From the IMG/VR virus record IMGVR_UViG_3300036761_001580, positions 5,198 to 69,197 of that record: DNA of 64,000 nucleotides. One strand, written 5' to 3'. This document shows, piece by piece, positions 1 to 64,000 of the stretch. The position numbers and the translations under genes are program-made. The notes under the pieces are model-generated. The model worked only from the letters and a program-made list of their open reading frames with translations. It had not been told where the DNA came from and ran no database searches. Numbering within the stretch: the stretch's first letter is position 1; each line of letters begins with the position of its first letter. Source of the DNA: a virus.

Positions 1-1408
1 TGATGGCGGTCGCCGCGGTCCAGTTGATCGTGTGCGTACCGTACCCGAGGATGATGGTCCCTGGAGACTCGGTCGTCGCGATGATCGCCTGGATGAGCGC
101 CTGGAGTCCCGTGCCTCCTGCGGGCACGAAGTACACTCCGTTGCCCTTGATCCAACCGCCCACATCGGTTGCCACGGAGATCTTGGCAGAGACACCCGCA
201 TAGGTGCTCGACGTGATGCTGATGTTCCCGGGGGAAGTGACCGTGATGCCGTTGCCGCCGCTCTGGATGGTGATCCCCGAGGTCGTGTTCGTGCTCCCCA
301 GTGTGAGTGCCTTTACACCCGCGCCGGTCGCTATGTTGATGCTGTTCGAAGTAGCATCGGTACTGAAGTTGATGGTGCCGGTACCCGAGTAGATGCTCAG
401 CCCCACGTTCACCGTGTAGATGCTGCTCAGCGTACCGCTGTCGCCGTAACCAACGATGTTGAAAGCATCTCGACTAGAAATCGAAATGTCGCCGGTACCA
501 CTCTGAATGGTTGTCGAAGAGGTGGTGTTGGTGCTTCCTACAGTGACGGTTTTGACCGCAGCGCCGGCTCCAAAGCGCAAGATAGTGGCCGCGGCGTCAT
601 CACTGATATAGACCCTGCCGGTACCTGTATATATGACCAAGTCGGTGTTGGTTGTGTAGATGTAATTGGTGATCGCCGCACCGGAACTGGAGATGGAGAA
701 GGCTCCGGTGCTTGTGATCACCATACCCGCGGTACCGCTCTGCACGGTGGTGATCGAAGTGGTGTCGATACTTCCGACAGTGACGTTTTTGACGCCAGCA
801 CCAGTACCAAACCTGAGAGGTTGTGCAGTGGCATCATCACCAATGTACAGGCGGCCCGTTCCCGAGTAGATCATCAGGTTGACGTTGGTCGTGTAGATGG
901 AGCTGGCGACAGCACCTGTGATGGTAAAGGCTCCCGTGCTCGTAACGGATGTACCTCCGGTGCCGCTCTGCACGGTGGTGATCGAAGTGGTGTTGGTGCT
1001 CCCTACCGTAACAGTCTTGACCCCTGCACCCGCCCCAAAACGGCAAGTATTCGCCGTAGCGTCATCACCGAGATACAGCCTACCCGTCCCCGTGTAGACC
1101 AGTATGTCTGCGTTGGTCGTGTAGATGGAGCTGGCGGCAGCCCCTGAGATGGTAAAGGCATCCGCAGAGGTCAACTGAATCTGACCCGCTCCCGTCGTAG
1201 TCACCGTGAAATTGTTCGCCAGCTTGGGAGTGAAGGAGATGGCGTCCCCGATGGACCCTCGGGCAAAGCCTCCTGAAGAAAACGAAAGGGTCAGCGCAGC
1301 TGAATGATAGATGCCTGTGGCGGTGTCCCCTGAAAACGCAAAGGATGGGGTTCCCACAGACCCTACCGGGATATGGAGACCGTTCTTTACGACGAACTCG
1401 TTAGCCAT
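1..1408 (-). CDS. Tail fibre-like repeat protein (partial, continues beyond window start)
   Basis: Own minus-strand translation from ATG at 1408 (MANEFVVKNGLHIPVGSVGTPSFAFSGDTATGIYHSAAL...) stays open to position 1. ~76-aa Gly/Thr/Ala-rich tandem units match ~228-bp DNA tandem repeats at ~500-1150. Absent from the ORF track only because it runs off the window. Plus-strand ORF 32..1147 is the Arg/Asp/Gly-rich antisense artefact. Confidence 0.5.
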   Translation of the reverse strand, partial: MANEFVVKNGLHIPVGSVGTPSFAFSGDTATGIYHSAALTLSFSSGGFARGSIGDAISFTPKLANNFTVTTTGAGQIQLTSADAFTISGAAASSIYTTNADILVYTGTGRLYLGDDATANTCRFGAGAGVKTVTVGSTNTTSITTVQSGTGGTSVTSTGAFTITGAVASSIYTTNVNLMIYSGTGRLYIGDDATAQPLRFGTGAGVKNVTVGSIDTTSITTVQSGTAGMVITSTGAFSISSSGAAITNYIYTTNTDLVIYTGTGRVYISDDAAATILRFGAGAAVKTVTVGSTNTTSSTTIQSGTGDISISSRDAFNIVGYGDSGTLSSIYTVNVGLSIYSGTGTINFSTDATSNSINIATGAGVKALTLGSTNTTSGITIQSGGNGITVTSPGNISITSSTYAGVSAKISVATDVGGWIKGNGVYFVPAGGTGLQALIQAIIATTESPGTIILGYGTHTINWTAATAI

Positions 1409-1433
1409 TTTTCAGCCCTTTCACTTTCCAGAG

Positions 1434-3179
1434 CTAGAGCGTTACCTTGCGCCTCAATGCCTTGAAGTTGTAGACGTTCACGCCCGCGTTGGCGGCGTTG
1501 AGACTGAGGTTCGCGCCGGAGTGCGACACGGTGAACACGATGTCCGTCGTCACACCCATGTCCGTGGTGACCGTCTCGTAGAGCTTCGCGTCAGGAACAC
1601 TCTGGTCCCAGGTTGCCAACAAGGTGCCCCCACGGATGTTGCCCGCGAACTGGATGATGAAGAACCACTCGGCCGTGCCGTCAGTAGCAGCCGCAAAAGT
1701 ATCAGGAGAGGAGGCACCACCCGGGATCGTCGTCGAGATGACCGCAGCGGCCCCTCCGGAGGACTTCAGCTCGTTCAGGGCACCGATGATGGAGGTCGCC
1801 GTGAACCCCGACAGCGTGACGTTCCCGGCCTCGTTCAGGGTGATCGCAGCTACGGTACCCCGGGCCCCAAAGGTCAAATCCGCCGCCGCCCCGGAGACCG
1901 AGAAGTTCGAAGCGGTCGCAGCGTCGAGGCTGATCGCCGCGGTCGCATCCAGCGTGCAGTCGGTACAGTCGATGTTCAGCGTGCTCTTGCAGGCCAGATC
2001 GATGTTGCCTTGACCAGCACCCCCGTTCGTGACGTTGATGGTGAGCAGAACTGCGCCGGCAGCGGCTCCGGTGATCGTGAAGTTCGAACCCGTTACCGCA
2101 TCGATGCTGATCCCGCCGGTCGCGTCCAGTGTGTACGCAGCGCAGTCCAGGTCCATCGTAGTCTTACATGCGAGGGTCAAGTTCCCTGCGCCGGCACCTG
2201 CGTTCGTGCAGTTGATCGTCAAGGTCTGCGCGGCAGCGTTGGTCGCTCCCAAGGTGATGTTCGAAGTAGTAAGAGCGTCGATGCTCAGTGCACCTGTAAC
2301 GTCCAAATCGCACTGCGCGCAGTCTATGTTCAATCCAGAGACGCTGTTGATGATGAGCGTGGTGCCCGCGCCACCCGTAGCCAGAATCGACAGTGTGTCT
2401 TCGCAGCTGACGGTGAGGTTCCCCGTACCAGCTCCCAAGTTCGTGCAGCTCAAAAGCAAGGTCTGGGCCGCAACGGAGTTGGCCCCTATCGTAACGTTCG
2501 AATTCAACGCGGAATCGAAACTGAACGCTCCCGTAGCGTCCAAGGAGCAGTCCGTACAGTCTATGTCCAACATGGTCTTGCAGCTCATGGTGAGGTTGCC
2601 CGCACCAACGCCCGCGTTGGAACACGTTATCGTCAGAGTCTGTGCAGCCGCATTGTTGGACACCAGCTGCAAGGCACTCGTGAGGTTCGCACTGATCGTC
2701 GCCGCCGCGGAGTAGACATTGAGGCTCGTCGGCGTGACGTTGTTTCCGATGTTGATAGAGCCGGTCGCGTTCAAGCCGATGTAGGTTTTTGACTTGAAAT
2801 CCAAGGTCGCCGTGCCCGAAGACACGACCATAAAAGTACCGTTCGCAGCGCTGAAGGAGATGTCTCCGGTGCCGCCGCCAACATTCGTAACCGTGATGGA
2901 AAAGGTCTTCGCGAGTGCACTGTTCGCGGTCAAGGTGATCGAAGAGTCATCCACCGCCGCCAGGGTGATGTACCCCGTCGTGGCATTCAAAGTGATGTGC
3001 CGGGTCGCAGAGAGGGTGATGTCCGAGTTCGCACCGGTCGTCTGGAAGCTCAGAGCGGTCGCAGCGGTGGCCTGGACCATGCCGCCAGCGGCAATACGGT
3101 CAGTGTCCAGAACCAGGCGAGGATCAATAGTAAGCCCGCTTGTGGTGCTGAAACGAGACAGTACCCGAAGATTAGCCAT
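1434..3179 (-). CDS. Tail fibre protein with ~55-aa tandem 'NLT..C' repeats
   Basis: 581-aa ORF, Ala/Gly/Thr-rich, repeated TLTI(N)CTNAGAGAGNLTxxCK...DCTDCxLDATG units. RBS GGGAGGG before ATG. Confidence 0.6.
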   Translation of the reverse strand: MANLRVLSRFSTTSGLTIDPRLVLDTDRIAAGGMVQATAATALSFQTTGANSDITLSATRHITLNATTGYITLAAVDDSSITLTANSALAKTFSITVTNVGGGTGDISFSAANGTFMVVSSGTATLDFKSKTYIGLNATGSINIGNNVTPTSLNVYSAAATISANLTSALQLVSNNAAAQTLTITCSNAGVGAGNLTMSCKTMLDIDCTDCSLDATGAFSFDSALNSNVTIGANSVAAQTLLLSCTNLGAGTGNLTVSCEDTLSILATGGAGTTLIINSVSGLNIDCAQCDLDVTGALSIDALTTSNITLGATNAAAQTLTINCTNAGAGAGNLTLACKTTMDLDCAAYTLDATGGISIDAVTGSNFTITGAAAGAVLLTINVTNGGAGQGNIDLACKSTLNIDCTDCTLDATAAISLDAATASNFSVSGAAADLTFGARGTVAAITLNEAGNVTLSGFTATSIIGALNELKSSGGAAAVISTTIPGGASSPDTFAAATDGTAEWFFIIQFAGNIRGGTLLATWDQSVPDAKLYETVTTDMGVTTDIVFTVSHSGANLSLNAANAGVNVYNFKALRRKVTL

Positions 3180-3197
3180 TCAACCCTCCCGATCATC

Positions 3198-3226
3198 CCT
3201 CCGTGCGCCACCAGACGCACGGAGGG
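3198..3226 (-). other. 11-bp-stem hairpin CCCTCCGTGCG-N7-CGCACGGAGGG between fibre genes
   Basis: Perfect inverted repeat in the 74-bp gap between 3254..4942 stop and 1434..3179 start. No T-tract follows. Confidence 0.5.
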
Positions 3227-3253
3227 ACTCGGTTCCTCAATCGACGACCTCGA

Positions 3254-4942
3254 CTAGAGCACAGTCGGGATCGTGATGTGTGCCCACAGCGTGTGCGCCG
3301 TAACCGGCCCAACGTCTGTAGCCGCCGCGTAGCCCACGCACTGAACCATGTTTCCACCAGCTATCGGAGCGGTCTTGCTCACCTTTCCTGCTGTAGTGCT
3401 CGTGTAGATCATGTCGCCGCGCGCCCAGGTCTCCGCCGCCGGAGAGGTCACGGCAATGAGGCCGCTGGTCTTCACTTGCACCGGAGTGCCGCCGCCTGCG
3501 GTCGCTCCCGCGAAGCCGAAGCACTTAGCTACCGACGAGGTCGCGGTGGTAGCATCCGCGTTCATGACCTGATCATTCGTGGACGAGCCACCGAGCGCGT
3601 AGCCCAGAGTCGTGCCGGGAGCGGTCACAGTCGCCACGAAGCCACTGCCGGTCGAGTAGGCCGTGTTGACCGCCGAGATCAAGGAGGTGAGGTCACCGAA
3701 GTTCGCCACGAACGTGGTATACTCAACCGCGTTGTTCGCCAACGGCATCGGAGCGGTGTAACCGCCGCCCGCCATGTAGCTGTCGGTGAAGTTGACCTCG
3801 CCGCCTGTCGCGGTGAGGTTCAAGTTGGTGAAGCCCGTGAGGGACAGAGCACCGGCCGCCGTCGACCAGGTGGCCGCAGCCGCCGAGGTCAGGGTCAGAG
3901 CACCGGCCGCCGTCGACCAGGTGGAGCCCGCCGCCGCGGTGATCGTCAGCGCGCCGACCGAGGTCGTGAGGTTCGAAGCGCCGGCCGCGTCGATCTGGAT
4001 GCCGTTGGCCCCCGCGTTGAGGTCGATCCGGATCGCGTTGCCCTCGATCTCGGTGGAGGCCGCGTTGCCGAGCGTGATCGTGCGCGCCGCCGCGCCCGTG
4101 CCGACGTTGATGGCGAAAGCGTTCGCATCGTCACCGATGTTGATCGCCGCACCCGACGAGTTGATCGACAGCGCACCCGCCGCGTCGAGGTCCATCGTAG
4201 TGGACGCCGAAGCCGTGAACGACGTGACGCGGGCTTCGAGGGTCATCGCGTTCGCGCCCGTCGAAGTCAGGGCCAGCCAGTCGGCACCACCGTTGCTCGA
4301 AGCGAACGTGACGGAAGTACCCGCCGTGGCGCTGTCCATGTTGATGAGGAAGGGACCATCCGCAGTCAGGGTGATGATACCCGCGGTTGCCGGAGTACCC
4401 GCATCGTACGACTGCTGCAACGTGTTGCCGGCCGCAGCTCCCGCGGCGACCCACGCAGCACCGTTCCACCATTCGAACGCATTGGCCGCAGTGACGCGAA
4501 TGGCACCGGCCTCACCGACCGAAGTGCTCGGCAGGACCATGACGCCCGTACCGGTGACACGGCTGAACCGGAGGTCCTTCGTGTCGGCGATGGTCATGTC
4601 GACCCGAAGACTGACAATCGTGTCTGTAGCTCCGGCCGTACCGATGTTCACGATGTCGCCCGCCGAGACAAACGCCCCGCCGAGAGTGATGGTATCGCCA
4701 TCACCCCCACCCAGGGTGACGTTACCGTCACCCGTGAGAACACTGCCGTCGATCAGATGCAGCGTACCGGGGATGTTGATCGTTGTGCCCGCAGCACCGA
4801 AATTGATCGTAGTGGCATTGACAGTGCCAATGTCCATCGTCCCGGCAGGAGCGGCGTTGTCGATGTACCGAGCGTTCAGAACGTCGGTAGCCTCGACAAA
4901 GTTTCGAACTATGCCTGAGGGTCTTACGAGTGCCAAAACCAT
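3254..4942 (-). CDS. Tail fibre/structural protein (Gly/Ala/Thr-rich)
   Basis: 562-aa ORF. N-terminal GDGNVTLGGGDGDTITLGG fibre-like repeats. Same strand and block as neighbouring fibre genes. Confidence 0.55.
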   Translation of the reverse strand: MVLALVRPSGIVRNFVEATDVLNARYIDNAAPAGTMDIGTVNATTINFGAAGTTINIPGTLHLIDGSVLTGDGNVTLGGGDGDTITLGGAFVSAGDIVNIGTAGATDTIVSLRVDMTIADTKDLRFSRVTGTGVMVLPSTSVGEAGAIRVTAANAFEWWNGAAWVAAGAAAGNTLQQSYDAGTPATAGIITLTADGPFLINMDSATAGTSVTFASSNGGADWLALTSTGANAMTLEARVTSFTASASTTMDLDAAGALSINSSGAAINIGDDANAFAINVGTGAAARTITLGNAASTEIEGNAIRIDLNAGANGIQIDAAGASNLTTSVGALTITAAAGSTWSTAAGALTLTSAAAATWSTAAGALSLTGFTNLNLTATGGEVNFTDSYMAGGGYTAPMPLANNAVEYTTFVANFGDLTSLISAVNTAYSTGSGFVATVTAPGTTLGYALGGSSTNDQVMNADATTATSSVAKCFGFAGATAGGGTPVQVKTSGLIAVTSPAAETWARGDMIYTSTTAGKVSKTAPIAGGNMVQCVGYAAATDVGPVTAHTLWAHITIPTVL

Positions 4943-4975
4943 GATCTACCTCCCTTTCGAATCGTTTCTGCCCAC

Positions 4976-5305
4976 CTACAGCTCGATGTGGTGGGTCAGG
5001 TTGTTTGCGACGACCGCGAACGGGTTGAAGTCCGCGTAGTCTTCGTGGTTGTACGTCTTGACCGTTGCCTCCAGATCACCCTTGGGCTGCCTCGTGATCT
5101 TCGGGATCTTCGGAGGCCGGTAGCCTTCCAGCTGGATCTTCACGAGCTGGTCCTCGGTCTTGATGATCTCGCCCTCGCGGAGCACGACCTCCCGAGGGCC
5201 GTACTGCGTCGTGATGCGCAGCTTGATGACCGAGTCGCCCTCGAACTGGCTGATGAGCTGTGCCGGGACGCCCGCCAGCGAGATCCTGTACTTCTTGATC
5301 GCCAT
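4976..5305 (-). CDS. Hypothetical protein
   Basis: 109-aa ORF tightly packed in the leftward structural block. Confidence 0.4.
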   Translation of the reverse strand: MAIKKYRISLAGVPAQLISQFEGDSVIKLRITTQYGPREVVLREGEIIKTEDQLVKIQLEGYRPPKIPKITRQPKGDLEATVKTYNHEDYADFNPFAVVANNLTHHIEL

Positions 5306-5317
5306 GCTCTCCTCCTG

Positions 5318-5992
5318 CTAGACCCTTGTCGGCAGGGTCGGGTTCATTACCAAGGTCGCCGCGCTGCGAGCGGTGCCTACCATCTGCTTCACAGTCGCCG
5401 TCACGGGAATGAGCAGCTCGGTGACGAAAGCGCCACCATCCCCGAGGTAGTAGTCCGCACCGGGCACCAGGCCGCCGAACCCAGAGACCTCCGCACGGTA
5501 GGCAACGTCGCACACGAGACCGCCCCCGTAGACGCTGATCACCAGGCCGTCAGCCTTGTTCCCAGGGGTCGCGCCGGCCAAGGCCACCGAGTTCACTGCG
5601 TCGATGTAGGCGAGCTGGCCGGCCACGGTGCCCAGAGGGCAGGAAAACCCATACCCGATGAACCCGGCAGACGCCGCGTACCTCAGATCGTAGTCGTTCC
5701 CCAGCTCGTCCGTGTAGATGATGGCGTAGCTCGGAGCTGTCGTCGTGTCGATCCACAAGGAGGGGACCCCGGGAGGGGCTGGGTTCGCAACGTGACCGAC
5801 CGGATCGAACGCCAGCCCGCCCGTGCTCTGAACCAGGGCGTTGTCCGTGTTCAGCTTGGCTTGGAGGGCCATCACCGCGGAGGCCAAGGAGTTCGGGTGG
5901 TTGGCCCATACGATGTCCACCCCGTCGATTTGTGAGACGAGGAAGTTATCGAGAACCACAGGGTATCCACTGGGAAAGGGCCAAAACGCCAT
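5318..5992 (-). CDS. Hypothetical virion protein
   Basis: 224-aa ORF immediately downstream of a late-type promoter motif at 6022-6056. Confidence 0.45.
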   Translation of the reverse strand: MAFWPFPSGYPVVLDNFLVSQIDGVDIVWANHPNSLASAVMALQAKLNTDNALVQSTGGLAFDPVGHVANPAPPGVPSLWIDTTTAPSYAIIYTDELGNDYDLRYAASAGFIGYGFSCPLGTVAGQLAYIDAVNSVALAGATPGNKADGLVISVYGGGLVCDVAYRAEVSGFGGLVPGADYYLGDGGAFVTELLIPVTATVKQMVGTARSAATLVMNPTLPTRV

Positions 5993-6021
5993 GAAAATAC
6001 CTCGTTGCCTTCAGCACGAGG

Positions 6022-6056
6022 AGTATAACCCGGACACCCGTAGGGATTTTTAAATT
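6022..6056 (-). promoter_or_regulatory. Late-type promoter motif
   Basis: Minus reading caaTTTAAAAATCCctacgggtgtccgggtTATACTcc. Confidence 0.4.
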
Positions 6057-6075
6057 GAAAGGGTACCTGGAGGAG

Positions 6076-6576
6076 CTAACGTGGTCTCTTCGAACCGACG
6101 TACTGGGTCGCAGGGTTGCTTTCCTGGTACTGCTCGGGCTGCTGAGCACCGGGAATCTGGTCGGGCATCACGACCTGCTTGAAGTGATCCCACCAAGAAG
6201 TCGGCTGCCAGGCCTGTTGCTGCGGCTGCTGCGGCTGTTTCGGCTGCCTCTTCTTGCGAGGTGCTGGCGCGGCAGGCTGCCCACCAGCGCCAGCCCCGGG
6301 AACGGCCCCTCCGGACTGCTGAAGCTCCTGCACTTGAGCTTGCAGATCGGCGATGCCCGTTCCCAGGATCTGAAGCTCCTGCATCTGGGCTTGCAGGTTG
6401 CCCAGCCCATCCTCCAGAGCCTTCAACCGACCTTCCGTGTCCGCCACGGGAACGCCCGAAGGACCCTCGGGCATGATGAAGTCACCAGAGGCAGGATCCG
6501 TGGCGTAGTCTTGCGCAAGAACCACTCTTCCGATCCTGCGAATCGCCTGTTCCGACAAACCAAGACCTTTGCGCAT
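6076..6576 (-). CDS. Hypothetical coiled-coil protein (Gln-rich C-terminus)
   Basis: 166-aa ORF downstream of late-type promoter motif at 6596-6628. LQAQMQELQ...LQAQVQELQ heptad repeats. Confidence 0.45.
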   Translation of the reverse strand: MRKGLGLSEQAIRRIGRVVLAQDYATDPASGDFIMPEGPSGVPVADTEGRLKALEDGLGNLQAQMQELQILGTGIADLQAQVQELQQSGGAVPGAGAGGQPAAPAPRKKRQPKQPQQPQQQAWQPTSWWDHFKQVVMPDQIPGAQQPEQYQESNPATQYVGSKRPR

Positions 6577-6595
6577 AGGACCTCCTGAAGGCCTC

Positions 6596-6628
6596 AGTAT
6601 ACCAAGGACGGTCTTGGATTTTTAAAGG
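6596..6628 (-). promoter_or_regulatory. Late-type promoter motif
   Basis: Minus reading cggccTTTAAAAATCCaagaccgtccttggTATACTgagg. Confidence 0.45.
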
Positions 6629-7485
6629 CCGTACGCGCCCGGATCGATGGGACCTGTGTACGGTTTCGTGTTCCGAATGTATTGATGGAAGTATTTTCCC
6701 TGGGAGTCGGCGGCGAGCAGGTCATCGAACTCCGACTGGGAGACGTTGCTGTACCTGTAGAGGGTCCGCGGGGTCGAGCGCTTCTCCGCGAAGATGATGT
6801 AGAGCAGCTCTTCCTCCGGAATGTACCCCACGGCCTCCAGGTTGCTCGACTTGACGGGGATCATCTCCGGCATGTCCCGCTTGTCTTCGAAGCCCGGAGG
6901 AGGCGGTGGGGGCTCCTCGGTCACGGGGATCCCCACGGGCTCAACCGGCGGGCCCGGCATCTCCTCCGGAGGCGGCGGGATGTTCGGCTCAGGTCCAGGA
7001 CCGTACCCCGGCGGCGCGGGCTCGGCCATCGGCTCAATGACTTCCTTCGGTTCCATGCTGTACATGTCTTCAGTACCTGGTTCCCTCTCGGGGAACGGCT
7101 CACCGAACTCCTCTTGGTACTCGTCCTCGGGACCTTGGCTCCACCAGTTCTTGAACCGGTCCTTCAGGTTCTGCCACCACTGCGCGTCCCGGTGCATCGC
7201 GGCCTTCACGAGCCGGTTCTCGATGGCCCGATCATCCAGCCCCGTGTTCTGGCGCAGGATGTCCCGCACAGCCCCAGAGCGCAGGAACTCGGCCACCGCG
7301 GCGGAGGCCGCGACGTTGCCGGTCCGGGGCCCGATGTCCAGCTCGGCGAGCGCCATCGTGAAGGTGAACCGCTCCTCCTCGGGAAGCTGGTTGAGGAGGT
7401 CCGAGTAGTGCTGCTGCCGAAGGATTCGCTCCTTGCCGGCGGACAGCTTGGCGGACTCTATCGCTTCATCGAGGGTGATCGCCAT
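6622..7485 (-). CDS. Hypothetical Pro-rich protein
   Basis: 287-aa ORF. Central PPPPEEMPGPPVEP proline tract. Immediately downstream of the terminase gene on the same strand. Confidence 0.45.
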   Translation of the reverse strand: MAITLDEAIESAKLSAGKERILRQQHYSDLLNQLPEEERFTFTMALAELDIGPRTGNVAASAAVAEFLRSGAVRDILRQNTGLDDRAIENRLVKAAMHRDAQWWQNLKDRFKNWWSQGPEDEYQEEFGEPFPEREPGTEDMYSMEPKEVIEPMAEPAPPGYGPGPEPNIPPPPEEMPGPPVEPVGIPVTEEPPPPPPGFEDKRDMPEMIPVKSSNLEAVGYIPEEELLYIIFAEKRSTPRTLYRYSNVSQSEFDDLLAADSQGKYFHQYIRNTKPYTGPIDPGAYGL

Positions 7486-7639
7486 CAGGAAGCTCCTTGC
7501 AGGTGGTGAACCACTCGCCGCAAACCTCAGGGCGGCAGTACGAGCAGCGCGAATTGTAGCACGGCGGAGGTGTCGCGGTTTTAACCTCGCGAGAGGCAGC
7601 GTCGACCTTGATGACCTCGACCGGCTTCCTCTTCGGCAT
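7480..7639 (-). CDS. Small Cys-rich (zinc-ribbon-like) protein, ~53 aa
   Basis: Own translation: MPKRKPVEVIKVDAASREVKTATPPPCYNSRCSYCRPEVCGEWFTTCKELPDGDHPR. ATG abuts the terminase stop (TAGATG). Below the ORF-track size cut-off. Confidence 0.25.
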
Positions 7640-9901
7640 CTACCAGTTCCCCCTACCGGTAGCGACCGTCCCGATGGCCGTCGTGTCGGTGGCCGCCATA
7701 CGCTTTCTTATATTCATACGCCGCTTCATGTTCGCCTGGCTGTCCACAATAGAATCCTGGATGAGATGGTGGACGCCGACGTAGCAGCGCGCGAGATCGT
7801 CCGAGTCCCGGCCGCGAACAGTGCCCTTCTTCGGGTTGAAGAACTTCTTCAGGTCCGGAGACCGCGTGAGCTTGAGCAGCTCGACCAGCGCGACGGACTG
7901 CCCTTGCATCTGCTCCTGCGGGGTCGCGATCACGAGGGCCCCCGTGTCCGTGATGCCCACGGTGTCCTCCGCATGTGGCGGAAGGAGCTTCACCCGGCCG
8001 TTGTAGGTCATCCGCAGGAAGTTCATGAAGTGGACCGGCCCGAGCTGGACCTTCGTCGTGATGATGCCCATCGTCCGGAGCTGCTGGATCGTGGACTCGG
8101 CGTTCCAGTGGTCGAACGCCACCCCGGCGATCCGGACCTTCTTCTGGACCTCGGCGATGATGTTCACGACCGAGTTGAACCAGATGTCCCGCTCCCGGGT
8201 CGGAACGATGCGCACGGAGAAGTCGATCACCGTGCACAGCATCTCGTTCATGTGATCGAACGGACGAGCGCCGGCCTTGTTCGAGGCGGTGAAGTAGTTC
8301 GCCATGCGGCGGCGGTTCTTCTGAGCCTCCATGATCATGTCGCCGTCGGCACCGACCGGCATGTTCGCGCCGAGGAACGTCCCCAGGTCCTCGGAGAAGA
8401 CGACCCCGTACTCGTCGACAGGCTCCATCCTGCCGCGGCCCACAGGAGCCCTCTGGCGAATGAGGGGCTCTCCGTCGGGGCCAGTCTCGTCGGACTCGAA
8501 GTCATCCACGTTGAGCCACTCGGAGTGCGCGCACACGAGCCCGAACGAGTCCCAGTTGAGCCCGGCGTCACCGAACAGGTAGTAGGGGTTGACGTGGTTC
8601 AGCTTGCACTCCTCGACCTCCATGCCGATGTACTTCTTGCCCGTCGTGTCCTCGAAGAACGAGGGCCGGAAGCGGGCGATGGGATCGCGGTCGAAGTCGA
8701 TGCTCTTCCAGAACCGCTTCGGGTCGTCCACGTAGGGGCTCTCGGCGTTCGGGGGGTTCGCCCCGAAGTCGCGCTCCGCGCCCATGGCGTCCTTCACGTA
8801 GTCGTCGTCGAAGACGTGCCGCGGCATCTGCGGGTTGAAGTCCCAGGTCGCGCCCTTCCAGTAGTACGTCCTCGGCAGGATCCCCTCGGCCGCCTTGTTG
8901 TAGTGCTCCATCGCCGGGTCGTCCTGCGAGATCGGCGAGGTCACGTTCAGCATCATCCCCAGGAAAGACGGAAGCTCGTTCTGCATCACCGCGGCGCGGA
9001 CCGTGGCGAGGGACTGGTTCAGCACGCGGTACAGCTCCTTCGCGGAGCGGCTGCCCTCGGTGTCCGCGAGACGAGCCCACTCGTCGATGGACGCCATGAT
9101 GCGCGTCTTGCCGGCGACACCGGCCGAGTCGCTGGCGATGCGGTTGTAGCGCACGCGCGCCCAGCCATCCAGGATGGCGTCGGCGTTGGTGTTGTACATC
9201 CAGCGGTCGACTTCCGAGGGTTGCTGAGACTCGAAGGCCTGGACCCACGAGGAGTAGCGCTGAATCCACGGAGAGTTCTTCCGCATCTCGCGGTACTTGG
9301 CGTAGATGGTCTGCTGCGCCTGGGTCGCGGTCGACGCGGAGAAGGTGACCTCGAACCACTCACTCTTCTCCTGCCTCAGCATCCTCTGGAGGTGGCCCTG
9401 GCCGAACATGGCCCGGCTCGAAATGAAGTTCTCGAAGTACCCTCCGATGTGAGCGCCCAGGTACGATTTCCCCGAGCGCATGCCGGCCAGGATGATCGTC
9501 TCGTTGTAGGCCTGGAGGATGCCGTCATGGAGCAGCTCGCGCTGCGTGCTGCCGCACCGCGGGCACACGAAGTCCGTCTCGCTCTCGACCCAGCAGAGCA
9601 GCACCTCGGACTCCAGGTACATCCTGCTCTTGCCCCAGCAGTCGACCGCCTCGGGCTTCATCGAGTTGCAGATCGGACAGCGCACCCCGAACAGGTCGCG
9701 CATGATCTGGTACTGGCGGGTGTGGTCGAACGTCGTGGGCACGTTCCAGTAGTCGAGCCCGGTCACCCACTCGCAGATGTTCGGAGCCGGCCGACGGAGG
9801 TACTCGACCTCGGGACCGGTCAAGCCGCTCGACGTCCTCGACTCCAGCGCGGTGTCGATTCTCCTGGACAGGGAATCGAGAAATCCAGTGCCTTCGGTCA
9901 T
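7640..9901 (-). CDS. terL: Terminase large subunit (N-terminal Zn-ribbon insert, ATPase plus nuclease)
   Basis: 753-aa ORF. P-loop AGMRSGKSY, Walker-B-like RIMASIDEWA, acidic C-terminal nuclease-like region (FGDAGLNWD...). Size and position are typical of a large terminase. Confidence 0.6.
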   Translation of the reverse strand: MTEGTGFLDSLSRRIDTALESRTSSGLTGPEVEYLRRPAPNICEWVTGLDYWNVPTTFDHTRQYQIMRDLFGVRCPICNSMKPEAVDCWGKSRMYLESEVLLCWVESETDFVCPRCGSTQRELLHDGILQAYNETIILAGMRSGKSYLGAHIGGYFENFISSRAMFGQGHLQRMLRQEKSEWFEVTFSASTATQAQQTIYAKYREMRKNSPWIQRYSSWVQAFESQQPSEVDRWMYNTNADAILDGWARVRYNRIASDSAGVAGKTRIMASIDEWARLADTEGSRSAKELYRVLNQSLATVRAAVMQNELPSFLGMMLNVTSPISQDDPAMEHYNKAAEGILPRTYYWKGATWDFNPQMPRHVFDDDYVKDAMGAERDFGANPPNAESPYVDDPKRFWKSIDFDRDPIARFRPSFFEDTTGKKYIGMEVEECKLNHVNPYYLFGDAGLNWDSFGLVCAHSEWLNVDDFESDETGPDGEPLIRQRAPVGRGRMEPVDEYGVVFSEDLGTFLGANMPVGADGDMIMEAQKNRRRMANYFTASNKAGARPFDHMNEMLCTVIDFSVRIVPTRERDIWFNSVVNIIAEVQKKVRIAGVAFDHWNAESTIQQLRTMGIITTKVQLGPVHFMNFLRMTYNGRVKLLPPHAEDTVGITDTGALVIATPQEQMQGQSVALVELLKLTRSPDLKKFFNPKKGTVRGRDSDDLARCYVGVHHLIQDSIVDSQANMKRRMNIRKRMAATDTTAIGTVATGRGNW

Positions 9902-10188
9902 GGGTTCACCTGCTGGAGCACAACGTGGTTGACCTTGTGCATCCCCTCTGAGAGCAGGATTCGGCCTTGGGGCGTGTCCTGCGGGATCCGGTACGCGATG
10001 CCGTCGATGTAGAACACGAAGCTCCGGATGTTCCTCGTCGCGGTCACCGGGACGAGCAGGACCGCCACCGGGACAGGAGCCCCTTCGACGTAGGTTCGGT
10101 CGTTGAGGAGGATCGCGCGGCCGACCGGTTTCCCCGCAGGGTCACGGACGACGTGGTCGTGGATGAAGGTTTTTGTGACTGGGTTCAT
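9898..10188 (-). CDS. Hypothetical protein
   Basis: 96-aa ORF, ATGA-overlapped with the terminase start. Confidence 0.35.
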   Translation of the reverse strand: MNPVTKTFIHDHVVRDPAGKPVGRAILLNDRTYVEGAPVPVAVLLVPVTATRNIRSFVFYIDGIAYRIPQDTPQGRILLSEGMHKVNHVVLQQVNP

Positions 10189-10195
10189 GCCTGCA

Positions 10196-10984
10196 TCACC
10201 TGATTTTGTACTTCTTGTAGACCTCGTCCAAAATCGAGGGAATCGACGCCTTCAAGGGCTCCCCGATCTTGTAGGCCACCATCCTCGCCAGCTTCTCGCC
10301 CCACTCCGGGTTCGCGTACTGCTGGTGCAGGTTCGACCGCAATTCTACCATGGAATCCTGAATTGCGTTCATAACAACTTCAACGACCCGCTCCAGAGCG
10401 TCCCGGAGGGCAGTGCCGGCGACCGCCTGCTTAGCCTGAAGGACCGCCAACTCCTTCTTCATCGCCATCTGCTCCCGGATCAGCTTCTGGAAAATCTTCA
10501 CCTCCTCCAGGTTCACGATAGGGGGTGCCTTGCCGGAGCCCCGAAGCTCCGCAGCTCTCGAAGACAGGGTCTTCTCGTAGCTTTCGAGCTGCACCACCGA
10601 GGCGGAGATCAGGGACTCCAGCCGGAGGTAGTCGTCCATCTCCGACGCCGCCGAGGCCTGGAGCGCCATCTTCGCGGGGTTCGCCCTGGCCTCGGGGGAG
10701 AACATGTTCTGCGCCGCGATGTACGCCTCGACCTGGGTGAAGTCCGTGATGTGCATCTTGAAGTGCTTGACGATGCCGTTGGTGGAGAACGTGGGCAGCA
10801 GCTCCCAGTTGTTCTCCTCCCGGGTGATGTTCAGGATCTCCGCCCGCTGGTTGAGCCACGTCAGCGCCCGCGCCCGGCTGATGCGCTCGATGATGACCTT
10901 GCGGTGCAGCTCCTTCCACAGATCGGGGTCCAGCCGCATCAGGATGCAGATCTTGCAGCGAGGCTGGAGAGACGTCAGTTCCAC
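10196..10984 (-). CDS. Putative DNA-binding protein (possible terminase small subunit)
   Basis: 262-aa ORF upstream of terL. N-terminal CKIC / basic region, rest coiled-coil. The assignment is positional only. Confidence 0.35.
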   Translation of the reverse strand: MELTSLQPRCKICILMRLDPDLWKELHRKVIIERISRARALTWLNQRAEILNITREENNWELLPTFSTNGIVKHFKMHITDFTQVEAYIAAQNMFSPEARANPAKMALQASAASEMDDYLRLESLISASVVQLESYEKTLSSRAAELRGSGKAPPIVNLEEVKIFQKLIREQMAMKKELAVLQAKQAVAGTALRDALERVVEVVMNAIQDSMVELRSNLHQQYANPEWGEKLARMVAYKIGEPLKASIPSILDEVYKKYKIR

Positions 10985-11066
10985 GGGTCCTCCCTTTGGG
11001 CGAAAAAAGCCCTCAATCTTAAATTACGAGATTCACTCGCGATGGTTGGGCAAAAACGAGCAAAAA

Positions 11067-11628
11067 CTACGGCTGGGGGCTGGGAGCCGGAGGTTGCGCC
11101 TTGCGGGCCGCAACGTCTGCGACCCGCTGTAACAGTGGCTCCAAGGCCGCTGCGTCGAGCAGCGGGGGCTGTTTTGCCTGGTCTGTTTTTAATTCTATTT
11201 TTTCCAGGCGAACGTTGTTGGCTTCGAGGTTGTACGACAGACCCGACAGGTACCAGACGAAGGCGACCCCCGAGGTGAGCAGCACGAGGATGAGCGCTCC
11301 GAGCCCCCGGGCGTACCACTTGTACATGTCGGAGATGCTCTTCTGCACCTCCTTCACGTTGCTCTGGACCTCTACCACGGTCTTCTGGGTGTCCTGCGCC
11401 TCGCGCTGAGCCTCCTTGGCGAGACCCTCGATGCCCGAGAAGCGCGAGTCCTGTGCGCAGGCGTGAGGCTTCCTGGTCTCGATCTCGACTCGTTCGATGT
11501 CCGCACCCAGTGCTTCCATTTTTGTCTCCACGACCTCTTTCGAGGCCTTCTTGTCTAGCTCTTTCCAGACCATCTTGAAAGCGCTCGGTCCCTCGACTGG
11601 GGTGTCGTACGTGTGTTCTCTCTCCACC
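11067..11628 (-). CDS. Membrane-anchored coiled-coil protein
   Basis: Start taken at ATG 11628 (GAGGAactgcATG), not the ORF-track upstream Met, which would overlap the promoter motif at 11678-11709. One TM helix, LGALILVLLTSGVAFVWYL. Confidence 0.4.
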
Positions 11629-11677
11629 ATGCAGTTCCTCGATTCAAGAGTAGTACCCCTCACGCAATGTACTACAA

Positions 11678-11709
11678 GATCTGTTGGATTTCTAAATCCT
11701 GCGAACCCC
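11678..11709 (-). promoter_or_regulatory. Late-type promoter motif (TTTAGAAATCC-N-TAGTACA)
   Basis: Minus-strand reading cgcaggaTTTAGAAATCCaacagatcttgTAGTACAttg. Member of a ~9-copy motif family upstream of leftward structural genes. Confidence 0.45.
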
Positions 11710-11879
11710 TGCCGAGCCCTGCCAATACTGCGGAATCCGTATTCCCCCCTCTGGAACCGGAATTTGAACTGCTCTTCGAGCCGTATAAGGTAAGTCGTAC
11801 GGACCATTCGGATAAATCTTGGTAAATAGACTTATGAGATTGGATCAAACTCTGTAGGATGATCCCGATCCCAAGTAGT

Positions 11880-11917
11880 TCCTGTACATAGAAAAAGATC
11901 CTAAGGGGTGACTAGTA
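11880..11917 (+). promoter_or_regulatory. Possible late-type promoter on plus strand (TAGAAAAAGATCC-N11-TAGTATG)
   Basis: Resembles the late motif in plus orientation. Followed by a 34-codon ORF/palindrome and a terminator at 12146-12178. Confidence 0.25.
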
Positions 11918-11921
11918 TGAC

Positions 11922-11982
11922 GAAGATCCTGAAGATCCTGAAGAATTCCGAAGGAATTCTGAAAGGATCTGAAGGATCTGAG
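11922..11982. repeat. ~60-bp near-perfect palindrome
   Basis: gaagatcctgaagatcctgaagaattc cgaagg gaattctgaaaggatctgaaggatctg. Two GAAGATCCTG units mirrored by two GGATCT units around a GAATTC core. Confidence 0.7.
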
Positions 11983-12145
11983 GAATACCCCCGGAAAAAA
12001 CGCAAAAACAGGCAAAAACAGGGTTGAAAAGATAGAAATACTGTAAAAACAGCCTAAAAGCAAGAACACCAGTAGTACCTCAGCAGAAAAGCGCAAGAAT
12101 ACCCCCGCCGCTTGACTCCCTGCACTTGATGGTTACGTGCGTTTT

Positions 12146-12178
12146 GGGCCTTAAAAAGGCCCTTGATTCCTTGTTTTC
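12146..12178 (+). terminator. Rho-independent terminator-like hairpin (GGGCCTTaaaaAGGCCC + T-rich tail)
   Basis: gggccttaaaaaggccc followed by ttgattccttgttttcg. Confidence 0.45.
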
Positions 12179-12261
12179 GGGCGGTTACTCAGGAGAGCTG
12201 CCCTCTTGAGGGTCGAAATTGGGGGTCAGCTTCCCCTTGACTTCCAACCCTATGAAGGTAT

Positions 12262-12476
12262 GCCACTAACCGTCGGCAAGGTATAGTCAAGAGGCTAGTT
12301 CGCTATAAATCATTGAACAATTTTGACAGTATTTCGGGTTATGAAACGTATAACTTCTAATAAAATAGTAACCATAGGTGCAACCACCAGGAAGGTATAG
12401 TCAAGACCTCTTTGAAGGGTTCAAATCTAGGGCATTTTCAACTTCCAGAGGGGGTACCAAGGGGGTCTTGACCATA
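12262..12476. promoter_or_regulatory. Three copies of a 17-bp site GTCTTGAC(T/C)ATACCTT flanking an AT-rich stretch
   Basis: Copies at ~12266-12283 (-), ~12393-12409 (-) and ~12458-12475 (+). An AT-rich putative unwinding element at 12300-12380 lies between them. Confidence 0.5.
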
Positions 12477-12499
12477 CCTTGGCGGTGGTTAAAACCAAG

Positions 12500-12715
12500 G
12501 TTCAAGGTAGGGTTCAAGGTACCTTTGAAGGTTTCCAAAGGTAGGGTTCAAGGTAGGGTTGAAAGTAGGGTTCAAGGTACCTTGAAGACCTTCAAGGTAG
12601 GGTTCAAGGTCTTGAAGGTACCTTGGAGACCTTCAATGTAGGGTTCAAGGTACCTTAAAAGTCTTCAAGGTAGGGTTCAAGGTACCTTGAAGGTCTTCAA
12701 GGTAGGGTTGAACTC
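12500..12715. repeat. Iteron array: ~7 tandem ~30-bp units GGTAGGGTTCAAGGTACCTTGAAGNCCTTCAA
   Basis: Directly visible. Each unit contains the palindrome CAAGGTACCTTG. ORFs 12378..12641 and 11845..12096 here are artefacts of the repeats. Confidence 0.75.
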
Positions 12716-12730
12716 TAGGACGTGGAGGCC

Positions 12731-13018
12731 CTAGTCGGCTACGCTTTCAGTGGTCTTGAAGAACCCGCGCAAGCAAGGCTCACAGTCCATCAGGAGCCTC
12801 GCATAGAACGCTCGGTGGGCGTTGGGTATCTTGAAGGGCTTGTTGTTATCCGCGGTGACCTTGCGGCTGTGCCACCGGAGAACCTCTATGAGAGAGGCTA
12901 TGCCGTAGTTCTTGTACCCCTCAGCCTTGGCTTCCAGAGCCATTGCTCTGAGCTGCTCGTAGACCCAAGGGTTCTTCTTGTGGTACTCCAAAAAGGCGCT
13001 AGACAATGGAGTCTTCAT
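12731..13018 (-). CDS. Hypothetical protein
   Basis: 95-aa ORF, first gene of the leftward block to the right of the iteron region. Confidence 0.4.
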   Translation of the reverse strand: MKTPLSSAFLEYHKKNPWVYEQLRAMALEAKAEGYKNYGIASLIEVLRWHSRKVTADNNKPFKIPNAHRAFYARLLMDCEPCLRGFFKTTESVAD

Positions 13019-13048
13019 CTACGTCTTCTTTCTACACCTGTGTGTGGT

Positions 13049-13297
13049 TTAAGTGGAGGTCGAGATGCCGAAGTAGCGCTCGCCTGGGAGGATCTCCGGA
13101 AGGTCCTCCCGGGTCTCGCAGCTGCCGTACTCCATCTTGAGGTCGTCGGTCATCCACCGCTCGACGTACTCGATGGCGTCTTCCTTGATCAGCTCTCCGT
13201 CGGCGCTGAAGCAGTCGGCGGGGAGGGGGATCTGGGCTTCGATTCTTCCGAGTCCGGGGAATCGGATCCAGGCCCAGACGGTTCTGGTTTCTTCCAT
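13049..13297 (-). CDS. Hypothetical protein
   Basis: 82-aa ORF. Overlaps the 3' extension of 13189..13614 in another frame. Confidence 0.3.
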   Translation of the reverse strand: MEETRTVWAWIRFPGLGRIEAQIPLPADCFSADGELIKEDAIEYVERWMTDDLKMEYGSCETREDLPEILPGERYFGISTST

Positions 13298-13614
13298 GGG
13301 TCCTCCTGCTCCTTTCGGAGCTTCTCCTGGACATCCACGATGCCGTTCAGCAGGGCGACCAGCTGCCGGCCTTCGGCGATGTTCAGGGTTGCAGAGCGGA
13401 TCTCGGGCCCGCAGGTGCCTTGGTAGGCAGCCACGCCGGCCGCAAGCTCCGCGATGACGATGTCTCTGAGCTGCTGGAGGATCCAGTCCTCCCCGACCTT
13501 GTGGAGCCGGAGGGACTCGACGATGGCCCCATAGGTGACACCGACCGGCTGGCCGTCCTCACCGACCGGGCACTCCCTCTGGAGCTTCGCGAGGACCTCG
13601 GAGAGGCGGGACAT
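13189..13614 (-). CDS. Hypothetical protein (Pro/Ser-rich C-terminal tail)
   Basis: 141-aa ORF. First ~100 aa look globular. The tail overlaps the next gene by 108 nt. Confidence 0.35.
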   Translation of the reverse strand: MSRLSEVLAKLQRECPVGEDGQPVGVTYGAIVESLRLHKVGEDWILQQLRDIVIAELAAGVAAYQGTCGPEIRSATLNIAEGRQLVALLNGIVDVQEKLRKEQEDPWKKPEPSGPGSDSPDSEESKPRSPSPPTASAPTES

Positions 13615-13856
13615 CAGCCGGCCCTCATCGGGCTCCAGAAACGCTCAGGGACCTCCTCGCCGCAGACGTACTTGCAGGCAAGGTGCCGCGGGAAGCGGTT
13701 CAGGGAGTCCGGCTCCGGAAGGGGTCCGCAGACCTTGCAGATGCCTTGCGGAGGGAAGTTCACGAAGAGTACGAAGTGGTCGCACTTCTCGTCGCAGAAC
13801 GCCTTGCCGTGCTGCTCACTGGTCTTGATCTCGACGATGACGCGGTCTGGGTTCAT
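13614..13856 (-). CDS. Small Cys-rich protein
   Basis: 80 aa. CDEKCDH...CKVCG...CKYVCG. Confidence 0.35.
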   Translation of the reverse strand: MNPDRVIVEIKTSEQHGKAFCDEKCDHFVLFVNFPPQGICKVCGPLPEPDSLNRFPRHLACKYVCGEEVPERFWSPMRAG

Positions 13857-13866
13857 CGGACCCTCC

Positions 13867-14229
13867 TTAAAAGGGGTTGCTCAGAGAGTACATCAGCTTG
13901 GGCAGAGGAACGCTCCAGCGCTTCTCGATCCGGGCACCTTGCTTGGGGTCGCTCCACACGAAGAGGTCCCTTCGTCGGAGCGCCGGCCGGGCGTAAAGGA
14001 CTTCATGCTCGACGAGCATCACCTCGCCCCTCCGGTACCCTTTCGGAAGGATGAGCACCGGGTAGTAACCCTCGGCGTTCGGGGGCTCGGGCACGTACTC
14101 GCCGTTGAGGAACTCCTCCCAACCCACCAGGTCATCCGGAAGGGTGAGCTTGCAGCCGCCGCAGATCTCTTGGCCCTCGGTACCACCTGGATTTTTGTCC
14201 AGTAGGACGTGGATGTAGTTACCCGTCAT
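13867..14229 (-). CDS. Hypothetical protein
   Basis: 120-aa ORF. Confidence 0.35.
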   Translation of the reverse strand: MTGNYIHVLLDKNPGGTEGQEICGGCKLTLPDDLVGWEEFLNGEYVPEPPNAEGYYPVLILPKGYRRGEVMLVEHEVLYARPALRRRDLFVWSDPKQGARIEKRWSVPLPKLMYSLSNPF

Positions 14230-14476
14230 GAGACCCTCCTGTGGCGGCGGCGAAGTTCTTCACGAGGACGTTCTCCAGGGTGGTCAGACGCTGGTCGTGT
14301 TCTTCGAGGATGTTGCTGACCTCGGCGTTGAGCCGAGCGTTCTCCTCGACGAGGGCCTGGTTGACCTCCAAGGCCTGCTTCAGCAGCTCGGGGAGCTGCT
14401 TCACAGAGTCGAGCCCGCGGAGCGCCTGGACGGCGTCCTTGCGCTTCAGCTTGTCCTTAATCCGCTTTTGGCTCAC
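14219..14476 (-). CDS. Hypothetical coiled-coil protein
   Basis: 85-aa ORF. Confidence 0.35.
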   Translation of the reverse strand: MSQKRIKDKLKRKDAVQALRGLDSVKQLPELLKQALEVNQALVEENARLNAEVSNILEEHDQRLTTLENVLVKNFAAATGGSHDG

Positions 14477-14795
14477 CGGCAGGGCTCCTCATCAGGTCCA
14501 GCTGGCTCCAGAGCGAATCCCGGAGGGCGAGCTGCCGGCCCGCGTCGACCTGGTTGGCGATCTGGAGAACCCGGCCGATGCAGGTCAGGGCCGCGGTCTC
14601 GTACATGATGGCCTCGGAGTGGAGCTTCTCCTGCTCCGTCAGGTTCGGAGCCTGCTCGGTGATGAGCCCCATGGCCCGGAGGACGGACGCCTCCAGGTGG
14701 TCCAGGACGGGCTTCGTGACGATGTCGATGGAGTTCCGAAGAACGTCCCCGCCGATGACCTCCTCGGTCTCGGCGGCGTTTTTCAGTTCGGGCAT
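14457..14795 (-). CDS. Hypothetical protein
   Basis: 112-aa ORF. Confidence 0.35.
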   Translation of the reverse strand: MPELKNAAETEEVIGGDVLRNSIDIVTKPVLDHLEASVLRAMGLITEQAPNLTEQEKLHSEAIMYETAALTCIGRVLQIANQVDAGRQLALRDSLWSQLDLMRSPAGEPKAD

Positions 14796-14874
14796 GTTGG
14801 CACCTCGTTGTGTAGAACAGACGAGGCCCTACCATACAACAAAGGGTACCTGAATGCTAGACCGAAAGTGGGTC

Positions 14875-15534
14875 CTAGCCGACGAAAGTGCCCTCGACCA
14901 CGACCTTCGCGGTGCCGGCGGTGCCGGTGTCCGCAGCCGCGAGCCGGCAGTAGAGGGTCGCGTTGTCCGCGACCGCCGCGATGGCCGACGTGGTGGCATC
15001 GATGACCTTCTCGATAGCCATGTCGGTGTTGTTGAGGCCCGTGAGCGCCGCGGCGTTGAGGTACTGGGTGCCGGCCGGAGCCGTGCCGATGCTCAGGGTC
15101 GCGTTCGCGTTCAGGGTGTCGTCCATGGTGCACAGCACGAGAGCGCGCTTCGGGATGAAGCGCTTGGAGCCATCGCCAGGGAGGACCGCGGTCCACTCGG
15201 TCACGCCGTCCACCAGATCGATGGTGAACTCGACGCCCGCGAGGTGCTCGGCCTCGTCGACCATGCCGTCCTCATCGAGATCGAACAGCGTGCCGTTCTT
15301 CACGGCTTCCATCTCCGCCGCCGTCAGGACGCGGCCGGTAGCCGATCCGACGCGGACTTCGAGGTGGGCCTTCGTGATGAGGGACGCGCACACGTCGCAG
15401 AACACCACGTTGCCGATGGCGTCCTTCACGGGCACGGTCTCCGTCGCGCCCTTGGCGACGTCGATGCTCGGCTTGCCCTTGTCACCCGTGAGCGACACGT
15501 TCGTGGAACCCAGGCACCTGAGATACAGATCCAT
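14875..15534 (-). CDS. Hypothetical virion structural protein
   Basis: 219-aa ORF immediately downstream of late-type promoter motif at 15599-15632. Confidence 0.45.
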   Translation of the reverse strand: MDLYLRCLGSTNVSLTGDKGKPSIDVAKGATETVPVKDAIGNVVFCDVCASLITKAHLEVRVGSATGRVLTAAEMEAVKNGTLFDLDEDGMVDEAEHLAGVEFTIDLVDGVTEWTAVLPGDGSKRFIPKRALVLCTMDDTLNANATLSIGTAPAGTQYLNAAALTGLNNTDMAIEKVIDATTSAIAAVADNATLYCRLAAADTGTAGTAKVVVEGTFVG

Positions 15535-15598
15535 TTTGCTTCTCCTTGCAATCCTGTGACGAAGGGACCAGCCCTCCGAATGTTCTCGGTTGCGCCCA

Positions 15599-15632
15599 GT
15601 ATACTATAGGGGGTTTCGGATTTCTAAAACGG
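15599..15632 (-). promoter_or_regulatory. Late-type promoter motif
   Basis: Minus-strand reading ccgTTTTAGAAATCCgaaaccccc TATAGTAT. Confidence 0.45.
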
Positions 15633-15636
15633 AGGG

Positions 15637-16041
15637 CTACCGCTTCCCGCCGTCGTACAGCACCGCCAGGCCCTCCGACACGAGGGTGTCGTTCAGGTTG
15701 AAGGCGTGAAAGCCCGGCTGCTCAATGAACACCTCGGCGAGGTACCTGCCGTACTTCTCCTGGGAGTCTTTGATGGTCCGGATCGAGACCATCGATCCCA
15801 CCGGAGCGAGTGCCTCCACCCTGCGGGAGGCCTGCTTCCCGCGGACAGAGTCGGCCCCATGAACCTCAGGCGTGTTGATGCGGTTGAGGCGAAGACGTTC
15901 TCTCTTGTAGATCTCGAAGCCCAACGAAATTTCTACATCAAGAGTATCGCCGTCAACAATTCGGAGAATCTTGGCTTGGTACTCGTACATCGCAGGCCCT
16001 TTCGTAAAAGAAGCTACAAGATCACCGCAGTGGCGTTCCAC
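15637..16041 (-). CDS. nuc: Thermonuclease (staphylococcal-nuclease-like) family nuclease
   Basis: ILRIVDGDTLDV, RLRLNRINTPE and RTIKDSQEKYGRYLAEV motifs match the SNase fold. True start may be the internal MYEYQ (~15990). Confidence 0.65.
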   Translation of the reverse strand: MERHCGDLVASFTKGPAMYEYQAKILRIVDGDTLDVEISLGFEIYKRERLRLNRINTPEVHGADSVRGKQASRRVEALAPVGSMVSIRTIKDSQEKYGRYLAEVFIEQPGFHAFNLNDTLVSEGLAVLYDGGKR

Positions 16042-17015
16042 CGAGTACCGTCACTCACGATAGTGAGACAGGAAAACTGGTTCACCAGGTTGTACGTGTT
16101 GGAGGCATCGATGCGTTCCGCAGGGTTGTTCGTATGGACCGTCACCCACCCGAGAAGCCTCTTGATAATGTACTCCCGACCAGGACACGAAGCCACGGGT
16201 GGTAGGGTTACGTTCTGGCCGGCCCCGGTACACAGCACCACATGGTGTGTCGCATCCAAAACCAGGTCGTTGAAGTCTTCATAGGTCGTGTAGTCAACCG
16301 CTGCACCAAGCCTTGCCTCTCCAGTCACCCAGAAAGTCCCGCCAACGTAGAGCTTCGTAGGGATTGAGAGGATGTAGCCCACCGAGACGTTGTCGAAGCC
16401 ATCCACGTACAAGCCGTCCGAAGGGGCCCCCGCGGCACCCTGGGAGGTGAGGACCAGCTTGTTCTCCGGGATCACGTAGGTCATGCCGTGCTTAAAATCT
16501 GAGCCTCCTGTATTGAACCCGAACGTCGCATTGGTCCCCCCGGCAGGGACCACAAACCAGAAGTTCGTAGCATTGCCGTTGGTAGAGAGGGAGATGATGC
16601 AGTTCGAATCGACGACAGCGGCCGGCATCGGGAAGCCGCCATCCCACTTGCTGATCGTCAGTCGGTCGGGAGCCGTAGTCCACAGGAGCCGAGTCTCGTC
16701 CCCGTAGAACCCGCCAGCCCCATCGTTGATCTGCACGGCCCCCAGCCCGCCGCCAGGAGCACCCCCGCCGCCGGTCGAGGTCCAGATGCCCGCGGTCTTG
16801 CAGTAGTAGAGGGTGTCGGTGGTGGTCAAGAGGTAGAGGTCAGTCACCACGGGTGCGGGCGGCAGCGCAGCCCCTTGGGTGATACCCGCCCCACCAGTGA
16901 TGGAGGTCCAGACACCGTCGGCCTTGCAGTAATGCAAGGAGTTGTCGGAAGTCCGGACCTGCGCATCACCGATGGTTGGGTACGGCAGCAGGGACGCGCT
17001 CAAGGTCATCTTCAT
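16014..17015 (-). CDS. Tail fibre-like protein
   Basis: 333-aa. Duplicated N-terminal motif LHYCKADGVWTSITGG / LYYCKTAGIWTSTGG, also present in 17174..18526. Gly-rich. Confidence 0.5.
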   Translation of the reverse strand: MKMTLSASLLPYPTIGDAQVRTSDNSLHYCKADGVWTSITGGAGITQGAALPPAPVVTDLYLLTTTDTLYYCKTAGIWTSTGGGGAPGGGLGAVQINDGAGGFYGDETRLLWTTAPDRLTISKWDGGFPMPAAVVDSNCIISLSTNGNATNFWFVVPAGGTNATFGFNTGGSDFKHGMTYVIPENKLVLTSQGAAGAPSDGLYVDGFDNVSVGYILSIPTKLYVGGTFWVTGEARLGAAVDYTTYEDFNDLVLDATHHVVLCTGAGQNVTLPPVASCPGREYIIKRLLGWVTVHTNNPAERIDASNTYNLVNQFSCLTIVSDGTRWNATAVIL

Positions 17016-17049
17016 CGGGGCTGCCTCACGCTGCGGACTTTATGTAAAG

Positions 17050-17067
17050 CCCTCTCGAAAGAGGGCG
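17050..17067 (-). other. GC hairpin GCCCTCTcgaaAGAGGGC just upstream of 16014..17015 start
   Basis: Perfect 7-bp stem. On the minus strand it is followed by TTTACAT and then the RBS and ATG. Confidence 0.4.
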
Positions 17068-17077
17068 TCATCTGAAT

Positions 17078-17161
17078 GGCCTGACTTTCACTTGGCAGGC
17101 CTACTATGGCTCGACTTTCACTTCCCGAGCCTTGTGTGGCTTGACTTTCACTTCCCAAGCC
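17078..17161. repeat. Three tandem 24-bp hairpin units (30-bp period) with compensatory stem variation
   Basis: ggCCTGactttcacttggCAGGcc, ggCTCGactttcacttccCGAGcc, ggCTTGactttcacttccCAAGcc. Confidence 0.7.
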
Positions 17162-17173
17162 AACAATATATTG

Positions 17174-18526
17174 CTACCTCCGCACCTCGTACTTGAACGG
17201 GGCGTTCTTGTGCCTCATCGCCCGCACTATGCGAGCTTCCGAGACGCGGGAGATTTTTTTCGAAACCTTATCCTTCAAGAAGAACTGGGTTGTATAGGGC
17301 TGCAACCCCACCATGTTCTTCGTCAATCGAGCCTTGGTACTTGAAGACGGGGGCTCCCACAAGGGGCGGTTCAACCACACGAAGTCGTTGGAGGAGGAGA
17401 TCTGCCCGAATAGAGGGTTGATGAATCTGAGGATCGGGCTCGTGTTCTTGCGGGTGTAGAGCCCGTACAGATCGTACACACTGGTGTCGTACCAGTTCAA
17501 ACCGAGCCGGTCGATTCCATAGGGCTTCAAGAGGACCGCTCGATTGTTTGAATCGAAGGTATCCTCCAAGGCGTAGACCGCAACGGTGCTGTAATAGTCC
17601 ATCGCGATGTCTTTGATCAGGTCCCCACCAGAGCCCGTAACCCAGTTCCAGGTGTTGTGAGTGTTCACGTTCAAGGAACAGAAGGCCAACGGATCTCCTG
17701 AGGAAGGCACGTTACGATACGCACGAACTGCGGGAATGGGTCCGAAACTAGAAGAACCCCAGTCCCACGCATACCGGCCTCCCGCAGTTCCGATCATCGA
17801 GGAGAAGCCATCTCTCGGAAGACCGTACATCTTCTTTTCGTTCCGCGCCAACCAGACAGCCTTCTCATCGTTCGGAGCGTACGCATGTCCCGGCCCGAAT
17901 CCTATATTCGCGTTGCACAGGCTGTCGAACCAGGCAGGGAAGGTGGGCCACTGTATCCCGGCCGCATTGAGGCAGGGGAACATCGTTCGATAGGCGCTGT
18001 TCCCTTTGAGCATGCTGTAAAAGACGTTGATCCCCCAGATCTTGTTTATGTGGGGCAGGGTGTCATCGATGGTATCGTACCAAGTCAAGATGGCGCAATT
18101 GGCTGCCGTGTTGGGAGCCATACCCGGAGCGAAGTTGGCGCGGATGAACGTGTAGATGTCCGCGGCATTCGCAAAGTCGAGGTCCTTCCAGGTGTTGACG
18201 GTAATACCCCAAGCAGTTACCTCTTTAAGACTCCACTGGCACCTACTGAAATACTGTGCAGGGTTGTCCATCAGGTCCGCACCGAACCGGTGCATGACGT
18301 TCGGGAACACCGCTAAATTCCAATTCGTGACTTCTGCCAGGAGGATGCACGCGGCTCCGTACTCCAGACGAGATGCTCCCCCGGTGACACCTCCACTGAT
18401 CGGAGTCCAGATCCCGGCTCCGAAGCAGAAGTACAAGGTCCCCGCAACCGGAGGGCCTGTTTCGATGAAACAGGTGTCCCCTTGGGTCGGGGCTGGAGGC
18501 AGCACAGTTCCGTATGGTTGCTTCAT
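17174..18526 (-). CDS. Tail fibre / receptor-binding-like protein
   Basis: 450-aa. N-terminal GDTCFIETG...LYFCFGAGIWTPISGG module shared with 16014..17015. Confidence 0.5.
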   Translation of the reverse strand: MKQPYGTVLPPAPTQGDTCFIETGPPVAGTLYFCFGAGIWTPISGGVTGGASRLEYGAACILLAEVTNWNLAVFPNVMHRFGADLMDNPAQYFSRCQWSLKEVTAWGITVNTWKDLDFANAADIYTFIRANFAPGMAPNTAANCAILTWYDTIDDTLPHINKIWGINVFYSMLKGNSAYRTMFPCLNAAGIQWPTFPAWFDSLCNANIGFGPGHAYAPNDEKAVWLARNEKKMYGLPRDGFSSMIGTAGGRYAWDWGSSSFGPIPAVRAYRNVPSSGDPLAFCSLNVNTHNTWNWVTGSGGDLIKDIAMDYYSTVAVYALEDTFDSNNRAVLLKPYGIDRLGLNWYDTSVYDLYGLYTRKNTSPILRFINPLFGQISSSNDFVWLNRPLWEPPSSSTKARLTKNMVGLQPYTTQFFLKDKVSKKISRVSEARIVRAMRHKNAPFKYEVRR

Positions 18527-18535
18527 CCGAGCACC

Positions 18536-19795
18536 TCAGATTGTCCCCACCATAACACGGCCGCTCTGTGGGGCGGCCCAAATAATGGTGACATCGTTCA
18601 AATTTCTCTGGACGCTGAACGCCTGGGAGTAAATGTCGAAGCCGGCCTCGAAGTCCACCCCTTGAACGCTCAGGAACACTTCCCGCCGGCCGAGGTTGTG
18701 CTGCACGACCCAGGTCGTCGAGCTGTCGAACGCCTGCATGTACCGGCGTGGAATCCCTGCGATCAACCAGTATTCCACCCCACCCTGAACCATGGCCCAG
18801 TCCGAGGCGTCCTGATAGGGACCATCGAAGGTGTACCGCACCATGGCGTAACGCTGGTCACTCGTCGTGAAGGGATCCCAAACCCCGTACCCATGGTTCT
18901 GGTTGAACGCATGCTCATGGGTCATGCTCTTCAAGAGGTTGTAGTGCCCGAAGAACGTCTCCGAGTCGAACCGTCCCACGACGACCACCCCCGAGGTCAG
19001 ACTCGCGAAGGTGATGTCGATGTTGTTGAGATCGGTGTAGCGGATGTCCGACGCCAGCCCGGTGATCTCGAAGTCGTCGGTACCGTCGTCGTGAATGTAG
19101 ACCAGGAGCTTTCGAGTCCCTAGGTTGTGGGGAACCGTGATCGCCGTCTCGTTCGTGAAGGGGTACGTGAAGATCTCCGCGTTGCTGACGACCGGAGAGA
19201 CGCCAGTGGGCCCGATGTATTGGAATCCGGTTATATAGACGTGCGTGGTATCTGTGATAAGTGCGGCAACCGCGTTCGAGGCGATGACGATAGCGCCGGC
19301 ACCGTACGAGAACGTCCAAGCGAGGGACGCACCGATTTTCCCGGTCGTCGGGAAGATCTCCACACCGCCCGCGTTCGGATCGCCGTTCCACAACCGAACC
19401 TGGTAGCCGAACGACGGCGTGGCGTCCGCCAGCGGGTAGTGCTGGGGCATCAGCCAGCTGGGCATCCGGGTCGTCCAGTCGCCGTACGTGCTCAGTGCGA
19501 AGAACGCCGTCTGGTTGACCGTCGGCGTGAGCCGGATGGCGTTCACCGCCAGGGAGTAGTCCGCGATCCTCGATGGGGCCGCCGCGGCGTTCGCCTGCGC
19601 GGTCACGAGATCCGGGGCAATCGGGATCTGGTCGAACTCGACCATGATCTGAGCAGGCTTCACCTCTACATCGGCAGGGTAGTATTCCTCAAAAACAGAA
19701 AGATTGTTAGGCGATGAATCTCTATTCGCCGTGCCAAGTAACCCATTCCATCCCTTCCAGGAGAAATTCACCAATTCTTCCGAGAGGAAAGCCAT
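18536..19795 (-). CDS. Tail/baseplate-like structural protein with two repeated domains
   Basis: 419-aa. Internal repeat VPHNLGTRKLLVYIHDDG...FEITG vs VQHNLGRREVFLSVQGVDFEAG. Confidence 0.45.
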   Translation of the reverse strand: MAFLSEELVNFSWKGWNGLLGTANRDSSPNNLSVFEEYYPADVEVKPAQIMVEFDQIPIAPDLVTAQANAAAAPSRIADYSLAVNAIRLTPTVNQTAFFALSTYGDWTTRMPSWLMPQHYPLADATPSFGYQVRLWNGDPNAGGVEIFPTTGKIGASLAWTFSYGAGAIVIASNAVAALITDTTHVYITGFQYIGPTGVSPVVSNAEIFTYPFTNETAITVPHNLGTRKLLVYIHDDGTDDFEITGLASDIRYTDLNNIDITFASLTSGVVVVGRFDSETFFGHYNLLKSMTHEHAFNQNHGYGVWDPFTTSDQRYAMVRYTFDGPYQDASDWAMVQGGVEYWLIAGIPRRYMQAFDSSTTWVVQHNLGRREVFLSVQGVDFEAGFDIYSQAFSVQRNLNDVTIIWAAPQSGRVMVGTI

Positions 19796-19866
19796 GACTA
19801 TGAAACCTCTTTCTTGAGGTTTTCAGACTGCATAGATTTGCAAGATTCGTGCATACCTATTCGTCT

Positions 19867-21168
19867 CTACTTCCCGATCAACCGCTTGAAGAAGTTCTTC
19901 TTCCCCTCCACTGGCTCCACGATCTCAACCTTCGTCAGCTCCTTCAGCGCCCCGCGCTTCTTCAGCTCGGTCTCCAGCAGGCCGACCTTCTCGGTCCAGG
20001 ACTTCGTCTTCCCGTCGAGCTGATCGACCAGCTCGAAGACCTCCGCGGGAGCGTCCTGCAAGGCCTTCATGAGGGTGGTCAACAGCTCCCGGACCTTGAC
20101 CGCCTGGCTCTCGCAGATGTTCAGCTTGGCCTTCAGCTCCTCGACCTCCACGGACTCCCGGTCGATGGCCTTCTGGAGGTCGGAGAAGTGGTCCTCCTTC
20201 AGGAGACTCTCGACCAGATCGGCCGGCAGCTGGAAGCCCTCACCCAGGCGTGCCTTCTGCACGGCGAGGGTCTCCTTGATGGCCCCGAGCTTCTCCTCGA
20301 TCTTCTTCTGGAAGGAGTCGAACTGACGCTGCGCAATGCCGGCCTTCTCGGCTTCGACCGCGGTGCGGCGGATCAGCTCGTTCTCCAGGTACGAATTCTT
20401 GTACATGTCGACCTGCTGCATCCGCAGCATCTCGGTCTTGTCGTCCAGGGCGGCCCGGTGCTGCGCGATGAGGCGCTCGGCGTCCGAGACGACACCCTTG
20501 ATCATGATGTCCTTGTCGGTCTGGAGCCTCTGCAACATGCCGTCGAAGGAGTTCATCTTCGCCGTCAACGCAACGTTCATGTCGGTGAGCTGCTTCTCGG
20601 TCTTGGCCTTGAACTCGGCCAGGGCCGCGTTGCTCAGCTCGACCTCGCGCTGCACGCGGCGGGCGTTGTCCCAGGTCCACTCCTTCCGGGTCTCCAGATC
20701 GGACATGATGGCCCGGATCGTCTGGTCGCGGCCGATGATGGTGTCCAAGGCCTTGTTCTGGGCTTCCTTGGACTGCTCCAGCAGCATGGCGACGGAGGCG
20801 AGGCTCTTGCCTGTACTGTCGTTCAGGCCCGAAGCGAGCTTCTCACGCTGGACGAGGGTCGTCGTGATGAAGTCCTTCAGGGAGTCGTAGCTCGCCTGCA
20901 AGAGTGAGCCGCGCTTCTTCAGGTCCTCCAGGACCTCCTGCCGGAAGTTCGCCAGCTCCTGGAGCGTGTCGATCTCCGGATCGTCCTTCGCCGGGTCGAC
21001 GGAGATGGACTCCTTGTTCTTGTTGAACAGGGAGAGCATGCCGAACTGCCGCTCGAACTCCGACAGCTGAAGCCGGCGGACCGTCGAGGTGGTATCGCTC
21101 TCGCGATAGGTCAGGATGACCTCGTCCCCATCCTGCACAATGCCTTCCAACCGTCCTTCGAGCGACAT
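19867..21168 (-). CDS. Long coiled-coil protein (tail assembly / tape-measure-like?)
   Basis: 433-aa, almost entirely heptad-rich alpha-helical sequence, within the tail module. Confidence 0.4.
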   Translation of the reverse strand: MSLEGRLEGIVQDGDEVILTYRESDTTSTVRRLQLSEFERQFGMLSLFNKNKESISVDPAKDDPEIDTLQELANFRQEVLEDLKKRGSLLQASYDSLKDFITTTLVQREKLASGLNDSTGKSLASVAMLLEQSKEAQNKALDTIIGRDQTIRAIMSDLETRKEWTWDNARRVQREVELSNAALAEFKAKTEKQLTDMNVALTAKMNSFDGMLQRLQTDKDIMIKGVVSDAERLIAQHRAALDDKTEMLRMQQVDMYKNSYLENELIRRTAVEAEKAGIAQRQFDSFQKKIEEKLGAIKETLAVQKARLGEGFQLPADLVESLLKEDHFSDLQKAIDRESVEVEELKAKLNICESQAVKVRELLTTLMKALQDAPAEVFELVDQLDGKTKSWTEKVGLLETELKKRGALKELTKVEIVEPVEGKKNFFKRLIGK

Positions 21169-21177
21169 GTTCTCCTC

Positions 21178-23310
21178 CTACCAGCTGACCTGAATGGAAC
21201 TGACGGCCGTCGAAGCCGCGGTCAGCTCCAGGTGCATTTCGAACCAGTTGATCGGCATGTACGCGCCGCCCAGACCGAAGGATCCGAACGACACGTCCAA
21301 GGTGTTGCCGGCGCTCGCCGTGTAGATCGGCACGTCGAGCACGTTGTCGTACACGCCGCCGTTCTGCACGACGAGGTTGAACGTCGCCGCCCAAAGGACC
21401 CCGCTGTGTGCTCGGCCGCGGATGCGCCAGACGCCGTTGTTGATGAAGACCCACAGGTGCGTCCGGCTCGCGAGCAGGTCCGCCACGACGGCTGCGGCGT
21501 TGAACGTGAACCGGCAGCTCCCGTGGTACGTCCCGTCGCTGGCCTGGTACCGCCTGTAGAACGTCTGCGTGGCGGGCTGAGCGCCACTGTAGTTCGCGTT
21601 CGCCCCCAGACCCGGCCGATGACCCGTCCAGTTCGTAACGCGCCTCTGGAGCTGTCCTGACTGCACCATGGCCCCGGCGTTGTCGTCATAGGCCTGCATG
21701 TCCTGGGTGCTGACCCAAGCCACGCCCGGGTTGTACGCACCGACCAGGTTGAACGCGGTCCGGCGGCGGGCCTCGTCCGTGTAGTATTCGTTCAGCCCGT
21801 CGCTGTCGGGCAGGAACGTGTCGATGCAGACCGCGTTCCCGCCGTCGTTCACCCAGGCACCCGCGACCCAGTCCTCAGGGCGGGAGTAGACGAAAGCGTT
21901 CGCCGGGCTGATGAAGCGGTAGTTCACCCGGGTGATCGTGTAGGTCGCCGAGTGGGACGCGCCCGTGTTGTTCCAGGCGGTCGTCCAGCCGATCAGGTCC
22001 GCGCTGTTCAGTGTGAGCCAGCCGACACCACCACCGCTGCCGATCCCCCAGTCTGTGGCGTTGAGCGTCACGAAGGGCTGCGGGTACGACTCGCAGTTGA
22101 TGTTGTCGATCCCGGTGATGCCGATGGTGAACGTGTCGTTCCGGATGTAGTAGCGGATGCCGCTCAGCCACTTCCCGACGATGACGTTGTCGACGATGGT
22201 GATCGGGGGAGGGCCGCCCGAGATCACCGCGGGGTTCGTGTTCGGATCGTGGAACAGGTTGCCGCTGCTGTAGGTGAAGATGCCCTCGGCCCCGTCATCG
22301 TGCACCAGGGTGATGCTGTACTTCCCACCCTGGGGGATGATGTTGTCGATGAGGACCGCCACGGACAGGCTCGCCTGGAACTTGTACGAGTCCCCAGCCA
22401 GCGCGCCGATGTTGATCGTGATGTTGTTGACCGTCGCGCTGTAGCCGACCGCGGGGATACCGACCGGACCGTGGTCCGCCAGGATCGCTCCGTTCGCGCT
22501 CGTCACGAAGACGCGGAACGTCGAGCTGCCGTCGTTCAGCAGGATCGAGAAGTTCCCCGCCAGGGTGTAGGGGATCGGGCCGCCGATGCCTGGAGGTGTC
22601 TGATGGAAGCCGCCGTAGGAGTTCCCCGCCACCCAACCGGTGATGTCGAACGCGCCCGGGTTGGAGAGGTACCGCGCCGAGGTCGCGTACGCCGGCACCA
22701 GGGCATTCGTCGTCCCGTCCATCGTGTTGAAGTGAGACACGAAGGCCGGCGGGTGGATGAAGGCGTTGACCTGGGTTGGGTCGACGTCCAGCTGCGCGAG
22801 CACACCGTCGTACGCGGCCGGATCCTGTCCGTTGACGAAGTTCAGCTTCGTGACGCCGGGCCCGAGAGGGGCTCCGTTGAACAGGATGCTGATGCCGCCG
22901 GCCACTGTCGCGAACTCCAAACCGTCCTCGGTCGGCTTGACCACGACCTGTTCGCCCGCATGACCCGTGTAGTCGGCGGGGACGTCCTGGAGGTCCGTGA
23001 AGAAGTTGGCCCCGGGGACACTGGCCCCACCGTACTTGTAGGTGCTCACCTGGGCCGAGGTCTGGAGGAACCCATCGAGGCGCACTTGAACGAGCCCCTC
23101 GTCGATCCACTGGCTCAAGGTGTTCGCGAAATCGGCATCGAACTGGACTTCGTGGAGGTCCAACTCAACGTACGACTGAACCGGGACCGTGATCTTCACG
23201 GTCTTTCGAGCACCACCTGTGATGTCGCCACCCACGAGAGACAAAGGGTGTCCATGACCCGAGAGATGGGTCAAGTTCGAGATCCTGAGGGTGTGCCTGA
23301 CCTGCGGCAT
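21178..23310 (-). CDS. Large tail fibre / receptor-binding protein
   Basis: 710-aa. N-terminal F(T)DLQDVPADYTGHAGEQVVVKPTEDGLEF repeat shared with tailspike 26936..28744. Confidence 0.5.
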   Translation of the reverse strand: MPQVRHTLRISNLTHLSGHGHPLSLVGGDITGGARKTVKITVPVQSYVELDLHEVQFDADFANTLSQWIDEGLVQVRLDGFLQTSAQVSTYKYGGASVPGANFFTDLQDVPADYTGHAGEQVVVKPTEDGLEFATVAGGISILFNGAPLGPGVTKLNFVNGQDPAAYDGVLAQLDVDPTQVNAFIHPPAFVSHFNTMDGTTNALVPAYATSARYLSNPGAFDITGWVAGNSYGGFHQTPPGIGGPIPYTLAGNFSILLNDGSSTFRVFVTSANGAILADHGPVGIPAVGYSATVNNITINIGALAGDSYKFQASLSVAVLIDNIIPQGGKYSITLVHDDGAEGIFTYSSGNLFHDPNTNPAVISGGPPPITIVDNVIVGKWLSGIRYYIRNDTFTIGITGIDNINCESYPQPFVTLNATDWGIGSGGGVGWLTLNSADLIGWTTAWNNTGASHSATYTITRVNYRFISPANAFVYSRPEDWVAGAWVNDGGNAVCIDTFLPDSDGLNEYYTDEARRRTAFNLVGAYNPGVAWVSTQDMQAYDDNAGAMVQSGQLQRRVTNWTGHRPGLGANANYSGAQPATQTFYRRYQASDGTYHGSCRFTFNAAAVVADLLASRTHLWVFINNGVWRIRGRAHSGVLWAATFNLVVQNGGVYDNVLDVPIYTASAGNTLDVSFGSFGLGGAYMPINWFEMHLELTAASTAVSSIQVSW

Positions 23311-24090
23311 CTACGCTTTCGTCCTGCCCCTGCTGTCCGCGAACTGTGACACCGCCTCCACAACCAGACCCTCGATCAAGGTGCGAAGCTCGGCCTCCTT
23401 GGTCGGATCGAAGCCTTCGAGGTTCACCGAGACCGGCGGCGGGGTTGCGCCACTGACCGAAGCGACCGATCCGTTCTTCGCGGTGACGATCAGCTGGTGC
23501 TCCCCGCCGAGGTTCAAGGCCTGGGTGATGACGTCGGAGACGTACTCTTCGAGGTCGTTGACGCCGCGCTCGCTCCCGGCCATCGGGATGTTCAAGGATG
23601 CCGAGATCGACACCGGGGCCTGGGGGCCCTCGGAGTCCTCGACGTAGAAGTTCCGGATATCGTAGGCCCTCTTCAGGAGGGCGAGGAACCGTTGAGCCGA
23701 CCGGAGGGTCCAGTCCTTCTTCAGGGGCTCCTTCGGCATGCCCTTCGGGCGCTTCGGGGACAGCCCGGGGGTGATCCCGGGGCCCTTCCGCATGTCCTTG
23801 AGGGTGTCGTCCAGGAGCTTGCTGCTCTGCTCCGCCATGGGATCCTTGGCCTCCTCGTTGAGGACGGTCATGAAGATGTCCCGGTCGGAATCGGGTTCTT
23901 TGTACTCCCAGGCTTGACGGGTGGGGACCGGAGAAGCCTCCTGCGCTCGGGCTTGCCGCGGCTCCTGTCGAACAGGTATGGGCTTCGGGAGGGAGGCGAC
24001 CACCTCGTCCAGGTTCATCCCGCCCGTCTTCTCGGCCGTGAGACGGCGAAGATGATCCATCGTACCACTGGTCAAACCCGATTTGCGCAT
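23311..24090 (-). CDS. Hypothetical protein
   Basis: Start taken at ATG 24090 (AAGGAGGaccttccATG), downstream of late motif 24115-24149. The ORF-track upstream Met overlaps the promoter. Confidence 0.4.
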   Translation of the reverse strand: MRKSGLTSGTMDHLRRLTAEKTGGMNLDEVVASLPKPIPVRQEPRQARAQEASPVPTRQAWEYKEPDSDRDIFMTVLNEEAKDPMAEQSSKLLDDTLKDMRKGPGITPGLSPKRPKGMPKEPLKKDWTLRSAQRFLALLKRAYDIRNFYVEDSEGPQAPVSISASLNIPMAGSERGVNDLEEYVSDVITQALNLGGEHQLIVTAKNGSVASVSGATPPPVSVNLEGFDPTKEAELRTLIEGLVVEAVSQFADSRGRTKA

Positions 24091-24114
24091 GGAAGGTCCT
24101 CCTTGGACAGGGGA

Positions 24115-24149
24115 CACTATACCACGCGCGGATGTCGAATCTTTAAACT
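24115..24149 (-). promoter_or_regulatory. Late-type promoter motif
   Basis: Minus reading cagTTTAAAGATTCgacatccgcgcgtgGTATAGTGtc. Confidence 0.4.
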
Positions 24150-24153
24150 GAGG

Positions 24154-24633
24154 TCAGCCGACGATTTCCGACCACATCTGGTCCAGATGCCGGATCGAGC
24201 GGGCCGAGCGGATGTCGACGTGGTTCATGGAGCGGCCCTGACGGACGATGAGGATCGCCAGGTCATCCGGATGCAGCTCCACGATGGAGCCGTCGTCCAT
24301 CTCGACGCTTTGCTCGGGCTGGCCGGACTTGTACAGCGCGCGAGCAACCCGGTACAGGTCGTCGTCCGCGATGCCGTCGAAGTTCGCCTCGACCTGCCGG
24401 CCACCACCGCCTCCACCCCCACCGTAGCCCCGCTCGTCGGGGTAGCCCGGGTCGCCGTCGAAGACCTCGCTGTTCCCGTACTCCAGCCCCATCTGCTGCG
24501 CCCGTTGGGCCGCGATCTGGAAGGCCGCCTCTGGGAGGGCGTTGGCGATTCGGTTCAACGAGTCTTCACTCGAAATGCCCACATCTTCCGGCTTCTCAAC
24601 CGGGGGCATCCAAAATCCGGGGCGTCCTCTCAT
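24154..24633 (-). CDS. Hypothetical protein (poly-Gly tract)
   Basis: 159-aa. RBS AAGGAGG. GGGGGGGG tract. Confidence 0.4.
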   Translation of the reverse strand: MRGRPGFWMPPVEKPEDVGISSEDSLNRIANALPEAAFQIAAQRAQQMGLEYGNSEVFDGDPGYPDERGYGGGGGGGGRQVEANFDGIADDDLYRVARALYKSGQPEQSVEMDDGSIVELHPDDLAILIVRQGRSMNHVDIRSARSIRHLDQMWSEIVG

Positions 24634-24651
24634 GGGGTCCTCCTTGGCCTG

Positions 24652-24688
24652 AGTAGCATACTACAGGATCCCGACTATTTCTTAAAGG
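24652..24688 (-). promoter_or_regulatory. Late-type promoter motif
   Basis: Minus reading ccTTTAAGAAATAGtcgggatcctgTAGTATGCtac. Confidence 0.4.
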
Positions 24689-25190
24689 CGCGTTTGCAGT
24701 CGGGGCAGAGCATGGTCTGCTGGATCTTCGAGGACTCCACCTTCCCGCAGGACGGGCAGACCTGGACCGGCCTGTCGGCGTGCAGCATCCGGAAGTTGTT
24801 GAGAGTCTTGGCGAGCACCCTACGGTGGGCGACCTCGGCCTCCCAGAGGTGGATCATCTTCTGGAGGGCATCGTGGCTCGTGGTCGCCCTGGTGCTCTCG
24901 GAGTTGTACAGGAACTCGCTCGTGCCGGCGTAGTTCGAGAAGAACTGCTGGTCCTCCTTGGAGGTGCAGCTCTTCCGAGCCTCTTCGAGCTGGGCCTTCA
25001 GGCTCTCGATGATCTTCAGATGCTCCTTCCGCTCCGCGGACCCCATGAAGTACGCGAGGGTGGGGTCTTCCTCCAGAACTTTCGCCTTCTCCAAGGGGTT
25101 CACCACGGAGAACGGCCTGGCCTTCGCCACGAGCTTCTTTCTCGTCTTCGGGGTCATGGTTGTGATCTTCACCTTGGTCTTCTGCGCCAT
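24675..25190 (-). CDS. Hypothetical protein with C-terminal zinc ribbon
   Basis: 171-aa. CPSCG...CPDC. Confidence 0.4.
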   Translation of the reverse strand: MAQKTKVKITTMTPKTRKKLVAKARPFSVVNPLEKAKVLEEDPTLAYFMGSAERKEHLKIIESLKAQLEEARKSCTSKEDQQFFSNYAGTSEFLYNSESTRATTSHDALQKMIHLWEAEVAHRRVLAKTLNNFRMLHADRPVQVCPSCGKVESSKIQQTMLCPDCKRAFKK

Positions 25191-25202
25191 CGAGGCCTCC
25201 TC

Positions 25203-25925
25203 TCAGCCGAACATCAGCTCGGCGTAATTGAATTTTTTGCACAGACAATTCTCAATGAAAACAGGGGTTTCCGAGAAACCCACAGTTTTCCCACAGATGA
25301 TGTGGACGTGGGACGCGACCATGCTCTTCCCTTGGGCAAAGTCGATGCCCTTCTGGGTCGGCTGGTACATGCCGGCCTTGCCGCCCGCGGAGTTCATGGA
25401 AGGCATCTTCTCCACCAGACCCCACCGTGTCAAGTAGGCACCGTCGGTAGCCGCCTTGGACGTCGCCGGCAGCAGCTCGCGCGTGGAGTACCACCGCGGC
25501 TCCTTCTGGTACGCCTTGACCAGCTTGATCAGGAACAGTGCCATCTCCGTGTGGAGCTTGCGCCGGTAGAGCTTCACCCGCTGCTCGCAGATCGGGCAGA
25601 AGTTGTCCTTCTCGTCCTGCCCATCGAACACCCTCCGACGGGCATGAGCCAGGGCCACATCGTCGAAGCTCGCGTCGAGTTCGGTGTACACCACCTGGGG
25701 TCCCCAGGAGAAGATCATGGTCGGGAAGTAGGACCCTTGGACGCCCAAGATCATGACCCCATCAGGGTTGCCATTCGCGAAGCGTACGGATGCCGGTATC
25801 GGAAGGCTGTGCGCAGCCTCCTGCACCCAGTAGTTCCGGTACTGCACTTTCGCAGGATGCGGGATGGTGGGCATGGTCTTTCGGAACCCAGAGAAGAGGC
25901 CGGTCATCTCGTCGACTTGGCTCAT
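25203..25925 (-). CDS. Hypothetical protein
   Basis: 240-aa. CPICEQ motif. Preceded by sigma70-like promoter 25968-25996. Confidence 0.4.
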   Translation of the reverse strand: MSQVDEMTGLFSGFRKTMPTIPHPAKVQYRNYWVQEAAHSLPIPASVRFANGNPDGVMILGVQGSYFPTMIFSWGPQVVYTELDASFDDVALAHARRRVFDGQDEKDNFCPICEQRVKLYRRKLHTEMALFLIKLVKAYQKEPRWYSTRELLPATSKAATDGAYLTRWGLVEKMPSMNSAGGKAGMYQPTQKGIDFAQGKSMVASHVHIICGKTVGFSETPVFIENCLCKKFNYAELMFG

Positions 25926-25967
25926 AGCACCTCCGAAGGGCGTTCGCCCCCGCTGCCGTACTGTGAT

Positions 25968-25996
25968 ACTATAGATCAGCCTGTGCGAGATGTCAA
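25968..25996 (-). promoter_or_regulatory. Sigma70-like promoter TTGACA-N17-TATAGT
   Basis: Minus reading ctcTTGACAtctcgcacaggctgatcTATAGTatc. Confidence 0.55.
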
Positions 25997-26005
25997 GAGG
26001 TGGGT

Positions 26006-26878
26006 CTAGCGAATGGTGTTGTACAGCTCTTTGCCGAGGATCTTCTCGATGATCTGTCCGGAGTCGACCTCGAAGAGTTGGGGCATGCTGATGTTCTCGT
26101 CCTCCGGGTCCATGCCTTCCCGCGCCATCTCCATCGCTTCGCTCTCGGAGCTGTAGGTGCCGCCGTACCCGTCAGCGTAGAAGCCCTGCACGAGGTCTTG
26201 AAGGAGGTCCATGACCTCCCGGCCGGACTTAACGAAATCGAAAGCGACGTAGCCTTCTCCTTCGAACGGGGAGCTGGAATAGGAATCAGGGTCTTCGGAA
26301 TCGATGAAGAGTGGACCAGTGTACAGGTCCGCGTTCAGGTAGCGGATCTTGCGCTTCGTGTCCTCGTCGAGCTGGCTCTCGTAGAACTCAGCCTGCCTGT
26401 TGATCTCATCCTCGACCTCGCTCGCGGCCTTCTTCCGCTGAGCAGCCGTGATCGCCTGGTCCCAGGCGGATTCCGCGGCCTCGTCCTGCGGGTTGAACAT
26501 CAGCGCGCTGGTCTGGGTCTCCGCGCTCGCCTGGTTGAGAGCCTCCCACACTACACTGGGGGTGATCCCGTCCGGAGGAATATTCTGGAGGTACGGGAGG
26601 GCAACCACGGGGTCGACGAGGACCTCTCTGCCGAGGGTGTCTTTGACGTAGACCAGCTCCTGACTGGAATCCTGAGTGGGGGCCGGGGCCACGGTGAACG
26701 GGTTCACCCCGGCACCTTGGGGAACCGGCCAGACAGTGCCGTCGGGTTGCTTGACGTCCCTCGGGCCGAGGCTGTCGAGCATCTGCTGGAGCCTGTCCGC
26801 GAGCGCCGCCTGGCGAGTGCTGAAGAACTTGGCTAAGCGGTCGATGGCCCCGGACTCTGCGATTCGTGTCGTCTTCAT
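26006..26878 (-). CDS. Hypothetical protein
   Basis: 290-aa. RBS GGAGGA. Downstream of late motif 26897-26934. Confidence 0.4.
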   Translation of the reverse strand: MKTTRIAESGAIDRLAKFFSTRQAALADRLQQMLDSLGPRDVKQPDGTVWPVPQGAGVNPFTVAPAPTQDSSQELVYVKDTLGREVLVDPVVALPYLQNIPPDGITPSVVWEALNQASAETQTSALMFNPQDEAAESAWDQAITAAQRKKAASEVEDEINRQAEFYESQLDEDTKRKIRYLNADLYTGPLFIDSEDPDSYSSSPFEGEGYVAFDFVKSGREVMDLLQDLVQGFYADGYGGTYSSESEAMEMAREGMDPEDENISMPQLFEVDSGQIIEKILGKELYNTIR

Positions 26879-26896
26879 GAAGGTCCTCCGTGCTTG

Positions 26897-26934
26897 GAAT
26901 ATACTACAGGTCTCTCTGGATTTTTAAAAGGGGG
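26897..26934 (-). promoter_or_regulatory. Late-type promoter motif
   Basis: Minus reading cccccTTTTAAAAATCCagagagacctgTAGTATATtc. Confidence 0.45.
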
Positions 26935-26935
26935 T

Positions 26936-28744
26936 CTACGGGATGGGACCGATTGCCGCTGCGATCCTGTCGAGAGCAGCCGCCACGGTCGCGGGAACGG
27001 GCCCCACCCAGTTGCCGGGGACCGCGGGAATGTACGGAACGCCCTGAGCTGGAACGTACCTGCGCGCGGGTCCGAGCGTGGCAAGGTTCGAGCCCGGGAG
27101 AACGTAGCCGTTCAGGATGGAGTAGTCGGTCGTGTTCCCGAAGCACGAGTTCCCGGACAGCTCGCAAATGGAGCCCGCCTCAGCGTAGATGCCTCGGTTG
27201 CAGAGGGTGCAGATGTTCCCGACCGCCAGGACCCGGGCAATGGCCGGCGCGACACCGCCGTCGATGGAGATGCCTTCATCGGTGCACTCGACGCAGCGGT
27301 TGTTGAGCACGACCACGTCGCAGTCGTCGTCACAGTCGATGCCCTCGATGCACTTGTAGGCGTCGTTTTCGATGACGTACCCTGTGTTCCGGACAGCGAC
27401 CGGGAGCCCAATGGAGTCGATCTTGAGCCCCTCGCCGTTCCCAGTGAACGACTGGATCCGATTCCCTTCCACCCGGAAGTTCGTGCAGTTCTGGAGCATG
27501 AACCCCCGGGAGTTCAGAGCCGCACCATCCACGTAGCAGCCGTAGAAGATCGGTTTGTTGAACCCTCGCAAAAGGAGTGCCGCGCCCTCGGTGCCGTCCT
27601 TGCACGCCTTGTAGAACGAGCAGGAGACGAACGAGATGCCGTCCGACATCTCGGCTGGCTGTGGCGGCTTATCGTAGCTGTCGGGGCCGACGCTCCGATG
27701 GAAGGACATGAGCACCGCAGAGCCGGCGGTGACCTCCTCGAAGTGCAGGTTGTGGAAGATGAGATCCTGGCACTTGGAGCCCTGATCACGGAACGTGATC
27801 CCTGCGCCCTGGGCGTTGTTGTCGTCGGTCGTGTAGGCCGTGAACCCGAACCCGCTGACGATGTGATCGTGTGCCCCATCCACGATCTTGATGCACTTCG
27901 TCCCCGTCAAGAGGGGTCCGTAGCCGATACCTGCGCGGATGGTGAGCACCATGGTCGACGGCAGGGTGATCGGGCTGTAGGTCGCGTTCGTCCGGACCTC
28001 GATCACGTCTCCGTCCGCCGCGGCGGCGATGGCCGTCTGGAGGTCACCGGCCCCCACCCCGGACACGATCACGGTCGCTGGAGCCGCGAGCGCTGCATCG
28101 ATCTTCCCCAGGACCACCGAGAGGTCTGGCAGGGTGGCGGGGGGCACCACGAACTCCAACCCGCCTTCAGCTGCGTTGACTCGAACCAGCTTCAAGGACT
28201 GACCCACGTAGGTACCCGGGACATCCGAGAGGTCCGTGAAGGCCCCCGCGCCGCCGCCCCCGACCCCGAACTCCAAGCCGTTCTCTGCCGCCTTGACCTT
28301 GACGAACTTCCCGCCTTGGAGGGCGTAGGCGGCTGGGACATCGGTGAGGTCTGTGAACGCAGCAGCTCCACCGCCCCCGACCCCGAACTCCAAGCCGGTC
28401 GCGGTCGGGTTGACCTTGACGACCTTCCCCGCCTGCCCAACGTAGGACTGCGGGACGTCGGTCAGCTTGGTGAACTGTCCACCACCCACGATCTCCGAGG
28501 TGTCCCTCTCCGCCAGGGACCTCACCACGTCCGCGGCCAGGACGTCTCCATCCATCGTGACGATGGCCTTGCTGGACTCTACGAAGTTCGCCAGGTTGTA
28601 CAGGAACTCGGAGTCCTCCTGAACTTCGTGCAGGAGCACCGAGTCTGGATGGAGGGGATCCACCTTTACCCGGACGTGAAGTCCTTCGATGGAAAGGTGC
28701 GCACTGCCCACGACAGTGATGATGAGGGTCTTGATCGTCGTCAT
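26936..28744 (-). CDS. Tailspike with right-handed beta-helix (pectate-lyase-like) domain
   Basis: 602-aa. N-terminal FT(D/K)L(T/S)DVP..Y.GQ.GK.V.V....GLEF repeats (x3), then NNRCVECTDEGISIDGG / GNRIQSFTGNGEGLKID beta-helix-like repeats. Confidence 0.55.
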   Translation of the reverse strand: MTTIKTLIITVVGSAHLSIEGLHVRVKVDPLHPDSVLLHEVQEDSEFLYNLANFVESSKAIVTMDGDVLAADVVRSLAERDTSEIVGGGQFTKLTDVPQSYVGQAGKVVKVNPTATGLEFGVGGGGAAAFTDLTDVPAAYALQGGKFVKVKAAENGLEFGVGGGGAGAFTDLSDVPGTYVGQSLKLVRVNAAEGGLEFVVPPATLPDLSVVLGKIDAALAAPATVIVSGVGAGDLQTAIAAAADGDVIEVRTNATYSPITLPSTMVLTIRAGIGYGPLLTGTKCIKIVDGAHDHIVSGFGFTAYTTDDNNAQGAGITFRDQGSKCQDLIFHNLHFEEVTAGSAVLMSFHRSVGPDSYDKPPQPAEMSDGISFVSCSFYKACKDGTEGAALLLRGFNKPIFYGCYVDGAALNSRGFMLQNCTNFRVEGNRIQSFTGNGEGLKIDSIGLPVAVRNTGYVIENDAYKCIEGIDCDDDCDVVVLNNRCVECTDEGISIDGGVAPAIARVLAVGNICTLCNRGIYAEAGSICELSGNSCFGNTTDYSILNGYVLPGSNLATLGPARRYVPAQGVPYIPAVPGNWVGPVPATVAAALDRIAAAIGPIP

Positions 28745-28768
28745 CGGTGCCTCCTTTTGGCACCAAGC

Positions 28769-28802
28769 AGTGTACCATGCAGTCTTGGAAGGGTTTTAAA
28801 GC
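28769..28802 (-). promoter_or_regulatory. Late-type promoter motif (weaker variant)
   Basis: Minus reading cgagcTTTAAAACCCttccaagactgcatgGTACACtg. Confidence 0.35.
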
Positions 28803-29386
28803 TCGTGACGTCGTTGACGTTCTATGAAGACTGTAGGTGCCAGCCACTCCCGATCTTCCAGGCTCAGAACCTGAGGAAAGGCCTCGATCACCGTAGGGTT
28901 GTGGACCGCGCAGAGGATCTGGGCACCCAACGCTTCCAGCTTCAGGAGGACCCCGATCACCCGGTAGCAGCTGCGGATGCTCAGCCCGATGTCGGGCTCG
29001 TCGAGCAGGACCAGCGGGGTCAGATCAGGGTGCTTCCGCAGCTGCCCCTGCACGGCCGGCAGGAGCCCCGAGAGGATGCTCTTCACGGACTCCCCATGGG
29101 AGCCCCAGGCCGCCTTCATCTGGTAGGACAGGTCACCTTCGGACGACATGGAGCGCATCCGCGGGTTGTCCCGCTCGAAGTCGAAGGCGAACACCTTCGC
29201 ACCCCGCTGCCCCAGCACGACCTCGACGACAGGGTTCTTTCGATCCGAGAGCCGGATCGCGTTCATCAAGGAGCTTTTCCCGCAGCCCTGATCGCCGACG
29301 AGCAGGTTCACCCCGGGGCGGAACTCGAAGGTATCGCCCGGTTCGAAGCAACAGAACTTCTGGAGGAACCGGACTGAGGTGAGCAT
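28796..29386 (-). CDS. Small ABC-type (AAA_21-like) ATPase
   Basis: Walker A GDQGCGKSSL, signature-like LSGL, Walker B LVLLDEPDIGLS, H-loop CAVHNP, all in a 196-aa protein. Confidence 0.55.
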   Translation of the reverse strand: MLTSVRFLQKFCCFEPGDTFEFRPGVNLLVGDQGCGKSSLMNAIRLSDRKNPVVEVVLGQRGAKVFAFDFERDNPRMRSMSSEGDLSYQMKAAWGSHGESVKSILSGLLPAVQGQLRKHPDLTPLVLLDEPDIGLSIRSCYRVIGVLLKLEALGAQILCAVHNPTVIEAFPQVLSLEDREWLAPTVFIERQRRHEL

Positions 29387-29908
29387 CTAGTAGTCACCAG
29401 AGAGGATTTTGTCCACGACGTTCACGATGTGAAGGGCCCCTGCTTGAGGGGTAGTGCACTTCTTTAAGTCGGCCAAGATGTTGTCCGGAAAGTCTCGAAT
29501 GAACTCGTCCAGCTTCTTCAATTTAATGAAGTTGTTGAGCTTCTTTAGAACGAGGGCCTCAGGTACTATTTGATGCGCTACAGGTAGAATCTCTGAAGCC
29601 GCTGCGCTCAGGGTGTATCCACGAGCTTGAGCTTTGCCGGTGTGTCTCAACCAGCCCTTGCGATACAAGGCTTTCAGATGGTCAACCACTCCGTTCAAAG
29701 ATGCGATCCCTGCGGCTCTTCCGATCTCCCGAAGAGTAGGTGGTATGCCTTCTTGAACAATGTGGTTGGTAATGATGTCGAGAATCACCTTTTGCCTATC
29801 CGTCAACCTTTCCAGATTTGACTTCTTCTCCTCCATGAGCTTCTCCAATTGATCTTTTTTTCTGGACTTCCTCTTTGGCATATGTCCCTCCCGGTCTTCG
29901 TTCTGCAA
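29387..29908 (-). CDS. LexA-like winged-HTH DNA-binding protein (no S24 peptidase domain)
   Basis: LTDRQKVILDIITNHIVQEGIPPTLREIGRAAGIASLNGVVDHLKALYRKGWL closely resembles the LexA N-terminal DNA-binding domain. Gene is markedly AT-richer than its surroundings. Confidence 0.55.
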   Translation of the reverse strand: MQNEDREGHMPKRKSRKKDQLEKLMEEKKSNLERLTDRQKVILDIITNHIVQEGIPPTLREIGRAAGIASLNGVVDHLKALYRKGWLRHTGKAQARGYTLSAAASEILPVAHQIVPEALVLKKLNNFIKLKKLDEFIRDFPDNILADLKKCTTPQAGALHIVNVVDKILSGDY

Positions 29909-30359
29909 CCCACGCGGCCCACTCCGCCCGCGACTTCTTCAGCGCGGCGGATTTTTTGATCTTGGTATCGAAAGCGGTGACCACTTTTCGAGCCTCAGAG
30001 AGCGACTGCCGGAACTCTTGCGTCTGCTGGAGCAGGTCCCTCACAGCGTCATTATAGAGCCGCGGGGGCAGCATGTAGTTTATGGGTGCATCGTCCTTCC
30101 AGATCCTCCACCCGAACTTGTCCATGATGGGGTTCTTCTTGCTCGGCGCGGCCCAGAGCTTCGAAGGTGTCTTCTCGGTCCTGACGAACTGGATCTGGGC
30201 CCCTCGCAGCGTGTACAGGTACGTCAGCTTGTCTCCGTCTGGACAGACGAGCATGGCGACGTCGAAGGGGTTGTCGTCATCGTCTGCGTACCACCAGACG
30301 CCCTGCATGTAGATCGAGAGCTTGTACAGCTCCCCGATGGAGACTTCTTCTTCGGCCAT
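29796..30359 (-). CDS. Hypothetical protein
   Basis: 187-aa. 3' end overlaps the LexA-like gene start region. Confidence 0.35.
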   Translation of the reverse strand: MAEEEVSIGELYKLSIYMQGVWWYADDDDNPFDVAMLVCPDGDKLTYLYTLRGAQIQFVRTEKTPSKLWAAPSKKNPIMDKFGWRIWKDDAPINYMLPPRLYNDAVRDLLQQTQEFRQSLSEARKVVTAFDTKIKKSAALKKSRAEWAAWVAERRPGGTYAKEEVQKKRSIGEAHGGEEVKSGKVDG

Positions 30360-31081
30360 CAGATCTGCTCCAGGACTTTCTCCACGGTCTCATCGACCAG
30401 GTCGAGCTTCTCCGCTGCGACAAGGAGCAAGGTGCTCCGAAGACAATCGGTGAAGACCTCCCGGATCTCCCGGGTTGCGTCCACCCGGCGGACAGTGCTG
30501 TGCTGTGGACGCACAGTGCGGGCGCTCCAGACCTCGTACAGGTCGACGACCTTCCTTTGGATCTCCGCCTTCTCGTAGATCTCCTCGTTAGCTCGCGATG
30601 TTCTTCGGAGGGCCAGCGTGCCGACGTCGAGCACTCGGAGGTAGAGCCAGAGGTGGGGCTCCAGGAAGTTCGGTTGGCTCTTCATCTCTTTCAGGAGAGA
30701 GAAGAGCCTGTCGAGCTGCTCGTTGTGCGAAGGCGCGCTGGTGCTCTGGTAGACGAGCGTGCTCGCGTAGTACCGGTCGCAGATGACGTGAGTCCCCTGC
30801 GCGAGAGCGGGCGCGACGATGGTCTTGACGTGCCAGATCCGGTCGGCCATGAAGAGGTATGACAGCTCCCTCCAGCCCCACTGACCGGGACGTTCTCCGA
30901 GGTGCCCATGTTTCCCAGAGAGGACCTCCCGCAGGAACCTTCCGATGGGGGTGTTCGAAGGCTCGAAAGTCTGAAGCGCCGGGATGCCAAGCGCACAGAG
31001 CGCGTCCAGCAGGAGCTTTGACTGCGTCGTCGTTCCGGCACCGTCCGCGCCCTCGAAGACGATGAACTTCCCGAGCGTCAT
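30359..31081 (-). CDS. tmk: Thymidylate kinase
   Basis: P-loop FIVFEGADGAGTTTQ plus DRYYASTLVYQ (the DRY motif of dTMP kinases). Confidence 0.7.
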   Translation of the reverse strand: MTLGKFIVFEGADGAGTTTQSKLLLDALCALGIPALQTFEPSNTPIGRFLREVLSGKHGHLGERPGQWGWRELSYLFMADRIWHVKTIVAPALAQGTHVICDRYYASTLVYQSTSAPSHNEQLDRLFSLLKEMKSQPNFLEPHLWLYLRVLDVGTLALRRTSRANEEIYEKAEIQRKVVDLYEVWSARTVRPQHSTVRRVDATREIREVFTDCLRSTLLLVAAEKLDLVDETVEKVLEQI

Positions 31082-31365
31082 TTCGGCTCCGCTCCTTCTA
31101 CCGCGGCCGGTACTTCCGGGATGTCGAACTCGTCGAGTACGAGTGTGGAGAGGGCCTCACCCTCCAGGACGTGTTTCATGATCTTGTAGATGTTCTTCTC
31201 CGAGAGGAAGATGGTGCGCGACTTGTACGTCGTCAGAAGCACGCCGTCACCCGTGGAAGGGCATTCACAAAACCCCCCGCTCTCGGGCATCATGGAGACG
31301 CTGTCGCCTTCGAGGATCTTTTTCAGATGCAGGACGTGTCGACTACTCTTCTCTGCTACCGACAT
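31078..31365 (-). CDS. Hypothetical protein
   Basis: 95-aa ORF, ATGA overlap with tmk. Confidence 0.3.
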   Translation of the reverse strand: MSVAEKSSRHVLHLKKILEGDSVSMMPESGGFCECPSTGDGVLLTTYKSRTIFLSEKNIYKIMKHVLEGEALSTLVLDEFDIPEVPAAVEGAEPK

Positions 31366-31684
31366 GGGGTTCCTCCTTGTTTTCTGGGGGTTGGAACATC
31401 GCCCAGCCGAGCGCCTGGTGCGCCAACAGCGAGCGCTCCACCATGCCCGCTTCGTAGAAAGCCTCTGACTTGATACGCACGAGCAAGGACTTGTTTACGA
31501 GATCGTACACGGTCCCGTCGATCAACATGGTCATGTGTGCGTCTTGAAGGGCTAGTCCGTCCGGGGGGATGCCAGGGAGATCCACCTTCTTGCAGATCCT
31601 GTGGGTCTCCAAGATGGCTGGAGCAGCGTTCTCGAATGTAGTTTTTCTCATCAAGCGCAGGTCTTTCACCAGCAGAGCATCCAT
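31343..31684 (-). CDS. Hypothetical protein
   Basis: 113-aa ORF. Confidence 0.3.
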   Translation of the reverse strand: MDALLVKDLRLMRKTTFENAAPAILETHRICKKVDLPGIPPDGLALQDAHMTMLIDGTVYDLVNKSLLVRIKSEAFYEAGMVERSLLAHQALGWAMFQPPENKEEPHVGSREE

Positions 31685-31762
31685 CTCGGGCCTCCTGTTT
31701 TTCGAGATACGCGAGCAGATCCTTCACGTCGAGGTCTCTAAGCCGCCTCGCAGGCCTACCAA

Positions 31763-32548
31763 CTACGCAAGCAAGTCTTTCACGAATGCGACTTCCTCGT
31801 CCCACGCGCAGAGCACGTAGAAGAAGTCGCCGAAGGGCGACTTCGCCAGGAGGATGGGATCGCCCTTCCGAGTCTTGAACATGCTCGTCGGGGCGATGAT
31901 GGAGAGCACCACCGGAGGGGTGATCTTGGGCTCGTGGGAGAACGCCGCCTCGTGCACCTTCCGGTAGGCGGTGATCTCGTCCACGGCTTCCTGGGGAAGC
32001 TCGGGGATGAAGTCCTCGGTGCCCTGGTGCGAGAGCTTGTACTTCTTGCACAGATCGTTGATCTTCTCCTGCGTCGTGGTCTTCCAGGGAATCCACTCCG
32101 CGAGCTTCGGGTAGTTCTTCCGCGCCTCCAAGATGCTGATCGCGTGCCGGATGTCCGGAGGGATGGGCTGCCGGATCGTCGTCTTGTACAGCTCGGCGCG
32201 CTCGTAGAGCAGGCCCAGCTTCCGTTCGAGGTCTTCCAGGTTGATGTCCACCGGCTGCTCGAACTCCTGGACGATGTCCTTGGGTGTCACCTCGACGCGC
32301 TGGTCTGAGGATTCGGGATCCCCGACCGGAGTGCCGGAGTCCATGATGCCGCCAGTGTTCAAGAAGAGAATTGGCCCGCTCGTTATCGACGAGGTGCTGT
32401 TGGAGACGGTGACGTTCGTTGGTGCGATCCACCGGGAGGTCGGGGTGATGCCCATCGAAACGAACTTCTCCAGGTCCTTCAGGATCTCGTCTCGAACCGT
32501 CGGCTTCTTCTTCCAGAAGCACAGAGCATCGATGAACTTCTTGAACAT
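31763..32548 (-). CDS. Hypothetical protein
   Basis: 261-aa ORF. Confidence 0.4.
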   Translation of the reverse strand: MFKKFIDALCFWKKKPTVRDEILKDLEKFVSMGITPTSRWIAPTNVTVSNSTSSITSGPILFLNTGGIMDSGTPVGDPESSDQRVEVTPKDIVQEFEQPVDINLEDLERKLGLLYERAELYKTTIRQPIPPDIRHAISILEARKNYPKLAEWIPWKTTTQEKINDLCKKYKLSHQGTEDFIPELPQEAVDEITAYRKVHEAAFSHEPKITPPVVLSIIAPTSMFKTRKGDPILLAKSPFGDFFYVLCAWDEEVAFVKDLLA

Positions 32549-32550
32549 GA

Positions 32551-32745
32551 CTACTCCTTCTCGGTCGCGCAGTTCATCACGACCGCTTTGTCCAACATCT
32601 CTATCCGGACTACGAGTTTTTTACCCATCGAAGCTGCACGGATCTGTTCGAAAAGATAGAAGGGGGCCGAGTCCTCGATACCCTCCAGCTCGGACCGCAG
32701 GTCGCCTACCGTCTCGATGTCTCGATTTTCCACGCTACTCCTCAC
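32551..32745 (-). CDS. Hypothetical small protein
   Basis: 64-aa ORF. Confidence 0.25.
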   Translation of the reverse strand: MRSSVENRDIETVGDLRSELEGIEDSAPFYLFEQIRAASMGKKLVVRIEMLDKAVVMNCATEKE

Positions 32746-33250
32746 CCAGCCAGCGCCGGCCGTTCTTCTTCACGAACTCTTTGATCTTGGGGTTCTGGTA
32801 AGGATCGTAGAAACACGTCATCACCTGGCTGGAGTCCACAATCCACTGGAGCCAGTCCTCGCCTTCCTGGGGCCATTCCTTCCGGTGATGCGACTCCACG
32901 GAGTGCGGCAACGTCGTTGCACGGAGCAGGAACAGGTACTCGTGGTCGAGCATCCAGTCCTTCGATTTCAGGGCTATACAAGTGTACAGGTGGAACCCGC
33001 GGAACTTGAGCGCCAGAGCTACCCTCCACGGGAGGCCCAGCAGCTCGGGGTGCTTGTACTCGGGGTTCGCAGAGTTCTCGACCAGCCTGTAGGCGTCCTT
33101 GGCGCGGATCCAAATTCGGCAGAGTTGGTGCATCCAGGGCTTCAGCATCTCGATGGCCTGCACCACGCTCGGGGCGTAGGCATCGGGATCGGAGCCCTCG
33201 ACGAACTCGGGGAGCTGCGTGACCACGGTATCGATGAGATGTGGGGCCAC
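32735..33250 (-). CDS. Hypothetical protein
   Basis: 171-aa ORF. Confidence 0.35.
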   Translation of the reverse strand: MAPHLIDTVVTQLPEFVEGSDPDAYAPSVVQAIEMLKPWMHQLCRIWIRAKDAYRLVENSANPEYKHPELLGLPWRVALALKFRGFHLYTCIALKSKDWMLDHEYLFLLRATTLPHSVESHHRKEWPQEGEDWLQWIVDSSQVMTCFYDPYQNPKIKEFVKKNGRRWLGEE

Positions 33251-33252
33251 GT

Positions 33253-33537
33253 TCAGTCGCCCTCGTCCAGGTCCGCCAGGTCTTCGTAGACGTCCCGAGA
33301 GGCAGGAGCCTGTGGGCCTCTGCGCCGCTTGTTCGCGGGGATGGAAGGTGCACTCGCCGCGGCCTCTTCCATGATGTCCTGGAAGCGCTCATGGATGGTC
33401 TTCAGCTCTTCGAGAGCCTGGTCGAGCCTCTCTTGCAGGATTGCGCGCTCGTCCAGTGCTGAACAAAGGGGGCAGTCGATTCCGACTTCCCACTCGATGG
33501 TGATACCGTCCTTCGCGTGCTTGAAGCAGTTGGGCAT
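33253..33537 (-). CDS. Small zinc-ribbon protein
   Basis: Start moved to MPNCF (GGAGGGacggATG) because the ORF-track Met overlaps the -10 of promoter 33564-33592. CPLC motif. Confidence 0.4.
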   Translation of the reverse strand: MPNCFKHAKDGITIEWEVGIDCPLCSALDERAILQERLDQALEELKTIHERFQDIMEEAAASAPSIPANKRRRGPQAPASRDVYEDLADLDEGD

Positions 33538-33563
33538 CCGTCCCTCCACTGTGTGACTGAGCA

Positions 33564-33592
33564 TATATAGGTCAGCTTGGATGGGTTGTCAA
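33564..33592 (-). promoter_or_regulatory. Sigma70-like promoter TTGACA-N17-TATATA
   Basis: Minus reading atcTTGACAacccatccaagctgaccTATATAtgc. Confidence 0.5.
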
Positions 33593-33651
33593 GATACCTG
33601 AACAAACTTTTTTTGTGGAGCTTGGGAGGCCTGTCTTATATACTCCAGACC

Positions 33652-34377
33652 ATGTTCAAGAACAAGAGGCACAACTGGGACGAGATCGCTCTGGACCCGC
33701 GGCACCCAGACAACGAGGTCGCTCGGAGGTTCCTCGACCTCGTGATGAGCCCGAGGTACCGAACGCTGAAGGACCCCGACCCCAAGATGCGCGACTGGAA
33801 CGTCTACAGGGCCGGCTGGGGGGCGTTCGCCGAGGCCCAGGTCCTGGGCAAGCTCCAGCCCCGGGAGGCGGCCCAGCACGCCCAGTGCGAACTCAGCCAG
33901 CAGTTCTGCGAGGATCTCCAGGTCGAGCTGAACAAGACCCGCGAGGAGAACGACGAGCTGAAGAGGCAGGTGGCCCAGCTCAAGAAGGAGTCCTTGAAGG
34001 GCACCTTCCAGTGCGTCTGCTGCAAGGACACCTTCACCGAGGAGGACGTCCTCCCGTTGACCTGTGAGTTCTTCCCGACCGCCATCAACATCTCCATCGA
34101 CGACGTGGTCGTCAAGGTCACGGTCGATCTTCCTCTGGACAACACCGAGCTGAAGAAGCTGGAAGGTCGGGAAGACGAGAAGCCCTACATCTGCAAGGAG
34201 TGCTTCAGTGGGATCGCGGGGACCGCGGTCTCCAGGATCATCGAGCGAATACGCAACCGCCGGCACCTGGAGATGTGGGGGCGTGTCGAAGGTATCGCAC
34301 CTACCCGCGGGAGCACGGCCTTGCAGGTCCCCGTCCCCGCCAAGAAGACCAGGTTCCCGAAGATCAAGTTCGATTAG
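33652..34377 (+). CDS. Hypothetical coiled-coil/Cys-containing protein
   Basis: Start taken at MFKNKRHN. Lone rightward gene between leftward blocks. Confidence 0.4.
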   Translation: MFKNKRHNWDEIALDPRHPDNEVARRFLDLVMSPRYRTLKDPDPKMRDWNVYRAGWGAFAEAQVLGKLQPREAAQHAQCELSQQFCEDLQVELNKTREENDELKRQVAQLKKESLKGTFQCVCCKDTFTEEDVLPLTCEFFPTAINISIDDVVVKVTVDLPLDNTELKKLEGREDEKPYICKECFSGIAGTAVSRIIERIRNRRHLEMWGRVEGIAPTRGSTALQVPVPAKKTRFPKIKFD

Positions 34378-34730
34378 TAGTGCTCGGGCAGGCGAACCTT
34401 GATCGGGGGGAGCCCGTTGTTCTTCCACGCCAGGAGGGTACCGATGATGACCTCCTCCTTGCCGGCATCAGGAAACGCCGCTCGGGACTTGACCGCCAGG
34501 CCCACGAATAGCCTTCGCACCTTGACCCTCTTCCAGGCCCACCCGAGTAAAGAAAAGAGGTACATTCCGCAGCAGCCACCGACCACAGCCGCAGTGGCCC
34601 CGAAGAGGTTCACCAGGACGATACTGAGAATCGTGAAAAGGATCCAAGGCCACGTCAGGCTGGAGGGACTATCCAGCGGAAGCTCTATCCGCGCCGCCAG
34701 CTCCTCCGCGAAGGCGTCCAGGTCAACCAT
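34374..34730 (-). CDS. Small membrane protein
   Basis: 118-aa. Two hydrophobic helices (WILFTILSIVLVNLF / CGMYLFSLLGWAW). Confidence 0.35.
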   Translation of the reverse strand: MVDLDAFAEELAARIELPLDSPSSLTWPWILFTILSIVLVNLFGATAAVVGGCCGMYLFSLLGWAWKRVKVRRLFVGLAVKSRAAFPDAGKEEVIIGTLLAWKNNGLPPIKVRLPEHY

Positions 34731-35265
34731 CGACCCGCGCCTCCCCCGTCACGATCCTCCGGATCTGCATGGAAGAGACTTTGAACTTCTTCACGAGACT
34801 CGCGTAGGGCTCACCCTCACCTCGCCGTCTCCGAATCTCGGAAACCTGCTTCGAGGTGAGCTTGACATGTGGGTGGTGCTCCCCGTGAACAGTGTTCGCT
34901 CGCAGCTCTTCCAGAGGGGGCACCTTCGTGGGGTATTGGCTCTTCCCCAGAAGAGCGGACCGGACGGTCGACACCGTACAGTCGTACTTGGCCGCCAGCT
35001 CGGTGGCCGTCGCACCCTTGCGATAGAGCTTGCGCATCTCCCCAACGATCTTCCCGTCGAGCGCCTTGTTCCCCCGGGCCTCGGAAGCGAGGCACGCCTT
35101 CATCAGCTCGGGGGCGACGTCCTTGTAGGTGATGTACCGCACGGCTTGTCGAATCGCTTCTTTTGAGAACCCGTACTTGGCCGCGAGCGCGGTCTGGGTC
35201 TCTCCGGCGATGAACGCCTTCCGAATCTTCACCACAACTGCTTCCGACTGAATCATCTGGATCAT
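34723..35265 (-). CDS. Multi-HTH DNA-binding regulator
   Basis: Three HTH-like segments (ALAAKYGFSKEAIRQAV, ELAAKYDCTVSTVRSAL, ASLVKKFKVSSMQIRRIV). Promoter at 35292-35320. Confidence 0.45.
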   Translation of the reverse strand: MIQMIQSEAVVVKIRKAFIAGETQTALAAKYGFSKEAIRQAVRYITYKDVAPELMKACLASEARGNKALDGKIVGEMRKLYRKGATATELAAKYDCTVSTVRSALLGKSQYPTKVPPLEELRANTVHGEHHPHVKLTSKQVSEIRRRRGEGEPYASLVKKFKVSSMQIRRIVTGEARVDG

Positions 35266-35291
35266 TGAACCTCCTAGCTTTCCCTGCTGGT

Positions 35292-35320
35292 AATATAGTC
35301 ATGCCTGGAGGTGAAGTCAA
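35292..35320 (-). promoter_or_regulatory. Sigma70-like promoter TTGACT-N17-TATATT
   Basis: Minus reading ggtcTTGACTtcacctccaggcatgacTATATTacc. Confidence 0.5.
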
Positions 35321-35339
35321 GACCTGGAGGGAAAGATTG

Positions 35340-35564
35340 TCATCGAGGAGTGACCATCCATATGTAGGTGCGCTGCACCTCGGCCTTGCAGGTCGCGCAG
35401 ACGAAAGACTCCGTGATGTGGTTTCGGTCCACACTGTTCGCGATGCCCATGTCCGTGTGGAACGTGCCTTTGTAGTTGAGGGTGCCGTTGCAGCGATCCT
35501 TGCCGTGATATATCGGGCAAGTGATGGGGAGCACCGGGACGTGTTCTTCCGTCATGGCTCGCAC
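35340..35564 (-). CDS. Small Cys-rich protein
   Basis: 74-aa ORF. Confidence 0.3.
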   Translation of the reverse strand: MRAMTEEHVPVLPITCPIYHGKDRCNGTLNYKGTFHTDMGIANSVDRNHITESFVCATCKAEVQRTYIWMVTPR

Positions 35565-35827
35565 TCCTTCTTGCCGTACGTCCTCCAGTACACCCGCCGG
35601 TAGAGACTCAGAAGCGCATCAAGAGGACGGTTGTCGAAAATGGTAGGTCTCTGCTGGGACCTCTTCGAGGCCGGCGACATCTTCCTGGAGATCGCCAGGG
35701 CCAAGATCCCCATGTACCCGTAGGTGACGAGGAAGTCCTCGTAGGACTTGTCCCTCCAGCCCTGCTGCTCCTTGGTCTTCCCGTAGGAGTTGATGTGGGC
35801 CAGCTCTTTCCAGGTCCAGCGTATCAT
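35552..35827 (-). CDS. Hypothetical protein
   Basis: 91-aa ORF. Confidence 0.3.
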   Translation of the reverse strand: MIRWTWKELAHINSYGKTKEQQGWRDKSYEDFLVTYGYMGILALAISRKMSPASKRSQQRPTIFDNRPLDALLSLYRRVYWRTYGKKECEP

Positions 35828-36099
35828 TCAGTCTCCTCGACCATCAGCCGGGCAAAAGCCGGAGTCTTCTCCCCGACCCACGACCCGGTGACGTTGAAAT
35901 CCATGAACTCGACCGCTTCGTCGTAGTCCATCTTGTCACGCTCCATCAGGATCTTCACGCACTTGTCCCAGTCGTACAGCGCGACAGGACCGCGGTTGAA
36001 CTGGGTGGAGACCCCGACCAGAGCCTCCTCGAAGCCGTCTGCAAAGAGGATCTCCTCGTCGACTTCGGCGACCTGCTCTCGGATGGTCTGCTTGGGCAT
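35824..36099 (-). CDS. Hypothetical acidic protein
   Basis: 91-aa ORF downstream of promoter 36126-36153. Confidence 0.35.
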   Translation of the reverse strand: MPKQTIREQVAEVDEEILFADGFEEALVGVSTQFNRGPVALYDWDKCVKILMERDKMDYDEAVEFMDFNVTGSWVGEKTPAFARLMVEETE

Positions 36100-36125
36100 A
36101 CGTGCTCCCTTCGAACCTGCTAGAT

Positions 36126-36153
36126 AATATAGTGAGCCTCAGTAAGAAGTCAA
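36126..36153 (-). promoter_or_regulatory. Sigma70-like promoter TTGACT-N16-TATATT
   Basis: Minus reading cctcTTGACTtcttactgaggctcacTATATTatc. Confidence 0.45.
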
Positions 36154-36157
36154 GAGG

Positions 36158-36526
36158 CTACTTCTGCCGGAAATCGTACACCTTCGTGTAGTCAAAGAGG
36201 TCGGCCATCTCCTCGGGGTAGACCTTGGCCGGCAGGTAGTCGAGCCCTGCGGCCTGGGCGGCGAGCCACCGATGGTGCCCATCGACGATGAGGTACTCCC
36301 CACCCCCGTTGTAGAGGACGGAGATCTCAGGCATGCCTTCAGGCCAGCCCTCGGAGAGGCGCATCATCTCCGCCATGTCAGCAACTTCTCGGGGGTCCTT
36401 TGTGGCGAGGTCCTCGGTCGGAGACAGGCTATCGATGGGAACATCCTCGAACCAAGGCTCCACCTGAGCCTCGGAAATCTTGAGAAGGGATCGATCTGAC
36501 AGGGCCAAGCGCATGGTGCAAAACAT
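36158..36526 (-). CDS. ParB-like nuclease domain protein
   Basis: LIVDGHHRWLAAQAAGLDYLPAKVY matches the ParB/Srx-fold motif. Confidence 0.45.
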   Translation of the reverse strand: MFCTMRLALSDRSLLKISEAQVEPWFEDVPIDSLSPTEDLATKDPREVADMAEMMRLSEGWPEGMPEISVLYNGGGEYLIVDGHHRWLAAQAAGLDYLPAKVYPEEMADLFDYTKVYDFRQK

Positions 36527-36543
36527 AACACGAAAGTGTTATG
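36524..36543. promoter_or_regulatory. Perfect 8-bp inverted repeat CATAACAC-gaaa-GTGTTATG (operator candidate)
   Basis: In the divergent gap between the ParB-like gene and the rightward 36602/37023 gene pair. Followed by an extended -10 TGgTACACT. Confidence 0.5.
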
Positions 36544-36601
36544 AGATCTAAAAATGCAAACAGGCTGTGGTACACTGCGAGGCGTCACAGAGGAGGATAC
36601 C

Positions 36602-36946
36602 ATGATCACCGCGCAGGAAGCCCAGGCACAGGTTCTCGAAGTCATCGCAGCCCGGCTGGAGGGGGAGATCGACGAAGAGCCCAGCACCGCGGCCGTGAAG
36701 ACGAAGATCGAGACCGCCGTCACCACCGCGATCAGCGAGGAGCTTTTGTCGACCGCTCTGGACCTTACCGAGGTGGAAATCGGGCTCTTCAAAAGCGCCC
36801 CATTCAGCGAGTGGCTGACGGCCCTGAGCTACACCTTCTCGATCACTCCAGTCTTCAACGTAGCGGTAGACCCTCCGACAGCGAATGGAGGGGTCCTCAC
36901 GATCTCGTGGTACGGCTCGGCCTACGGCAGAAGCCCATCCGCGTAG
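36602..36946 (+). CDS. Small acidic hypothetical protein (anti-defence candidate)
   Basis: Start at MITAQEAQ with strong RBS GAGGAGG. Directly upstream of an HTH gene and downstream of a palindromic operator. Confidence 0.35.
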   Translation: MITAQEAQAQVLEVIAARLEGEIDEEPSTAAVKTKIETAVTTAISEELLSTALDLTEVEIGLFKSAPFSEWLTALSYTFSITPVFNVAVDPPTANGGVLTISWYGSAYGRSPSA

Positions 36947-37022
36947 TCTTAAAAACCGCTCCCCCAGTTTAAGAATTTATGGTATCAGTTTACAAGGGTT
37001 TGTAAACCAAAGGAGCGCATCA

Positions 37023-37265
37023 ATGGCGGCAAGGAAGATTCAGGGTCGCGTTTTGAACCGCAAGGAGGTCAAGATCGCGATGATTCGCCAGGACCTGACC
37101 CCCACGGACCTGGCGAAGGCCTTGTCGATCTCCAAGATGACGATGAACGCCCGCATCCAGGGACGAACGAGGTGCCGGATGCTGGAGGTGGAGAGGCTCG
37201 TCGAGGTCCTCAAGGTCGACTTCGATCTGATCACGATGCCGGAAGGGACCGAGCCCATCGAGTGA
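37023..37265 (+). CDS. Cro/C1-type (XRE) HTH transcriptional regulator
   Basis: 81-aa. IRQDLTPTDLAKALSISKMTMNARIQG is a canonical XRE helix-turn-helix. Confidence 0.55.
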   Translation: MAARKIQGRVLNRKEVKIAMIRQDLTPTDLAKALSISKMTMNARIQGRTRCRMLEVERLVEVLKVDFDLITMPEGTEPIE

Positions 37266-37274
37266 GGCTGAAGC

Positions 37275-37466
37275 CTATCCCTTCAACGAAGCTCTCACGT
37301 CCCAGGTCCAGGTCTTCGTTCGACAGTCGTAGCACGACACCACACGGCACCTGCATTCCGGGCAACAGTAGCGTCCGTCAGGCTTGCCTTCCATCATCAT
37401 GCGCTCTGCGTACGAAAACAGATGTCCGCAGTGGGGGCACTTGCGCTGATCTGCGTTCTTCTTCAT
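37275..37466 (-). CDS. Small zinc-finger protein
   Basis: 63-aa. CPHCGH...CCPECRC...CYDC. Confidence 0.35.
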   Translation of the reverse strand: MKKNADQRKCPHCGHLFSYAERMMMEGKPDGRYCCPECRCRVVSCYDCRTKTWTWDVRASLKG

Positions 37467-37472
37467 CTTAGG

Positions 37473-37500
37473 AGTGTAACCATCAATTTTGGTGTGTCAA
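37473..37500 (-). promoter_or_regulatory. Sigma70-like promoter TTGACA-N16-TACACT
   Basis: Minus reading cccTTGACAcaccaaaattgatggtTACACTcc. Confidence 0.45.
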
Positions 37501-37743
37501 GGGGTCGGGGAAAGCTCGGGTTGCACTTTCTGGCGGATCAGCTCTAGAGCTTCCCCCGGAAGGCTCTCGGGGTGCGGGTGCGTGAGCAGCTCTTCGAGCA
37601 TCCGCTTGGTCTCCAGGGAGAGCGGACGGTGCTTCAGGGCCCACTTCGCCTTCTTCTTGAGAGTCTGGATCTTCACTTTTTATGCTCCGTCCTGAAGCTG
37701 TCGTCGGGACTCCTAAATCGTCCCGCAGGTACTTTTTTTCCCA

Positions 37744-37935
37744 TTAATCCTCGTCGTCTTTTATGGGTACCCACTGCTTGTCCATCACGTACATGTAGAC
37801 CGCGTTGCAGACCACGCACCCGATCCGAGTGCCGTTCTCCGGGTTCGGCGGATGCGGGATCAGGTTCCCGCAGGAGCAGCCCACCCTGCCGGTCCAGTCC
37901 GGCTGAGGTGTGAGTGTGAAGAGGATTCCGTTCAC
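37744..37935 (-). CDS. Small Cys-rich protein
   Basis: 63-aa ORF. Confidence 0.3.
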   Translation of the reverse strand: MNGILFTLTPQPDWTGRVGCSCGNLIPHPPNPENGTRIGCVVCNAVYMYVMDKQWVPIKDDED

Positions 37936-38261
37936 TTCTTCTCCACGAAGTCTTCGAGGTTCCCGAGAGTCACCGGCTCCACCCAGGCGACAACACCGTT
38001 CTTTACGAGGTTCTCAACCTGAACGCCGGCCTCGGCCGCGGTCCAGAAGGCCCCCGGGTGGACCGGTCCGATTGCCATACCATGCTGGGTGTTCGTCAAG
38101 GACAGGACCACGTAGATCTTCTTCTGCTCACGCAGCGCCCTCTCGGCGTCGAGCGCCCGTTGCAGCCAGCAAAGCAAGCAGCAAGGTTCTCCGGAATACG
38201 GATCCTGAAAGAGATGAAGACCCTCCCTACGGCACTTCGAACAGAGCTTCTTCTTGCTCAT
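37932..38261 (-). CDS. Hypothetical Cys-containing protein
   Basis: Start taken at MSKKKLCSKC. The longer ORF-track N-terminus is Gly/Pro junk overlapping 38258..38470. Confidence 0.35.
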   Translation of the reverse strand: MSKKKLCSKCRREGLHLFQDPYSGEPCCLLCWLQRALDAERALREQKKIYVVLSLTNTQHGMAIGPVHPGAFWTAAEAGVQVENLVKNGVVAWVEPVTLGNLEDFVEKK

Positions 38262-38470
38262 GTCGCCAGCCCCGACAGCCACCTCTCGGCCACGGTGCGG
38301 TCGGTACCTTCGTACACGGTCTCTCCGTTGTGGGTGACCCGGTAGGTGCGGTCCCACGCCCGGACCCACAGCCGGACCATCACCTGGTGGTCCTGCTTCG
38401 AGAGGAACTGGTCCCAGTGGTCCAGAAAATGGCTTTCGAGGGCTTCCCAGAAAAGCGTTTGTCCCGACAT
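38258..38470 (-). CDS. Hypothetical protein
   Basis: 70-aa ORF immediately downstream of promoter 38493-38520. Confidence 0.35.
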   Translation of the reverse strand: MSGQTLFWEALESHFLDHWDQFLSKQDHQVMVRLWVRAWDRTYRVTHNGETVYEGTDRTVAERWLSGLAT

Positions 38471-38492
38471 TCTTCACCTCCTAGCCTGGATA

Positions 38493-38520
38493 CTATAGTC
38501 AGCCCGTACAGGAAGTCAAG
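38493..38520 (-). promoter_or_regulatory. Sigma70-like promoter TTGACT-N16-TATAGT
   Basis: Minus reading ccTTGACTtcctgtacgggctgacTATAGTatc. Confidence 0.5.
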
Positions 38521-38818
38521 GGGCCTTTTCGGGGGTCTTCGGAGGGACGCACCACTTCTGGTAGTTCTCATGTCCCGACCAATGGTGATCGCACCAGGAG
38601 TCCTTCCAAGGTCTCCAGCTCATTCTGATGAAGTCGCTAGAGTCGCTTCCCGAACACCCAACGGCGTATTTCCCATCGATGATGTAGATCTGCTCAGAGG
38701 ACGCCTCAATGACTTCGACCTTGCGCCCCGGATAGAGCTGTCGGGCGTTGTCGTCACAGTTAGCACGGTCCAGACAGCCAGAGCAGAGCACCGCCAGGGC
38801 AAACATCAGGTATCGCAT
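38516..38818 (-). CDS. Secreted lipoprotein (signal peptide + lipobox LCSGC)
   Basis: MRYLMFALAVLCSGC N-terminus. 100 aa, Cys/Trp-rich. Confidence 0.5.
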   Translation of the reverse strand: MRYLMFALAVLCSGCLDRANCDDNARQLYPGRKVEVIEASSEQIYIIDGKYAVGCSGSDSSDFIRMSWRPWKDSWCDHHWSGHENYQKWCVPPKTPEKAP

Positions 38819-39111
38819 TTTCCCTCCAGCCCTCTGAGGTCAACGGTGATGTGTTCCAAAGGCATCTTCAGAGAAGCCTTGTAGGTGACGGAGCCGTCCT
38901 CCAGGACCTTGATGTCAGTGATCTCGGAAAGGATGCTGTCATCTACGGGAGAGGTCACCCGCAGCTCATCGGGCGGCATCTCCGGATCGATAACGATTCT
39001 CACCTTGGCTCCGAAGAGGACTTTTTCGAGAACTCTCACCTCATGAGAGGCGTCCGGGCTCCGCATGGACCCGAAGTCCGAGAACAGCATGTCAGGGGTG
39101 TCTACCTTCAT
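38806..39111 (-). CDS. Hypothetical protein
   Basis: Start taken at MKVDTPDM. The upstream part of the ORF-track call is antisense junk. Confidence 0.3.
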   Translation of the reverse strand: MKVDTPDMLFSDFGSMRSPDASHEVRVLEKVLFGAKVRIVIDPEMPPDELRVTSPVDDSILSEITDIKVLEDGSVTYKASLKMPLEHITVDLRGLEGKCDT

Positions 39112-39119
39112 GCTTGGCC

Positions 39120-39365
39120 CTACTTGGGGAGAGCGAAGAAGTTCTGCGCCTGGAACCAGGAGATCAGAGTCGCGCTCGTCTCTTCGGGGGTGAACCCTGC
39201 TTCGGTCAAGGCCTTGCGCAGGCCCTTCAGAACCTCCGCCAGGTCTTCCATCGTGATCCCCTGGGTGAGCCACCCCGTCTTGGGATCGTAGGCTTTCAGA
39301 ACCAAACCCTTCTCCGCCTTGCTTGTCGTCATCTTGCGCTCCTTGGTCTTCGAGTTGTTTTTCAC
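39120..39365 (-). CDS. Hypothetical basic protein
   Basis: 81-aa ORF immediately downstream of promoter 39392-39420. Confidence 0.35.
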   Translation of the reverse strand: MKNNSKTKERKMTTSKAEKGLVLKAYDPKTGWLTQGITMEDLAEVLKGLRKALTEAGFTPEETSATLISWFQAQNFFALPK

Positions 39366-39391
39366 TGCACACCCACCTTTCCCACCAGGGC

Positions 39392-39420
39392 ACTATAAGC
39401 ATACCCCCTCAGGAAGTCAA
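39392..39420 (-). promoter_or_regulatory. Sigma70-like promoter TTGACT-N17-TATAGT (leftward arm of divergent pair)
   Basis: Minus reading gcccTTGACTtcctgagggggtatgctTATAGTgcc. Confidence 0.55.
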
Positions 39421-39446
39421 GGGCAGAAAATCGCCAAAAAGGGGTC

Positions 39447-39475
39447 TTGACTTCCGCAGCAGGCATACTTATAGT
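39447..39475 (+). promoter_or_regulatory. Sigma70-like promoter TTGACT-N17-TATAGT (rightward arm of divergent pair)
   Basis: ggggtcTTGACTtccgcagcaggcatactTATAGTtgcc. Marks the switch to a ~17-kb rightward gene block. Confidence 0.55.
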
Positions 39476-39506
39476 TGCCAGGTCCGGCATTGCGAAAGGT
39501 GGTCCA

Positions 39507-39989
39507 GTGAAGTGGAAGAGGAAAGACGGTTGCCTACGGTGTGGTGAGGGAAACGCCCAGGCTCGCATCCAGGAGCGCGAGGGGCGGTTCTGGCTGTCCT
39601 GGAGGCTTCCGGGAGGTGCCTGGGAGGTAGGGCAGTCGTTCGGCAGCGCCGAGGACGCCAAGGCCGTAGGAGAGACGGTGCTCAAGGCCATGCTGGAATT
39701 CGAGAGCCAGGAGAAGGCCTACTTCCAGAAACGTCGGGACTTCTACTCCGAACGCCAGAAGAAGAGGGACAGCCTCACACCCGAGGAGAAGTCCCTCAGG
39801 GCCGCCTTCGAGGCGTACGCGAAGCTGAACCCTGAGGAGCGGGACTACGCCCGGAAGATGGCCCCCCGGGTCATCGGCATTTTCGATAAAGTTCTTGCGG
39901 AGGAACACAGCGCCAGTGGGACGGTTGAGGGTCCCAACGACAAGGTCCTTGCTGAGGAGCAGCAGGAAGGTCAGGCCGCGGATGCGTGA
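39507..39989 (+). CDS. Hypothetical protein
   Basis: GTG start after RBS AAAGGTGG. The ORF-track Met at 39447 coincides with the promoter -35. Confidence 0.35.
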   Translation: MKWKRKDGCLRCGEGNAQARIQEREGRFWLSWRLPGGAWEVGQSFGSAEDAKAVGETVLKAMLEFESQEKAYFQKRRDFYSERQKKRDSLTPEEKSLRAAFEAYAKLNPEERDYARKMAPRVIGIFDKVLAEEHSASGTVEGPNDKVLAEEQQEGQAADA

Positions 39990-40596
39990 GTCCAAAGACA
40001 TCACTCGGGAAGAGCTGCTCAACATGATCAGATTCCTTCGAGGAGCCTTGTTCATCGGGGACCCGCCGATTGGTGAGCTGAGCGGCTTGGAGCTGAGCAA
40101 CATGCAGGATGAGCACACGCGGCTCTACCTGGAGACCGCCTTCGACCTCTCTGACGCTGAGTGCAGCTACAAGACCGCGGCCGAGAAGATCGCCTCTCTG
40201 GAGGAGAAGCTGGCCGATGCGAAGGCGGTCATCGAGATGAACAAGGACGTCATCTCCGAGAAGGCAGCGAAGACCTTCATCCAGGCTACCAAGGTAGTCT
40301 GCGAGAACGTCGACAAGCTCGGTAAGCAGATGATCGACATCATCAAGAGGGCCTGTGACGATTGCCCCCACCGGCAGACGATTCCCTGCGAGACCTGCAA
40401 GCTGGCCGAAGAGATGGAGGGGCCTGAGGACCTGGAAAGGCTCGTCCGACGCGGCTGGCTCGGCAAGACGATGACCGCAGAGGAGCGCGAGGAGCAGCGC
40501 CGCAGCTTCGCCCACGGCAACGTGAGCCTCCACAACCCGAACGTGACCCGAGAGCTGATCGACCAGGAGGCCGAGAAGCTGAAAGGTGGAAAGTAG
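39983..40596 (+). CDS. Hypothetical coiled-coil protein with CxxC...CxxC
   Basis: Start at MRESKDIT, overlapping the upstream stop (ATGCGTGA). Confidence 0.4.
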
Positions 40597-40597
40597 G

Positions 40598-41842
40598 ATG
40601 TCGAAGTTCCAAGAAGGTGACACGGTCAGGGTCAACGCGGAAGGTAAGGAGTACCACGGTGCCATGGGGATCGTAAAAATCCCCCATATCCAGTGCACCG
40701 ACGACCCCGTGAACCTCGTGGGGGTGGTACTCGACATGGATGCGTACTCCGGAGTGGCCCGGTGGTTTGCGGAGGATGACCTCCTTCTGGGACACAGGAA
40801 GACCACCAAGTCCTTGGGGATGAGCTACCTGACACCGAAGGAGAAGGATCTTTCGGTGAAGGACGTTCCTCGAACGAAGTTCGAAGGCCTAGTCTCGAAG
40901 CCGATTCTCAATCCCGAAGATACGAAGGCGTTCGACAAGCTCATCAGCGTGGACCTCGAACACTTCGAAAAGAGGTTGTGCGCGGCGCTCGGGGTAAAGA
41001 AGGAGCTACTCAAGGTGGATCGAGATCACTTCGAAAAGCAAGAGGCCGTGGCTCACGGGTTCGAGAAGCCGAACCCCGAGGTGCAGAAGCGTTCCGCGGC
41101 CGAGAAGCTCGCGCGGTTCGCCGAGTCGTACGGCATGTCGAAAGAGACCTTCAAGAAGGAAGTCTTCGGTGATGGTAGCGAATTCACGGTTAAGATCCCC
41201 GGGGATGCAGCACGGAGGGCGGCCATGAAGATCCGTCTGAGAGAGATGAAGGACATCCTGGACCGAGGCCTCCGCATCCCGAAAGAACACATGGCCGAGT
41301 ACAAGTTCCTGGTGGACGCGGTGGGGGAGGAGTACCGGCTCGACATGGAGGGGAAGCTGGCCGACATACGAATACAGCGAGCCGCGGAGATGACCAAGAA
41401 TCTGGGCATGAATATGAATATATTTCCCAAGCTCTCCTTCGACGTGGTCGAGTGGGACCGGGACATCTCGAAGCCCGCCCTCAAGGAGACCTGGAGCGCG
41501 ACCATCGTGCTCGCCTCCGGCAGAGAGGTCTCGATCCCGGATCCGAACCCCGAGAAGTGGGAGCTGGTCGAGACCAAGAAGGATCTGCCGATCAAGAAGA
41601 TACTGATCACCCCACTCAGCGGGATCAATCAACCCGGCAACGAGGGAAAGGTCTACCCGGTCGTTCACGAGGCGGGACGGTGCTGGATCAAGGACATGGC
41701 CCGGATCGTGTCCCAGACCGAGCGCGTCAGCCCCTTCGAGGAACGTTTCTCGTATCTCGTCGAGCTGCGGCACTTCAAGGAGAAGGCCGTCGTGGAGAAC
41801 TCCTACACGAACGCTCTGCCGACCCTCTCGGTGCTCTGGTAG
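40598..41842 (+). CDS. Hypothetical protein (~415 aa)
   Basis: Start MSKFQEGD. Confidence 0.45.
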   Translation: MSKFQEGDTVRVNAEGKEYHGAMGIVKIPHIQCTDDPVNLVGVVLDMDAYSGVARWFAEDDLLLGHRKTTKSLGMSYLTPKEKDLSVKDVPRTKFEGLVSKPILNPEDTKAFDKLISVDLEHFEKRLCAALGVKKELLKVDRDHFEKQEAVAHGFEKPNPEVQKRSAAEKLARFAESYGMSKETFKKEVFGDGSEFTVKIPGDAARRAAMKIRLREMKDILDRGLRIPKEHMAEYKFLVDAVGEEYRLDMEGKLADIRIQRAAEMTKNLGMNMNIFPKLSFDVVEWDRDISKPALKETWSATIVLASGREVSIPDPNPEKWELVETKKDLPIKKILITPLSGINQPGNEGKVYPVVHEAGRCWIKDMARIVSQTERVSPFEERFSYLVELRHFKEKAVVENSYTNALPTLSVLW

Positions 41843-41954
41843 AGCATGGGGCCGAACAAGAAAACCAGCGGGCTGGGTAGAATGCCCGACGGAGCCTGCC
41901 TCGGGATGGGCAGCACCGACTACTGCAACGACTGCGCATACGACGAGGTATCAC

Positions 41955-42305
41955 ATGGTTGACCCGAGCCAGACACCGCCTCCGTGGGTCAGCTGCATGA
42001 TCCGGGATGTCATCGACCGGGACTTCTTCGGCAGTGGGTTCCGGGTAGGACCTTGGCACTACGTCTGCGGAAAGTGCGGGTTCCGAATCCGCCTCGCGGA
42101 TCTCGATCCGGAAAAGCTCGATACGTGCCCGGAGTGCAAGTGGTCCGGCCCCGAGCCTCACGGGTACGGAGATGAGGCTCTCCACCGGCTGTGGACCAAA
42201 GCCGCCCGCTCCGCAGACTACTGCAAGGAGGAGTGGAAGGCTCTGGAGAAGCTCGTCCACGCCGGCATCGAGGCGCTCAAGAAGATCGCCGGAGAAAAGC
42301 GATGA
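41955..42305 (+). CDS. Zinc-ribbon protein
   Basis: CGKCGFRI...CPECKW. Confidence 0.4.
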   Translation: MVDPSQTPPPWVSCMIRDVIDRDFFGSGFRVGPWHYVCGKCGFRIRLADLDPEKLDTCPECKWSGPEPHGYGDEALHRLWTKAARSADYCKEEWKALEKLVHAGIEALKKIAGEKR

Positions 42306-42664
42306 CCTTCGACCGAGACCACTTCTCTCCGGAAGTCTACGACGCGAGGGACGCCGAGTTCTTCTTCGAGTACGGCCGGGCTCCATGGAGACGGTGGGAT
42401 CTCTTCAGGCACATCGAGCAGAAGTTCATCACAAGGGTAATGCCAGAGTACCTCAAAAAGCTGATGAAGGTAGCTGAATACATCGCGGTCCCCGACGAGA
42501 CCGCCGCCTTCGAGTTCGTCCTGACGCTGACGGACGAGGAGCTGATCGAAGCGCACTTCAACATCGACGATCAGGTACCGACCTGGATCACGGACATCAT
42601 CAAAACCGCGGTAGGGCATCGTCTGCTCGACAGGTCCCTAGAAATAGGAGTAGAGCCTTCATGA
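42302..42664 (+). CDS. Hypothetical protein
   Basis: Start MTFDRDHF (ATGA coupling). Confidence 0.4.
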   Translation: MTFDRDHFSPEVYDARDAEFFFEYGRAPWRRWDLFRHIEQKFITRVMPEYLKKLMKVAEYIAVPDETAAFEFVLTLTDEELIEAHFNIDDQVPTWITDIIKTAVGHRLLDRSLEIGVEPS

Positions 42665-42945
42665 GCGAAATGAATCGCAGCATCACCTTTCACTTCCCCG
42701 ACAAGAGCGCCGAGCCGATCTTGGAACTCAAGGAGTGCGGGGACATCCTAGTCCACGGCAAGGTCGTCGAGAACGACAAGGAGCTGGTGGACGGCCTGCG
42801 GGAATGGCTCGCCTTGGGTCGAACAGCGATGCAGGAACGCGCAGAAGCGGCCTGGCCTTGCGTGGAGGAGGTCCTCCACAGTGACATGCACACCAAGGGG
42901 AACTACAGCTTCTGCCCCTACTGCGGGAGGGACCTGAGAACATGA
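42661..42945 (+). CDS. Hypothetical protein with C-terminal CPYCG
   Basis: 94-aa ORF. Confidence 0.35.
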   Translation: MSEMNRSITFHFPDKSAEPILELKECGDILVHGKVVENDKELVDGLREWLALGRTAMQERAEAAWPCVEEVLHSDMHTKGNYSFCPYCGRDLRT

Positions 42946-43475
42946 GTTTCATCTCGATGGATGTCGAATCGGACGGGCCGTGCCCTGGTCTGTACTCGAT
43001 GGTGAGCTTCGGTGCCGTCGTCGTCGAGCCCGAGCTGAGCAGGACCTTCTACGGTCAGACGGCCCCGATCTCGGACCTGTGGATGCCGGAAGCCCTCTCG
43101 GTCAGCAGCACCACCCGGGAGATGCACCTGAAGTTCCGTCATCCTGAAAAAACGATGCAGGACTTCGAGACGTGGGTCAACGCCGTCTCCCCGAACAAGC
43201 CGGTGTTCATCTCCGACAACCCGGCGTTCGACTGGTCGTTCATCAACTACTACTTCCACAAGTTCCTCGGGAAGAACCCGTTCGGACACTCCGCCCGCAG
43301 GATCGGAGATCTGTACTGCGGGCTGATGAAGGACGCCGGCCGCAACCACGAGTGGAAGAAGCGCCTTCGGAAGACCGCGCACACGCACCATCCGGTCGAC
43401 GACGCCAAGGGCAACGCCGAGGCGATCCTGGAGATGCAGAAGATGGGCCTGAAGATCAACCTGGAGGGGAAGTAG
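42942..43475 (+). CDS. DEDDh-type 3'-5' exonuclease (DnaQ/RNase T-like)
   Basis: Exo I ISMDVESDG, Exo II FISDNPAFDWSF, Exo III HHPVDDAKGNAEA. Confidence 0.55.
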   Translation: MSFISMDVESDGPCPGLYSMVSFGAVVVEPELSRTFYGQTAPISDLWMPEALSVSSTTREMHLKFRHPEKTMQDFETWVNAVSPNKPVFISDNPAFDWSFINYYFHKFLGKNPFGHSARRIGDLYCGLMKDAGRNHEWKKRLRKTAHTHHPVDDAKGNAEAILEMQKMGLKINLEGK

Positions 43476-43769
43476 ATGTTCCGTAAGCTGAGCATCGAAA
43501 AGATCCCCGACCCTGGGAATGTCGGCCTTGGTCTCGGCCTTCTCGACGGTCGGCTGAACGCCTTCTTGGGCTGCTGGAGGCACGGGAAGCCTTGTCAGCC
43601 CAACTGCGTGGCGTTCGCAATCTCGTACATAGATCTCGAAGGGGAGGACGTCCCTGTGATCCGCTGCCGGGTCATGGAGGATAGCAATGTCATCGGTGAA
43701 CTGGTCCCTCACAAAGAGAAACCCTCGGAAGGGAAGCTGATCGAGTTCCCGGGAAAGGACAAGAACTGA
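43476..43769 (+). CDS. Hypothetical protein
   Basis: 97-aa ORF. Confidence 0.3.
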   Translation: MFRKLSIEKIPDPGNVGLGLGLLDGRLNAFLGCWRHGKPCQPNCVAFAISYIDLEGEDVPVIRCRVMEDSNVIGELVPHKEKPSEGKLIEFPGKDKN

Positions 43770-43770
43770 G

Positions 43771-44121
43771 ATGGTACCTTACGGCGGAGGAACGCAAGGC
43801 GTCGGAACTCTCATGTTCTGCGGAGCCCTGTACGACTCGTGCTACGACACCTCGTCGGGAACGGTCATCATCCCCAAGAGACGCCGTGGGCCTGTATATG
43901 TCCGGTACACCTACCGGTCGAAGAGGCCCAAGCTGCGCTACCCGACCATCATCCACAAGCCCAGCGTTCCGCGCAGGGCCGGGCCGATGCCTCAGCCGAA
44001 GACCATCGAGGTCTCCCCGAAGTCGACCAGGAGGGTGACGCTCGTCGCGTGGACGCGAGGCCACGTCCCGAAGGACCTCAGCTTGCGGACACTCAAGATG
44101 CTCACCATCACGAGGAGGTAG
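43771..44121 (+). CDS. Hypothetical basic protein
   Basis: 116-aa ORF. Confidence 0.3.
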   Translation: MVPYGGGTQGVGTLMFCGALYDSCYDTSSGTVIIPKRRRGPVYVRYTYRSKRPKLRYPTIIHKPSVPRRAGPMPQPKTIEVSPKSTRRVTLVAWTRGHVPKDLSLRTLKMLTITRR

Positions 44122-44124
44122 CAG

Positions 44125-44381
44125 TGGCACGCATTCGAACAGTGACAGTTACCGGTCAAGGCACCGTCAGGAACGGCGAGTACGTGCACTCCACGAGACC
44201 CTTCGTGGAGCACCAGGCGAAGATCGACTTCGACAAGGTCCACCTCATCGAGGATGGGAAGATCTACATCCTGGTGAAGTTCTGCGAGACGGACAAGGGT
44301 GTCGAGACGGTCTTCGAGTGCCGGGAGACCAAGGAGCAGCTCGAAGCGCTGCTGAATGAGCCGGAGAAGGAGACGACCTGA
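44125..44381 (+). CDS. Hypothetical protein
   Basis: GTG start after AGGAGG (VARIRTVTVTGQG...). Confidence 0.3.
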
Positions 44382-44626
44382 TGTGGTTCGACCCTGTAGG
44401 AATTTTTCCGTGGAAGGCCCTGGGCCATATACTCCTCTGGGTACTCCTCATCGGTGCAATTGTACTGATGCTGGTCGTGTCCTTTCAGAAGTGCTCTGAA
44501 GACAAGGCCTCCTACCGAGAGACCAGCACTCTCTGCCAAGACAAGGTGAAGGCAATGAAGCTCCACCCCATGGAGGCACGCACCGCGTACGACCTCTGCA
44601 AGGAGACGGACGGGAGGCTGCCATGA
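44381..44626 (+). CDS. Small membrane protein
   Basis: TM helix ILLWVLLIGAIVLMLVV. Confidence 0.35.
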   Translation: MWFDPVGIFPWKALGHILLWVLLIGAIVLMLVVSFQKCSEDKASYRETSTLCQDKVKAMKLHPMEARTAYDLCKETDGRLP

Positions 44627-44841
44627 CGGACAGAGTCTGCGCCCTGACGGTGATCCTGGACCATGACATGCGCACCGATGACGTGGACGACCTGGTGCGA
44701 GCGATCCGGCAGATGAGGAACGTCGCTAATGTCGTGCCGGAGATCTCGGAGCCCTTCGCGGAGGCGACTGCTCGGACGCGGCTCGCGCTGGAGCTGCAAG
44801 AGCAGTTCCACGGGATCATCGACAAGCTGTGGACGAGGTAA
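44623..44841 (+). CDS. Hypothetical protein
   Basis: 72-aa ORF. Confidence 0.3.
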   Translation: MTDRVCALTVILDHDMRTDDVDDLVRAIRQMRNVANVVPEISEPFAEATARTRLALELQEQFHGIIDKLWTR

Positions 44842-44843
44842 CG

Positions 44844-45314
44844 ATGGGGGACAAGAAAAAACTCGGCTTGGCGGGGATACCGTCCATTTGCGGCTGGTGC
44901 GATATGGACCCGGAGAAACGAAAGGAAGAGAACCGGCGCAAGCCTCCTTGCGACCACTACGAGAGCCGCCCAAACTCGCATCCGTTCCTGTACGAAGCGT
45001 TCTGTAAACACTGTGAGCATCCTCCAAAGTGCCACCCCGGGTACACCGGATTCGGGTCTCTCGGTCCGAAGGTCAGCGAAGTGCTCAAACCGAAGAAGCC
45101 GAGCCTGAACCGCCGGCCGAACGCCCTCTCGAAGCAGAAAGCTCTCGCGCTGGAGTGGTCCCACGAACTCAGCGAGATCTACAAGAAGCTGAACACCGCC
45201 AAGGTGGCGCTGAGGAAGATCGCCTCGTGCAAGAGCGTTGTCGAGGGAGACGTCGTCGACATCGCGCAGAAGGCTCTGAAGCAGATCGAACCCTCTACCG
45301 GGGAGCCTGAGTGA
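44844..45314 (+). CDS. Hypothetical Cys/His-rich protein
   Basis: Start MGDKKKLG. Immediately upstream of rtcB. Confidence 0.35.
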   Translation: MGDKKKLGLAGIPSICGWCDMDPEKRKEENRRKPPCDHYESRPNSHPFLYEAFCKHCEHPPKCHPGYTGFGSLGPKVSEVLKPKKPSLNRRPNALSKQKALALEWSHELSEIYKKLNTAKVALRKIASCKSVVEGDVVDIAQKALKQIEPSTGEPE

Positions 45315-46633
45315 TGTTCACGATCCAAGGAAAGTATACAACAGCCACGGTGTTCGCGGATCAGGTGGAGGCCAGCTGCATCGCGCAGATCACAAGTATG
45401 GTCAACAACGCGGCCTTCACGGAGCCTGTGGTCATCATGCCGGACACGCATGCAGGCGCGGGATCGGTGATCGGTTTCACGATGCCTCTGGGCGGCGCGA
45501 TCATCCCAAACATCGTGGGTGTCGACATCGGCTGCGGCGTGCTGGCAGCGCGAGTTCCCTGGCGCACGGACATCAGCCTGGAGAAGCTCGACCGCGAGAT
45601 CCGAGCGCGAGTACCCTTCGCGCACGAGGTACGGTCTGACAACCACCACGAGCTGTCAGAGGGGGATCTGTTCTACGACGAGACGCACGCCATGCTGACC
45701 GTGACGCGCCGCAAGCTGAACGCGCGGTTCGCAGGAGACGGGTTCCAGGCGCTGGACTGGGGGGCATCCCATAGGGGATTCGAGGAGCTGTGCCAGCGGG
45801 TTGGCATGAAGTACGGGCGGGCGCAGCGGTCCATCGGATCCCTGGGCGGCGGCAACCACTTCATCGAGATCGGTCGCGGTGTGTTGCGCGATCATGCCTG
45901 GGTGCTGGTTCACAGTGGGTCGCGGCAGCTTGGTGAGAAGATCTGCAAGTACCACCAGCGGGTGGCGGCCGAGAAGCTCCTGAACTTCAAAACCGGTGAG
46001 TACCAATCCGAGATCGAGGTGATCCGGAGCACGGCACCGCGGAACGAGATCGATGCACGAGTCAAGGCGTACAAGACTGCGCAGCGAGCACTGGTGGCGA
46101 CACCAAGCGGACTGGAGCCGCTGCACGGCGAGGACCTGTTCTCCTACGTGGAGGACATGGTCTTTGCGCAATCGTATGCGGCGCAGAATCGCAGCGCGAT
46201 CATGACCGAGGTGCTGGAGGCAATCGGCATGGGCCCGGGTGTGAACGTGATGGGGATCGACACGGTGCACAACTACATTGATCCGGTGGACCTGGTCATC
46301 CGCAAGGGTGCGGTGGCGGCACGCGAAGGCATGTCACTGGTCATCCCGTTCAACATGCGGGACGGCAGCTGGTACTGCCGCGGGAAGGGCAACCCGGACT
46401 GGAACTGCTCGGCACCGCACGGGGCGGGCCGCCTTATGAGCCGATCCCAGGCCAAGCGCGAACTGGACCCAGCCGCGGCGCGAGCGAGCATGAAGGGGAT
46501 CTACACGAGCTGCATCCCTCTGGACGAGGCTCCTGCGGCGTACAAGGACGCAACGGCGATCCGAACAGCTATCGGGCCGACGGTCGAGGTGATCGAGGAG
46601 ATCCACCCGATCCTCAACCTGAAGGCGGAGTAA
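45311..46633 (+). CDS. rtcB: RNA 3'-phosphate/5'-OH ligase RtcB
   Basis: MPDTHAGAG, GGGNHFIEIG, HNYID and CSAPHGAGR motifs match RtcB active-site signatures over a 440-aa protein. Confidence 0.8.
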   Translation: MMFTIQGKYTTATVFADQVEASCIAQITSMVNNAAFTEPVVIMPDTHAGAGSVIGFTMPLGGAIIPNIVGVDIGCGVLAARVPWRTDISLEKLDREIRARVPFAHEVRSDNHHELSEGDLFYDETHAMLTVTRRKLNARFAGDGFQALDWGASHRGFEELCQRVGMKYGRAQRSIGSLGGGNHFIEIGRGVLRDHAWVLVHSGSRQLGEKICKYHQRVAAEKLLNFKTGEYQSEIEVIRSTAPRNEIDARVKAYKTAQRALVATPSGLEPLHGEDLFSYVEDMVFAQSYAAQNRSAIMTEVLEAIGMGPGVNVMGIDTVHNYIDPVDLVIRKGAVAAREGMSLVIPFNMRDGSWYCRGKGNPDWNCSAPHGAGRLMSRSQAKRELDPAAARASMKGIYTSCIPLDEAPAAYKDATAIRTAIGPTVEVIEEIHPILNLKAE

Positions 46634-46636
46634 AAG

Positions 46637-46882
46637 ATGGCCCTGCTCAACCCGGGAGAACCCATGTCCGGCAACGCCGAGCTGGATCGGCTGCGCAAGG
46701 AGAACACCGAGCTGCGATACCGACTGGAAAGCATCCGGTACAAAGTCCACCACATGCGGCGCTGGACTTTGAACTGGGAGCAGGTGGACCAGGCCCGCGA
46801 CGGCGAGTACCTGGAGTACGCCCAGGTCGTGAACATGGTCAACCACTGGGCTGACCTCTCGAAGGAAGTGAAGGTTCCATGA
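46637..46882 (+). CDS. Hypothetical protein
   Basis: 81-aa ORF. Confidence 0.35.
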   Translation: MALLNPGEPMSGNAELDRLRKENTELRYRLESIRYKVHHMRRWTLNWEQVDQARDGEYLEYAQVVNMVNHWADLSKEVKVP

Positions 46883-47226
46883 GCAACAAGATCTACCACT
46901 GCAAGTACGGGCTGACTCTGGAGAACGGCGAGTTCCGCAAGGAAGACGTGACCACTGAGACGCAAGGGCTAACGGATGCGTTCGTGATGGTCTCCATCCT
47001 GCGCTACGGTGAGAGCGCGCATGACGGTGCAGTGGATACCGCCATCCTCTCCTACGACGGCCAGAACAACGGAGAGCCGATTCCGGACACGGAGATGTTC
47101 AGGACCTGGTCTCTGATGGCAAACACCTTGATCAACTCTGAAGGGTGTCCTCCTTGGCAGAAGGAGATCGCGAAGCAGGCGTTCGAGGCGGTGCGTGAGA
47201 AAATCACCGGCATGAAGACGCACTAG
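46879..47226 (+). CDS. Hypothetical protein
   Basis: 115-aa ORF. Confidence 0.35.
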   Translation: MSNKIYHCKYGLTLENGEFRKEDVTTETQGLTDAFVMVSILRYGESAHDGAVDTAILSYDGQNNGEPIPDTEMFRTWSLMANTLINSEGCPPWQKEIAKQAFEAVREKITGMKTH

Positions 47227-47234
47227 GAGGGCTG

Positions 47235-47633
47235 ATGTTCTACTCGAACGAGAACGCAGTCGGGAAGAAGGTGGTCCTGGAGCACGAGCACTGGACTGAG
47301 AAGGGTGTGTACACCTGCGGGCACATCATGCGCATCAAGAGGATCGAGGGGCTCTTCTTCGTCCTGGAAGACGACAACGGCGAGCTGGCGCTGCCGGTCA
47401 ACGGGTTCCACCTCCTAGAGGAAGAAGAGCCAGATGATGAAGTGTTCCAAGGAGACAGAGGGTGCCACGGCACACAACGATGCCCTGGCTTCCAAGAAGA
47501 CTTTCTAGCTGTGGCTCGCGGAATCCGGCGTGGACGATGTGCTCACGCAGGACCTCTCTTCGGAGGATGTCGAAGAAGCGACTACCAGAAAGACATGGAG
47601 GCTTGGAGAGAATGCCTGAAGAGCAGTACCTGA
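47235..47633 (+). CDS. Hypothetical protein (3' boundary uncertain)
   Basis: First ~65 aa look real. The C-terminal half of the ORF-track call is Arg/Gly junk. Confidence 0.25.
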   Translation: MFYSNENAVGKKVVLEHEHWTEKGVYTCGHIMRIKRIEGLFFVLEDDNGELALPVNGFHLLEEEEPDDEVFQGDRGCHGTQRCPGFQEDFLAVARGIRRGRCAHAGPLFGGCRRSDYQKDMEAWRECLKSST

Positions 47634-47881
47634 TCCTGCACACGTTCACCGTCAACGGGGACTGCGCGGTTTGGTGGGGTCCCGATCACAGGGGCTATAC
47701 CACAGACATCGACAAGGCCGGCCGCTACACGAAGGAAGAGGCCGACGCGATCTACAGCAACCGGCCGAGGCTGGACAAGCCGATCCTCTGGAGCAAGGTC
47801 GAGCCTTTGATCGTGCGGCACGTCCACATCGACAAGGTGCGCGAGTTCGCCCCTCCTGATCTGCGGGGGGTGAGCGAGTAA
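47612..47881 (+). CDS. Hypothetical protein
   Basis: Start taken at MPEEQYLILHTF. Confidence 0.3.
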   Translation: MPEEQYLILHTFTVNGDCAVWWGPDHRGYTTDIDKAGRYTKEEADAIYSNRPRLDKPILWSKVEPLIVRHVHIDKVREFAPPDLRGVSE

Positions 47882-48411
47882 TGGCCTGGAGGAACTGCGA
47901 GCAGTACAGCCTGGAGAAGTGCGGTCCGGGGAAGCCCTGCCAGTTCAATGGACCTGTCAACTACACCTGCTCCGGCAGAACCCTGCCGGAGCCCGAGAGG
48001 AGGGACATCATGCCCAAGAAGAAGAAGACCAAGAAGAAGCCCGTCGAGAAGAAGGCGCGGAAGACGCCCGTCGATCAGCTGGACAACGTCCGGGCGGTAT
48101 CGTCGGCACAGGAACTGCCGGAGGAGCCCGCCATCAGCCTCGTGGGGAGGGTTGAGGAGCTGCTGACGGACATCAACCAGCTCCATGAGCAGGTAAACGA
48201 ACAAGAACAGCGGGTCGCCACCCTGAAGGACCGGCTGCGGGGCATCAAGTTCGACAACGGCAAGCTCTCCGTCGAGTTCGGCTGGAACGAGGGCCCCGAG
48301 ACCCCCGGAGTTCGTGTCGGGATCTTCTCGGGGCGTGAGTTCGCCTACATCGAGGCCTCCCTGGAAGAGCTGGGAGAGATGGTCGAGTGGTGCAAGGGAC
48401 AGCTGGGCTGA
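47881..48411 (+). CDS. Hypothetical protein with basic KKKKTKKKP linker
   Basis: 176-aa ORF. Confidence 0.4.
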   Translation: MAWRNCEQYSLEKCGPGKPCQFNGPVNYTCSGRTLPEPERRDIMPKKKKTKKKPVEKKARKTPVDQLDNVRAVSSAQELPEEPAISLVGRVEELLTDINQLHEQVNEQEQRVATLKDRLRGIKFDNGKLSVEFGWNEGPETPGVRVGIFSGREFAYIEASLEELGEMVEWCKGQLG

Positions 48412-48418
48412 GAGCCTC

Positions 48419-48447
48419 TTGACTTTCCCATCGACAGTGTCTATATA
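48419..48447 (+). promoter_or_regulatory. Sigma70-like promoter TTGACT-N17-TATATA
   Basis: cctcTTGACTttcccatcgacagtgtcTATATAggt. Confidence 0.55.
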
Positions 48448-48453
48448 GGTAAG

Positions 48454-48645
48454 ATGAAGACGCGCCTACAGTTCGACTTCAATGACGAGCAGCTGGAGCT
48501 TCTGGAAGACCTGATGTCCAGGCTGACGGCCTCCTCGCGCGCCGAGGTGGTCCGCAGGGCGTTGCACCTGATGGACCTTGTCCAGAGCGGACAGCTGAAG
48601 GTGATCGACAAGGACGGGATCTCCCGAGAGGTCCTGCTCATCTGA
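48454..48645 (+). CDS. Ribbon-helix-helix (CopG/Arc-like) DNA-binding protein
   Basis: SRAEVVRRALHLM beta-strand/helix signature. 63 aa. Confidence 0.45.
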   Translation: MKTRLQFDFNDEQLELLEDLMSRLTASSRAEVVRRALHLMDLVQSGQLKVIDKDGISREVLLI

Positions 48646-48655
48646 AAGGAACCCC

Positions 48656-48913
48656 ATGAAGGGTATGGAGAAGAAGGTTCTGGCCGCCTACCGGAAGGTG
48701 TACGAAGCCGAGAAGGCTCTTCACGAGATCGTCGAGAAGGCCTTCCCCGTTGGTACGGAGGTGACCTGGGTAACGACTCGGAACGCCCTGAGCTTCACCC
48801 AGACAGGTGTGGTGATCCGTCTCGGCTACGACGACGAAGTCATCATTCGCAACATGAGCACGGGTAGGACCTCCCGGCACTCGGCCAGGTACCTGTCCTA
48901 CGCGCCGCTGTGA
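48656..48913 (+). CDS. Hypothetical protein
   Basis: 85-aa ORF. Confidence 0.35.
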   Translation: MKGMEKKVLAAYRKVYEAEKALHEIVEKAFPVGTEVTWVTTRNALSFTQTGVVIRLGYDDEVIIRNMSTGRTSRHSARYLSYAPL

Positions 48914-48923
48914 GGAGAAGATC

Positions 48924-49187
48924 ATGAACACCACCTGTTACCTGGTCGGATACATCGACCCGAAGACCCGCACGGTCACGCACGTCCAGACGGCGAGCGA
49001 GTCCGCCCAGTCGATCACGGCGCTCTTCAGCGAGTTTCCGTTCGACATCGACAACGTCTCCGCGGAGGACTACGGAGCGGCGAGGAAGAAGATGGTGGCG
49101 CTGCTCCACGAGAAGAGCACCTGGCCCAGGTGGGGCTGGATGTGGGACCTCCTCGAAGAGGACTGCAAGGAAGCGCTGGAGGACTGA
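48924..49187 (+). CDS. Hypothetical protein
   Basis: 87-aa ORF. Confidence 0.35.
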   Translation: MNTTCYLVGYIDPKTRTVTHVQTASESAQSITALFSEFPFDIDNVSAEDYGAARKKMVALLHEKSTWPRWGWMWDLLEEDCKEALED

Positions 49188-49190
49188 ACG

Positions 49191-49508
49191 ATGGATCCAA
49201 AAATAGGCTACGTCATCCGGATCGACGAGGACCCCAAGTACGCTGCGCAGTGCCGAGCGGAGAACCCCTGCCACATCACGAGGAGCGTCGTTCACATCCT
49301 TCCTGGAGAAGGATACCGCGCCCTGTACAAAGACTCCTGGGGAGGGGGTCTGCGCATGGGGTACGAGACCCTGAAAGACGCTCAAGAGGCTCTCGACCGC
49401 CACATAGCGCATGAAGGTCATTTGTGGCAAAACAGCACCTACACCTTCGTCAAGATCACGGTCACCGAGGAAGACCTCCCAGCATCGCAGAAAGCTCTGG
49501 AGGACTGA
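49191..49508 (+). CDS. Hypothetical protein
   Basis: 105-aa ORF. Confidence 0.35.
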   Translation: MDPKIGYVIRIDEDPKYAAQCRAENPCHITRSVVHILPGEGYRALYKDSWGGGLRMGYETLKDAQEALDRHIAHEGHLWQNSTYTFVKITVTEEDLPASQKALED

Positions 49509-49509
49509 G

Positions 49510-49773
49510 ATGTCTCAAGACCCATTGAACAACTCGGGCAGGGCCTTCAAGTCGGCCGACGACTGGATCCTGTGGTACGAGAAGCAAGCGTCCAAGGGAG
49601 AAGAAGAACTAGGGTTTGAAGAAGTTTATGAGGCCGGCTACTACCGTGGAGCCGTGGAGACCCAGGACCTCATCATCGCCAAGGTCGAGGAACTCTGCCA
49701 GAAGTACCCGAGTGTCCGCTTTGTGCAGGCGATCAAGGACCTCCGGGAGATGCTGAAAAGGACCAGCAAGTGA
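49510..49773 (+). CDS. Hypothetical protein
   Basis: Start MSQDPLNN. Confidence 0.35.
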   Translation: MSQDPLNNSGRAFKSADDWILWYEKQASKGEEELGFEEVYEAGYYRGAVETQDLIIAKVEELCQKYPSVRFVQAIKDLREMLKRTSK

Positions 49774-49911
49774 AAACCTGGTTCGTGAATGAGCAAGGGG
49801 CCTGCTACAGTATTCAAAGTGCCAGCGAGGCGGCAAGAGACCTCGACATCGACCAGCACATCGTCCCGGTGTCTCAGAAATCTCTAGACGTTCTGGAACC
49901 CTTCTGGCCTC

Positions 49912-49939
49912 TTGACTTTCCCCCAGGCATGACTATATA
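49912..49939 (+). promoter_or_regulatory. Sigma70-like promoter TTGACT-N16-TATATA
   Basis: cctcTTGACTttcccccaggcatgacTATATAgtg. Confidence 0.55.
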
Positions 49940-49969
49940 GTGCAGGATGACAACTCGAAAGGGGCTGTG

Positions 49970-50422
49970 ATGAAAGAGCAGGAGACCTGGACCTGGGAAG
50001 AGATTGCAACAACTTGGGAACACATTAGAGAGGACATGTGCCGGTGGGACCAGCAAAGGTCCATGACAAAGGTTTACCTGGAGAAGATCCCTCCGAAGTG
50101 GCGGCCGGGGATCGCTCTGGCGCTGGCACTGGAGAAGTGGAAGCCCGGAGCGAAGGGCCGTGGGTGCGGAACCTGCGCGCTCTGCGTCCTCTACAGGGTG
50201 ATGAACCACCCCGAAGACGTGGGGGAAGAGAAGCACTGTAGGGAGTGCCCTCTCGCCGCGAAAGATAGGTTCTGTACCCGCGCGGGCTCCCTCTTCAGGG
50301 AGTACCACCACGAGGCTGCCGAGATAGCTCTCGGAGGTCTCGACGGGAAGAAGGCCGTGAAGATTGCGGACAAGCTCTACAACCTCCTAGTGGAGTGCTA
50401 CCGCGAGGAGTACGAACGATGA
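49970..50422 (+). CDS. Hypothetical Cys-rich protein
   Basis: Start MKEQETW after AAAGGGG. CGTCALC...HCRECP. Confidence 0.4.
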   Translation: MKEQETWTWEEIATTWEHIREDMCRWDQQRSMTKVYLEKIPPKWRPGIALALALEKWKPGAKGRGCGTCALCVLYRVMNHPEDVGEEKHCRECPLAAKDRFCTRAGSLFREYHHEAAEIALGGLDGKKAVKIADKLYNLLVECYREEYER

Positions 50423-50967
50423 GCACGCCGGTCGCCTGCGAGGTAGCTCTGCGGTGCACGAGCCCGGAAGGGCCCGCCAGGGTGTGTGCGTTCTACTCAA
50501 CGTACACCCCGCCCACCCCAGGGTACCCGGGGTGGTGCAAGTACGCGAGCACTCCTGCGGGGTTCTGTGGGCACCCTCAGGCGCGGCTTCTAGCCATCCG
50601 CGAGGCTGTGCGCGAGGTGATGGGGTTCCTGCCGGATCTTTCACCACCGTTCGATGCGGAGGCCTACTGGACGAAGGAGCAGTCTAGGGTGCTGGCGGAG
50701 CAGGTGGACCGGGAAGACCAGATCAAGCTCCGAGAAGTGATCGAGGAGCGCGTCAAGAACGACGAGTGCCCCGACTGCGGGCTGAAGCTCACCTTCACCG
50801 ACGAGGGGGACTTCACCGGCTTCGACGGGGACGCGCAAGGTCTGAAGAGAGTGGGTGTGACCTGCCAGAGGTGCAAAACTTTCACTACGTGCATTTACAC
50901 CAAGGACGACAAGAGGTGCCCGTGGGGTGAGCTGACCTCGACGGTGAAGAAAGGACGTGCGGAGTGA
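50419..50967 (+). CDS. Hypothetical Cys-rich protein
   Basis: Start MSTPVACE. CPDCG...CQRCK. Confidence 0.4.
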   Translation: MSTPVACEVALRCTSPEGPARVCAFYSTYTPPTPGYPGWCKYASTPAGFCGHPQARLLAIREAVREVMGFLPDLSPPFDAEAYWTKEQSRVLAEQVDREDQIKLREVIEERVKNDECPDCGLKLTFTDEGDFTGFDGDAQGLKRVGVTCQRCKTFTTCIYTKDDKRCPWGELTSTVKKGRAE

Positions 50968-51956
50968 GCGAAGCCCTCGAAAAGTACAAGGAGCTGCGGG
51001 ACTACCTCGCAGATGGGCTCGACACCTGCAAGGTGACCGCCGCCCAGGAAGACGTGATCCTGAACACTCTGGACATTCTGTGGGACCAGCTGACGGACGA
51101 GGATCGCAAGCTCTTGGACACGGAGGAGCCGCGAGTCTGCCTCCCTGATGCCTCTCCCTACCTACCCCTGCCTCCGCACGCCGCCAAGGTGCTGGACGCA
51201 GCGCAAAAGCAGATTGCCGCCCTCGAAGCGGCGCTCGCCGAGCTGACAGACTCGGCACGGTGCAACGATGCGTTCCTCGATGGGCTGCGCGCCGAGATCG
51301 CCCGCCTCACCGCCTCGCTCGCGGCCGAGAGGGAGCGGCTTGTTGTCATGACGGCGCAAGCGGACCACTTCGCCCGACGTTCAGAGGAAATGCGAACCAG
51401 TGCGTGCACTTTGGAGGTGCAACGTGACGCCGCCGTTGCGAGAGCGGAGAAGGCGGAGAGGCGTTTCACCGCGCCTGTTGTTTGTATCTGTGGTTCGACG
51501 AAGTTCAAGCAGGCGTGGATCGCCGAGAACGCACGACTAACAGGAGAGGGCAACATCGTGCTCGCGGTCGGGTTGTGGGGACATCATGAACGGATATTCC
51601 CCGACACCGAGACAAAGACACGACTCGACGACTTGCATAAACGGAAGATCGACCTGTGCAATTGGGTTTGGGTGCTCGACATCGGCGGCTACGTCGGCGA
51701 GAGCACGCGATCTGAAATCGCCTACGCAGAAAAGCTCGGGCGTCCGGTGCGGCGGCTATCGCTGGAGTTCCCCGATTACGTCGAGCCATCCGATCCACTC
51801 GCCGCCGCTCGCGACGATGCGGTGAGGGGGTTCGCGGAGTGGTTGGACGAAACAGGACATGACATCGCGCCGAGTGGTGTTGTCGGTGTGACACTGTTTG
51901 AAAACGCGGACTCGGCGCTCGCCCGCTTCCTCGCTCGAAAGGAGCCGACCGAATGA
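50964..51956 (+). CDS. Coiled-coil protein with C-terminal nucleoside 2-deoxyribosyltransferase-like (NDT/DUF4406-type) domain
   Basis: C-terminus VLDIGGYVGESTRSEIAYAEKLGRPV resembles the NDT-family ...D.G...GT..EIGYA..LGKPV catalytic region. The assignment is tentative. Confidence 0.4.
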   Translation: MSEALEKYKELRDYLADGLDTCKVTAAQEDVILNTLDILWDQLTDEDRKLLDTEEPRVCLPDASPYLPLPPHAAKVLDAAQKQIAALEAALAELTDSARCNDAFLDGLRAEIARLTASLAAERERLVVMTAQADHFARRSEEMRTSACTLEVQRDAAVARAEKAERRFTAPVVCICGSTKFKQAWIAENARLTGEGNIVLAVGLWGHHERIFPDTETKTRLDDLHKRKIDLCNWVWVLDIGGYVGESTRSEIAYAEKLGRPVRRLSLEFPDYVEPSDPLAAARDDAVRGFAEWLDETGHDIAPSGVVGVTLFENADSALARFLARKEPTE

Positions 51957-52122
51957 AAGAGAAAAACCCGACGGTGATCCGTGTCACGCAATCGCCGATG
52001 GACGCAAAACGGTGGTGCCTTGAACTGTCATGCGGACACGAACTATGGGTTACAGCGGCCCAAAGGCCGAACGGGAAAACGAAACGGTGCCCAACGTGCC
52101 TCGCTCGAAAGGAGCCGACCGA
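51929..52122 (+). repeat. 24-bp direct repeat CCTCGCTCGAAAGGAGCCGACCGA (x2) bracketing a 146-bp mini-gene
   Basis: Copies at 51929-51952 and 52099-52122. Both encode ...LARKEPT(E/D) and supply the RBS (AAGGAG) for the next gene. Confidence 0.8.
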
Positions 52123-52129
52123 TGGGTGA
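51953..52129 (+). CDS. Mini zinc-ribbon ORF (58 aa) flanked by the direct repeats
   Basis: MKEKNPTVIRVTQSPMDAKRWCLELSCGHELWVTAAQRPNGKTKRCPTCLARKEPTDG. Below the ORF-track cut-off. Confidence 0.3.
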   Translation: MKEKNPTVIRVTQSPMDAKRWCLELSCGHELWVTAAQRPNGKTKRCPTCLARKEPTDG

Positions 52130-52337
52130 TGTGAAATGCAAGTGCCACGCGATAGAAGATGAAATTCGCGAGTGCCATCCCGCCGACGATTGGAACTGCG
52201 ATAAGTCGTGTCAGGAATGGCACAACCGAGTCGGGGAACTGGAAGACAAGGGGATCGAATTCGACGACGGCGCGGATGAAAACTACGGCTGTACTTGCCC
52301 GACGTGCGGGAGAATGATTTGTGGGTGGTGCGTATGA
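52122..52337 (+). CDS. Small Cys-rich protein
   Basis: MGDVKCKCHAIEDEIRECHPADDWNCDKSCQEWH...CTCPTCGRMICGWCV. Confidence 0.35.
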   Translation: MGDVKCKCHAIEDEIRECHPADDWNCDKSCQEWHNRVGELEDKGIEFDDGADENYGCTCPTCGRMICGWCV

Positions 52338-52684
52338 CTAGCACCCTACGCGCTCAAGCCGCTGTGGCGGCGGTACGAGAATGTCCGTTGTTCCTTGCTT
52401 CTTGCGACCGTAGTTGTAGCGAGGAACAGATCGCGATCTGCGAGCGGAATGATGCTGCGTTTTATGCTCTCGGCCACGCTGCGGGCGTGTCGGAGGGCGC
52501 GAGGAGGTTCGCGGAATACATCGACGCGAATTACACGGGCGTCGAGTGCTTCCAAACCGATGCCGAGAGTTGCGACGGTGTAGTCGCGGTTACGGACTCG
52601 ATTTCAGTTCTGGGGCACTACCTCTCCTCCCTCGCGCCCGGCACGGTGCTTGCTACGGGAGAGGGACAGAAAGAGGAGGGATGA
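52334..52684 (+). CDS. Hypothetical protein
   Basis: Start MTSTLRAQ (ATGA coupling). Confidence 0.35.
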   Translation: MTSTLRAQAAVAAVRECPLFLASCDRSCSEEQIAICERNDAAFYALGHAAGVSEGARRFAEYIDANYTGVECFQTDAESCDGVVAVTDSISVLGHYLSSLAPGTVLATGEGQKEEG

Positions 52685-52685
52685 G

Positions 52686-53198
52686 ATGAGCACACAGAAG
52701 CCGCACCCGGTGGACGTAGCGATGAGCGAGATGGCGTTGAGCGCACGCACGCCGCACCCGGAGGAATTCGAGTCTAGTTACCAGATGCGCGAGGCGCAGC
52801 CGGGCGAATGCGTCAACAGTACGGACATTACCATCCGCGCCCCCGGCCACGGGCAGGGGACGGAGGAGGAGCGGGTGAAGCGGATCGTCGAGATACTGAA
52901 AGCCGAGTGCAAACCGCGATGGATAAGCGGTGTACTGTGGGCTGATCTGGCGCGCCGAATCCTCGCCGCCGCCGCCTCCGTGCCGGTACCGGCCGTGGAG
53001 TGGACGACGGAGCGCATGAAGAATCTCGGAGTCTGCCACAACGGGCAAGCCGACGCGATAGTTGATGGTGCATCTGGAACGTGTGCGCTCTGGCCGAGTC
53101 AGGAGATGGACGGACTGCCGTGTATGTCGTGCTCATACTTCGAGGACGCGCGGCTCCGCATCGAGCCGCCGGTGACGAAGGGGGAGGTGTCGAAGTGA
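52686..53198 (+). CDS. Hypothetical protein
   Basis: Start MSTQKPHP. Confidence 0.35.
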   Translation: MSTQKPHPVDVAMSEMALSARTPHPEEFESSYQMREAQPGECVNSTDITIRAPGHGQGTEEERVKRIVEILKAECKPRWISGVLWADLARRILAAAASVPVPAVEWTTERMKNLGVCHNGQADAIVDGASGTCALWPSQEMDGLPCMSCSYFEDARLRIEPPVTKGEVSK

Positions 53199-53400
53199 AT
53201 CAGGCATTCGATGCAGCGGAGAGAAAGGGGCGCAATGCCTTTCTCGAAGGACGTCCACGAACAGCCTGCCCATACGAGGACAAACGGACGCCACGTCACA
53301 ACCACACTACATTCTCGCGAGCGTTTCGAACCGCATGGTTCAAGGGATGGGACGCAGCCGCCCTCACACCTCCCGCCGATGACGAAGGAGGCCCGCGATG
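53195..53400 (+). CDS. Ribosome modulation factor (RMF)-like small protein (tentative)
   Basis: GTG start overlapping the upstream stop. ERKGRNAFLEGRPRTACPY...AWFKGW resembles the RMF G..AG....CPY...W.GGW signature, with a longer spacer. Confidence 0.3.
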
Positions 53401-53757
53401 ACTGACGCACGGTTCGAGGAGCTGCTGGAGGCGTTCGAGGCTGCGGCGATGGACCTGAATAGCGAGCCGTGTCTCAGCACGTCCTATCGAGGGTACGCCG
53501 AGACGAAACGCGCCGCCCGCGCCGCCCTCGTCGCGTACTTCGAGGAGCGTGTGACGACGGTCATGGAACGTCTCGATGTGATGCGCGACGGACTGGAAAA
53601 TGGGATGCAAGAAAACGAAGACGGAACCTACACCGTGATCTGGACGAAACGGCAGTTAGAGACAGCCAAGAAAGAGGCGAAACGGTTGTACGATAAACTG
53701 TTTGCAGAACCCGACGAGTTGCCTACTGTCGGAGCAATGGGGCACGGCCATGACTAG
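53398..53757 (+). CDS. Hypothetical protein
   Basis: 119-aa ORF. Confidence 0.35.
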   Translation: MTDARFEELLEAFEAAAMDLNSEPCLSTSYRGYAETKRAARAALVAYFEERVTTVMERLDVMRDGLENGMQENEDGTYTVIWTKRQLETAKKEAKRLYDKLFAEPDELPTVGAMGHGHD

Positions 53758-54223
53758 CGAAACGACCCCCGACATCGCGCCCCGCATCGTGGACGGGGAG
53801 CCGGTGTGCAGCGGGAGTGAGTGCTCGGCATGGGAGGGTGATAGGCACCCCGAAACTGAAAAACGATCAGAAGTTTGTGGCGGGTGTTCAGCGATGTTGA
53901 TTGGTCGAAACTATGACTCCGCTGTTGTTGCGAGTTCCGTGTGTCCTCCCGGCCTCCGCGCGCAGCGTGACGCGCTACAGGCAGAGAGAGACGCGGCGTT
54001 CACGGCGGGCGCTGGGGAGATGGCGAGACTGGTACACGATGAGATGGAACGTTGCATCGGAAAAGCGCGGAAGGCAAAGGAGATTACGCGCACGGCCCGA
54101 CTCCGGTGTGAAATGGGTGCTGTGGTCGGCTGGATCGCGACATTGCAAGAGGAAATGTTCATAAATCCTGAGACGCGGCTGCGCGCCTCCCTTCCCGCGC
54201 AGATCGTGGACGAGGAGACCTGA
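53750..54223 (+). CDS. Hypothetical Cys-rich protein
   Basis: Start MTSETTPD. Confidence 0.3.
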   Translation: MTSETTPDIAPRIVDGEPVCSGSECSAWEGDRHPETEKRSEVCGGCSAMLIGRNYDSAVVASSVCPPGLRAQRDALQAERDAAFTAGAGEMARLVHDEMERCIGKARKAKEITRTARLRCEMGAVVGWIATLQEEMFINPETRLRASLPAQIVDEET

Positions 54224-54224
54224 G

Positions 54225-54662
54225 ATGGTATCCGCCGAGCTACGAGAAATCATCAGTTGCGGTGACTGCACTGAACGCGAGTGTGATGGTATCAGCTGCT
54301 TGAGGAGCAAGGTCTCCAAGCTCGAAGACGAGCTGGAGCGCCTGAAGCTCTACGAGTCCGAGCACGAGCGCCTCAAGAGCGAGCTGAACCGGATCCTCCA
54401 CCCGAACGGCGACGGGCCCAAGGCCCCGAGCTTCTGCGATCTCGTCGCCTACGTCGAGTTCGACTTCAGGAAGCTCAAGGACTACAACAAGGCCCTCGTC
54501 GAAAACCTGGAGCCCATGATCGAGGAGGATCTGCAACGGATACTGGGACATCCCGCTCGGGTCGAGCGGGTGGCAAACTTGCTGTGTCGAAGCGTGCCAC
54601 CGTGCGAAATGCACATCGACCAGGCCAGACGTGTTCTCGCCGCCGCCGACAGAGAGGACTGA
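54225..54662 (+). CDS. Hypothetical protein
   Basis: 145-aa ORF. Confidence 0.35.
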   Translation: MVSAELREIISCGDCTERECDGISCLRSKVSKLEDELERLKLYESEHERLKSELNRILHPNGDGPKAPSFCDLVAYVEFDFRKLKDYNKALVENLEPMIEEDLQRILGHPARVERVANLLCRSVPPCEMHIDQARRVLAAADRED

Positions 54663-54665
54663 ACG

Positions 54666-54911
54666 ATGGGCTTCTCAATGAAGGTACGAACCGAGACCGA
54701 CGCCGCCATTTGCCGGAGGAAAGGTTGGGTGGTTGGGACCCGCATCGTCGGCACCGAAACAGGACCCACCCAATCGTTCACAAGCACCATCGAGATCACC
54801 GCCATCGGGGTCGAGTGCATCCTGGCGAGGACAGTGCTCCCGGACGGGAAGTTCAGCCAAGAGCAGGCCTGGTCGTTGCAGTGGCGAGACTGGAAGGAGG
54901 TTCCTCGATGA
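54666..54911 (+). CDS. Hypothetical protein
   Basis: 81-aa ORF. Confidence 0.3.
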   Translation: MGFSMKVRTETDAAICRRKGWVVGTRIVGTETGPTQSFTSTIEITAIGVECILARTVLPDGKFSQEQAWSLQWRDWKEVPR

Positions 54912-55609
54912 GAGCACCCTGCAAGAACTACAATGCCTACGACGTGAACTGCGTCAATTGCCCTGTAGAAGTCGACCCGGACTGCGACAGGTTCGAGTCT
55001 CTCGACAAGAAGGCACCTCAGGACACCTCAGGACCTTGTCGGGAGTGCGGCAGTGTTGCCCACAGCACCGCAGCGCACCCCTTCCAGGAGGGCGACACAG
55101 CCCCGAAGAGGGACCCCTTGGCGAAGGCCTGGAAGTTCCTGCTGCGCCGGCACGACGGCCACCCGGATCAGCTGTGGGTTACAAAGAACGGCGATCTGGG
55201 AACCAAACAGCTCTACACCGACATCTTCGTCGGCACCGAGGAGCAGGCCGGGAGGGAGAGGACCCGCCGGGAGGACAAGCACGACGAGAAGGTCATGCTG
55301 TACGGAGTCATCCCTGGGATCGTCTGCCTGGAGGAGATGACCCCCACCTACGGATCCCCCGAGCCTGCTCCCGATCCCCCTCTCGCGGTCGGCCAGCTTC
55401 CGGTGCTCACCCTCGGAGAGCGGTTGGTCTGGGCGGCGGAGTTCTCCGCGTCGGCACGGTGGAACCGGAGCCTGGATCCCCTTCTGCGCCAGAAGTGCGC
55501 CCTGGAGGATGCCTTGGAGGCGGTGCTCTTCATGCGCAGGACCGCGGGGAACAACCCTCTCGGAGACAGCCAAGCTGCAATGATGCTCCACGACATGCTG
55601 AAAGAGTGA
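54908..55609 (+). CDS. Hypothetical protein with N-terminal Cys cluster
   Basis: Start MRAPCKNYNAYDVNCVNCP (ATGA coupling). The upstream part of ORF-track 54584..55609 is junk. Confidence 0.4.
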   Translation: MRAPCKNYNAYDVNCVNCPVEVDPDCDRFESLDKKAPQDTSGPCRECGSVAHSTAAHPFQEGDTAPKRDPLAKAWKFLLRRHDGHPDQLWVTKNGDLGTKQLYTDIFVGTEEQAGRERTRREDKHDEKVMLYGVIPGIVCLEEMTPTYGSPEPAPDPPLAVGQLPVLTLGERLVWAAEFSASARWNRSLDPLLRQKCALEDALEAVLFMRRTAGNNPLGDSQAAMMLHDMLKE

Positions 55610-55612
55610 CCC

Positions 55613-56689
55613 ATGTCAAAAAGATTCCCGATCATGAGCGGCCCGTCGATCCCTTGGGAGATGATCTCCCCCTACGAGGGACAGGCCCTGACGAACCACC
55701 AGCAGTCCCTGGAGGAGCTGGCCCGCCGCGGGGGTCTCGACCCGGCCGAGGCCCTGGCCGTGCTCTCCTGCCTGAAATGGAGAGACTCTCCGTGGAGTAA
55801 TCCGGTGGTCCGCAACTCGCCGGCCCCTCTGGAGGAGCTGGAGCGGCGCAGAGTCGAGTTCGAAGGTCCCCGAGAGAGGATCGCCCAGCTCGAAGCAGCC
55901 CTCCGAGACAAGGACCTGGCGCTGGCGGAGACCGGAGCGCTGGTGCTGAACCACGAGGGGCACCTCGCACGACTCGACGCCGAGCTGGAGAAGCTGACCG
56001 AACGCTTCGACGACTCCGAGGCCGAGAACGGGAACCTTGGCGAGGAGTGCGGCAGGCTGGAGGAGCAGAACGAGCGCCTCCTCAAGTACGAGGCCCAGTG
56101 CAACGTCCTCTCTCAGAAGTTCTGCAAGCACGCGATCTCGGAAGGAGTCCCCGCGGCGATTGCACACATCAAGGATCTCGAATCCAGGAATAACGCGCAG
56201 GCAGAAGAGATCGTGCGGTCGAGGAAGGAAATCACCAAGTTCCGGGATCGGGACGAGGAGCTGGGTGAGCAGGTCTTGATGGATTGGCGCGGACTGCGCG
56301 CCAAGCTGGCCGCGGCGCAGGAGGAGGCCATCCAAGGTCGTCACGCCGAACGGTGGGCGAGCGCTGCGATGGTCTACCTCGCCGGCAAGATCTCGACGCC
56401 CGAGAAGATCTCCCCCGAGTGGATACAGGAAGCGCTCAAGCACGCCGAGACGCTCCTCACGGGGCTGGACGGGGAGGCATGCGAGCAGTGGAGGGCGGCG
56501 CAGGCAGCGTTCCTCGCCGCCGCCAGCGAGGAGGCCGTGCAGGCTTTCGCGGACAAGGTTCAGAAGTTCTGCGTCGAGAGGCACGGGTTCGGGGCTGTTT
56601 ACGAATTCGTCAGCGATCTCATGTCGGGATCTTTAAACCCTCCCGCTGGTATTGCAACTTCATCACCTTCACGCCGTCGGGATCCTTAA
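55613..56689 (+). CDS. Coiled-coil protein whose 3' end runs into the first CRISPR repeats
   Basis: 358-aa. Last ~22 codons (DLMSGSLNPPAGIATSSPSRRRDP) are encoded by repeat 1, spacer 1 and repeat 2. Confidence 0.4.
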   Translation: MSKRFPIMSGPSIPWEMISPYEGQALTNHQQSLEELARRGGLDPAEALAVLSCLKWRDSPWSNPVVRNSPAPLEELERRRVEFEGPRERIAQLEAALRDKDLALAETGALVLNHEGHLARLDAELEKLTERFDDSEAENGNLGEECGRLEEQNERLLKYEAQCNVLSQKFCKHAISEGVPAAIAHIKDLESRNNAQAEEIVRSRKEITKFRDRDEELGEQVLMDWRGLRAKLAAAQEEAIQGRHAERWASAAMVYLAGKISTPEKISPEWIQEALKHAETLLTGLDGEACEQWRAAQAAFLAAASEEAVQAFADKVQKFCVERHGFGAVYEFVSDLMSGSLNPPAGIATSSPSRRRDP

Positions 56690-59067
56690 ACCGCCCCGCT
56701 GGTGCTGCAACCCTCTTCCCCCGGCACCTCATCGATCTCGGTCATCTTGTCGGGACTCCTAAGCCGTCCCGCAGGCACTGCAACAGCTGAAGAGCCCACC
56801 TCGTGTCAACGTCGTGTGTCGGGATTCCTAAGCCTTCCCGCAGGCATTGCAACTTGAGAATTGAAGAGGGTGTGATCCTGTTGTATCCCATGTCGGGATT
56901 CCTAAGCCTTCCCGCAGGCATTGCGACTCAACCGCCGAAGATAGGTTCTCCCTAACACGCCTCAGGTCGGGACTCCTAAGCCTTCCCGCAGGCACTGCAA
57001 CAGACCACTTCATGCCACGCACCACTGGCGGAGTCGGGAACTCTAAACCATCCCGCAGGCATTGAGATAGTCTTTCTGGCACAGTAAACGGAGGGTCCAT
57101 GCGGTCGGGGCTTCTAGTCACCCCGCAGGCATTGCAACTCCATCGGCAGAGATGACCACGACGAGTACAGGTGTCGGGAATCCTAAGACTTCCCGCTGGA
57201 ACTGCAACGAATACCTTCCTGCGGTCGTGACGCGAATCTGCCTTGTCGGGACTCCTAAACCGTCCCGCAGGTACTGCAATTTCCTCTAGGGACGCGCCTG
57301 CGGTCAGGCCATCTCGTGTCGGGAGTCCTAAACCCTCCCGCAGGCACTGCGACTGACACCTCGTCGGAGTACGACTACGCTCTCATTGCAGTCGGGACTT
57401 CTAAGCCCTCCCGCGGGCATTGCGGTTCACGAGGCACGTCGGGACTCCTAAGCCTTCCCGCAGGCGTTATGACCATGGCAAAGTGCGTGGTCGTCGGGAC
57501 TCCTAAGCCATCCCGCAGGCATTGAAACGATCTCGATGACGTGGCTCTGGAGGGCCGGGCGGCTGTCGGGACCTTTAAGCCGTCCCGCAGGCGTTAAAAC
57601 GCAGCCGACTCAGACAGCTTACACCCGCTGACTTTCCCGTCGAGACTCCTAAACCGTCCCGCAGGTACTGCGACTGGAACATCTGACACCCTTCACTGTA
57701 TGAGGCCGCGGTCGGGACTTCTAAGCCGTCCCGCAGGCGTTGAAACTCACCAGACCGTGCTCTCCGGGTCGAGATTCCTAAGCCATCCCGCAGGCGTTGA
57801 AACGGGGCTACCGTAGGGTCACCCGTTGGGGGGGGGGACCCCGTCGAGACTCCTAAGCCGTCTCGCAGGCGTTGAAACAGCTGATGGCCACTCCTTGCGC
57901 ACCCATCACCCCCCGTCGAGACTCCTAAGCCGTCTCGCAGGCGTTGAAACATCACCTCCACGCGCCGAGACGCTCAGCCGCTTCGCGGTCGAGACTCCTA
58001 AGCCGTCTCGCAGGCGTTGAAACTTCGTCGGAAAAGCCGAATTCGACCAGCCTCTTAACGTCGAGACTCCTAAGCCGTCTCGCAGGCGTTGAAACAGATC
58101 TGTGGGCCGGTCCAATTTCACAGCGTATGCGTCGTCGAGAGTCCTAAGCCCTCCCGCAGGCACTGCGACTAGTACTCCGCCACGGTCGAGACTCCTAAGC
58201 CGCCTCGCAGGCGTTGAAACAACTTCTTGGCCTTCACCTTCTCGCCGATCAGGTTGAGGTCGAGACTCCTAAGCCGTCTCGCAGGCGTTGAAACAATGGA
58301 TCGCTACGGGATCTCTTTCCCAGAGGCGGCCGTCGAGACTCCTAAGCCGTCTCGCAGGCGTTGAAACTTCATGGTTGATCAGTGGAAAAAATGGGAAAAG
58401 ATCTGGTCGAGACTCCTAAGCCGTCCCGCAGGAACTGCACCATCTTGGACCTCTTCGCGGAGTTCAGGTGCACCACGTCGGGGATCTTAAGCCTCCCCGC
58501 AGGCACTGTGACTAGGCCCTAAGGTACGCCTCGTCGGGAGTCCTAAACCCTCCCGCGGGCACTGCAACGAGTTGGGGGCCGGCGATGACCAAGGCCAAGG
58601 TCGGGAGTCCTTAAACCCTCCCGCGGGCACTGCGACACAGCATCTGCTACCCGGTCAAGCTCTCACCCGAGTGGTCGGGAATCCTAAGCCTTCCCGCAGG
58701 AACTGCACCTCCTCATGGCGAGGGGGCGAGCATGGCGGCGCGATGTCGGGAGTCTTACGCCCTCCCGCAGGCACTGCGACCTGATCTCTCTCATCCCATG
58801 GTCCAGATGCTCCAGGGGTCGGGAGTCATAACCCTCCCGCGGGCACTGCGACAGAGAATTCCGACGATGGTCCAACACTACTCGACATGTCGGGAGTCCT
58901 AAGCTCTCCCCGCAGGCACTGCAACGACGACGGGAAGGTCTTCCCGGCGCGGAACTCCTCGTTGGGATCCTTAGGCCATCCCACAGGCACTGCGACAACC
59001 CGCTACAGGGGGTCGGTCTGCTCAGGGAGAAGTTGGGATCCTTAGGCCATCCCACAGGCACTGCAAC
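56623..59067. CRISPR. CRISPR array, 36 repeats of 35-37 bp, 35 spacers (11-39 bp), four repeat families
   Basis: Family A (R19-22, R25, R26 identical) GTCGAGACTCCTAAGCCGTCTCGCAGGCGTTGAAAC. Family B GTCGGGACTCCTAAGCCGTCCCGCAGGCACTGCAAC. Family C GTCGGGAGTCCTAAACCCTCCCGCAGGCACTGCGAC. Family D (R35, R36) GTTGGGATCCTTAGGCCATCCCACAGGCACTGCGAC. Spacers are unique. The 6-bp stem covaries (CGAGAC/GTCTCG, CGGGAC/GTCCCG, CGGGAG/CTCCCG, TGGGAT/ATCCCA). Likely transcribed on the minus strand with the adjacent cas12-like gene, but orientation is unproven. Confidence 0.9.
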
Positions 59068-59108
59068 AGCAGCTCTGAAATCTTCCAAATTGTCAAAGAG
59101 CTACAGGC

Positions 59109-60941
59109 TCACGCGCGAGCGGCCTCGTGGTGCCGGCCGCGCTGGGCCCACTTCGCTGGTCTTTTCACGACAGGTTCTTCACTGTCATCGGGGCTCTCGC
59201 GGAACAGCTTCATGATGTTCTTGGTCGCGTTCGCATCCTGATCGAACACCACTCCGCACCCCTCACACTGATGATCCACCTGCGGGGCGGCATCCCACCG
59301 GCCTTCGAACCCGCACTCGAAATGGATCTGCGTCGTCATGGCCGGATCCACCTTGACCACCCGGCCGCCGCGGCTGACGAACGCCTGGATCAAGCAGTTT
59401 CTCAGATCCGAACACGCCGCATCCTTCTGCTGCAACCTTGCCGCAGCGATCTCCACCTCTTCACTCTCCGGAGGCTTGTGCACCTGCGTCTTCCGGAGAT
59501 CGAAGTCCTCGATGACCAGGACGGAGTAGCGCCTCGCCAGCTCCGCTCCGAGAACACGGTACTGGTCCTTCCGGCGGCGCAGGGACTTCTTCCGCTGGTG
59601 CTCCTGCCACTGCCACAGGTGTCGGTCTCCGCCATCGTAGCGCCCGAGGTCCCCGCGCCACGCCCCTTGGTGCCAGGCGCGCAGCACCTCGAACCCCACC
59701 TCGTCGTCCATCCAGCGCTCCGCCCCCCAGCGCTTCAGCAGCGCCACGAAGCGCCCGGGGGCCCTCCACTTCGAGAAGTGGCGGATCTCCTCGACCATCG
59801 GAGCCGGCATCATCCCGGTGTGCGCCTCCAGCCAAGGACCCAGACGCGCCATCATCTCGTTCATGGCCTTGGAGCGGATCGACTCCAGGTCTTCCACCTT
59901 TCTCAGGCCAGACAGCACCCCAGGGTCGATGCGCACCTCACGCTCGTGCCCCTCGTCGTCTCGCAGGTAGGAAACCCGCACGCCGCCGTCCTCCAGGAGC
60001 CTCCAACCGATGTCGACCGCCACAGCCCCACTCCCGCACACCTCCGTGCGATTCTTAGCCCCGAAGGTCCGCGTCTCGTTGGGCACGTTCAACGTCAGGT
60101 GCAAGGACCACTGATCGTGGCTCGACACCATCTCGCGCTTCACGGTAGCCCAGACCACCGTCGAGCCTTCGGGAAGGGGGCGGTGCATCAGGATGGGCCA
60201 CTCCGCCCAGATCGGTTTCCGGTCCTCGCCCGTACCCACCCGCAGGCGCAGGACGCCGAACCGACGCTTCTGAGCGCTCTTCGAGGAACTTCGAGGCTCC
60301 TCTATCTGGAGCTGCACCCACTGGTCCGTGCAGCGAAGCACGTCGCCCACCCCGAGGATGCGGTTCTGGATATGCACCGCCACGGTACCACTGCCGTCCC
60401 AGCGACGAAAACGCGGGTTGTTGGGCTTCCCGTACCTCCAGAGAGGCATCTTCTTCGAGGCATCTACAGCGGCTTCAACCTGCTGGTAGGTGCCCCACGG
60501 GACCCCACAGATGGCCCGGGCTGCCCGTCTTTTCTCTTCTGCGCGGTTACTGATCTCCTTCATTGCCTGCGTGGTCGCCGGATTCTTCTCTCTGGCTGCT
60601 CGGGCTTCTTTGACCGCCAGCAGAGCCGCCTTCTTCTCCTCGCGCAACAGCTTCACGCGATCTCGCTGCTCTTGGGTATCCGACCGGCTGCGTGTAGACG
60701 CACGCTGCCGCTTCAACTCCTCAAGAGCCCTCGACAGCTCTGCGTCGACCGCCACGACTCTCTGCAACAGGTCAGCTATCGCGACGTCCTCCTCCGCCAA
60801 GACCTGCCTCAGAGCGTCTCGACGCTCACACTCGATCTCGATGAGGCGGTTATTGTAGCGATGCCCTAGACGCATCAGCTCGTTGATCAGCTCTACGTTT
60901 CCGGTCGGACGCCTCACACCGTACTTGGATACGATCATCAT
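59109..60941 (-). CDS. Cas12/TnpB-like RuvC nuclease (compact type V effector candidate, 610 aa)
   Basis: RuvC-I AVAVDIGWRLL, RuvC-II VLVIEDFDL, zinc finger HFECG...CEGCG, RuvC-III DQDANATKNI (TnpB/Cas12 'DxDxNAAxNI'). ~380-aa N-terminal extension as in Cas12f/j-size effectors. Stop is 41 bp from CRISPR repeat 36. RBS GGAGGG. Confidence 0.7.
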   Translation of the reverse strand: MMIVSKYGVRRPTGNVELINELMRLGHRYNNRLIEIECERRDALRQVLAEEDVAIADLLQRVVAVDAELSRALEELKRQRASTRSRSDTQEQRDRVKLLREEKKAALLAVKEARAAREKNPATTQAMKEISNRAEEKRRAARAICGVPWGTYQQVEAAVDASKKMPLWRYGKPNNPRFRRWDGSGTVAVHIQNRILGVGDVLRCTDQWVQLQIEEPRSSSKSAQKRRFGVLRLRVGTGEDRKPIWAEWPILMHRPLPEGSTVVWATVKREMVSSHDQWSLHLTLNVPNETRTFGAKNRTEVCGSGAVAVDIGWRLLEDGGVRVSYLRDDEGHEREVRIDPGVLSGLRKVEDLESIRSKAMNEMMARLGPWLEAHTGMMPAPMVEEIRHFSKWRAPGRFVALLKRWGAERWMDDEVGFEVLRAWHQGAWRGDLGRYDGGDRHLWQWQEHQRKKSLRRRKDQYRVLGAELARRYSVLVIEDFDLRKTQVHKPPESEEVEIAAARLQQKDAACSDLRNCLIQAFVSRGGRVVKVDPAMTTQIHFECGFEGRWDAAPQVDHQCEGCGVVFDQDANATKNIMKLFRESPDDSEEPVVKRPAKWAQRGRHHEAARA

Positions 60942-60996
60942 CTCTCAGGTCCCTCCTCGCTCTGCAAATCCAGTTACCATTCGGCCTAGCTGTAAC

Positions 60997-61025
60997 TATA
61001 TAGGCATGCCTGAGGGGGAAGTCAA
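60997..61025 (-). promoter_or_regulatory. Sigma70-like promoter TTGACT-N17-TATATA driving the cas12-like gene
   Basis: Minus reading cctcTTGACTtccccctcaggcatgccTATATAgtt. Confidence 0.55.
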
Positions 61026-61056
61026 GAGGGTGCACTGCGAAAACTTTTTGAGTCCC

Positions 61057-61392
61057 TCACGCCGGGAGTCGACCGAGCTTCTCGATCATGCGGGAGTAGA
61101 CGCGCAGGGACAGCTCCAAGCAGTGCCTAAAGGCATACTGCTGGTGCTCTTCCCGGGAGACCCACTCGTTGCCTGCCGGGTCCCACAGCGGGCAGCACCG
61201 GCACCCACCCCAGTTGCAGTAGTCCCTGTCGTAGAGGCTGTACCTGCCGTCCTCGATGGTCTCGGCGATCACCATCGCGACCTTGCCCCGGTCCCCATAC
61301 ACCTCCAGGAACTCCGAGTACGCCGGCCCGTTCAGCGCCGCGATCTCCTCCCAGGTCCACGGGGTCGGATCGCTGTAGTTCACCTTCTTCAT
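61057..61392 (-). CDS. Hypothetical Cys/Trp-rich protein
   Basis: 111-aa ORF. Confidence 0.35.
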   Translation of the reverse strand: MKKVNYSDPTPWTWEEIAALNGPAYSEFLEVYGDRGKVAMVIAETIEDGRYSLYDRDYCNWGGCRCCPLWDPAGNEWVSREEHQQYAFRHCLELSLRVYSRMIEKLGRLPA

Positions 61393-61547
61393 AGCCCTTG
61401 CTCCTCCAGATCCTTCAGATCGTCATCGTCCTCGTCGTAGAACTCGACGTGGTCGTCACAGGCCTCGCAGAAGTAGGTTCCTTTGTCGTCGACCGGATCC
61501 ATGTCCTCGCCGCACTCCGGGCACGGGCGCTTCTTGAGCTTCTCCAT
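61389..61547 (-). CDS. Small zinc-ribbon protein
   Basis: Start at MEKLKKRPCPECGEDMD...CEACDDH. The longer ORF-track N-terminus overlaps the upstream gene. Confidence 0.3.
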   Translation of the reverse strand: MEKLKKRPCPECGEDMDPVDDKGTYFCEACDDHVEFYDEDDDDLKDLEEQGL

Positions 61548-61822
61548 CACCAGGCCTCCCCCGCGGCGCGGATGCACCCGTCGAACTTGAAGTCCTGGAT
61601 CACGATGGTCAGGACCCGCGGCCCCTTCTGGACATACCCAATGTGGTCTCCACCCTCCTGAGGGTACACCGGCTTGATCGGCCGGGTCTCCGACACGGAC
61701 ACGGAGATCTTCGACATGTCCTCCCGTCTCCGGTACTCGTGCAGGCGTGCCACCAGGTAGTCCAGGGTCTCCAGGTTCAACGCATTGATCTCCTCTTGGG
61801 AGGGAACCTTCGGCTGCTCCAT
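61547..61822 (-). CDS. Hypothetical protein
   Basis: Start taken at MEQPKVPSQEEINAL. The N-terminal part of the ORF-track call is Arg/Thr junk. Confidence 0.3.
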   Translation of the reverse strand: MEQPKVPSQEEINALNLETLDYLVARLHEYRRREDMSKISVSVSETRPIKPVYPQEGGDHIGYVQKGPRVLTIVIQDFKFDGCIRAAGEAW

Positions 61823-61926
61823 GGGCTCCCCGGTCGTCTTGACCTCCCGCGGCTTCGTCCTAGTTGTAGTCTTCCTCCCGTACCGACCTTCACCTGTAGA
61901 CCTCGTCATCCCCTTGCTCCTTCTGG

Positions 61927-62454
61927 CTATGTCAGCCTCTCGACCTTCGTCAGCCTGTTCACGCAGGTCGGGCACATGAACTCCACATCGAGGTGGTTCT
62001 CCGGTGCGTAGCCGTTGACGTGTATGGCCCTCAGCTTACGCCTTCCGAGCTTGTCCTCTCCAGGGTCGACCCCACACCGAGAACATCCGGAGGGTACCTG
62101 AAGCTCACCACTCTTGATCGCGCCCTCTACGGCTTTCTGCGCCTTCCTTGCATTCATCCCGTGCTCGGTGTGTGCCTTTCTATGGAGGCTCTCTCTGTAC
62201 TCTGGGCGTGACGAGCTTTCGTTCACTATGTCGCGCCTCTTCTGCGCGAAACCCTCATCCTCCTCGATCTTCTTCTGCACTGCCTTGTAGTGCCGCCCAT
62301 CACAGGCAACACCTTTGGCAGAGCACCTGTAACGCGCAGAAACGGTCGCGTTGCACGCCTTGCAAATGCTTCGGTGCCCGTCCTTCTTCGAAGAGTCCAA
62401 CGCGAACTCCTGAAGAGGCTTGATCCCCTTGCACATGGGGCACTTCTTCTTCAT
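61927..62454 (-). CDS. HNH-like zinc-finger endonuclease candidate
   Basis: Start MKKKCPMCKG. CSRCG...RAIHVNGYAPENHLDVEFMCPTCVN fits the loose HNH pattern (C..C...H..N..H...C..C). Confidence 0.35.
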   Translation of the reverse strand: MKKKCPMCKGIKPLQEFALDSSKKDGHRSICKACNATVSARYRCSAKGVACDGRHYKAVQKKIEEDEGFAQKRRDIVNESSSRPEYRESLHRKAHTEHGMNARKAQKAVEGAIKSGELQVPSGCSRCGVDPGEDKLGRRKLRAIHVNGYAPENHLDVEFMCPTCVNRLTKVERLT

Positions 62455-62480
62455 GCGCCACCTTCCTCTTCTCTCATGGT

Positions 62481-62765
62481 CTACAGCTCCTTGAACTCCG
62501 CAGTCCACCCGCATTTCAGGCAGATCAGCCTCCAGAGCCCCGTGTGAACCGTCGCGCCGCCGCACTGCCGCGGCACGTCGGAAGGCAACGGCACCTCCTT
62601 CAGCTCCCAACCCTTGGCACCCTCCTCAGCCCCAGTGTCGAGGTACTCCTGCCGGCACCACGGGCACGCCCGAAAGCGTGGAAACAGTGTGCCCGGGGCA
62701 TACTGGGGGAAGATGGGGTCATCCCCCACCTCGTACGCGATCTGCCGACGTATCTTCTCGCTCAT
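62481..62765 (-). CDS. Small zinc-ribbon protein
   Basis: CPWCRQ...CLKCGW. Confidence 0.35.
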   Translation of the reverse strand: MSEKIRRQIAYEVGDDPIFPQYAPGTLFPRFRACPWCRQEYLDTGAEEGAKGWELKEVPLPSDVPRQCGGATVHTGLWRLICLKCGWTAEFKEL

Positions 62766-62800
62766 ACCACCCTCCAGGTCATTGGATCGTCGCGGTTATC

Positions 62801-62829
62801 ATATATACACCAGCCTGGCGGAGAGATCA
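62801..62829 (-). promoter_or_regulatory. Sigma70-like promoter TTGATC-N17-TATATA
   Basis: Minus reading gaagTTGATCtctccgccaggctggtgTATATAtga. Confidence 0.4.
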
Positions 62830-62833
62830 ACTT

Positions 62834-62863
62834 CTTTAGAAACAGAAGATCTCTTTGTAGTAT
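62834..62863 (+). promoter_or_regulatory. Late-type promoter motif in plus orientation (TTTAGAAAC-N-TAGTATA)
   Basis: cTTTAGAAACagaagatctctttgTAGTATAgtc. Same bipartite motif as upstream of the leftward structural operons. Confidence 0.4.
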
Positions 62864-62896
62864 AGTCGAGCCTCGTACAGGAGGTCCCCCCCCCCC

Positions 62897-64000
62897 GTGG
62901 TCTCGAAGGTCTTCAGCCTCCCAAAGCTCTCCGACTCCTCGTTGGGGAGGATCCAGGCGTCCTTGAACCCCCGGCAGGCCGAATCCGGAGACGAGGAGGC
63001 CCACCGGGACTACGAAGAGTACCTGCGCCAGCTCGAAGAGGTTCTGAACGCCTCCGGGGTCGAGTACGACGCAACGATCATCGGTGAGGTTCCAGAGGGG
63101 CCCATCCTCCTGTACAGGCCTCTCGACGAGGGCCACGGCGACAAGCACCTCCTTTGCATCTCCGGTCAGCACGGAGAGGAGCTTGCCGGCCCTTGGGCGC
63201 TCCTCGAAGGCCTCCGACAGTGCCCCGAGGTGCTGCAAAAGCACAACGTGTCGATCATCCCTGTGGGCAACCCTACAGGCTTCGTCACCGGAGATCGGAA
63301 CGGCCACGGCGGCAAGAAGACGAACTGGATGCTGGACGACGACATGCAGCTCAGGACCGGTCCCGAGGTAGGTCCCGAGGTACAGGCTCTCATCGATCAC
63401 TGCGATCTTCTGAGCAGCGAGTGCGCCCAGGACGGTCTCCTGAACGTCCACGAGGACAACACCTCCCAGGGGTTCTACCTGTACGTGTTCGGAGACACCA
63501 GCAGCCCTGTGGTGGACGACATGCTGCAAGCTGGGCTCCAAGAGTTCGAGTTCAAGAAGGACGGAACGTACCACGATAATGATTCCTACGATCTGGAGGA
63601 CGGCGTCGTCGACAACCACCCGGATCACTCCTTCGATCACTACGCCTACTCCGAAGGTACCTCACTGGCGGTCACGATAGAGCTTCCGGCCACCAAGGGG
63701 ATCGAGTTCGATCAGCGCGTACGATCCGGAGCAGCCATGGTCAGTGCGTTCTTGCAGGGCCTGAAGAAAACGAAGACCTCCAGGAGACGCAAAGTGGGAG
63801 ACGACAAGATCTACTACCCTCCGTCCCCCCGCGATCCGCGGTACAACTACCCCAACCCCGGGGACACCATGAACTACATCCCGGAGGTAGGTGATCTCCG
63901 AGAAGTGACAACGTACGAAGAGCTGGAAGACCTCTTGAGAACCCGGGAAGAAGACCTTGAGCAAGCACAAGCCCATCTGGAGCAGCGTCAAGCCGAGCTG
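62897..64000 (+). CDS. M14-family zinc peptidase (AstE/AspA/MpaA-like), partial; endolysin candidate
   Basis: Own translation from GTG 62897 stays open to the window end. LCISGQHGEELAGPWALLEGL (H-x-x-E zinc site) and later E/H residues fit the M14 fold. AGGAGG followed by a C11 tract precedes the start. Confidence 0.45.
   Translation, partial: MVSKVFSLPKLSDSSLGRIQASLNPRQAESGDEEAHRDYEEYLRQLEEVLNASGVEYDATIIGEVPEGPILLYRPLDEGHGDKHLLCISGQHGEELAGPWALLEGLRQCPEVLQKHNVSIIPVGNPTGFVTGDRNGHGGKKTNWMLDDDMQLRTGPEVGPEVQALIDHCDLLSSECAQDGLLNVHEDNTSQGFYLYVFGDTSSPVVDDMLQAGLQEFEFKKDGTYHDNDSYDLEDGVVDNHPDHSFDHYAYSEGTSLAVTIELPATKGIEFDQRVRSGAAMVSAFLQGLKKTKTSRRRKVGDDKIYYPPSPRDPRYNYPNPGDTMNYIPEVGDLREVTTYEELEDLLRTREEDLEQAQAHLEQRQAEL

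What the first reader, a model, noticed from the sequence alone, without database searches (positions are those of the whole stretch)
6022..28802. A second, non-sigma70 bipartite promoter motif precedes the structural operons
Read from sequence: eight intergenic gaps in the leftward structural block carry, on the transcribed strand, TTTA(A/G)AAATCC followed 11-14 nt later by (G)TAGTATA. Positions: 6022-6056, 6596-6628, 11678-11709, 15599-15632, 24115-24149, 24652-24688, 26897-26934 and 28769-28802. A ninth copy (62834-63863, last bp inside the downstream CDS) on the plus strand sits upstream of the M14 peptidase gene. Each is followed by a strong RBS and ATG within ~20-40 nt.

The upstream element is not TTGACA-like and is placed closer than a normal -35.

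Inference: these are late promoters read by a phage-modified host RNA polymerase or a phage sigma/activator. That factor is not identified in the window.
Basis: partly seen in the sequence, partly recalled or inferred. Interest (0 to 1): 0.6.

Follow-up and report, generated by a model that had tools for sequence, protein, structure and literature searches.

The report
Late-gene promoter class of an uncultured jumbo phage
Nine gaps in front of virion, packaging and lysis genes of an uncultured ~212-kb phage carry one conserved two-part promoter: an ordinary bacterial -10 element plus a phage-specific box (TTTARAAATCC) where the -35 element normally sits, which looks like this phage group's late-gene switch, a familiar kind of device in a new version.

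Summary
The motif is real. All nine reported sites exist. They lie only in intergenic DNA, point at the downstream gene, and are far above chance. The same two boxes sit upstream of orthologous genes in relatives down to ~40-60% protein identity, while spacers and flanks diverge.

The downstream element is a canonical sigma70-family -10 hexamer (TAnnnT, 9/9), preceded by T at -15 and often G at -14 (extended -10). The upstream box occupies -37 to -27. It is in the same register (17-19 bp spacer) as the -35 of the phage's own consensus promoters (TCTTGACTTCC-N14-TATAnT), which head early genes. This is a second sigma70-family promoter class with a substituted -35 slot, not a non-sigma70 promoter.

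Most likely mechanism (inferred): host core RNA polymerase plus a sigma70-family sigma reads the -10, and a phage-encoded factor reads the box and times late expression. No sigma, RNA polymerase, MotA, AsiA or gp55 homologue was found among the 98 window ORFs. An early-promoter-driven 180-aa protein with three tandem HTH domains (34723-35265) is a weak candidate.

It is a new variant of a known kind (compare T4 middle, P23-45 late, Mu late promoters). Interest is moderate.

The parts
6022..6054 (-). Class-2 promoter P1: TTTAAAAATCC-N13-GGT-TATACT. Heads gene 5318-5992 and the co-directional genes downstream, including 3254-4942, which has a phage-cement domain.
   Evidence: Orthologous sites in L083, L084, L096. 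Cement domain.
6596..6626 (-). Class-2 promoter P2: TTTAAAAATCC-N11-TGG-TATACT. Heads gene 6076-6576.
   Evidence: Boxes kept and spacer changed in the 212-kb relative.
11666..11696 (-). Class-2 promoter P3: TTTAGAAATCC-N11-TAG-TACATT. Heads the operon 11067-11630 ... large terminase 7640-9901 ... 6622-7485.
15598..15628 (-). Class-2 promoter P4: TTTAGAAATCC-N11-TAG-TATACT, with a 63-nt leader. Heads gene 14875-15534 and six small genes.
   Evidence: Conserved upstream of the orthologous gene in L097, L081, L084, L096, L083 and L090.
24116..24147 (-). Class-2 promoter P5: TTTAAAGATTC-N12-TGG-TATAGT. Heads 23311-24090, the 710-aa and 433-aa ORFs, and the virion-structural-like ORF 18536-19795.
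24655..24686 (-). Class-2 promoter P6: TTTAAGAAATA-N12-TAG-TATGCT. Heads gene 24154-24633.
   Evidence: Related site in L084.
26898..26928 (-). Class-2 promoter P7: TTTAAAAATCC-N11-TAG-TATATT. Heads gene 26006-26878.
28769..28800 (-). Class-2 promoter P8: TTTAAAACCCT-N12-TGG-TACACT. Heads the beta-helix tail protein gene 26936-28744. It is the first promoter of the late block.
   Evidence: Orthologous site at the same boundary in L103, L104, L239, L241, L237/238.
62835..62866 (+). Class-2 promoter P9: TTTAGAAACAG-N12-TAG-TATAGT. Heads the M14-like peptidase gene (GTG at 62897; 464 aa in L234) plus an 89-aa gene.
36547..36576 (+). Weak, uncertain class-2-like site: TCTAAAAATGC-N10-TGG-TACACT before gene 36602-36946. 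It lies in the divergent control region and overlaps a minus-strand look-alike at 36522-36552 that carries the inverted repeat ATAACAC-N4-GTGTTAT.
34723..35265 (-). Candidate trans-factor: a 180-aa protein made of three tandem HTH domains. Pfam hits are Sigma70_r4 (14-44), HTH_7 (76-101) and Mor (149-173). PHROG hits include 'late transcriptional activator' families.
   Evidence: Orthologues in a syntenic module in L104, L237-L241.
35292..35320 (-). Class-1 consensus sigma70 promoter, TTGACT-17-TATATT, driving the triple-HTH gene. It is one of about 11 class-1 promoters in the window and serves as the contrast class.
   Evidence: A class-1 promoter sits before the orthologous gene in every relative examined.
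29387..29908 (-). Second candidate regulator: a 173-aa protein with a LexA DNA-binding winged-helix domain, encoded just upstream of the first class-2 promoter.
   Evidence: Position conserved in L104, L237-L241.

Best explanation
These are the late (post-early) promoters of an uncultured ~212-kb phage, and they have sigma70-family architecture.

Proposed mechanism:
- Host core RNA polymerase carrying a sigma70-family sigma recognises the -10 hexamer TAnnnT together with an extended -10 (T at -15, often G at -14, G at -13).
- The -35 hexamer is replaced by an 11-bp asymmetric box, TTTARAAATyC, at -37 to -27.
- That box is read by a phage-encoded DNA-binding activator or sigma-region-4 surrogate made from the consensus (class-1) early promoters.
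- Virion, packaging and lysis genes therefore come on only after early proteins accumulate.
- The best in-window candidate for the factor is the early triple-HTH protein 34723-35265. This assignment is speculative.

What is shown: the motif, its placement, its register, its conservation and its gene association. What is inferred: promoter activity, late timing, factor dependence and factor identity.
For: - Enrichment: the motif is strongly enriched and exclusively intergenic, oriented toward start codons with a ribosome-binding site.
- The -10: T-12, A-11 and T-7 are invariant in 9/9 sites, and T at -15 in 8/9.
- Register: the distance from the box's TCC to the -10 hexamer is 14 nt, the same as TTGACT-TCC to the -10 in class 1.
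- Phylogenetic footprint: both boxes are kept upstream of orthologous genes in relatives with 37-87% protein identity, while spacers and flanks change.
- Class partition: class 1 stands before regulators, nucleotide-metabolism-side genes and the Cas12f-like gene. Class 2 stands before the terminase operon, the tail protein gene, the operons holding the cement-domain and virion-like proteins, and the peptidase gene.
- Boundary: the early/late boundary (LexA-like/AAA genes, then the first class-2 promoter, then tail genes) is conserved in five further genomes.
- Box information: about 9-11 conserved positions, more than a usual -35 hexamer, and asymmetric. That fits a monomeric tandem-HTH reader.
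- Precedents: T4 AsiA/MotA (PMC7403470) and P23-45 gp39 with extended -10 late promoters (PMC3950348).
Against: - There are no transcript-mapping, timing or binding data.
- No homologue of a known appropriator or activator (MotA, AsiA, gp39, Mor proper) was detected in the window.
- The triple-HTH protein's best family hits are generic HTH modules, including homing-endonuclease DNA-binding tails. The fold search gave nothing significant. Its co-occurrence with the motif is confined to one clade, so it is not independent evidence.
- The box hexamer TAGAAA still matches TTGACA at 4/6 positions and 4/9 sites have a full TGn, so unaided host holoenzyme might suffice.
- One class-1 promoter (25968-25996) lies inside the late block.
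- About 148 kb of the genome was not seen.
Confidence: 0.55

Rival explanations
1. These are ordinary host-sigma70 promoters that need no phage factor. They would be extended -10 promoters with a weak -35 (TARAAA) and an A/T-rich upstream half that adds affinity. On this view the two 'classes' differ in strength, not in timing or reader.
For: The generic sigma70 scan already scores P2, P4 and P7 at 9/12. TG at -15/-14 is present in 4/9 window sites and in most sites in relatives. Spacing is in the normal 17-19 bp range.
Against: Non-consensus bases (A at -34, A at -31, TT at -37/-36) are conserved across diverged genomes, where drift toward or away from TTGACA would be expected. The two classes are discrete with no intermediates. 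They partition cleanly by gene function and position.
Confidence: 0.2
2. A phage-encoded alternative sigma factor, encoded outside the window, reads both elements, in the manner of phiEco32 gp36 or SPO1 gp28. On this view the box is its -35 and T(A/G)GTATAnT is its -10.
For: Jumbo phages of the RNA-polymerase-less group that includes PaBG and NCTB (weak terminase matches, ~24-27% identity) are reported always to encode sigma factors (PMC7824862). phiEco32 gp36 reads AATGTA at -11.5, which shares GTA with this motif (PMC12276001). The class-specific bases T-15/R-14/G-13 just upstream of the hexamer could be sigma-specific.
Against: No Sigma70_r2, Sigma70_r4-bearing sigma or gp55-like protein occurs among the 98 window ORFs. 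The only PHROG 'sigma factor' hit is the zinc-ribbon end of an endonuclease VII-like protein. The -10 hexamer is indistinguishable from that of class 1, which points to the same sigma region 2.
Confidence: 0.15
3. The box is an operator for negative control. A phage repressor, for example the LexA-DBD-like protein 29387-29908, would sit on extended -10 promoters and keep late genes off until it is removed.
For: A LexA_DNA_bind protein matching a PHROG 'transcriptional repressor' family is encoded immediately upstream of the first class-2 promoter, and this position is conserved. A Cro/CI-like HTH gene and a ParB-N-like gene hint at a temperate or plasmid-like lifestyle.
Against: The box is asymmetric, with no inverted or direct partner, whereas LexA-type winged-helix dimers bind dyads. 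The box sits exactly in the polymerase -35 slot with polymerase-like spacing tolerance.
Confidence: 0.07

Closest known systems
Phage T4 middle promoters (MotA box; AsiA/MotA sigma appropriation)
   Same: A sigma70-type -10 is kept. The -35 hexamer is replaced by a phage-specific box centred near -30. The same genome uses canonical -35/-10 promoters for early genes. The box is read by an early phage protein (PMC7403470).
   Different: The box sequence is unrelated (TTTARAAATyC against the TGCTT-type MotA box, the latter from my own knowledge). No MotA or AsiA homologue was detected in the window. Here the class heads virion, packaging and lysis genes rather than middle genes.
Thermus phage P23-45 middle/late extended -10 promoters with gp39
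   Same: There is a temporal switch from -10/-35 to extended -10 promoters while the host sigma still reads the -10 (PMC3950348). T-15/G-14 is frequent here.
   Different: P23-45 promoters lack a discernible -35-region element, whereas here an 11-bp box is conserved there. Only about half of the sites have a full TG. No gp39-like protein was identified.
Phage Mu middle/late promoters activated by Mor and C
   Same: A sigma70 -10, a poor -35, and a small phage HTH activator. The triple-HTH protein gives a Pfam Mor hit (4.5e-06) and matches PHROG 'late transcriptional activator' families.
   Different: From my own knowledge, Mor and C are dimers binding a dyad centred near -43.5. Here the site is asymmetric at about -32. 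The Mor hit covers only 25 residues of one HTH. The protein is a three-repeat array whose nearest relatives are multi-HTH proteins.
Phage sigma replacement systems (phiEco32 gp36/gp79; SPO1 gp28, gp33/34)
   Same: A separate conserved promoter consensus for post-early genes in a phage that lacks its own polymerase (PMC12276001).
   Different: Those systems change the -10 element, whereas here the -10 hexamer equals that of the early class. No sigma gene is present in the window.

Membership tests
sigma70-family (-35/-10) promoter | -10 hexamer TAnnnT (T-12, A-11, T-7) | tested here: met
   9/9 window sites and nearly all orthologous sites.
sigma70-family (-35/-10) promoter | TTGACA-like -35 hexamer 17+/-1 bp upstream | tested here: inconclusive
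   The slot holds TARAAA, which matches 3-4 of 6 positions, at 17-19 bp. The phage's own class-1 promoters have TTGACT/TTGACA there.
sigma70-family (-35/-10) promoter | Transcription start 6-9 nt downstream of the -10 | not testable with these tools
   Needs 5'-end mapping.
extended -10 promoter | TG at -15/-14 | tested here: inconclusive
   TGn at 4/9 window sites and TAG at the other 5 (one site is GGT rather than TGn). TG is in the majority in relatives.
T4 middle promoter / sigma appropriation | MotA-box sequence at about -30 | tested here: not met
   The box is TTTARAAATyC. The MotA-box consensus is recalled from my own knowledge.
T4 middle promoter / sigma appropriation | MotA and AsiA homologues encoded by the phage | tested here: not met
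   None among the 98 window ORFs by Pfam or PHROGs. The rest of the genome was not seen.
T4-type late promoter (gp55/gp33) | TATAAATA at -10, no upstream element, gp55-like sigma | tested here: not met
   The -10 region is T(A/G)GTATAnT and an upstream box is conserved. No gp55 or gp33 hit.
Mor/C-dependent promoter | Mor-family activator gene | tested here: inconclusive
   Pfam Mor hit at 27.1 bits against a cut-off of 24.9, but only residues 149-173 of a triple-HTH protein.
Mor/C-dependent promoter | Dyad-symmetric site centred near -43.5 | tested here: not met
   The box is asymmetric at -37 to -27, and nothing is conserved further upstream.
phage alternative-sigma promoter | Phage-encoded sigma factor | tested here: inconclusive
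   Absent from the window. About 148 kb of the related 212-kb genome was not examined.

The most novel reading that the evidence does not exclude
The TTTARAAATyC box is read by a previously undescribed kind of sigma-region-4 surrogate. In this reading the monomeric triple-HTH protein (34723-35265) docks on host RNA polymerase holoenzyme and supplies -35-slot recognition. That would be sigma appropriation evolved independently of MotA/AsiA in a clade of CRISPR-bearing jumbo phages.
Probability: 0.15. Interest if true: 0.6.

Novelty: new variant of a known kind. Interest (0 to 1): 0.38.

Why it matters
It gives a usable regulatory map for an uncultured jumbo-phage clade. Gene classes (early against late) can be assigned from sequence alone, including for the many ORFs with no homologues. 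The early/late boundary can be located in fragmentary metagenome contigs.

If the box reader is a new factor, it would add an independent example of how phages retarget host RNA polymerase by replacing -35 recognition while keeping the -10. The short, well-defined promoters could also serve as parts for expression control once a host is known.

Tried and rejected
- Scanning IMG/VR for the strict motif gave 73 loci. All but those of the near-identical relatives (the 212-kb contig and two short contigs) are single chance hits in AT-rich contigs.
A more specific class-1 pattern returned only two loci of the target contig, so the rest of the genome could not be assembled.
- Megablast and tblastn of structural genes against cultured phages gave nothing or only very distant terminases, so there is no cultured relative or host.
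- The genome-contig scan found only a 5.7-kb contig of 38% GC in a Desulfatiglandales MAG. It was rejected as a host indicator.
- The PHROG 'sigma factor' hit traced to a zinc ribbon in an endonuclease VII-like protein and was rejected.
- The single-sequence AlphaFold model of the triple-HTH protein (pLDDT 71.5, pTM 0.33) gave no significant PDB match.
- A search for triple-HTH homologues in IMG/VR found only the close relative.
- The Rctr197k annotation is too sparse to look for sigma genes.
- PDB sequence searches with the 433-aa and 710-aa ORFs were empty. PHROGs gave nothing for the genes directly behind most class-2 promoters. The 'structural' label therefore rests on the terminase, the tail protein, the cement-domain protein, a virion-like protein and the peptidase only.
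- Resemblances to the sigmaB/SigF, sigma28 and UP-element consensus sequences were considered from my own knowledge and rejected on spacing or position.


Full report
**Context.**
The window has ~60% GC, no tRNA genes and no Rfam hits. It encodes a large terminase, a tail protein, RtcB, thymidylate kinase and a Cas12f-like protein. At the nucleotide level it is 87-93% identical, over the aligned parts, to pieces of IMGVR_UViG_3300031952_000001, a 211,982-bp viral contig. Terminase relatives of 34-81% identity lie on metagenome contigs of 139-192 kb. The source is therefore an uncultured jumbo-phage clade. The nearest named relative is Virus Rctr197k, at 36% terminase identity. PaBG-type jumbo phages are at about 25%.

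My own gene call gives 98 ORFs and 85% coding:
- Minus-strand genes run from 36.5 kb down to 1.
- Plus-strand genes run from 36.6 to 56.7 kb.
- A 2.4-kb repeat array follows.
- Minus-strand genes run from 59.1 to 62.8 kb.
- A plus-strand peptidase gene starts at 62,897.

**The observation.**
All nine sites exist. Anchored on the downstream element they read [TTTA R A A A T y C]-N11-13-[T R G][T A n n n T].
- Exact TTTARAAATCC is present at only five sites, and exact TAGTATA at only three.
- Enrichment is not in doubt. The pattern with at most one mismatch gives 6 hits against 0.43 expected.
- A deliberately loose regex gives nine hits on both strands of the 64 kb. Every one is in a gap upstream of a co-directional start codon.
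- A two-block weight matrix gives ten hits >=20 bits, where Markov sequences of window or intergenic composition give about none. That matrix was trained on the sites.
- Independent support comes from unbiased 6-mer enrichment over 46 upstream regions.
- 100 kb of the equally GC-rich Rctr197k genome gave no hit >=18 bits.
There are 0 strong hits in the 85% of the window that is coding.

**Geometry.**
The downstream hexamer is TATACT, TATAGT, TATATT, TACATT, TACACT or TATGCT. T-12, A-11 and T-7 are invariant, which is the signature of sigma70-family -10 elements. It is preceded by T at -15 (8/9), by G or A at -14 (TGn at four sites) and by G at -13 (8/9).

The window also holds about eleven promoters of near-perfect sigma70 consensus, (c)TCTTGACTTCC-N14-(c)TATAnT. 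I call these class 1. In the 24-40 kb stretch the generic scan finds 14 sigma70-like sites against 3.1 expected.
- In class 1 the distance from the TCC that follows TTGACT to the -10 hexamer is 14 nt.
- In the finding's motif (class 2) the distance from the TCC that ends the box to the -10 hexamer is also 14 nt at four sites, 15 at four and 16 at one.
- The box therefore occupies -37 to -27. The '-35 hexamer' is TARAAA at a 17-19-bp spacer.

It is not 'closer than a normal -35'. The generic sigma70 scan even reports P2, P4 and P7 at 9/12.

**Conservation.**
In the 212-kb relative the orthologous promoters keep both blocks while the spacers and flanks change. For example, P8 reads TTTAAAACCCT-tccaagactgca-TGGTACACT in the window and TTTAGAACCTG-ttcagacctccg-TGGTACACT in the relative.

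I located orthologues of the downstream genes by tblastn in all fetched relatives. The same architecture appears in front of them at 37-87% protein identity:
- L081: TTTAGAAATCC-11-TAGTATACT.
- L083: TTTAAGAATCC-11-TGCTATACT and TTTAAGAATCC-12-GGGTATACT.
- L084: four sites.
- L096: two sites.
- L003: TTTAGTTTTCC-11-AGTTATACT.
- L090: TTTAAGAATTA-12-TGCTAGTAT.

Over 23 non-identical sites the box positions are T T T A (invariant), R, A, A, A, T, y, C, followed by a weak A-rich stretch. Site selection biases the TTTA columns. This is a phylogenetic footprint of two functional blocks at fixed distance.

**Gene association.**
Class 2 heads the following:
- The operon containing the large terminase (P3).
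- The beta-helix tail protein gene (P8).
- The run of genes that includes a cement-domain protein (P1).
- The run that includes 710-aa and 433-aa ORFs and a virion-structural-like protein (P5).
- An M14-like peptidase gene followed by an 89-aa gene (P9). These may be lysis genes, but that is an inference.

Most genes directly behind the promoters have no family hit. 'Structural' is thus supported for some operons and inferred by position for the rest.

Class 1 heads the triple-HTH gene, several small genes around 33-39 kb, plus-strand genes at 39.5, 48.5 and 50.0 kb, and the Cas12f-like gene. One class-1 promoter heads a gene inside the late block (25203-25925).

In five further genomes a syntenic module recurs: [triple-HTH]...[thymidylate kinase][LexA-DBD protein]([AAA protein])[tail genes]. 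I recovered these through orthologues of the triple-HTH protein (L104, L237/238, L239, L241). In every case a class-1 promoter precedes the triple-HTH gene. The first class-2 promoter sits immediately after the LexA-like or AAA gene. The two classes and the early/late boundary are clade-wide features.

**What reads it.**
The shared -10 argues that a sigma70-family region 2 opens both classes. The substituted, longer and asymmetric -35-slot element argues for a different reader of that slot.

No sigma (r2/r3/r4), RNA polymerase, gp55, gp33, MotA or AsiA homologue was found among the 98 window ORFs by Pfam or PHROGs. The listings show only the top 25 families per run. One 'sigma factor' PHROG hit proved to be a zinc ribbon of an endonuclease VII-like protein.

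DNA-binding proteins in the window:
- A 180-aa protein of three tandem HTH repeats. Its Pfam hits are Sigma70_r4, HTH_7 and Mor, and it matches PHROG 'late transcriptional activator' families. It also matches homing-endonuclease HTH tails.
- A LexA-DBD winged-helix protein.
- A Cro/CI-type HTH protein and a ParB-N-like protein.

A monomeric tandem-HTH protein suits an asymmetric 11-bp site better than a dimeric winged helix does, and it is made from a class-1 promoter. I therefore rank it first, but the evidence is circumstantial:
- Exhaustive HMMER shows only one further orthologue-like cluster, with many generic multi-HTH proteins beyond it.
- The single-sequence model is modest.
- Foldseek gives no significant PDB match.

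Jumbo phages without their own polymerase are reported to carry sigma factors (PMC7824862), so a phage sigma remains a live rival.

**Comparison with known systems.**
The logic resembles four known cases:
- T4 middle promoters, where the MotA box replaces the -35 under AsiA/MotA sigma appropriation (PMC7403470).
- P23-45, where gp39 displaces sigma region 4 and the phage's middle and late promoters are of the extended -10 class (PMC3950348).
- Mu Mor/C-dependent promoters.
- phiEco32 gp36/gp79 (PMC12276001).

None of the defining sequence features or proteins of these systems is met (see the membership table). The finding works like them but is not a member of any. Full-text searches for the motif strings found nothing relevant.

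**Verdict.**
The feature is real, conserved and well delimited. It is a second promoter class of a jumbo-phage clade. It is mislabelled as 'non-sigma70', and its spacing was misread. Late timing and factor dependence are plausible but unproven. It is a new variant of a well-known phage strategy, and interest is moderate.

Noticed in passing
window 56616-59080 (array) and 59109-60941 (-): A CRISPR-like array of at least 32 copies of a ~36-37-nt repeat (GTCGGGACTCCTAAGCCGTCCCGCAGGCACTGCAAC and variants, only 60-100% alike) at 72-74-nt spacing. On the minus strand it lies directly downstream of a 610-aa ORF with a Cas12f1-like TNB domain. That ORF has a class-1 promoter. This looks like a phage-borne compact type V system.
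   Followed up: partly
window ~25968-25996, 33540-33600, 35292-35320, 36126-36153, 38492-38519, 39392-39420 (all -); 39447-39475, ~48415-48450, ~49910-49941 (+); ~60975-61010 (-): A first promoter class of near-perfect sigma70 consensus, (c)TCTTGACTTCC-N14-(c)TATAnT. It stands before early or regulatory genes, is conserved in relatives, and is never mixed with the class-2 box.
   Followed up: yes
window 37473-37500 (-); L234 722-749, 1030-1057, 1715-1742: A third promoter flavour, ccccTTGAC(C/A)-N15-(A/G)TGGTTAnA(T/C)T. It is repeated before small genes just beyond the right end of the window and may be a separate temporal class.
   Followed up: no
window 36464-36601: A divergent control region between a ParB-N-like gene (36158-36526, -) and a 114-aa gene (36602-36946, +). 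It holds a perfect inverted repeat, ATAACAC-N4-GTGTTAT, overlapping back-to-back promoter-like sites. A Cro/CI-type HTH gene follows at 37023-37265.
   Followed up: partly
window 11631-12730, repeats at 11922-12022 and 12499-12709: A 1.1-kb ORF-free gap just upstream of the promoter of the terminase operon. It is filled with short tandem and inverted repeats (GGTTCAAGGTAG; TTCAAGGTACCTTGAAGACC). It may be a packaging site or an origin.
   Followed up: no
window 62886-62896: A run of 11 C between the AGGAGG ribosome-binding site and the GTG start of the M14-like peptidase gene. It is identical in an independent Logan contig (L234). The unusually long spacing suggests a possible slippage or translation-tuning tract.
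   Followed up: no
window 17076-17161: Three copies of a 30-nt unit (ATGGCTTGACTTTCACTTCCCAAGCCTACT on the plus strand) in the 158-nt gap upstream of gene 16014-17015. Function unknown.
   Followed up: no
window 15631-24677 vs L004 1-4822: The 212-kb relative shows no nucleotide match to this part of the late block, although the flanks are ~90% identical. This suggests a swapped structural module. Part of the interval was not covered by fetched loci.
   Followed up: no
window 730-1159 and 28217-28462: Long in-frame tandem repeats (228 nt x 1.9 and 117 nt x 2.1) lie within or next to tail or fibre-like ORFs.
   Followed up: no

What the first reader, a model, noticed from the sequence alone, without database searches (positions are those of the whole stretch)
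11810..12720. 0.9-kb non-coding control region: 60-bp palindrome, AT-rich stretch, three 17-bp sites and ~7 tandem 30-bp iterons (origin or pac-site candidate)
Read from sequence: this is the only long ORF-free stretch in the window. GC drops sharply here.

It contains:
- a near-perfect 60-bp palindrome at 11922-11982;
- a terminator-like hairpin at 12146-12178;
- three copies of GTCTTGAC(T/C)ATACCTT in mixed orientation around an AT-rich 80-bp segment (12300-12380);
- about seven head-to-tail units GGTAGGGTTCAAGGTACCTTGAAGNCCTTCAA (12500-12715), each with an internal 12-bp palindrome.

Established: iterons plus an AT-rich unwinding element plus flanking binding sites are the classic architecture of theta/RC replication origins. 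Repeats close to terminase genes can also be packaging (pac) or terminal-repeat signals.

The region lies between the terminase/packaging genes and the next late operon.
Basis: partly seen in the sequence, partly recalled or inferred. Interest (0 to 1): 0.6.

Follow-up and report, generated by a model that had tools for sequence, protein, structure and literature searches.

The report
Repeat-rich control region upstream of terminase
A 1.1-kb gene-free stretch of an uncultivated ~212-kb phage carries about 20 evenly phased copies of a short DNA word, an easily melted segment and a hairpin-forming palindrome just upstream of the DNA-packaging genes; it is a real, conserved protein-docking site, most likely for starting genome packaging, though a replication origin is nearly as likely.

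Summary
Window 11631-12730 is a true non-coding region in a high-GC huge phage; a 212-kb contig is its close relative. It holds a tandem array, three 26-bp sites around the least stable 80 bp of the 64 kb, phased A-tracts and a three-tier palindrome. Two details fail. The small hairpin at 12146-12178 is neither significant nor conserved. The region is not the only long ORF-free stretch, because 56.6-59.1 kb is a CRISPR array next to a Cas12m gene.

Relatives give the main new evidence. The array is built from AAGGT/ACCTT pentamers, enriched about 10-fold and phased at about 10.75 bp. These words persist in relatives with only 60% protein identity, where the array follows an intrinsic terminator. 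Palindromes keep their pairing through compensatory changes. The motifs are single-locus, even in the 212-kb contig.

So this is a DNA-level nucleoprotein assembly site beside a hairpin- or cruciform-forming element. Its function is not settled. I favour a terminase recognition (pac/cos-type) region (0.35) because of its conserved position upstream of the TerL block. An iteron origin (0.28) and a late-operon operator array (0.17) remain live. No small terminase, initiator or partition gene could be identified nearby.

The parts
12487..12716 (+). Tandem array of AAGGT/ACCTT pentamers. It holds 15 forward and 7 reverse copies, organised as 12-bp units GGTTCAAGGTAG and 32-bp units GGTAGGGTTCAAGGTACCTTGAAGNCCTTCAA. 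It starts 15 bp after the stop codon of the upstream gene.
   Evidence: TRF gives period 32 x 4.2 copies and period 12 x 6.9 copies. Repeat families D1-D3. TTCAAGG 10 times here against 0.11/kb elsewhere. Pentamer map and best period of 10.75 bp. The same words occur in L004, L075, L076 and L077.
12466..12491 (+). 26-bp site 3: TCTTGACCATACCTTGGCGGTGGTTA. It forms a 45-nt imperfect inverted repeat with site 2.
   Evidence: (I1, I3). Conserved in L004, degenerate in L075.
12381..12407 (-). 26-bp site 2: GTCTTGACTATACCTTCCTGGTGGTT on the minus strand.
   Evidence: (D5). Conserved in the window, L004 and L075.
12296..12375 (.). AT-rich segment, GC 0.28. It is the least stable 80 bp of the 64-kb window.
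   Evidence: Nearest-neighbour stability profile, z = 4.9. Identical in L004, but its centre is replaced by GC-richer sequence in L075.
12228..12292 (-). Most conserved block of the region. It contains 26-bp site 1 (12267-12292) and the adjacent GGTTAGTGGCATACCTTCATAGGGTTGGAAGTCAAGGGGAAG, which includes a fourth, oppositely oriented CTTGACT at 12236-12242.
   Evidence: Nearly invariant in the three-way alignment of window, L004 and L075. Site statistics.
12146..12178 (+). Small hairpin GGGCCTT-AAA-AAGGCCC followed by a T-rich tail. Probably not functional.
   Evidence: z = -0.85. Not called by the terminator scan. Not conserved.
11995..12060 (+). Helically phased A-tracts, predicting an intrinsic bend. 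A-runs start at 11995, 12004, 12014, 12027, 12045 and 12056.
   Evidence: The only chain of three or more A-tracts at 9-12-bp spacing in 64 kb. Largely conserved in L004, partly in L075.
11924..11979 (.). Three-tier interrupted palindrome with 7+7+8 bp (22 bp) of pairing. It can form a hairpin or cruciform.
   Evidence: DNA fold -17.2 kcal/mol, z = -7.4. L004 keeps a 7+7+8 geometry with different arm sequences, and L075 is nearly identical. The positional analogue in L076/L077 is a 21-23-bp hairpin with three compensatory pair changes.
11843..11978 (.). GATC cluster: 8 sites in 150 bp, partly inside the palindrome arms.
   Evidence: Densest 150-bp GATC window in 64 kb, 8 against a next-best of 6 and a mean of about 1.2. 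Modest significance.
11657..11699 (-). Conserved promoter-like block GGATTTAGAAATCCAACAGATCTTGTAGTACATTGCGTGAGGG. It is followed by the RBS GAGGAA (11635-11640) and the start codon (11628-11630).
   Evidence: Conserved in the window, L004 and L075. The analogous TTTTTAAATT...TATGAT block occurs in L076/L077. Reading it as a promoter is inference.
11067..11630 (-). First gene of the downstream block: a 187-aa coiled-coil and transmembrane protein.
   Evidence: Translation, gene call, homologues in L075, L076, L077, L003 and L012. A non-homologous TM protein replaces it in L004.
10196..10984 (-). p262: an uncharacterised 262-aa protein with a Zn-binding-type N-domain (C10, C13, H27, H74, H78) followed by coiled coils. 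It is a candidate reader of the repeats, or a small-terminase analogue; neither is proven.
   Evidence: Alignment A6. AF2 pLDDT 89. No Pfam, PHROG, PDB or BFVD match. It is the fastest-evolving protein of the block.
7640..9901 (-). Large terminase subunit (TerL).
   Evidence: phrog_17415, E = 1.4e-38. tblastn hits to annotated jumbo-phage terminases.
12731..13018 (-). Upstream 95-aa gene (phrog_13625). Present in the window phage, absent in L004.

Best explanation
The region is a single-copy, cis-acting DNA site on which a clade-specific DNA-binding protein assembles.

SHOWN
- About 20 AAGGT/ACCTT half-sites sit on one face of the helix, with a period of about 10.75 bp, over about 230 bp.
- Next to them, three or four 26-bp CTTGAC-type sites bracket the most easily melted DNA of the window.
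- Phased A-tracts and a 22-bp hairpin- or cruciform-forming palindrome follow.
- The whole region lies between the end of one late transcription unit and the promoter of the operon that contains the large terminase.

INFERRED MECHANISM
This is the packaging-initiation (pac/cos-type) region.
1. A multimeric recognition protein wraps or coats the phased array. This protein may be p262 or another small-terminase analogue.
2. The intrinsic bend and the meltable segment help to shape the complex.
3. TerL is recruited and makes the first cut nearby, possibly at the extruded palindrome.
4. Occupancy of the site may also gate transcription of the terminase operon, as proposed for SPP1/SF6.
For: - Real and non-coding.
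- Motifs confined to this locus in 64 kb. In IMG/VR they are multi-copy only in this lineage, and occupy one locus in the 212-kb contig.
- AAGGT/ACCTT at 25-33 per kb in the non-coding region against about 2.5 per kb elsewhere, in all five clade members. AAGGTACCTT occurs only there.
- Best period 10.75-11 bp in all five arrays.
- The words are conserved although TerL, p262 and the TM protein are only 81%, 60% and 60% identical in L076.
- In L076/L077 the array lies after a strong terminator hairpin (-25 kcal/mol plus a U-run) and before the promoter-like block. It is therefore untranscribed DNA, not UTR.
- A long AT-rich non-coding region with its own repeats and palindrome sits at the same place upstream of the TM/p262/p96/TerL block, even in L003 and L005 (TerL 73% and 64%).
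- TerL identity.
- Phased A-tracts are unique in the window.
- Palindrome geometry is conserved with compensatory changes.
- Established model for comparison: the SPP1/SF6 pac has sets of direct repeats and intrinsically bent DNA that wrap a ring of HTHs spaced about one helical turn apart, and it overlaps the terminase promoters (PMC4737164).
Against: - No small terminase is identified. p262 has no TerS-like fold or family, and its DNA binding is unproven.
- The array lies 0.85-1.1 kb from the first gene and 2.6 kb from the TerL start. That is farther than in characterised pac/cos sites.
- The flanks are syntenic on both sides, so linkage to TerL is not exclusive.
- There are no data on physical termini.
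- The 212-kb contig does not end here, though that is uninformative if the genome is permuted.
- Contig breaks at the array are explained well enough by repeats and copy-number heterogeneity.
- The iteron plus easily-melted-DNA layout is equally the textbook origin layout.
Confidence: 0.35

Rival explanations
1. Iteron-type replication origin. An initiator protein oligomerises on the phased AAGGT iterons and the CTTGAC-type sites and bends the DNA with help from the A-tracts. It then opens the adjacent 80-bp AT-rich segment so that helicase and primase can load.
For: - Iteron array within 100 bp of the least stable 80 bp of the window (z = 4.9; the four least stable 80-bp windows all lie in the region).
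- Sites flank the AT-rich segment in direct and inverted orientation.
- Helical phasing.
- Single copy.
- Phased A-tracts and a palindrome, as in lambda ori (own knowledge).
Against: - No Rep, DnaA-like, helicase or primase gene in the 64-kb window. The neighbours are late or packaging genes.
- No GC-skew inflection at 12 kb; the skew simply follows coding strand.
- The centre of the AT-rich segment is replaced by GC-richer DNA in L075, and L076/L077 have no comparable AT-rich block beside their arrays.
- The replication module lies outside the window, so an initiator cannot be excluded.
Confidence: 0.28
2. Transcription-control region for the late (terminase) operon. The array is an operator or enhancer-like bank of sites for a phage repressor or activator of the RHH, omega, Arc or multi-HTH type. 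This protein insulates the upstream unit and times expression of the downstream block. The palindrome is an RNA processing or stability hairpin.
For: - The region lies between a terminator (L076/L077) and a conserved promoter-like block.
- The phage's strong sigma70-like promoter class is absent here, so this operon needs another mode of activation.
- The CTTGACT sites mimic the -35 element and its flank but have no -10.
- The phage encodes a triple-HTH sigma70_r4/Mor-like protein, an RHH-looking ORF and a LexA-DBD protein.
- Short subsites in mixed orientation with helical phasing are typical of RHH operators (own knowledge).
- The palindromes pair over about 22 bp, the size of an RNase III substrate.
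Against: - Twenty or more half-sites placed 0.85-1.1 kb upstream of the start codon is far more than other operon boundaries in the same genome need (for example 158 bp at 17 kb).
- The motifs are unique to this one locus, so this is not a regulon.
- No regulator gene is adjacent.
Confidence: 0.17
3. Centromere-like or genome-organising site. A ParR, omega, TubR or ParB-type protein forms a segrosome-like filament on the array to position or partition the large genome.
For: - The array grammar resembles R1/pSK41 parC, pSM19035 omega heptads, tubC 12-mers and F sopC: phased short repeats, 10- to 16-bp palindromes inside longer tandem units, and variable copy number (comparison from own knowledge).
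- A small ParB/Srx-like ORF exists at 36158-36526.
Against: - No ParA, ParM or TubZ motor and no HTH-ParB in the 64-kb window.
- Nothing indicates a plasmid-prophage lifestyle.
- The ParB-like ORF is 24 kb away and lacks an HTH domain.
Confidence: 0.08
4. A non-coding RNA gene or genes, or functionless repeat expansion in a permissive intergenic gap.
For: - The core folds somewhat better than shuffles (z = -3.3 and -2.2).
- The palindromes show compensatory changes.
- Copy number varies between relatives.
Against: - No Rfam family at gathering or permissive thresholds.
- The fold signal comes from the site 2/site 3 inverted repeat.
- The array words and their phasing are conserved at 60% protein identity, which argues against junk.
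- The array follows a terminator in L076/L077.
Confidence: 0.07

Closest known systems
SPP1/SF6 pac region (pacL-pacC-pacR), recognised by the small-terminase ring
   Same: - Sets of short direct repeats and intrinsically bent DNA upstream of, and overlapping the promoters of, the terminase genes.
- Binding units spaced about one helical turn apart.
- Single copy per genome (PMC4737164).
   Different: - The region here is about four times longer.
- The words are sharply defined and deeply conserved (AAGGT), whereas SF6 TerS binds almost non-specifically.
- A separate gene lies between the site and the candidate recognition protein.
- No TerS fold was found.
Phage lambda cosB (R3-I1-R2-R1) and P1 pac (hexamer clusters flanking the cut site)
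   Same: - Three sites in mixed orientation around a bendable AT-rich segment, upstream of the terminase genes, as in lambda.
- Clustered GATC-containing repeats arranged symmetrically about a centre, as in P1.
(Both comparisons are from own knowledge.)
   Different: - No cohesive-end or cut-site evidence.
- The distances are larger.
- There is an additional 230-bp phased array.
- Any dependence on methylation is unknown.
Iteron origins (lambda ori; P1 oriR/incA; iteron plasmids)
   Same: - Tandem, helically phased iterons with internal dyad symmetry next to an AT-rich unwinding element.
- Bent DNA and a palindrome.
(Own knowledge.)
   Different: - No initiator gene in cis or nearby.
- The locus is embedded among late and packaging genes.
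- The AT-rich element is not conserved across the clade.
- The half-site is only 5 bp, in mixed orientation.
Centromere and operator arrays read by RHH or other small proteins (pSM19035 omega heptads, R1/pSK41 parC, tubC, F sopC)
   Same: - Many short subsites in direct and inverted orientation at about 10-11-bp phasing.
- Palindromes nested in longer tandem units.
- Copy-number variation.
(Own knowledge.)
   Different: - No partition motor gene.
- No adjacent gene for a centromere-binding protein.
- The context is a phage late region.

Membership tests
Terminase recognition site (pac/cos) | Lies next to the terminase genes | tested here: met
   TerL is at 7640-9901(-), the last large gene of the operon that starts 1 bp after the region. 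The placement is conserved in L004, L075, L076, L077, L003 and L005.
Terminase recognition site (pac/cos) | Bound by the phage's small terminase | tested here: inconclusive
   No TerS is recognisable. The positional candidate p262 has a confident model (pLDDT 89) but no TerS-like fold or family. Binding cannot be tested with these tools.
Terminase recognition site (pac/cos) | Coincides with the physical genome end or the start of the packaging series | not testable with these tools
   No reads are available. Contig ends cluster here, but repeats explain most of them. The 212-kb contig does not end here.
Terminase recognition site (pac/cos) | Single copy; repeated binding motifs plus intrinsic bend | tested here: met
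Iteron-type replication origin | Three or more phased direct repeats (iterons) | tested here: met
Iteron-type replication origin | Adjacent AT-rich DNA-unwinding element | tested here: inconclusive
   Met in the window and L004: it is the least stable 80 bp, z = 4.9. The centre is replaced in L075, and there is no comparable block beside the arrays of L076/L077.
Iteron-type replication origin | Cognate initiator gene in cis or nearby | tested here: not met
   The bulk Pfam scan of 93 ORFs found no Rep, DnaA, helicase or primase in 64 kb. The rest of the ~212-kb genome was not seen.
Iteron-type replication origin | Strand-composition (GC-skew) switch at the locus | tested here: not met
   Cumulative skew is flat across 1-39 kb and follows coding strand elsewhere. 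This is a weak test for phages.
Partition centromere (parS/parC/tubC/sopC) | Adjacent partition NTPase and centromere-binding protein genes | tested here: not met
   No ParA, ParM or TubZ in the window. The only candidate is a small ParB/Srx-like ORF 24 kb away.
Intrinsic terminator (for the hairpin at 12146-12178) | Stable GC-rich stem followed by a U-tract, conserved in relatives | tested here: not met
   z = -0.85. Not called by the scan. The sequence is replaced in L004 and L075.
This phage's sigma70-like promoter class (CTTGACTT-N-CAGGCATGACTATATA) | -35 TTGACT, a 17-nt spacer and -10 TATATA, co-oriented with a downstream gene | tested here: not met
   The three sites share only CTTGACT and its 5' flank. 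None has a -10 at 16-18 nt.
Known RNA families (Rfam 15) | Covariance-model match | tested here: not met
   No hit at gathering threshold. Only chance miRNA-like hits with E > 0.09 at permissive settings. No tRNA.

The most novel reading that the evidence does not exclude
The array is the nucleation site of a previously undescribed DNA-wrapping protein family of huge phages. In this reading the protein forms a segrosome-like filament on about 20 phased 5-bp half-sites and couples genome organisation, late-operon switching and terminase recruitment at one locus. That would make it a combined 'packaging centromere', distinct from the classical TerS-pac, Rep-iteron and ParB-parS systems.
Probability: 0.1. 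Interest if true: 0.7.

Novelty: new member of a known kind. Interest (0 to 1): 0.42.

Why it matters
Cis-acting sites such as origins, pac sites and centromeres are essentially unmapped in uncultivated huge phages. This locus offers a sharply defined site that is conserved across its clade. It has a simple word (AAGGT, and AAGGTACCTT as the palindrome), helical phasing, and a short list of candidate reader proteins.

If it is the packaging site, it would identify the missing recognition subunit for this TerL clade. It would also give a handle for engineering or transducing with such phages. If it is the origin, it would be one of the first origins defined for this group.

Either outcome can be tested directly with existing metagenome reads and a few recombinant proteins. 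The finding is still an ordinary kind of element, and its function remains unproven.

Tried and rejected
- DNA similarity to INPHARED phages, near and distant modes: no match.
- TerL scan of genome contigs for prophages or host clues: nothing.
- Metagenome and viral scans with TerL and p262: only the same few contigs. The A6 alignment was too diverse for a locus scan.
- Rctr197k, the nearest annotated record at 36% TerL identity, has no non-coding gap upstream of TerL, so it offers no deeper synteny.
- General promoter motif: rejected. The real promoter class has a -10 that the three sites lack, and none of that class lies in the region.
- ncRNA: no Rfam or tRNA support. The fold signal is explained by the inverted sites.
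- Coding: rejected on GC3 and on frame-breaking indels between relatives.
- CRISPR spacers against all fetched loci and the window: only 15-nt chance hits.
- Literature search for AAGGTACCTT: only cloning primers.
- GC skew as an origin test: uninformative or negative.
- A formal pair count on the window-lineage palindrome was not run. L004 re-registers the arms, so a column-wise count would mislead.
- Walking to the ends of the 212-kb contig to look for a DTR was considered and dropped. A DTR or circular assembly would not locate the physical ends.
Full report
**Context**

The window has 60.6% GC. Its genes run on the minus strand from about 39 kb to 1 kb and on the plus strand from 39 to 57 kb.

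The large terminase is at 7640-9901(-) (phrog_17415, E = 1.4e-38). Its nearest annotated relatives are metagenomic 'Virus Rctr197k' (36% identity) and jumbo phages of the PaBG/Lu11/Erwinia type.

A 211,982-bp IMG/VR contig (L004) carries a 98% identical TerL, and its flanking DNA is 94-95% identical. The window therefore comes from a huge-phage lineage. Several public contigs are 100% identical to the window across the region (L015, L016, L017).

Mostly yes.

- Limits. The non-coding stretch is 11631-12730. The downstream gene starts at ATG 11630 rather than 11807. Independent gene calls give 187 aa, and homologues in L075, L076 and L077 start at the same methionine.
- Coding potential. ORFs inside the region have GC3 of 0.44-0.54 against 0.72-0.92 for genes. 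Relatives differ by frame-breaking indels.
- Composition. GC falls to 0.41-0.47.
- Palindrome. It is a three-tier interrupted hairpin at 11924-11979 with 7+7+8 bp of pairing (z = -7.4).
- The three '17-bp' sites. They are exact or near-exact at 12278-12292, 12392-12406 and 12466-12480. At up to three mismatches there are 6 matches against 0.58 expected. They are really about 26 bp long.
- AT-rich segment. Sites 1 and 2 bracket 12296-12375, the least stable 80 bp of the whole 64 kb (z = 4.9). The four least stable 80-bp windows of the window all lie inside the region.
- A-tracts. The only chain of helically phased A-tracts in the window is at 11995-12018, with further tracts up to 12060.
- Array. 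It is less regular than described. It has about 4.2 units of 32 bp at 12565-12709, preceded by 12-bp and 22-34-bp units from 12487.

Two statements fail.

- The hairpin at 12146-12178 is not distinguishable from shuffles. The terminator scan does not call it, and it is not conserved.
- The region is not the only long ORF-free stretch. 56623-59067 is a CRISPR array.

**What the relatives add**

Searches with TerL and with the 262-aa neighbour (p262) recovered three sequence variants of the same lineage and four more distant relatives.

- Same lineage: the window, L004 and L075.
- About 60% lineage: L076 and L077 (TerL 81%, p262 60%).
- Distant: L003 (TerL 73%, p262 33%) and L005/L012 (TerL 64%, p262 26%).

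All of them keep a 0.5-1.1-kb AT-rich non-coding gap at the same place, directly upstream of the block TM-protein / p262 / p96 / TerL.

Within the window lineage, conservation is patchy.

- Site 1 with its downstream 45 bp, and site 2 with its flank, are almost invariant.
- The array words are conserved, but copy number differs (window > L004).
- The centre of the AT-rich segment is replaced in L075.
- The hairpin zone is replaced.
- The A-tracts, the palindrome and a promoter-like block near the gene are kept.

**The array is a conserved, phased protein-binding element**

L076 and L077 cannot be aligned with the window in this region. Even so, their arrays are made of the same words (AAGGTACCTT, TTGAAGGTC).

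- The pentamer AAGGT/ACCTT occurs at 25-33 per kb in the non-coding region of all five clade members, against about 2.5 per kb elsewhere.
- The 10-mer AAGGTACCTT occurs 4-5 times in the region of the window, L076 and L077, and nowhere else in their sequence, including the rest of the 64-kb window.
- Same-orientation pentamers have a best period of 10.75-11 bp in every array. That places 20 or more half-sites on one face of the helix.
- In L076/L077 the array follows a strong terminator hairpin (-25 kcal/mol, z about -4, then UUUGUCUU) and precedes the promoter-like block. It is therefore not part of either flanking transcript.
- The 15-mer site and the 16-mer palindrome are multi-copy only in this lineage across IMG/VR. 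The 15-mer site matches at a single locus in the 212-kb contig.

I regard 'DNA-level assembly site for a sequence-specific, cooperatively binding protein' as well supported, at roughly 0.8.

**The palindromes pair**

- L004 keeps a 7+7+8 three-tier geometry with partly different arm sequences and a shifted centre.
- The positional analogue in L076/L077 is a 21-23-bp hairpin (z = -10 and -8.5). The two differ by three double, pair-preserving substitutions and by none that disrupt pairing.

Covariation of this kind favours base pairing over recognition by a symmetric protein. The pairing could be a DNA cruciform, a DNA hairpin or an RNA hairpin. All versions pair over about 22 bp.

**What the three sites are not**

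A looser pattern revealed the phage's real promoter class: cctCTTGACTTyCCCC..CAGGCATGACTATATA. It occurs at six intergenic positions, each co-oriented with the downstream gene. None of these lies in the region.

The three sites, and a fourth partial one at 12236, share only the -35-like CTTGACT and its 5' flank. They have no -10. They are a separate element specific to this locus.

**Candidate readers**

None is adjacent to the array apart from p262.

p262 is the fastest-evolving protein of the block, and the AAGGT words are found only where p262 is at least 59% identical. That is compatible with co-evolution but is not specific evidence for it.

Elsewhere the window encodes three other DNA-binding candidates:
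- a triple-HTH sigma70_r4/Mor/Cbp1-like protein (34723-35265)
- an RHH-looking 63-aa ORF (48454-48645)
- a LexA-DBD protein (29387-29908)

No Rep, DnaA, helicase, primase, ParA or integrase is present in the 64 kb.

**Choosing a function**

For packaging:
- The position is conserved at the head of the TerL operon, even in relatives whose repeat words differ.
- The grammar of phased sites plus bent DNA matches the SPP1/SF6 model. In that model a ring of HTHs spaced one helical turn apart wraps intrinsically bent pac DNA that overlaps the terminase promoters (PMC4737164).
- A pairing palindrome could serve as a cutting target.

For an origin:
- The layout of iterons next to the most meltable DNA is classic.

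Against an origin:
- There is no nearby initiator.
- There is no skew inflection.
- The AT-rich element is not conserved in L075, L076 or L077.

For a regulatory array:
- The region lies between a terminator and a promoter.
- The sites mimic a -35 element.

Against a regulatory array:
- The scale and the distance from the gene are excessive.
- The motifs occur at only one locus.

Contig ends cluster at the region: L016 at 12715, L002 at 12613, L075 at about 12591, L017 at 11869, L003 inside its own gap, and the 140-kb L012 about 330 bp upstream of its gap. The first three are explained by the repeats themselves. L012 is not explained.

My estimates are: packaging-initiation region 0.35, origin 0.28, operator array 0.17, centromere-like 0.08, RNA or junk 0.07.

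**Novelty and interest**

The element belongs to a familiar kind, the iteron-type cis-acting site. It has a new word, an unknown reader, and sits in a little-studied huge-phage clade. It can be tested with existing reads and a few proteins. Interest is moderate.

Noticed in passing
window 56623-59067 and 59109-60941(-): Phage-encoded CRISPR-Cas system. The array has about 32 copies of a 36-bp repeat, GTCGGGACTCCTAAGCCGTCCCGCAGGCACTGCAAC, with spacers mostly 35-38 bp. A variant repeat, GTCGAGACTCCTAAGCCGTCTCGCAGGCGTTGAAAC, carries compensatory stem changes. A 610-aa Cas12m (type V-M) lies directly next to the array, with E = 7e-70 to solved Cas12m 23vw_A. No spacer matches any fetched locus or the window itself.
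   Followed up: partly
window 35293-35320(-), 60998-61025(-), 48419-48446(+), 49912-49939(+), 33565-33592(-), 25969-25996(-): A strongly conserved sigma70-like promoter class, cctCTTGACTTyCCCC..CAGGCATGACTATATA. It lies in intergenic gaps and is co-oriented with the downstream genes. One copy sits just upstream of the Cas12m gene and one upstream of the triple-HTH gene.
   Followed up: partly
window 17076-17161: Three tandem 30-bp units, each a hairpin GGCTTG-N12-CAAGCC that contains CTTGACTTTCACTT. They lie in a 158-bp gap between two minus-strand genes. In the minus sense they are followed by a terminator-like GCCCTCTttcgAGAGGGCTTT.
   Followed up: no
window 34723-35265(-), 29387-29908(-), 48454-48645(+), 36158-36526(-): DNA-binding candidates:
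- a 180-aa protein with three HTH repeats (Sigma70_r4/Mor/HTH_7, with weak similarity to Cbp1)
- a LexA-DBD protein
- an RHH-looking 63-aa ORF
- a 122-aa ParB/Srx-like ORF
.
   Followed up: partly
edges of the region: window 12731-13018 and 11067-11630; L004 7394-7404 and 8342-8839: Gene turnover at both borders of the non-coding region. The 95-aa phrog_13625 gene is present in the window phage but absent from the 212-kb relative. In that relative the first downstream TM-protein gene is replaced by a non-homologous TM protein.
   Followed up: partly
L016 1822-3006(-) (ENA contig k141_4309456): This contig is 100% identical to the window near the region. Elsewhere it carries a 394-aa IS605 OrfB/TnpB gene inserted between structural genes, and some neighbouring genes have different lengths. 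This suggests strain-level mobile-element activity.
   Followed up: no
window 4700-5300 and 5700-6200 compared with L004: These stretches are 100% identical between the window and the 212-kb relative, against a background of about 94% identity. This suggests recent recombination.
   Followed up: no
window 730-1159 and 28217-28462: Long tandem duplications that appear to lie inside coding sequence. One has a 228-bp unit in 1.9 copies. The other has a 117-bp unit in about 2 copies, within the 602-aa tail-like gene.
   Followed up: no
L012 (Ga0180432_10000083, 139,861 bp): This 140-kb contig ends about 330 bp upstream of its version of the non-coding region, inside the p82-like gene and with no repeat at the break. 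IMG/VR holds only its terminal 7.5 kb as viral (L005). The cause is unexplained: it could be a physical end, an assembly artefact or provirus trimming.
   Followed up: no

What the first reader, a model, noticed from the sequence alone, without database searches (positions are those of the whole stretch)
45311..46633. Phage-encoded RtcB RNA ligase with an adjacent DEDDh exonuclease: likely tRNA/RNA repair against host anticodon nucleases
Read from sequence: RtcB hallmarks (GGGNHFIE, HNYI, SAPHGAGR) are unambiguous. A DEDDh 3'-5' exonuclease lies 2 kb upstream at 42942..43475.

Established: RtcB seals 2',3'-cyclic-phosphate/5'-OH breaks, the products of PrrC/RloC/colicin-type anticodon nucleases. 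Phages encode RNA repair (T4 Pnk/Rnl) to defeat such abortive-infection systems.

Inference: this is a counter-defence module. No archease or Pnk partner was recognised nearby.
Basis: partly seen in the sequence, partly recalled or inferred. Interest (0 to 1): 0.55.

Follow-up and report, generated by a model that had tools for sequence, protein, structure and literature searches.

The report
Jumbo-phage RtcB RNA ligase gene
A large bacterial virus carries an intact copy of RtcB, an enzyme that rejoins cut RNA, probably to repair RNAs that the host cuts in self-defence; this is already known from hundreds of phages, and the nearby exonuclease is at most a loosely linked helper.

Summary
ORF 45314..46633 (+; alternative GTG start at 45311) is a full-length RtcB (Pfam PF01139, E 9e-61; phage family phrog_1075, E 7e-115). 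All metal-binding, GTP-binding and nucleophile residues are present, and the gene is under purifying selection.

The window is phage DNA. It has a large terminase whose nearest matches are jumbo phages, and tail and virion proteins. An identical RtcB is listed on a contig of up to 205 kb.

ORF 42942..43475 is an intact DEDDh exonuclease. It belongs to the Cap18/Rv2179c-like family.

Phage RtcB is well known: 674 phage records carry a homologue, and a jumbo-phage review already reads it as RNA repair. No archease, Pnkp, other RNA ligase, CCA-adding enzyme or tRNA gene was found in the 64 kb.

The "module" claim is only partly supported. The exonuclease and RtcB probably share one ~9 kb transcription unit. 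However, six ORFs separate them, the interval varies between near-identical phages, and no other RtcB-carrying phage locus examined has the exonuclease nearby.

One new lead: in 13 of the 80 nearest bacterial homologues (all Bacteroidota), the exonuclease sits directly upstream of a different RtcB clade, in Ro60–RlaP RNA-repair operons.

Verdict: an ordinary new member of a known kind. The counter-defence role is plausible but untested.

The parts
45314..46633 (+). RtcB 3'-phosphate RNA ligase gene (439 aa; alternative GTG start at 45311 gives 440 aa)
   Evidence: Pfam PF01139 at E 9.3e-61, near full length. phrog_1075 'tRNA splicing ligase' at E 6.6e-115. Catalytic residues D44, H46, D71, C74, N181, H182, H200, H319 and H369 (439-aa numbering) are invariant across 21 homologues. 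dN/dS is 0.08-0.31 against relatives.
42942..43475 (+). DEDDh 3'-5' exonuclease of the Cap18 / Rv2179c-like family (177 aa). It is a possible but unproven accessory to RtcB.
   Evidence: PDB 7T2S (E. coli Cap18) at E 5e-30. PADLOC PDLC00753 at E 5.4e-39. Pfam PF16473 at E 7e-8. D7, E9, D97, H149 and D154 are invariant. It is 58-67% identical to a bacterial family found in many phyla.
44829..45314 (+). Cys-rich ORF of unknown function (157-161 aa). Its stop codon overlaps the RtcB ATG, so the two are probably translationally coupled.
   Evidence: ORF list; TGATG overlap. No Pfam, PHROG, PADLOC, NCBIfam or PDB match. It is found only in the near-identical phages L001-L003, not next to RtcB in more distant relatives.
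39447..39475 (+). Promoter-like site (TTGACT-N17-TATAGT) at the head of the plus-strand gene block that holds both the exonuclease and RtcB
   Evidence: Consensus scan. The extended motif TTGACTTCC...TATAGT occurs 5 times in the window against 0 expected. This is a consensus match only.
48405..48448 (+). Hairpin followed by a near-consensus copy of the same promoter motif. This is the probable end of the transcription unit that contains the exonuclease and RtcB.
   Evidence: Hairpin GGGCTGAGAGCCT. Sequence TTGACTTTCCCATCGACAGTGTCTATATAGG read directly.

Best explanation
The gene encodes a catalytically competent, stand-alone RtcB ligase carried by a jumbo phage. RtcB uses GTP and Mn2+. It guanylylates its active-site histidine (H369/H370 here), transfers GMP to an RNA 3'-phosphate (after opening a 2',3'-cyclic phosphate), and lets the 5'-OH end attack, which restores a normal 3'-5' bond.

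The phage most likely expresses it from a host-type promoter, in a long operon of small accessory genes. Its probable job is to reseal host or phage RNAs, most probably tRNAs, cut by metal-independent ribonucleases that the host deploys during infection (anticodon nucleases, toxin RNases, CRISPR-associated RNases).

Shown here: identity, intactness, purifying selection, phage context, and an RNA-repair context in relatives. Inferred: the ligase chemistry (from the family), the substrate, and the counter-defence purpose.

The exonuclease 1.8 kb upstream is a separate gene in the same probable transcript. It may trim RNA 3' ends for the repair pathway, but its link to RtcB in this phage is loose.
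For: - Family and active site: Pfam E 9e-61 and phrog_1075 E 7e-115. Alignment to P. horikoshii RtcB puts D72, C75, N182/H183, H201 and H370 (440-aa numbering) on D95, C98, N202/H203, H234 and H404. These residues, H319/N320, the NHFxE glutamate and the AYK lysine are invariant in 21 homologues.
- Selection: dN/dS is 0.08-0.31 against relatives at 73-84% identity. The protein is 100% conserved in three independent metagenome contigs.
- Phage context: a terminase (phrog_17415, E 1e-38) and tail and virion proteins. The terminase's nearest matches are 195-260 kb jumbo phages. A relative is an IMG/VR viral contig.
- Precedent: 674 phage records carry RtcB homologues, and a jumbo-phage review assigns RtcB to RNA repair (PMC7824862).
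- Relatives' RtcB neighbourhoods hold a CCA-adding enzyme, a PF09414 RNA ligase and tRNA-Val; Thg1-like proteins, an RNA ligase, Ro60 and NAD-salvage genes; and tRNA arrays ending about 400 bp upstream of RtcB.
- Probable co-transcription from a sigma-70-like promoter motif.
Against: - No experiment. No defence nuclease or host is known for this phage.
- The 64 kb window has no tRNA gene, no Rfam match and no other RNA-repair enzyme, so the repair context is borrowed from relatives.
- RtcB's neighbours are not conserved even among relatives at 73-84% identity. The gene behaves as a mobile accessory cassette whose substrate could differ between phages.
- The literature searches found no demonstrated case of a phage RtcB defeating a defence system.
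- The promoter assignment is a consensus match only.
Confidence: 0.6

Rival explanations
1. The exonuclease and RtcB are a two-enzyme 'trim and seal' repair module. The DEDDh enzyme removes damaged or extra 3' nucleotides, and RtcB then joins the ends. This would mirror the bacterial Ro60-RlaP-Exo-RtcB operons.
For: - In 13 of the 80 nearest bacterial homologues of the exonuclease, an RtcB gene lies directly downstream on the same strand, and 9 of the 13 have a gap of 210 nt or less.
- RtcB is the commonest neighbour that is not explained by lineage-specific synteny.
- The same operons carry two RlaP nucleotidyltransferases, Ro60/TROVE, a WYL regulator and a Band-7 protein.
- In the window both genes lie in one probable transcription unit.
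- The 735 kb phage LR756501 carries both genes, 20 kb apart.
Against: - All 13 linked loci are Bacteroidota. Their RtcB is a different clade (about 490 aa, 25-28% identical to the phage RtcB).
- The phage exonuclease does not nest inside the RtcB-linked subclade.
- In the phage the genes are 1.84 kb apart with six ORFs between them. In near-identical L001 they are 4.3 kb apart, with a TnpB element inserted.
- None of the 29 other RtcB loci compared, viral or phage-like, has the exonuclease within 10 kb.
- A DEDDh product end is 3'-OH, which RtcB cannot use directly (established RtcB chemistry).
Confidence: 0.25
2. The exonuclease has nothing to do with RtcB. It is a Cap18-type 2'-5' phosphodiesterase that the phage uses to destroy the linear 2'-5' intermediate of host cGAS-like (CBASS) enzymes, or other 2'-5'-linked signals. 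It would then be a separate counter-defence gene.
For: - It is a full-length match to the CBASS exonuclease model (PADLOC E 5e-39) and to E. coli Cap18 (PDB 7T2S, E 5e-30; identified as Cap18 in PMC11981726).
- The preprint 10.1101/2025.03.04.641389 reports that Cap18/Exo enzymes cleave 2'-5' dinucleotide intermediates, show no DNA or RNA exonuclease activity, and suppress cGAMP synthesis.
- The catalytic residues and the NPFG segment shared with Cap18 are conserved.
- The gene is rare in phages: 6 of 50,697 records, all 460 kb or larger.
Against: - It is only 41% identical to E. coli Cap18, which sits on a long separate branch. It is 58-67% identical to a bacterial clade that largely follows organism phylogeny and lies in non-CBASS contexts.
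- The preprint describes the CBASS enzymes as a distinct clade.
Confidence: 0.1
3. RtcB acts on something other than tRNA. Candidates are 16S/23S rRNA or mRNA cut by host toxins or by CRISPR-associated collateral RNases, or a phage RNA that needs joining or circularising.
For: - The chemistry is the same.
- Bacterial RtcB2-PrfH repairs colicin-E3-cut 16S rRNA (PMC9304027 and PMC13166195, titles and abstracts).
- The window has no tRNA genes.
- RtcB neighbourhoods in relatives are heterogeneous.
Against: - The recurring neighbours in relatives are tRNA-specific: a CCA-adding enzyme, Thg1-like proteins and tRNA genes.
- No PrfH-like release factor was found in the window (Pfam).
- The NCBIfam PrfH-linked RtcB model scores far below its cut-off (80 bits against 272).
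Confidence: 0.15

Closest known systems
Phage RtcB 'tRNA splicing ligase' family (PHROG 1075). Examples: Bacillus phage vB_BmeM-Goe8, haloviruses HCTV-1 and HCTV-5, Bacteroides LoVEphage, many mycobacteriophages.
   Same: Full-length match (E 7e-115). Same length class (about 400-460 aa), same catalytic residues, a stand-alone gene in a phage accessory region. 674 phage records hold a homologue.
   Different: The best identity to any deposited phage is under 40%. Its own clade (73-100% identity) is known only from metagenome contigs.
Cellular RtcB (E. coli RtcBA operon; P. horikoshii RtcB, PDB 1UC2/4DWQ)
   Same: Same Pfam family. Metal ligands, GTP-binding residues and the nucleophilic His are conserved.
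   Different: No RtcA, RtcR or archease nearby. It scores far below the NCBIfam equivalog cut-offs (113 bits against 407), so it is not an orthologue of the E. coli enzyme.
T4 Pnkp + Rnl1 'heal and seal' tRNA repair against the PrrC anticodon nuclease
   Same: Same proposed purpose: a phage reverses host cleavage of tRNA.
   Different: Different enzymes and chemistry. RtcB seals 3'-P/5'-OH ends directly, without a kinase-phosphatase. No Pnkp or Rnl was found in the window. Relatives at 48-73% RtcB identity do carry PF09414 ligases.
Bacteroidota WYL-Ro60-RlaP-Exo-RtcB RNA-repair operons (for example Chitinophagaceae MAG GCA_039925965.1, locus L033)
   Same: The same exonuclease family (62-67% identity) on the same strand as, and upstream of, an RtcB.
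   Different: Their RtcB belongs to another clade (25-28% identity). The bacterial genes are usually adjacent (gap of 210 nt or less), whereas the phage genes are 1.84 kb apart. The window has no Ro60, RlaP or WYL gene.
CBASS Cap18 / Exo (E. coli upec-117 Cap18, PDB 7T2S)
   Same: The exonuclease has the same fold family and DEDDh residues, and matches over its full length.
   Different: 41% identity with Cap18 on a separate branch. There is no CBASS operon around it. The reported 2'-5' phosphodiesterase activity has not been tested for this clade.

Membership tests
RtcB (Pfam PF01139) | Profile match above the curated threshold over the whole domain | tested here: met
   206.8 bits against a cut-off of 27, covering model positions 2-425 of 426.
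RtcB (Pfam PF01139) | Metal ligands Asp/Cys/His/His/His (P. horikoshii D95, C98, H203, H234, H329) | tested here: met
   D72, C75, H183 and H201 (440-aa numbering) are aligned directly to D95, C98, H203 and H234. H320 in the HNY motif is assigned from the family alignment. All five are invariant in 21 homologues.
RtcB (Pfam PF01139) | Nucleophilic histidine that becomes guanylylated (P. horikoshii H404, in the HGAGR motif) | tested here: met
   H370 in SAPHGAGR aligns to H404 and is invariant.
RtcB (Pfam PF01139) | GTP- and Mn2+-dependent joining of 3'-P or 2',3'-cyclic-P ends to 5'-OH RNA ends | not testable with these tools
   This needs a biochemical assay.
Phage RtcB (PHROG 1075) | Profile match, and encoded on a phage genome | tested here: met
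   E 6.6e-115. The same window holds terminase, tail and virion proteins.
Archease-assisted RtcB system | An archease gene (PF01951) near RtcB | tested here: not met
   No archease match among about 90 window ORFs. The flanking ORFs tested have no PDB sequence match.
T4-type Pnkp/Rnl repair | Polynucleotide kinase-phosphatase plus an ATP-dependent RNA ligase | tested here: not met
   Neither family was found in the window. tblastn with a relative's RNA ligase and CCA-adding enzyme was negative. Only about 31% of the roughly 205 kb genome is in the window.
DEDDh exonuclease, Cap18 / Rv2179c-like | Profile match and the five DEDDh catalytic residues | tested here: met
   PF16473 at 32.7 bits (cut-off 27). 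PADLOC PDLC00753 at E 5e-39. D7, E9, D97, H149 and D154 are invariant.
CBASS Cap18 / Exo | Encoded in a CBASS operon next to a CD-NTase | tested here: not met
   No CD-NTase or CBASS effector family appears among the window ORFs scanned with Pfam or the ten scanned with PADLOC. None recurs among the neighbours of the 80 nearest bacterial homologues.
CBASS Cap18 / Exo | Selective 2'-5' phosphodiesterase activity | not testable with these tools
   The activity is reported for three CBASS enzymes in preprint 10.1101/2025.03.04.641389. The window protein is 41% identical to one of them.
Bacteroidota Ro60-RlaP-Exo-RtcB operon | Exonuclease immediately upstream of RtcB, with RlaP, Ro60 and a WYL regulator in the locus | tested here: not met
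   The gap is 1.84 kb with six ORFs. No RlaP, TROVE or WYL match in the window. The RtcB belongs to a different clade.

The most novel reading that the evidence does not exclude
The Cap18-like exonuclease is a real working partner of RtcB. A widely conserved bacterial exonuclease family would then act as an end-processing step in RtcB repair. It has about 6,000 close homologues, is operonic with RtcB, RlaP and Ro60 in Bacteroidota, and has never been characterised. It might remove 2'-5'-linked or surplus 3' nucleotides. This jumbo phage would have assembled a minimal exonuclease-plus-RtcB version of that pathway for counter-defence.
Probability: 0.2. Interest if true: 0.55.

Novelty: new member of a known kind. 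Interest (0 to 1): 0.3.

Why it matters
This adds one more, rather divergent, example of a phage RNA-repair ligase. It shows that in this jumbo-phage lineage RtcB moves as a single-gene cassette among changing sets of tRNA-repair and NAD-salvage genes. That fits the view that such genes are swapped in response to local host defences.

The more useful by-product is the exonuclease lead. The family is strongly conserved (58-67% identity across bacterial phyla). Its only studied relatives are CBASS regulators with 2'-5' specificity. It turns up next to RtcB in Bacteroidota repair operons and, loosely, in this phage. Testing its substrate would give a function to a very large uncharacterised family, and would show whether RtcB repair has an unrecognised trimming or proofreading step.

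Tried and rejected
- Nucleotide similarity of 40-50 kb of the window to deposited phages: no match.
- tRNA and Rfam scans of the window: nothing. A link to phage tRNAs or introns cannot be shown here.
- Archease, Pnkp, RtcA, Rnl, CCA-adding enzyme, Thg1 and Ro60 among about 90 window ORFs with Pfam: none. tblastn with relatives' CCA-adding enzyme and RNA ligase: none.
- PHROG, PADLOC, NCBIfam and PDB sequence searches on the ORFs flanking RtcB: no matches.
- Test of whether the translationally coupled upstream ORF, or the downstream ORFs, are conserved RtcB partners: no similarity to the ORFs flanking RtcB in relatives. Rejected.
- Exact-sequence look-up of the 440-aa GTG-start protein failed. 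The 439-aa ATG-start protein is the one on record.
- Conserved exonuclease-RtcB synteny in phages: rejected.
- Literature search for an experimentally shown anti-defence role of a phage RtcB: none found. Burroughs and Aravind 2016 (PMC5062991), which may describe the bacterial operons, is not held.
- CRISPR spacers against the window and all fetched loci: no matches.
- Structure prediction was not run. Sequence evidence for both enzymes was already decisive, and the small ORFs have too few homologues for a useful model.
Full report

Yes. The window has a 440-codon ORF at 45311..46633 on the + strand. Gene callers on identical metagenome copies start it at the ATG at 45314, giving 439 aa (P0001, 100% identical). 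That ATG follows a GGAG and overlaps the stop codon of the upstream ORF (TGATG), so 45314 is the more likely start.

The protein matches the Pfam RtcB model at E 9.3e-61 over model positions 2-425 of 426. It matches the phage family phrog_1075, 'tRNA splicing ligase', at E 6.6e-115.

The HMMER alignment to P. horikoshii RtcB (PDB 1UC2/4DWQ) gives these equivalences, in 440-aa numbering:

| Window residue | P. horikoshii residue |
|---|---|
| D72 | D95 |
| C75 | C98 |
| N182/H183 | N202/H203 |
| H201 | H234 |
| H370 | H404 |

In an alignment of 21 homologues at 41-79% identity, these residues are invariant. So are the HN of the HNY motif, the glutamate of NHFxE and the lysine of AYK.

dN/dS against relatives at 73-84% protein identity is 0.08-0.31. 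Three independent contigs carry the identical protein with only synonymous change. The gene is under purifying selection.

**2. Is it a phage?**

Yes.
- The window holds a 753-aa large terminase (phrog_17415, E 1.4e-38), a tail protein and a virion structural protein, and a phage cement protein domain.
- The terminase's best match is the 197 kb 'Virus Rctr197k' (36% identity over 85% of the query). The next matches are jumbo phages of 195-260 kb, such as PaBG.
- The identical RtcB is listed on a contig of up to 205,564 bp. I could not read that contig directly.
- A relative with 73% RtcB identity is an IMG/VR viral contig.

The window has no nucleotide-level match to any deposited phage.

**3. 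The exonuclease**

ORF 42942..43475 (177 aa) is an intact DEDDh enzyme. D7, E9, D97, H149 and D154 are invariant in 15 homologues.

It is more specific than 'DEDDh'. It matches E. coli Cap18, the CBASS-associated exonuclease (PDB 7T2S, E 5e-30; identified as Cap18 in PMC11981726). It also matches the PADLOC CBASS 'Exonuclease' model (E 5.4e-39). Its Pfam Rv2179c-like match is weaker (E 7e-8).

A preprint (10.1101/2025.03.04.641389) reports three things about Cap18/Exo enzymes:
- They show no DNA or RNA exonuclease activity.
- They selectively hydrolyse the 2'-5'-linked linear intermediate of cGAS-like enzymes.
- They form a distinct clade of DEDDh nucleases.

The window protein is only 41% identical to E. 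coli Cap18. It is 58-67% identical to about 6,000 database proteins. These come from Bacteroidota, Myxococcota, Verrucomicrobiota, Planctomycetota, Acidobacteriota and Cyanobacteria. A rough neighbour-joining tree of this group largely follows organism phylogeny, and the phage sequence sits inside it.

In phages the gene is rare. It occurs in 6 of 50,697 records, all genomes of 460-735 kb.

**4. Are the exonuclease and RtcB a module?**

*Evidence for:*
- Both genes lie on the + strand in a tightly packed block.
- A phage-specific promoter-like motif (TTGACTTCC...TATAGT) occurs five times in the window against none expected. Copies are at 39447 (+) and 49912 (+), with no copy between them. A hairpin plus a near-consensus copy sits at 48405-48448.
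- Both genes therefore probably belong to one ~9 kb transcript of about 19 genes. This rests on consensus matches only.

*Evidence against:*
- Six small ORFs separate them.
- In the near-identical phage contig L001 (RtcB 100% identical), the interval is 4.3 kb. It contains an inserted TnpB/IS605 element and further ORFs, while about 1.1 kb just upstream of the exonuclease in the window is missing there.
- None of the other 29 RtcB loci compared has a homologue of the exonuclease within 10 kb. These include eight loci (L004-L007, L028-L030) whose RtcB is 73-84% identical.
- More generally, those relatives share no gene with the window other than RtcB.
- The translationally coupled upstream ORF and the downstream ORFs are orphans found only in L001-L003.

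RtcB behaves as a single-gene cassette in a highly mosaic accessory region.

**5. An unexpected point in favour of a link**

One bacterial homologue of the exonuclease lies 22 nt upstream of a 493-aa RtcB (P0223, 64% identical, a Chitinophagaceae MAG). The same locus holds Ro60/TROVE and a WYL-WCX regulator.

I fetched the 80 nearest genomic homologues.
- 13 have RtcB directly downstream on the same strand, and 9 of the 13 have a gap of 210 nt or less.
- RtcB is the most frequent neighbour that is not lineage-specific synteny.
- These operons also carry two RlaP nucleotidyltransferases (PF10127, 'RNA repair pathway'), Ro60 and a Band-7 protein.
- A gene that occurs once in a 5 Mb genome would lie within 8 kb by chance about 0.3% of the time (my estimate), so 16% is a real association.

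There are four caveats:
- All 13 loci are Bacteroidota.
- Their RtcB is a different clade (25-28% identical to the phage RtcB).
- The phage exonuclease does not nest in the RtcB-linked subclade.
- A DEDDh product is a 3'-OH end, which RtcB cannot seal directly (established RtcB chemistry).

I could not check whether this operon type is already described. Burroughs and Aravind 2016 is not held, and no held paper mentions both Rv2179c and RtcB.

**6. What does RtcB do here?**

The window itself gives little help. It has no tRNA gene and no Rfam match. About 90 ORFs scanned with Pfam showed no archease, Pnkp, RtcA, Rnl, CCA-adding enzyme, Thg1 or Ro60.

Relatives are more informative:

| Relative | RtcB identity to window | Genes near RtcB |
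|---|---|---|
| L004/L005 | 73% | Class II CCA-adding enzyme with HD domain (2.6 kb downstream), tRNA-Val, PF09414 RNA ligase (all within 10 kb) |
| L115 (198 kb contig) | 48% | Thg1-like protein (about 0.2 kb upstream), RNA ligase, four NAD-salvage enzymes, Ro60 (all within 9 kb) |
| L116 | 48% | Thg1-like protein (1.2 kb downstream) |
| Several more distant viral contigs | 30-39% | tRNA genes within 10 kb upstream; in four (L015, L016, L019, L020) an array ends about 400 bp from RtcB |
| L030 | 84% | NAPRTase and NAD synthase |

These recurring neighbours act on tRNA ends or counter NAD depletion. This fits the accepted view that phage RtcB is part of RNA repair against host attacks on the translation apparatus (PMC7824862).

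The most likely mechanism is therefore direct resealing of 2',3'-cyclic-phosphate/5'-OH breaks, most probably in tRNA, made by host defence ribonucleases. The gene would be expressed from a host-type promoter.

Identity, intactness, selection and context are shown. The chemistry is inferred from the family. The substrate and purpose are inferred.

**7. Comparison with what is known, and novelty**

Phage RtcB is common. 674 phage records have a homologue, including 221 mycobacteriophages and many Bacillus, Listeria and halovirus genomes. It has its own PHROG.

This copy is divergent: under 40% identical to any deposited phage, and below the NCBIfam equivalog cut-offs. Even so, it passes every sequence test for the family. 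It is a new member of a known kind.

I found no published experiment showing that a phage RtcB defeats a defence system. The counter-defence role remains an inference for the whole family, not only for this gene.

**8. Verdict**

Counter-defence is plausible and conventional but untested. The 'module' with the exonuclease is weak in phages, although bacterial operons offer some support.

Overall interest is low to moderate. The only element that goes beyond routine annotation is the exonuclease family's dual association, with CBASS and with RtcB repair operons.

Noticed in passing
window 56616..59080 (array) and 59109..60941 (-): A phage-borne CRISPR array of about 32-36 copies of a 36-nt repeat (for example GTCGGGACTCCTAAGCCGTCCCGCAGGCACTGCAAC), with a period of 72-74 nt. 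The repeats are unusually degenerate, with at least two repeat subtypes. Several spacers are short (11-21 nt). Next to the array is a 610-aa type V effector-like protein (PADLOC Cas12u1 E 1e-97 and Cas12f E 4e-91, both near full length). No spacer matches the window or any fetched locus. A copy of the promoter motif lies just upstream of the cas12-like gene at 60995..61025 (-).
   Followed up: partly
window 38492..38519 (-), 39392..39420 (-), 39447..39475 (+), 49912..49941 (+), 60995..61025 (-); variant at 48419..48448 (+): A conserved promoter-like motif, TTGACTTCC-N-TATAGT, occurs five times against zero expected. It includes a divergent pair at about 39.4 kb that separates the minus-strand block, which holds the terminase, tail and virion genes, from the plus-strand accessory block.
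   Followed up: partly
L001 6361..7545 (-), compared with window 44121..44125: A TnpB/IS605 element (OrfB_IS605 plus Cas12f1-like TNB domain) and extra small ORFs are inserted between the exonuclease and RtcB in a phage contig whose RtcB is 100% identical. The interval is an insertion/deletion hot spot.
   Followed up: partly
L004 11320..12171 and L005 10795..11654: Directly downstream of the intact RtcB gene in relatives at 73% identity lies a displaced remnant of an RtcB 3' end (36 codons). It is more like the window's RtcB (83%) than the local one (66%). This suggests that an insertion or recombination event brought its own replacement 3' end, as homing-endonuclease cassettes do. No endonuclease domain was detected in the + strand ORF.
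   Followed up: partly
L033/L036 and L035, L037, L045, L047, L049, L058 (Bacteroidota genomes): A recurrent bacterial operon: WYL regulator, Ro60/TROVE, Band-7, two RlaP nucleotidyltransferases, the Cap18-like exonuclease, and a ~490-aa RtcB with an N-terminal extension. The exonuclease component appears not to have been characterised.
   Followed up: partly
L115 1..21374 (198 kb phage-like contig) and L030: Relatives carry an RNA-repair and NAD-salvage island around RtcB. It holds a Thg1-like protein, a PF09414 RNA ligase, endonuclease VII, a radical SAM protein, NAPRTase, NAD synthase, a nicotinamidase-like protein, an NMNAT-like protein and Ro60.
   Followed up: no
window, among the 54 ORFs of alignment A3 (1..39291 and 61057..63991); exact ORFs not identified: Pfam matches to thymidylate kinase (E 2e-31), a KTSC domain, an AAA_21/AAA_23/SMC_N-type ATPase, a staphylococcal-nuclease homologue, a Mor activator, and sigma-70 region 4 and resolvase-type HTH proteins. 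The batch output does not say which ORF gave which match.
   Followed up: no
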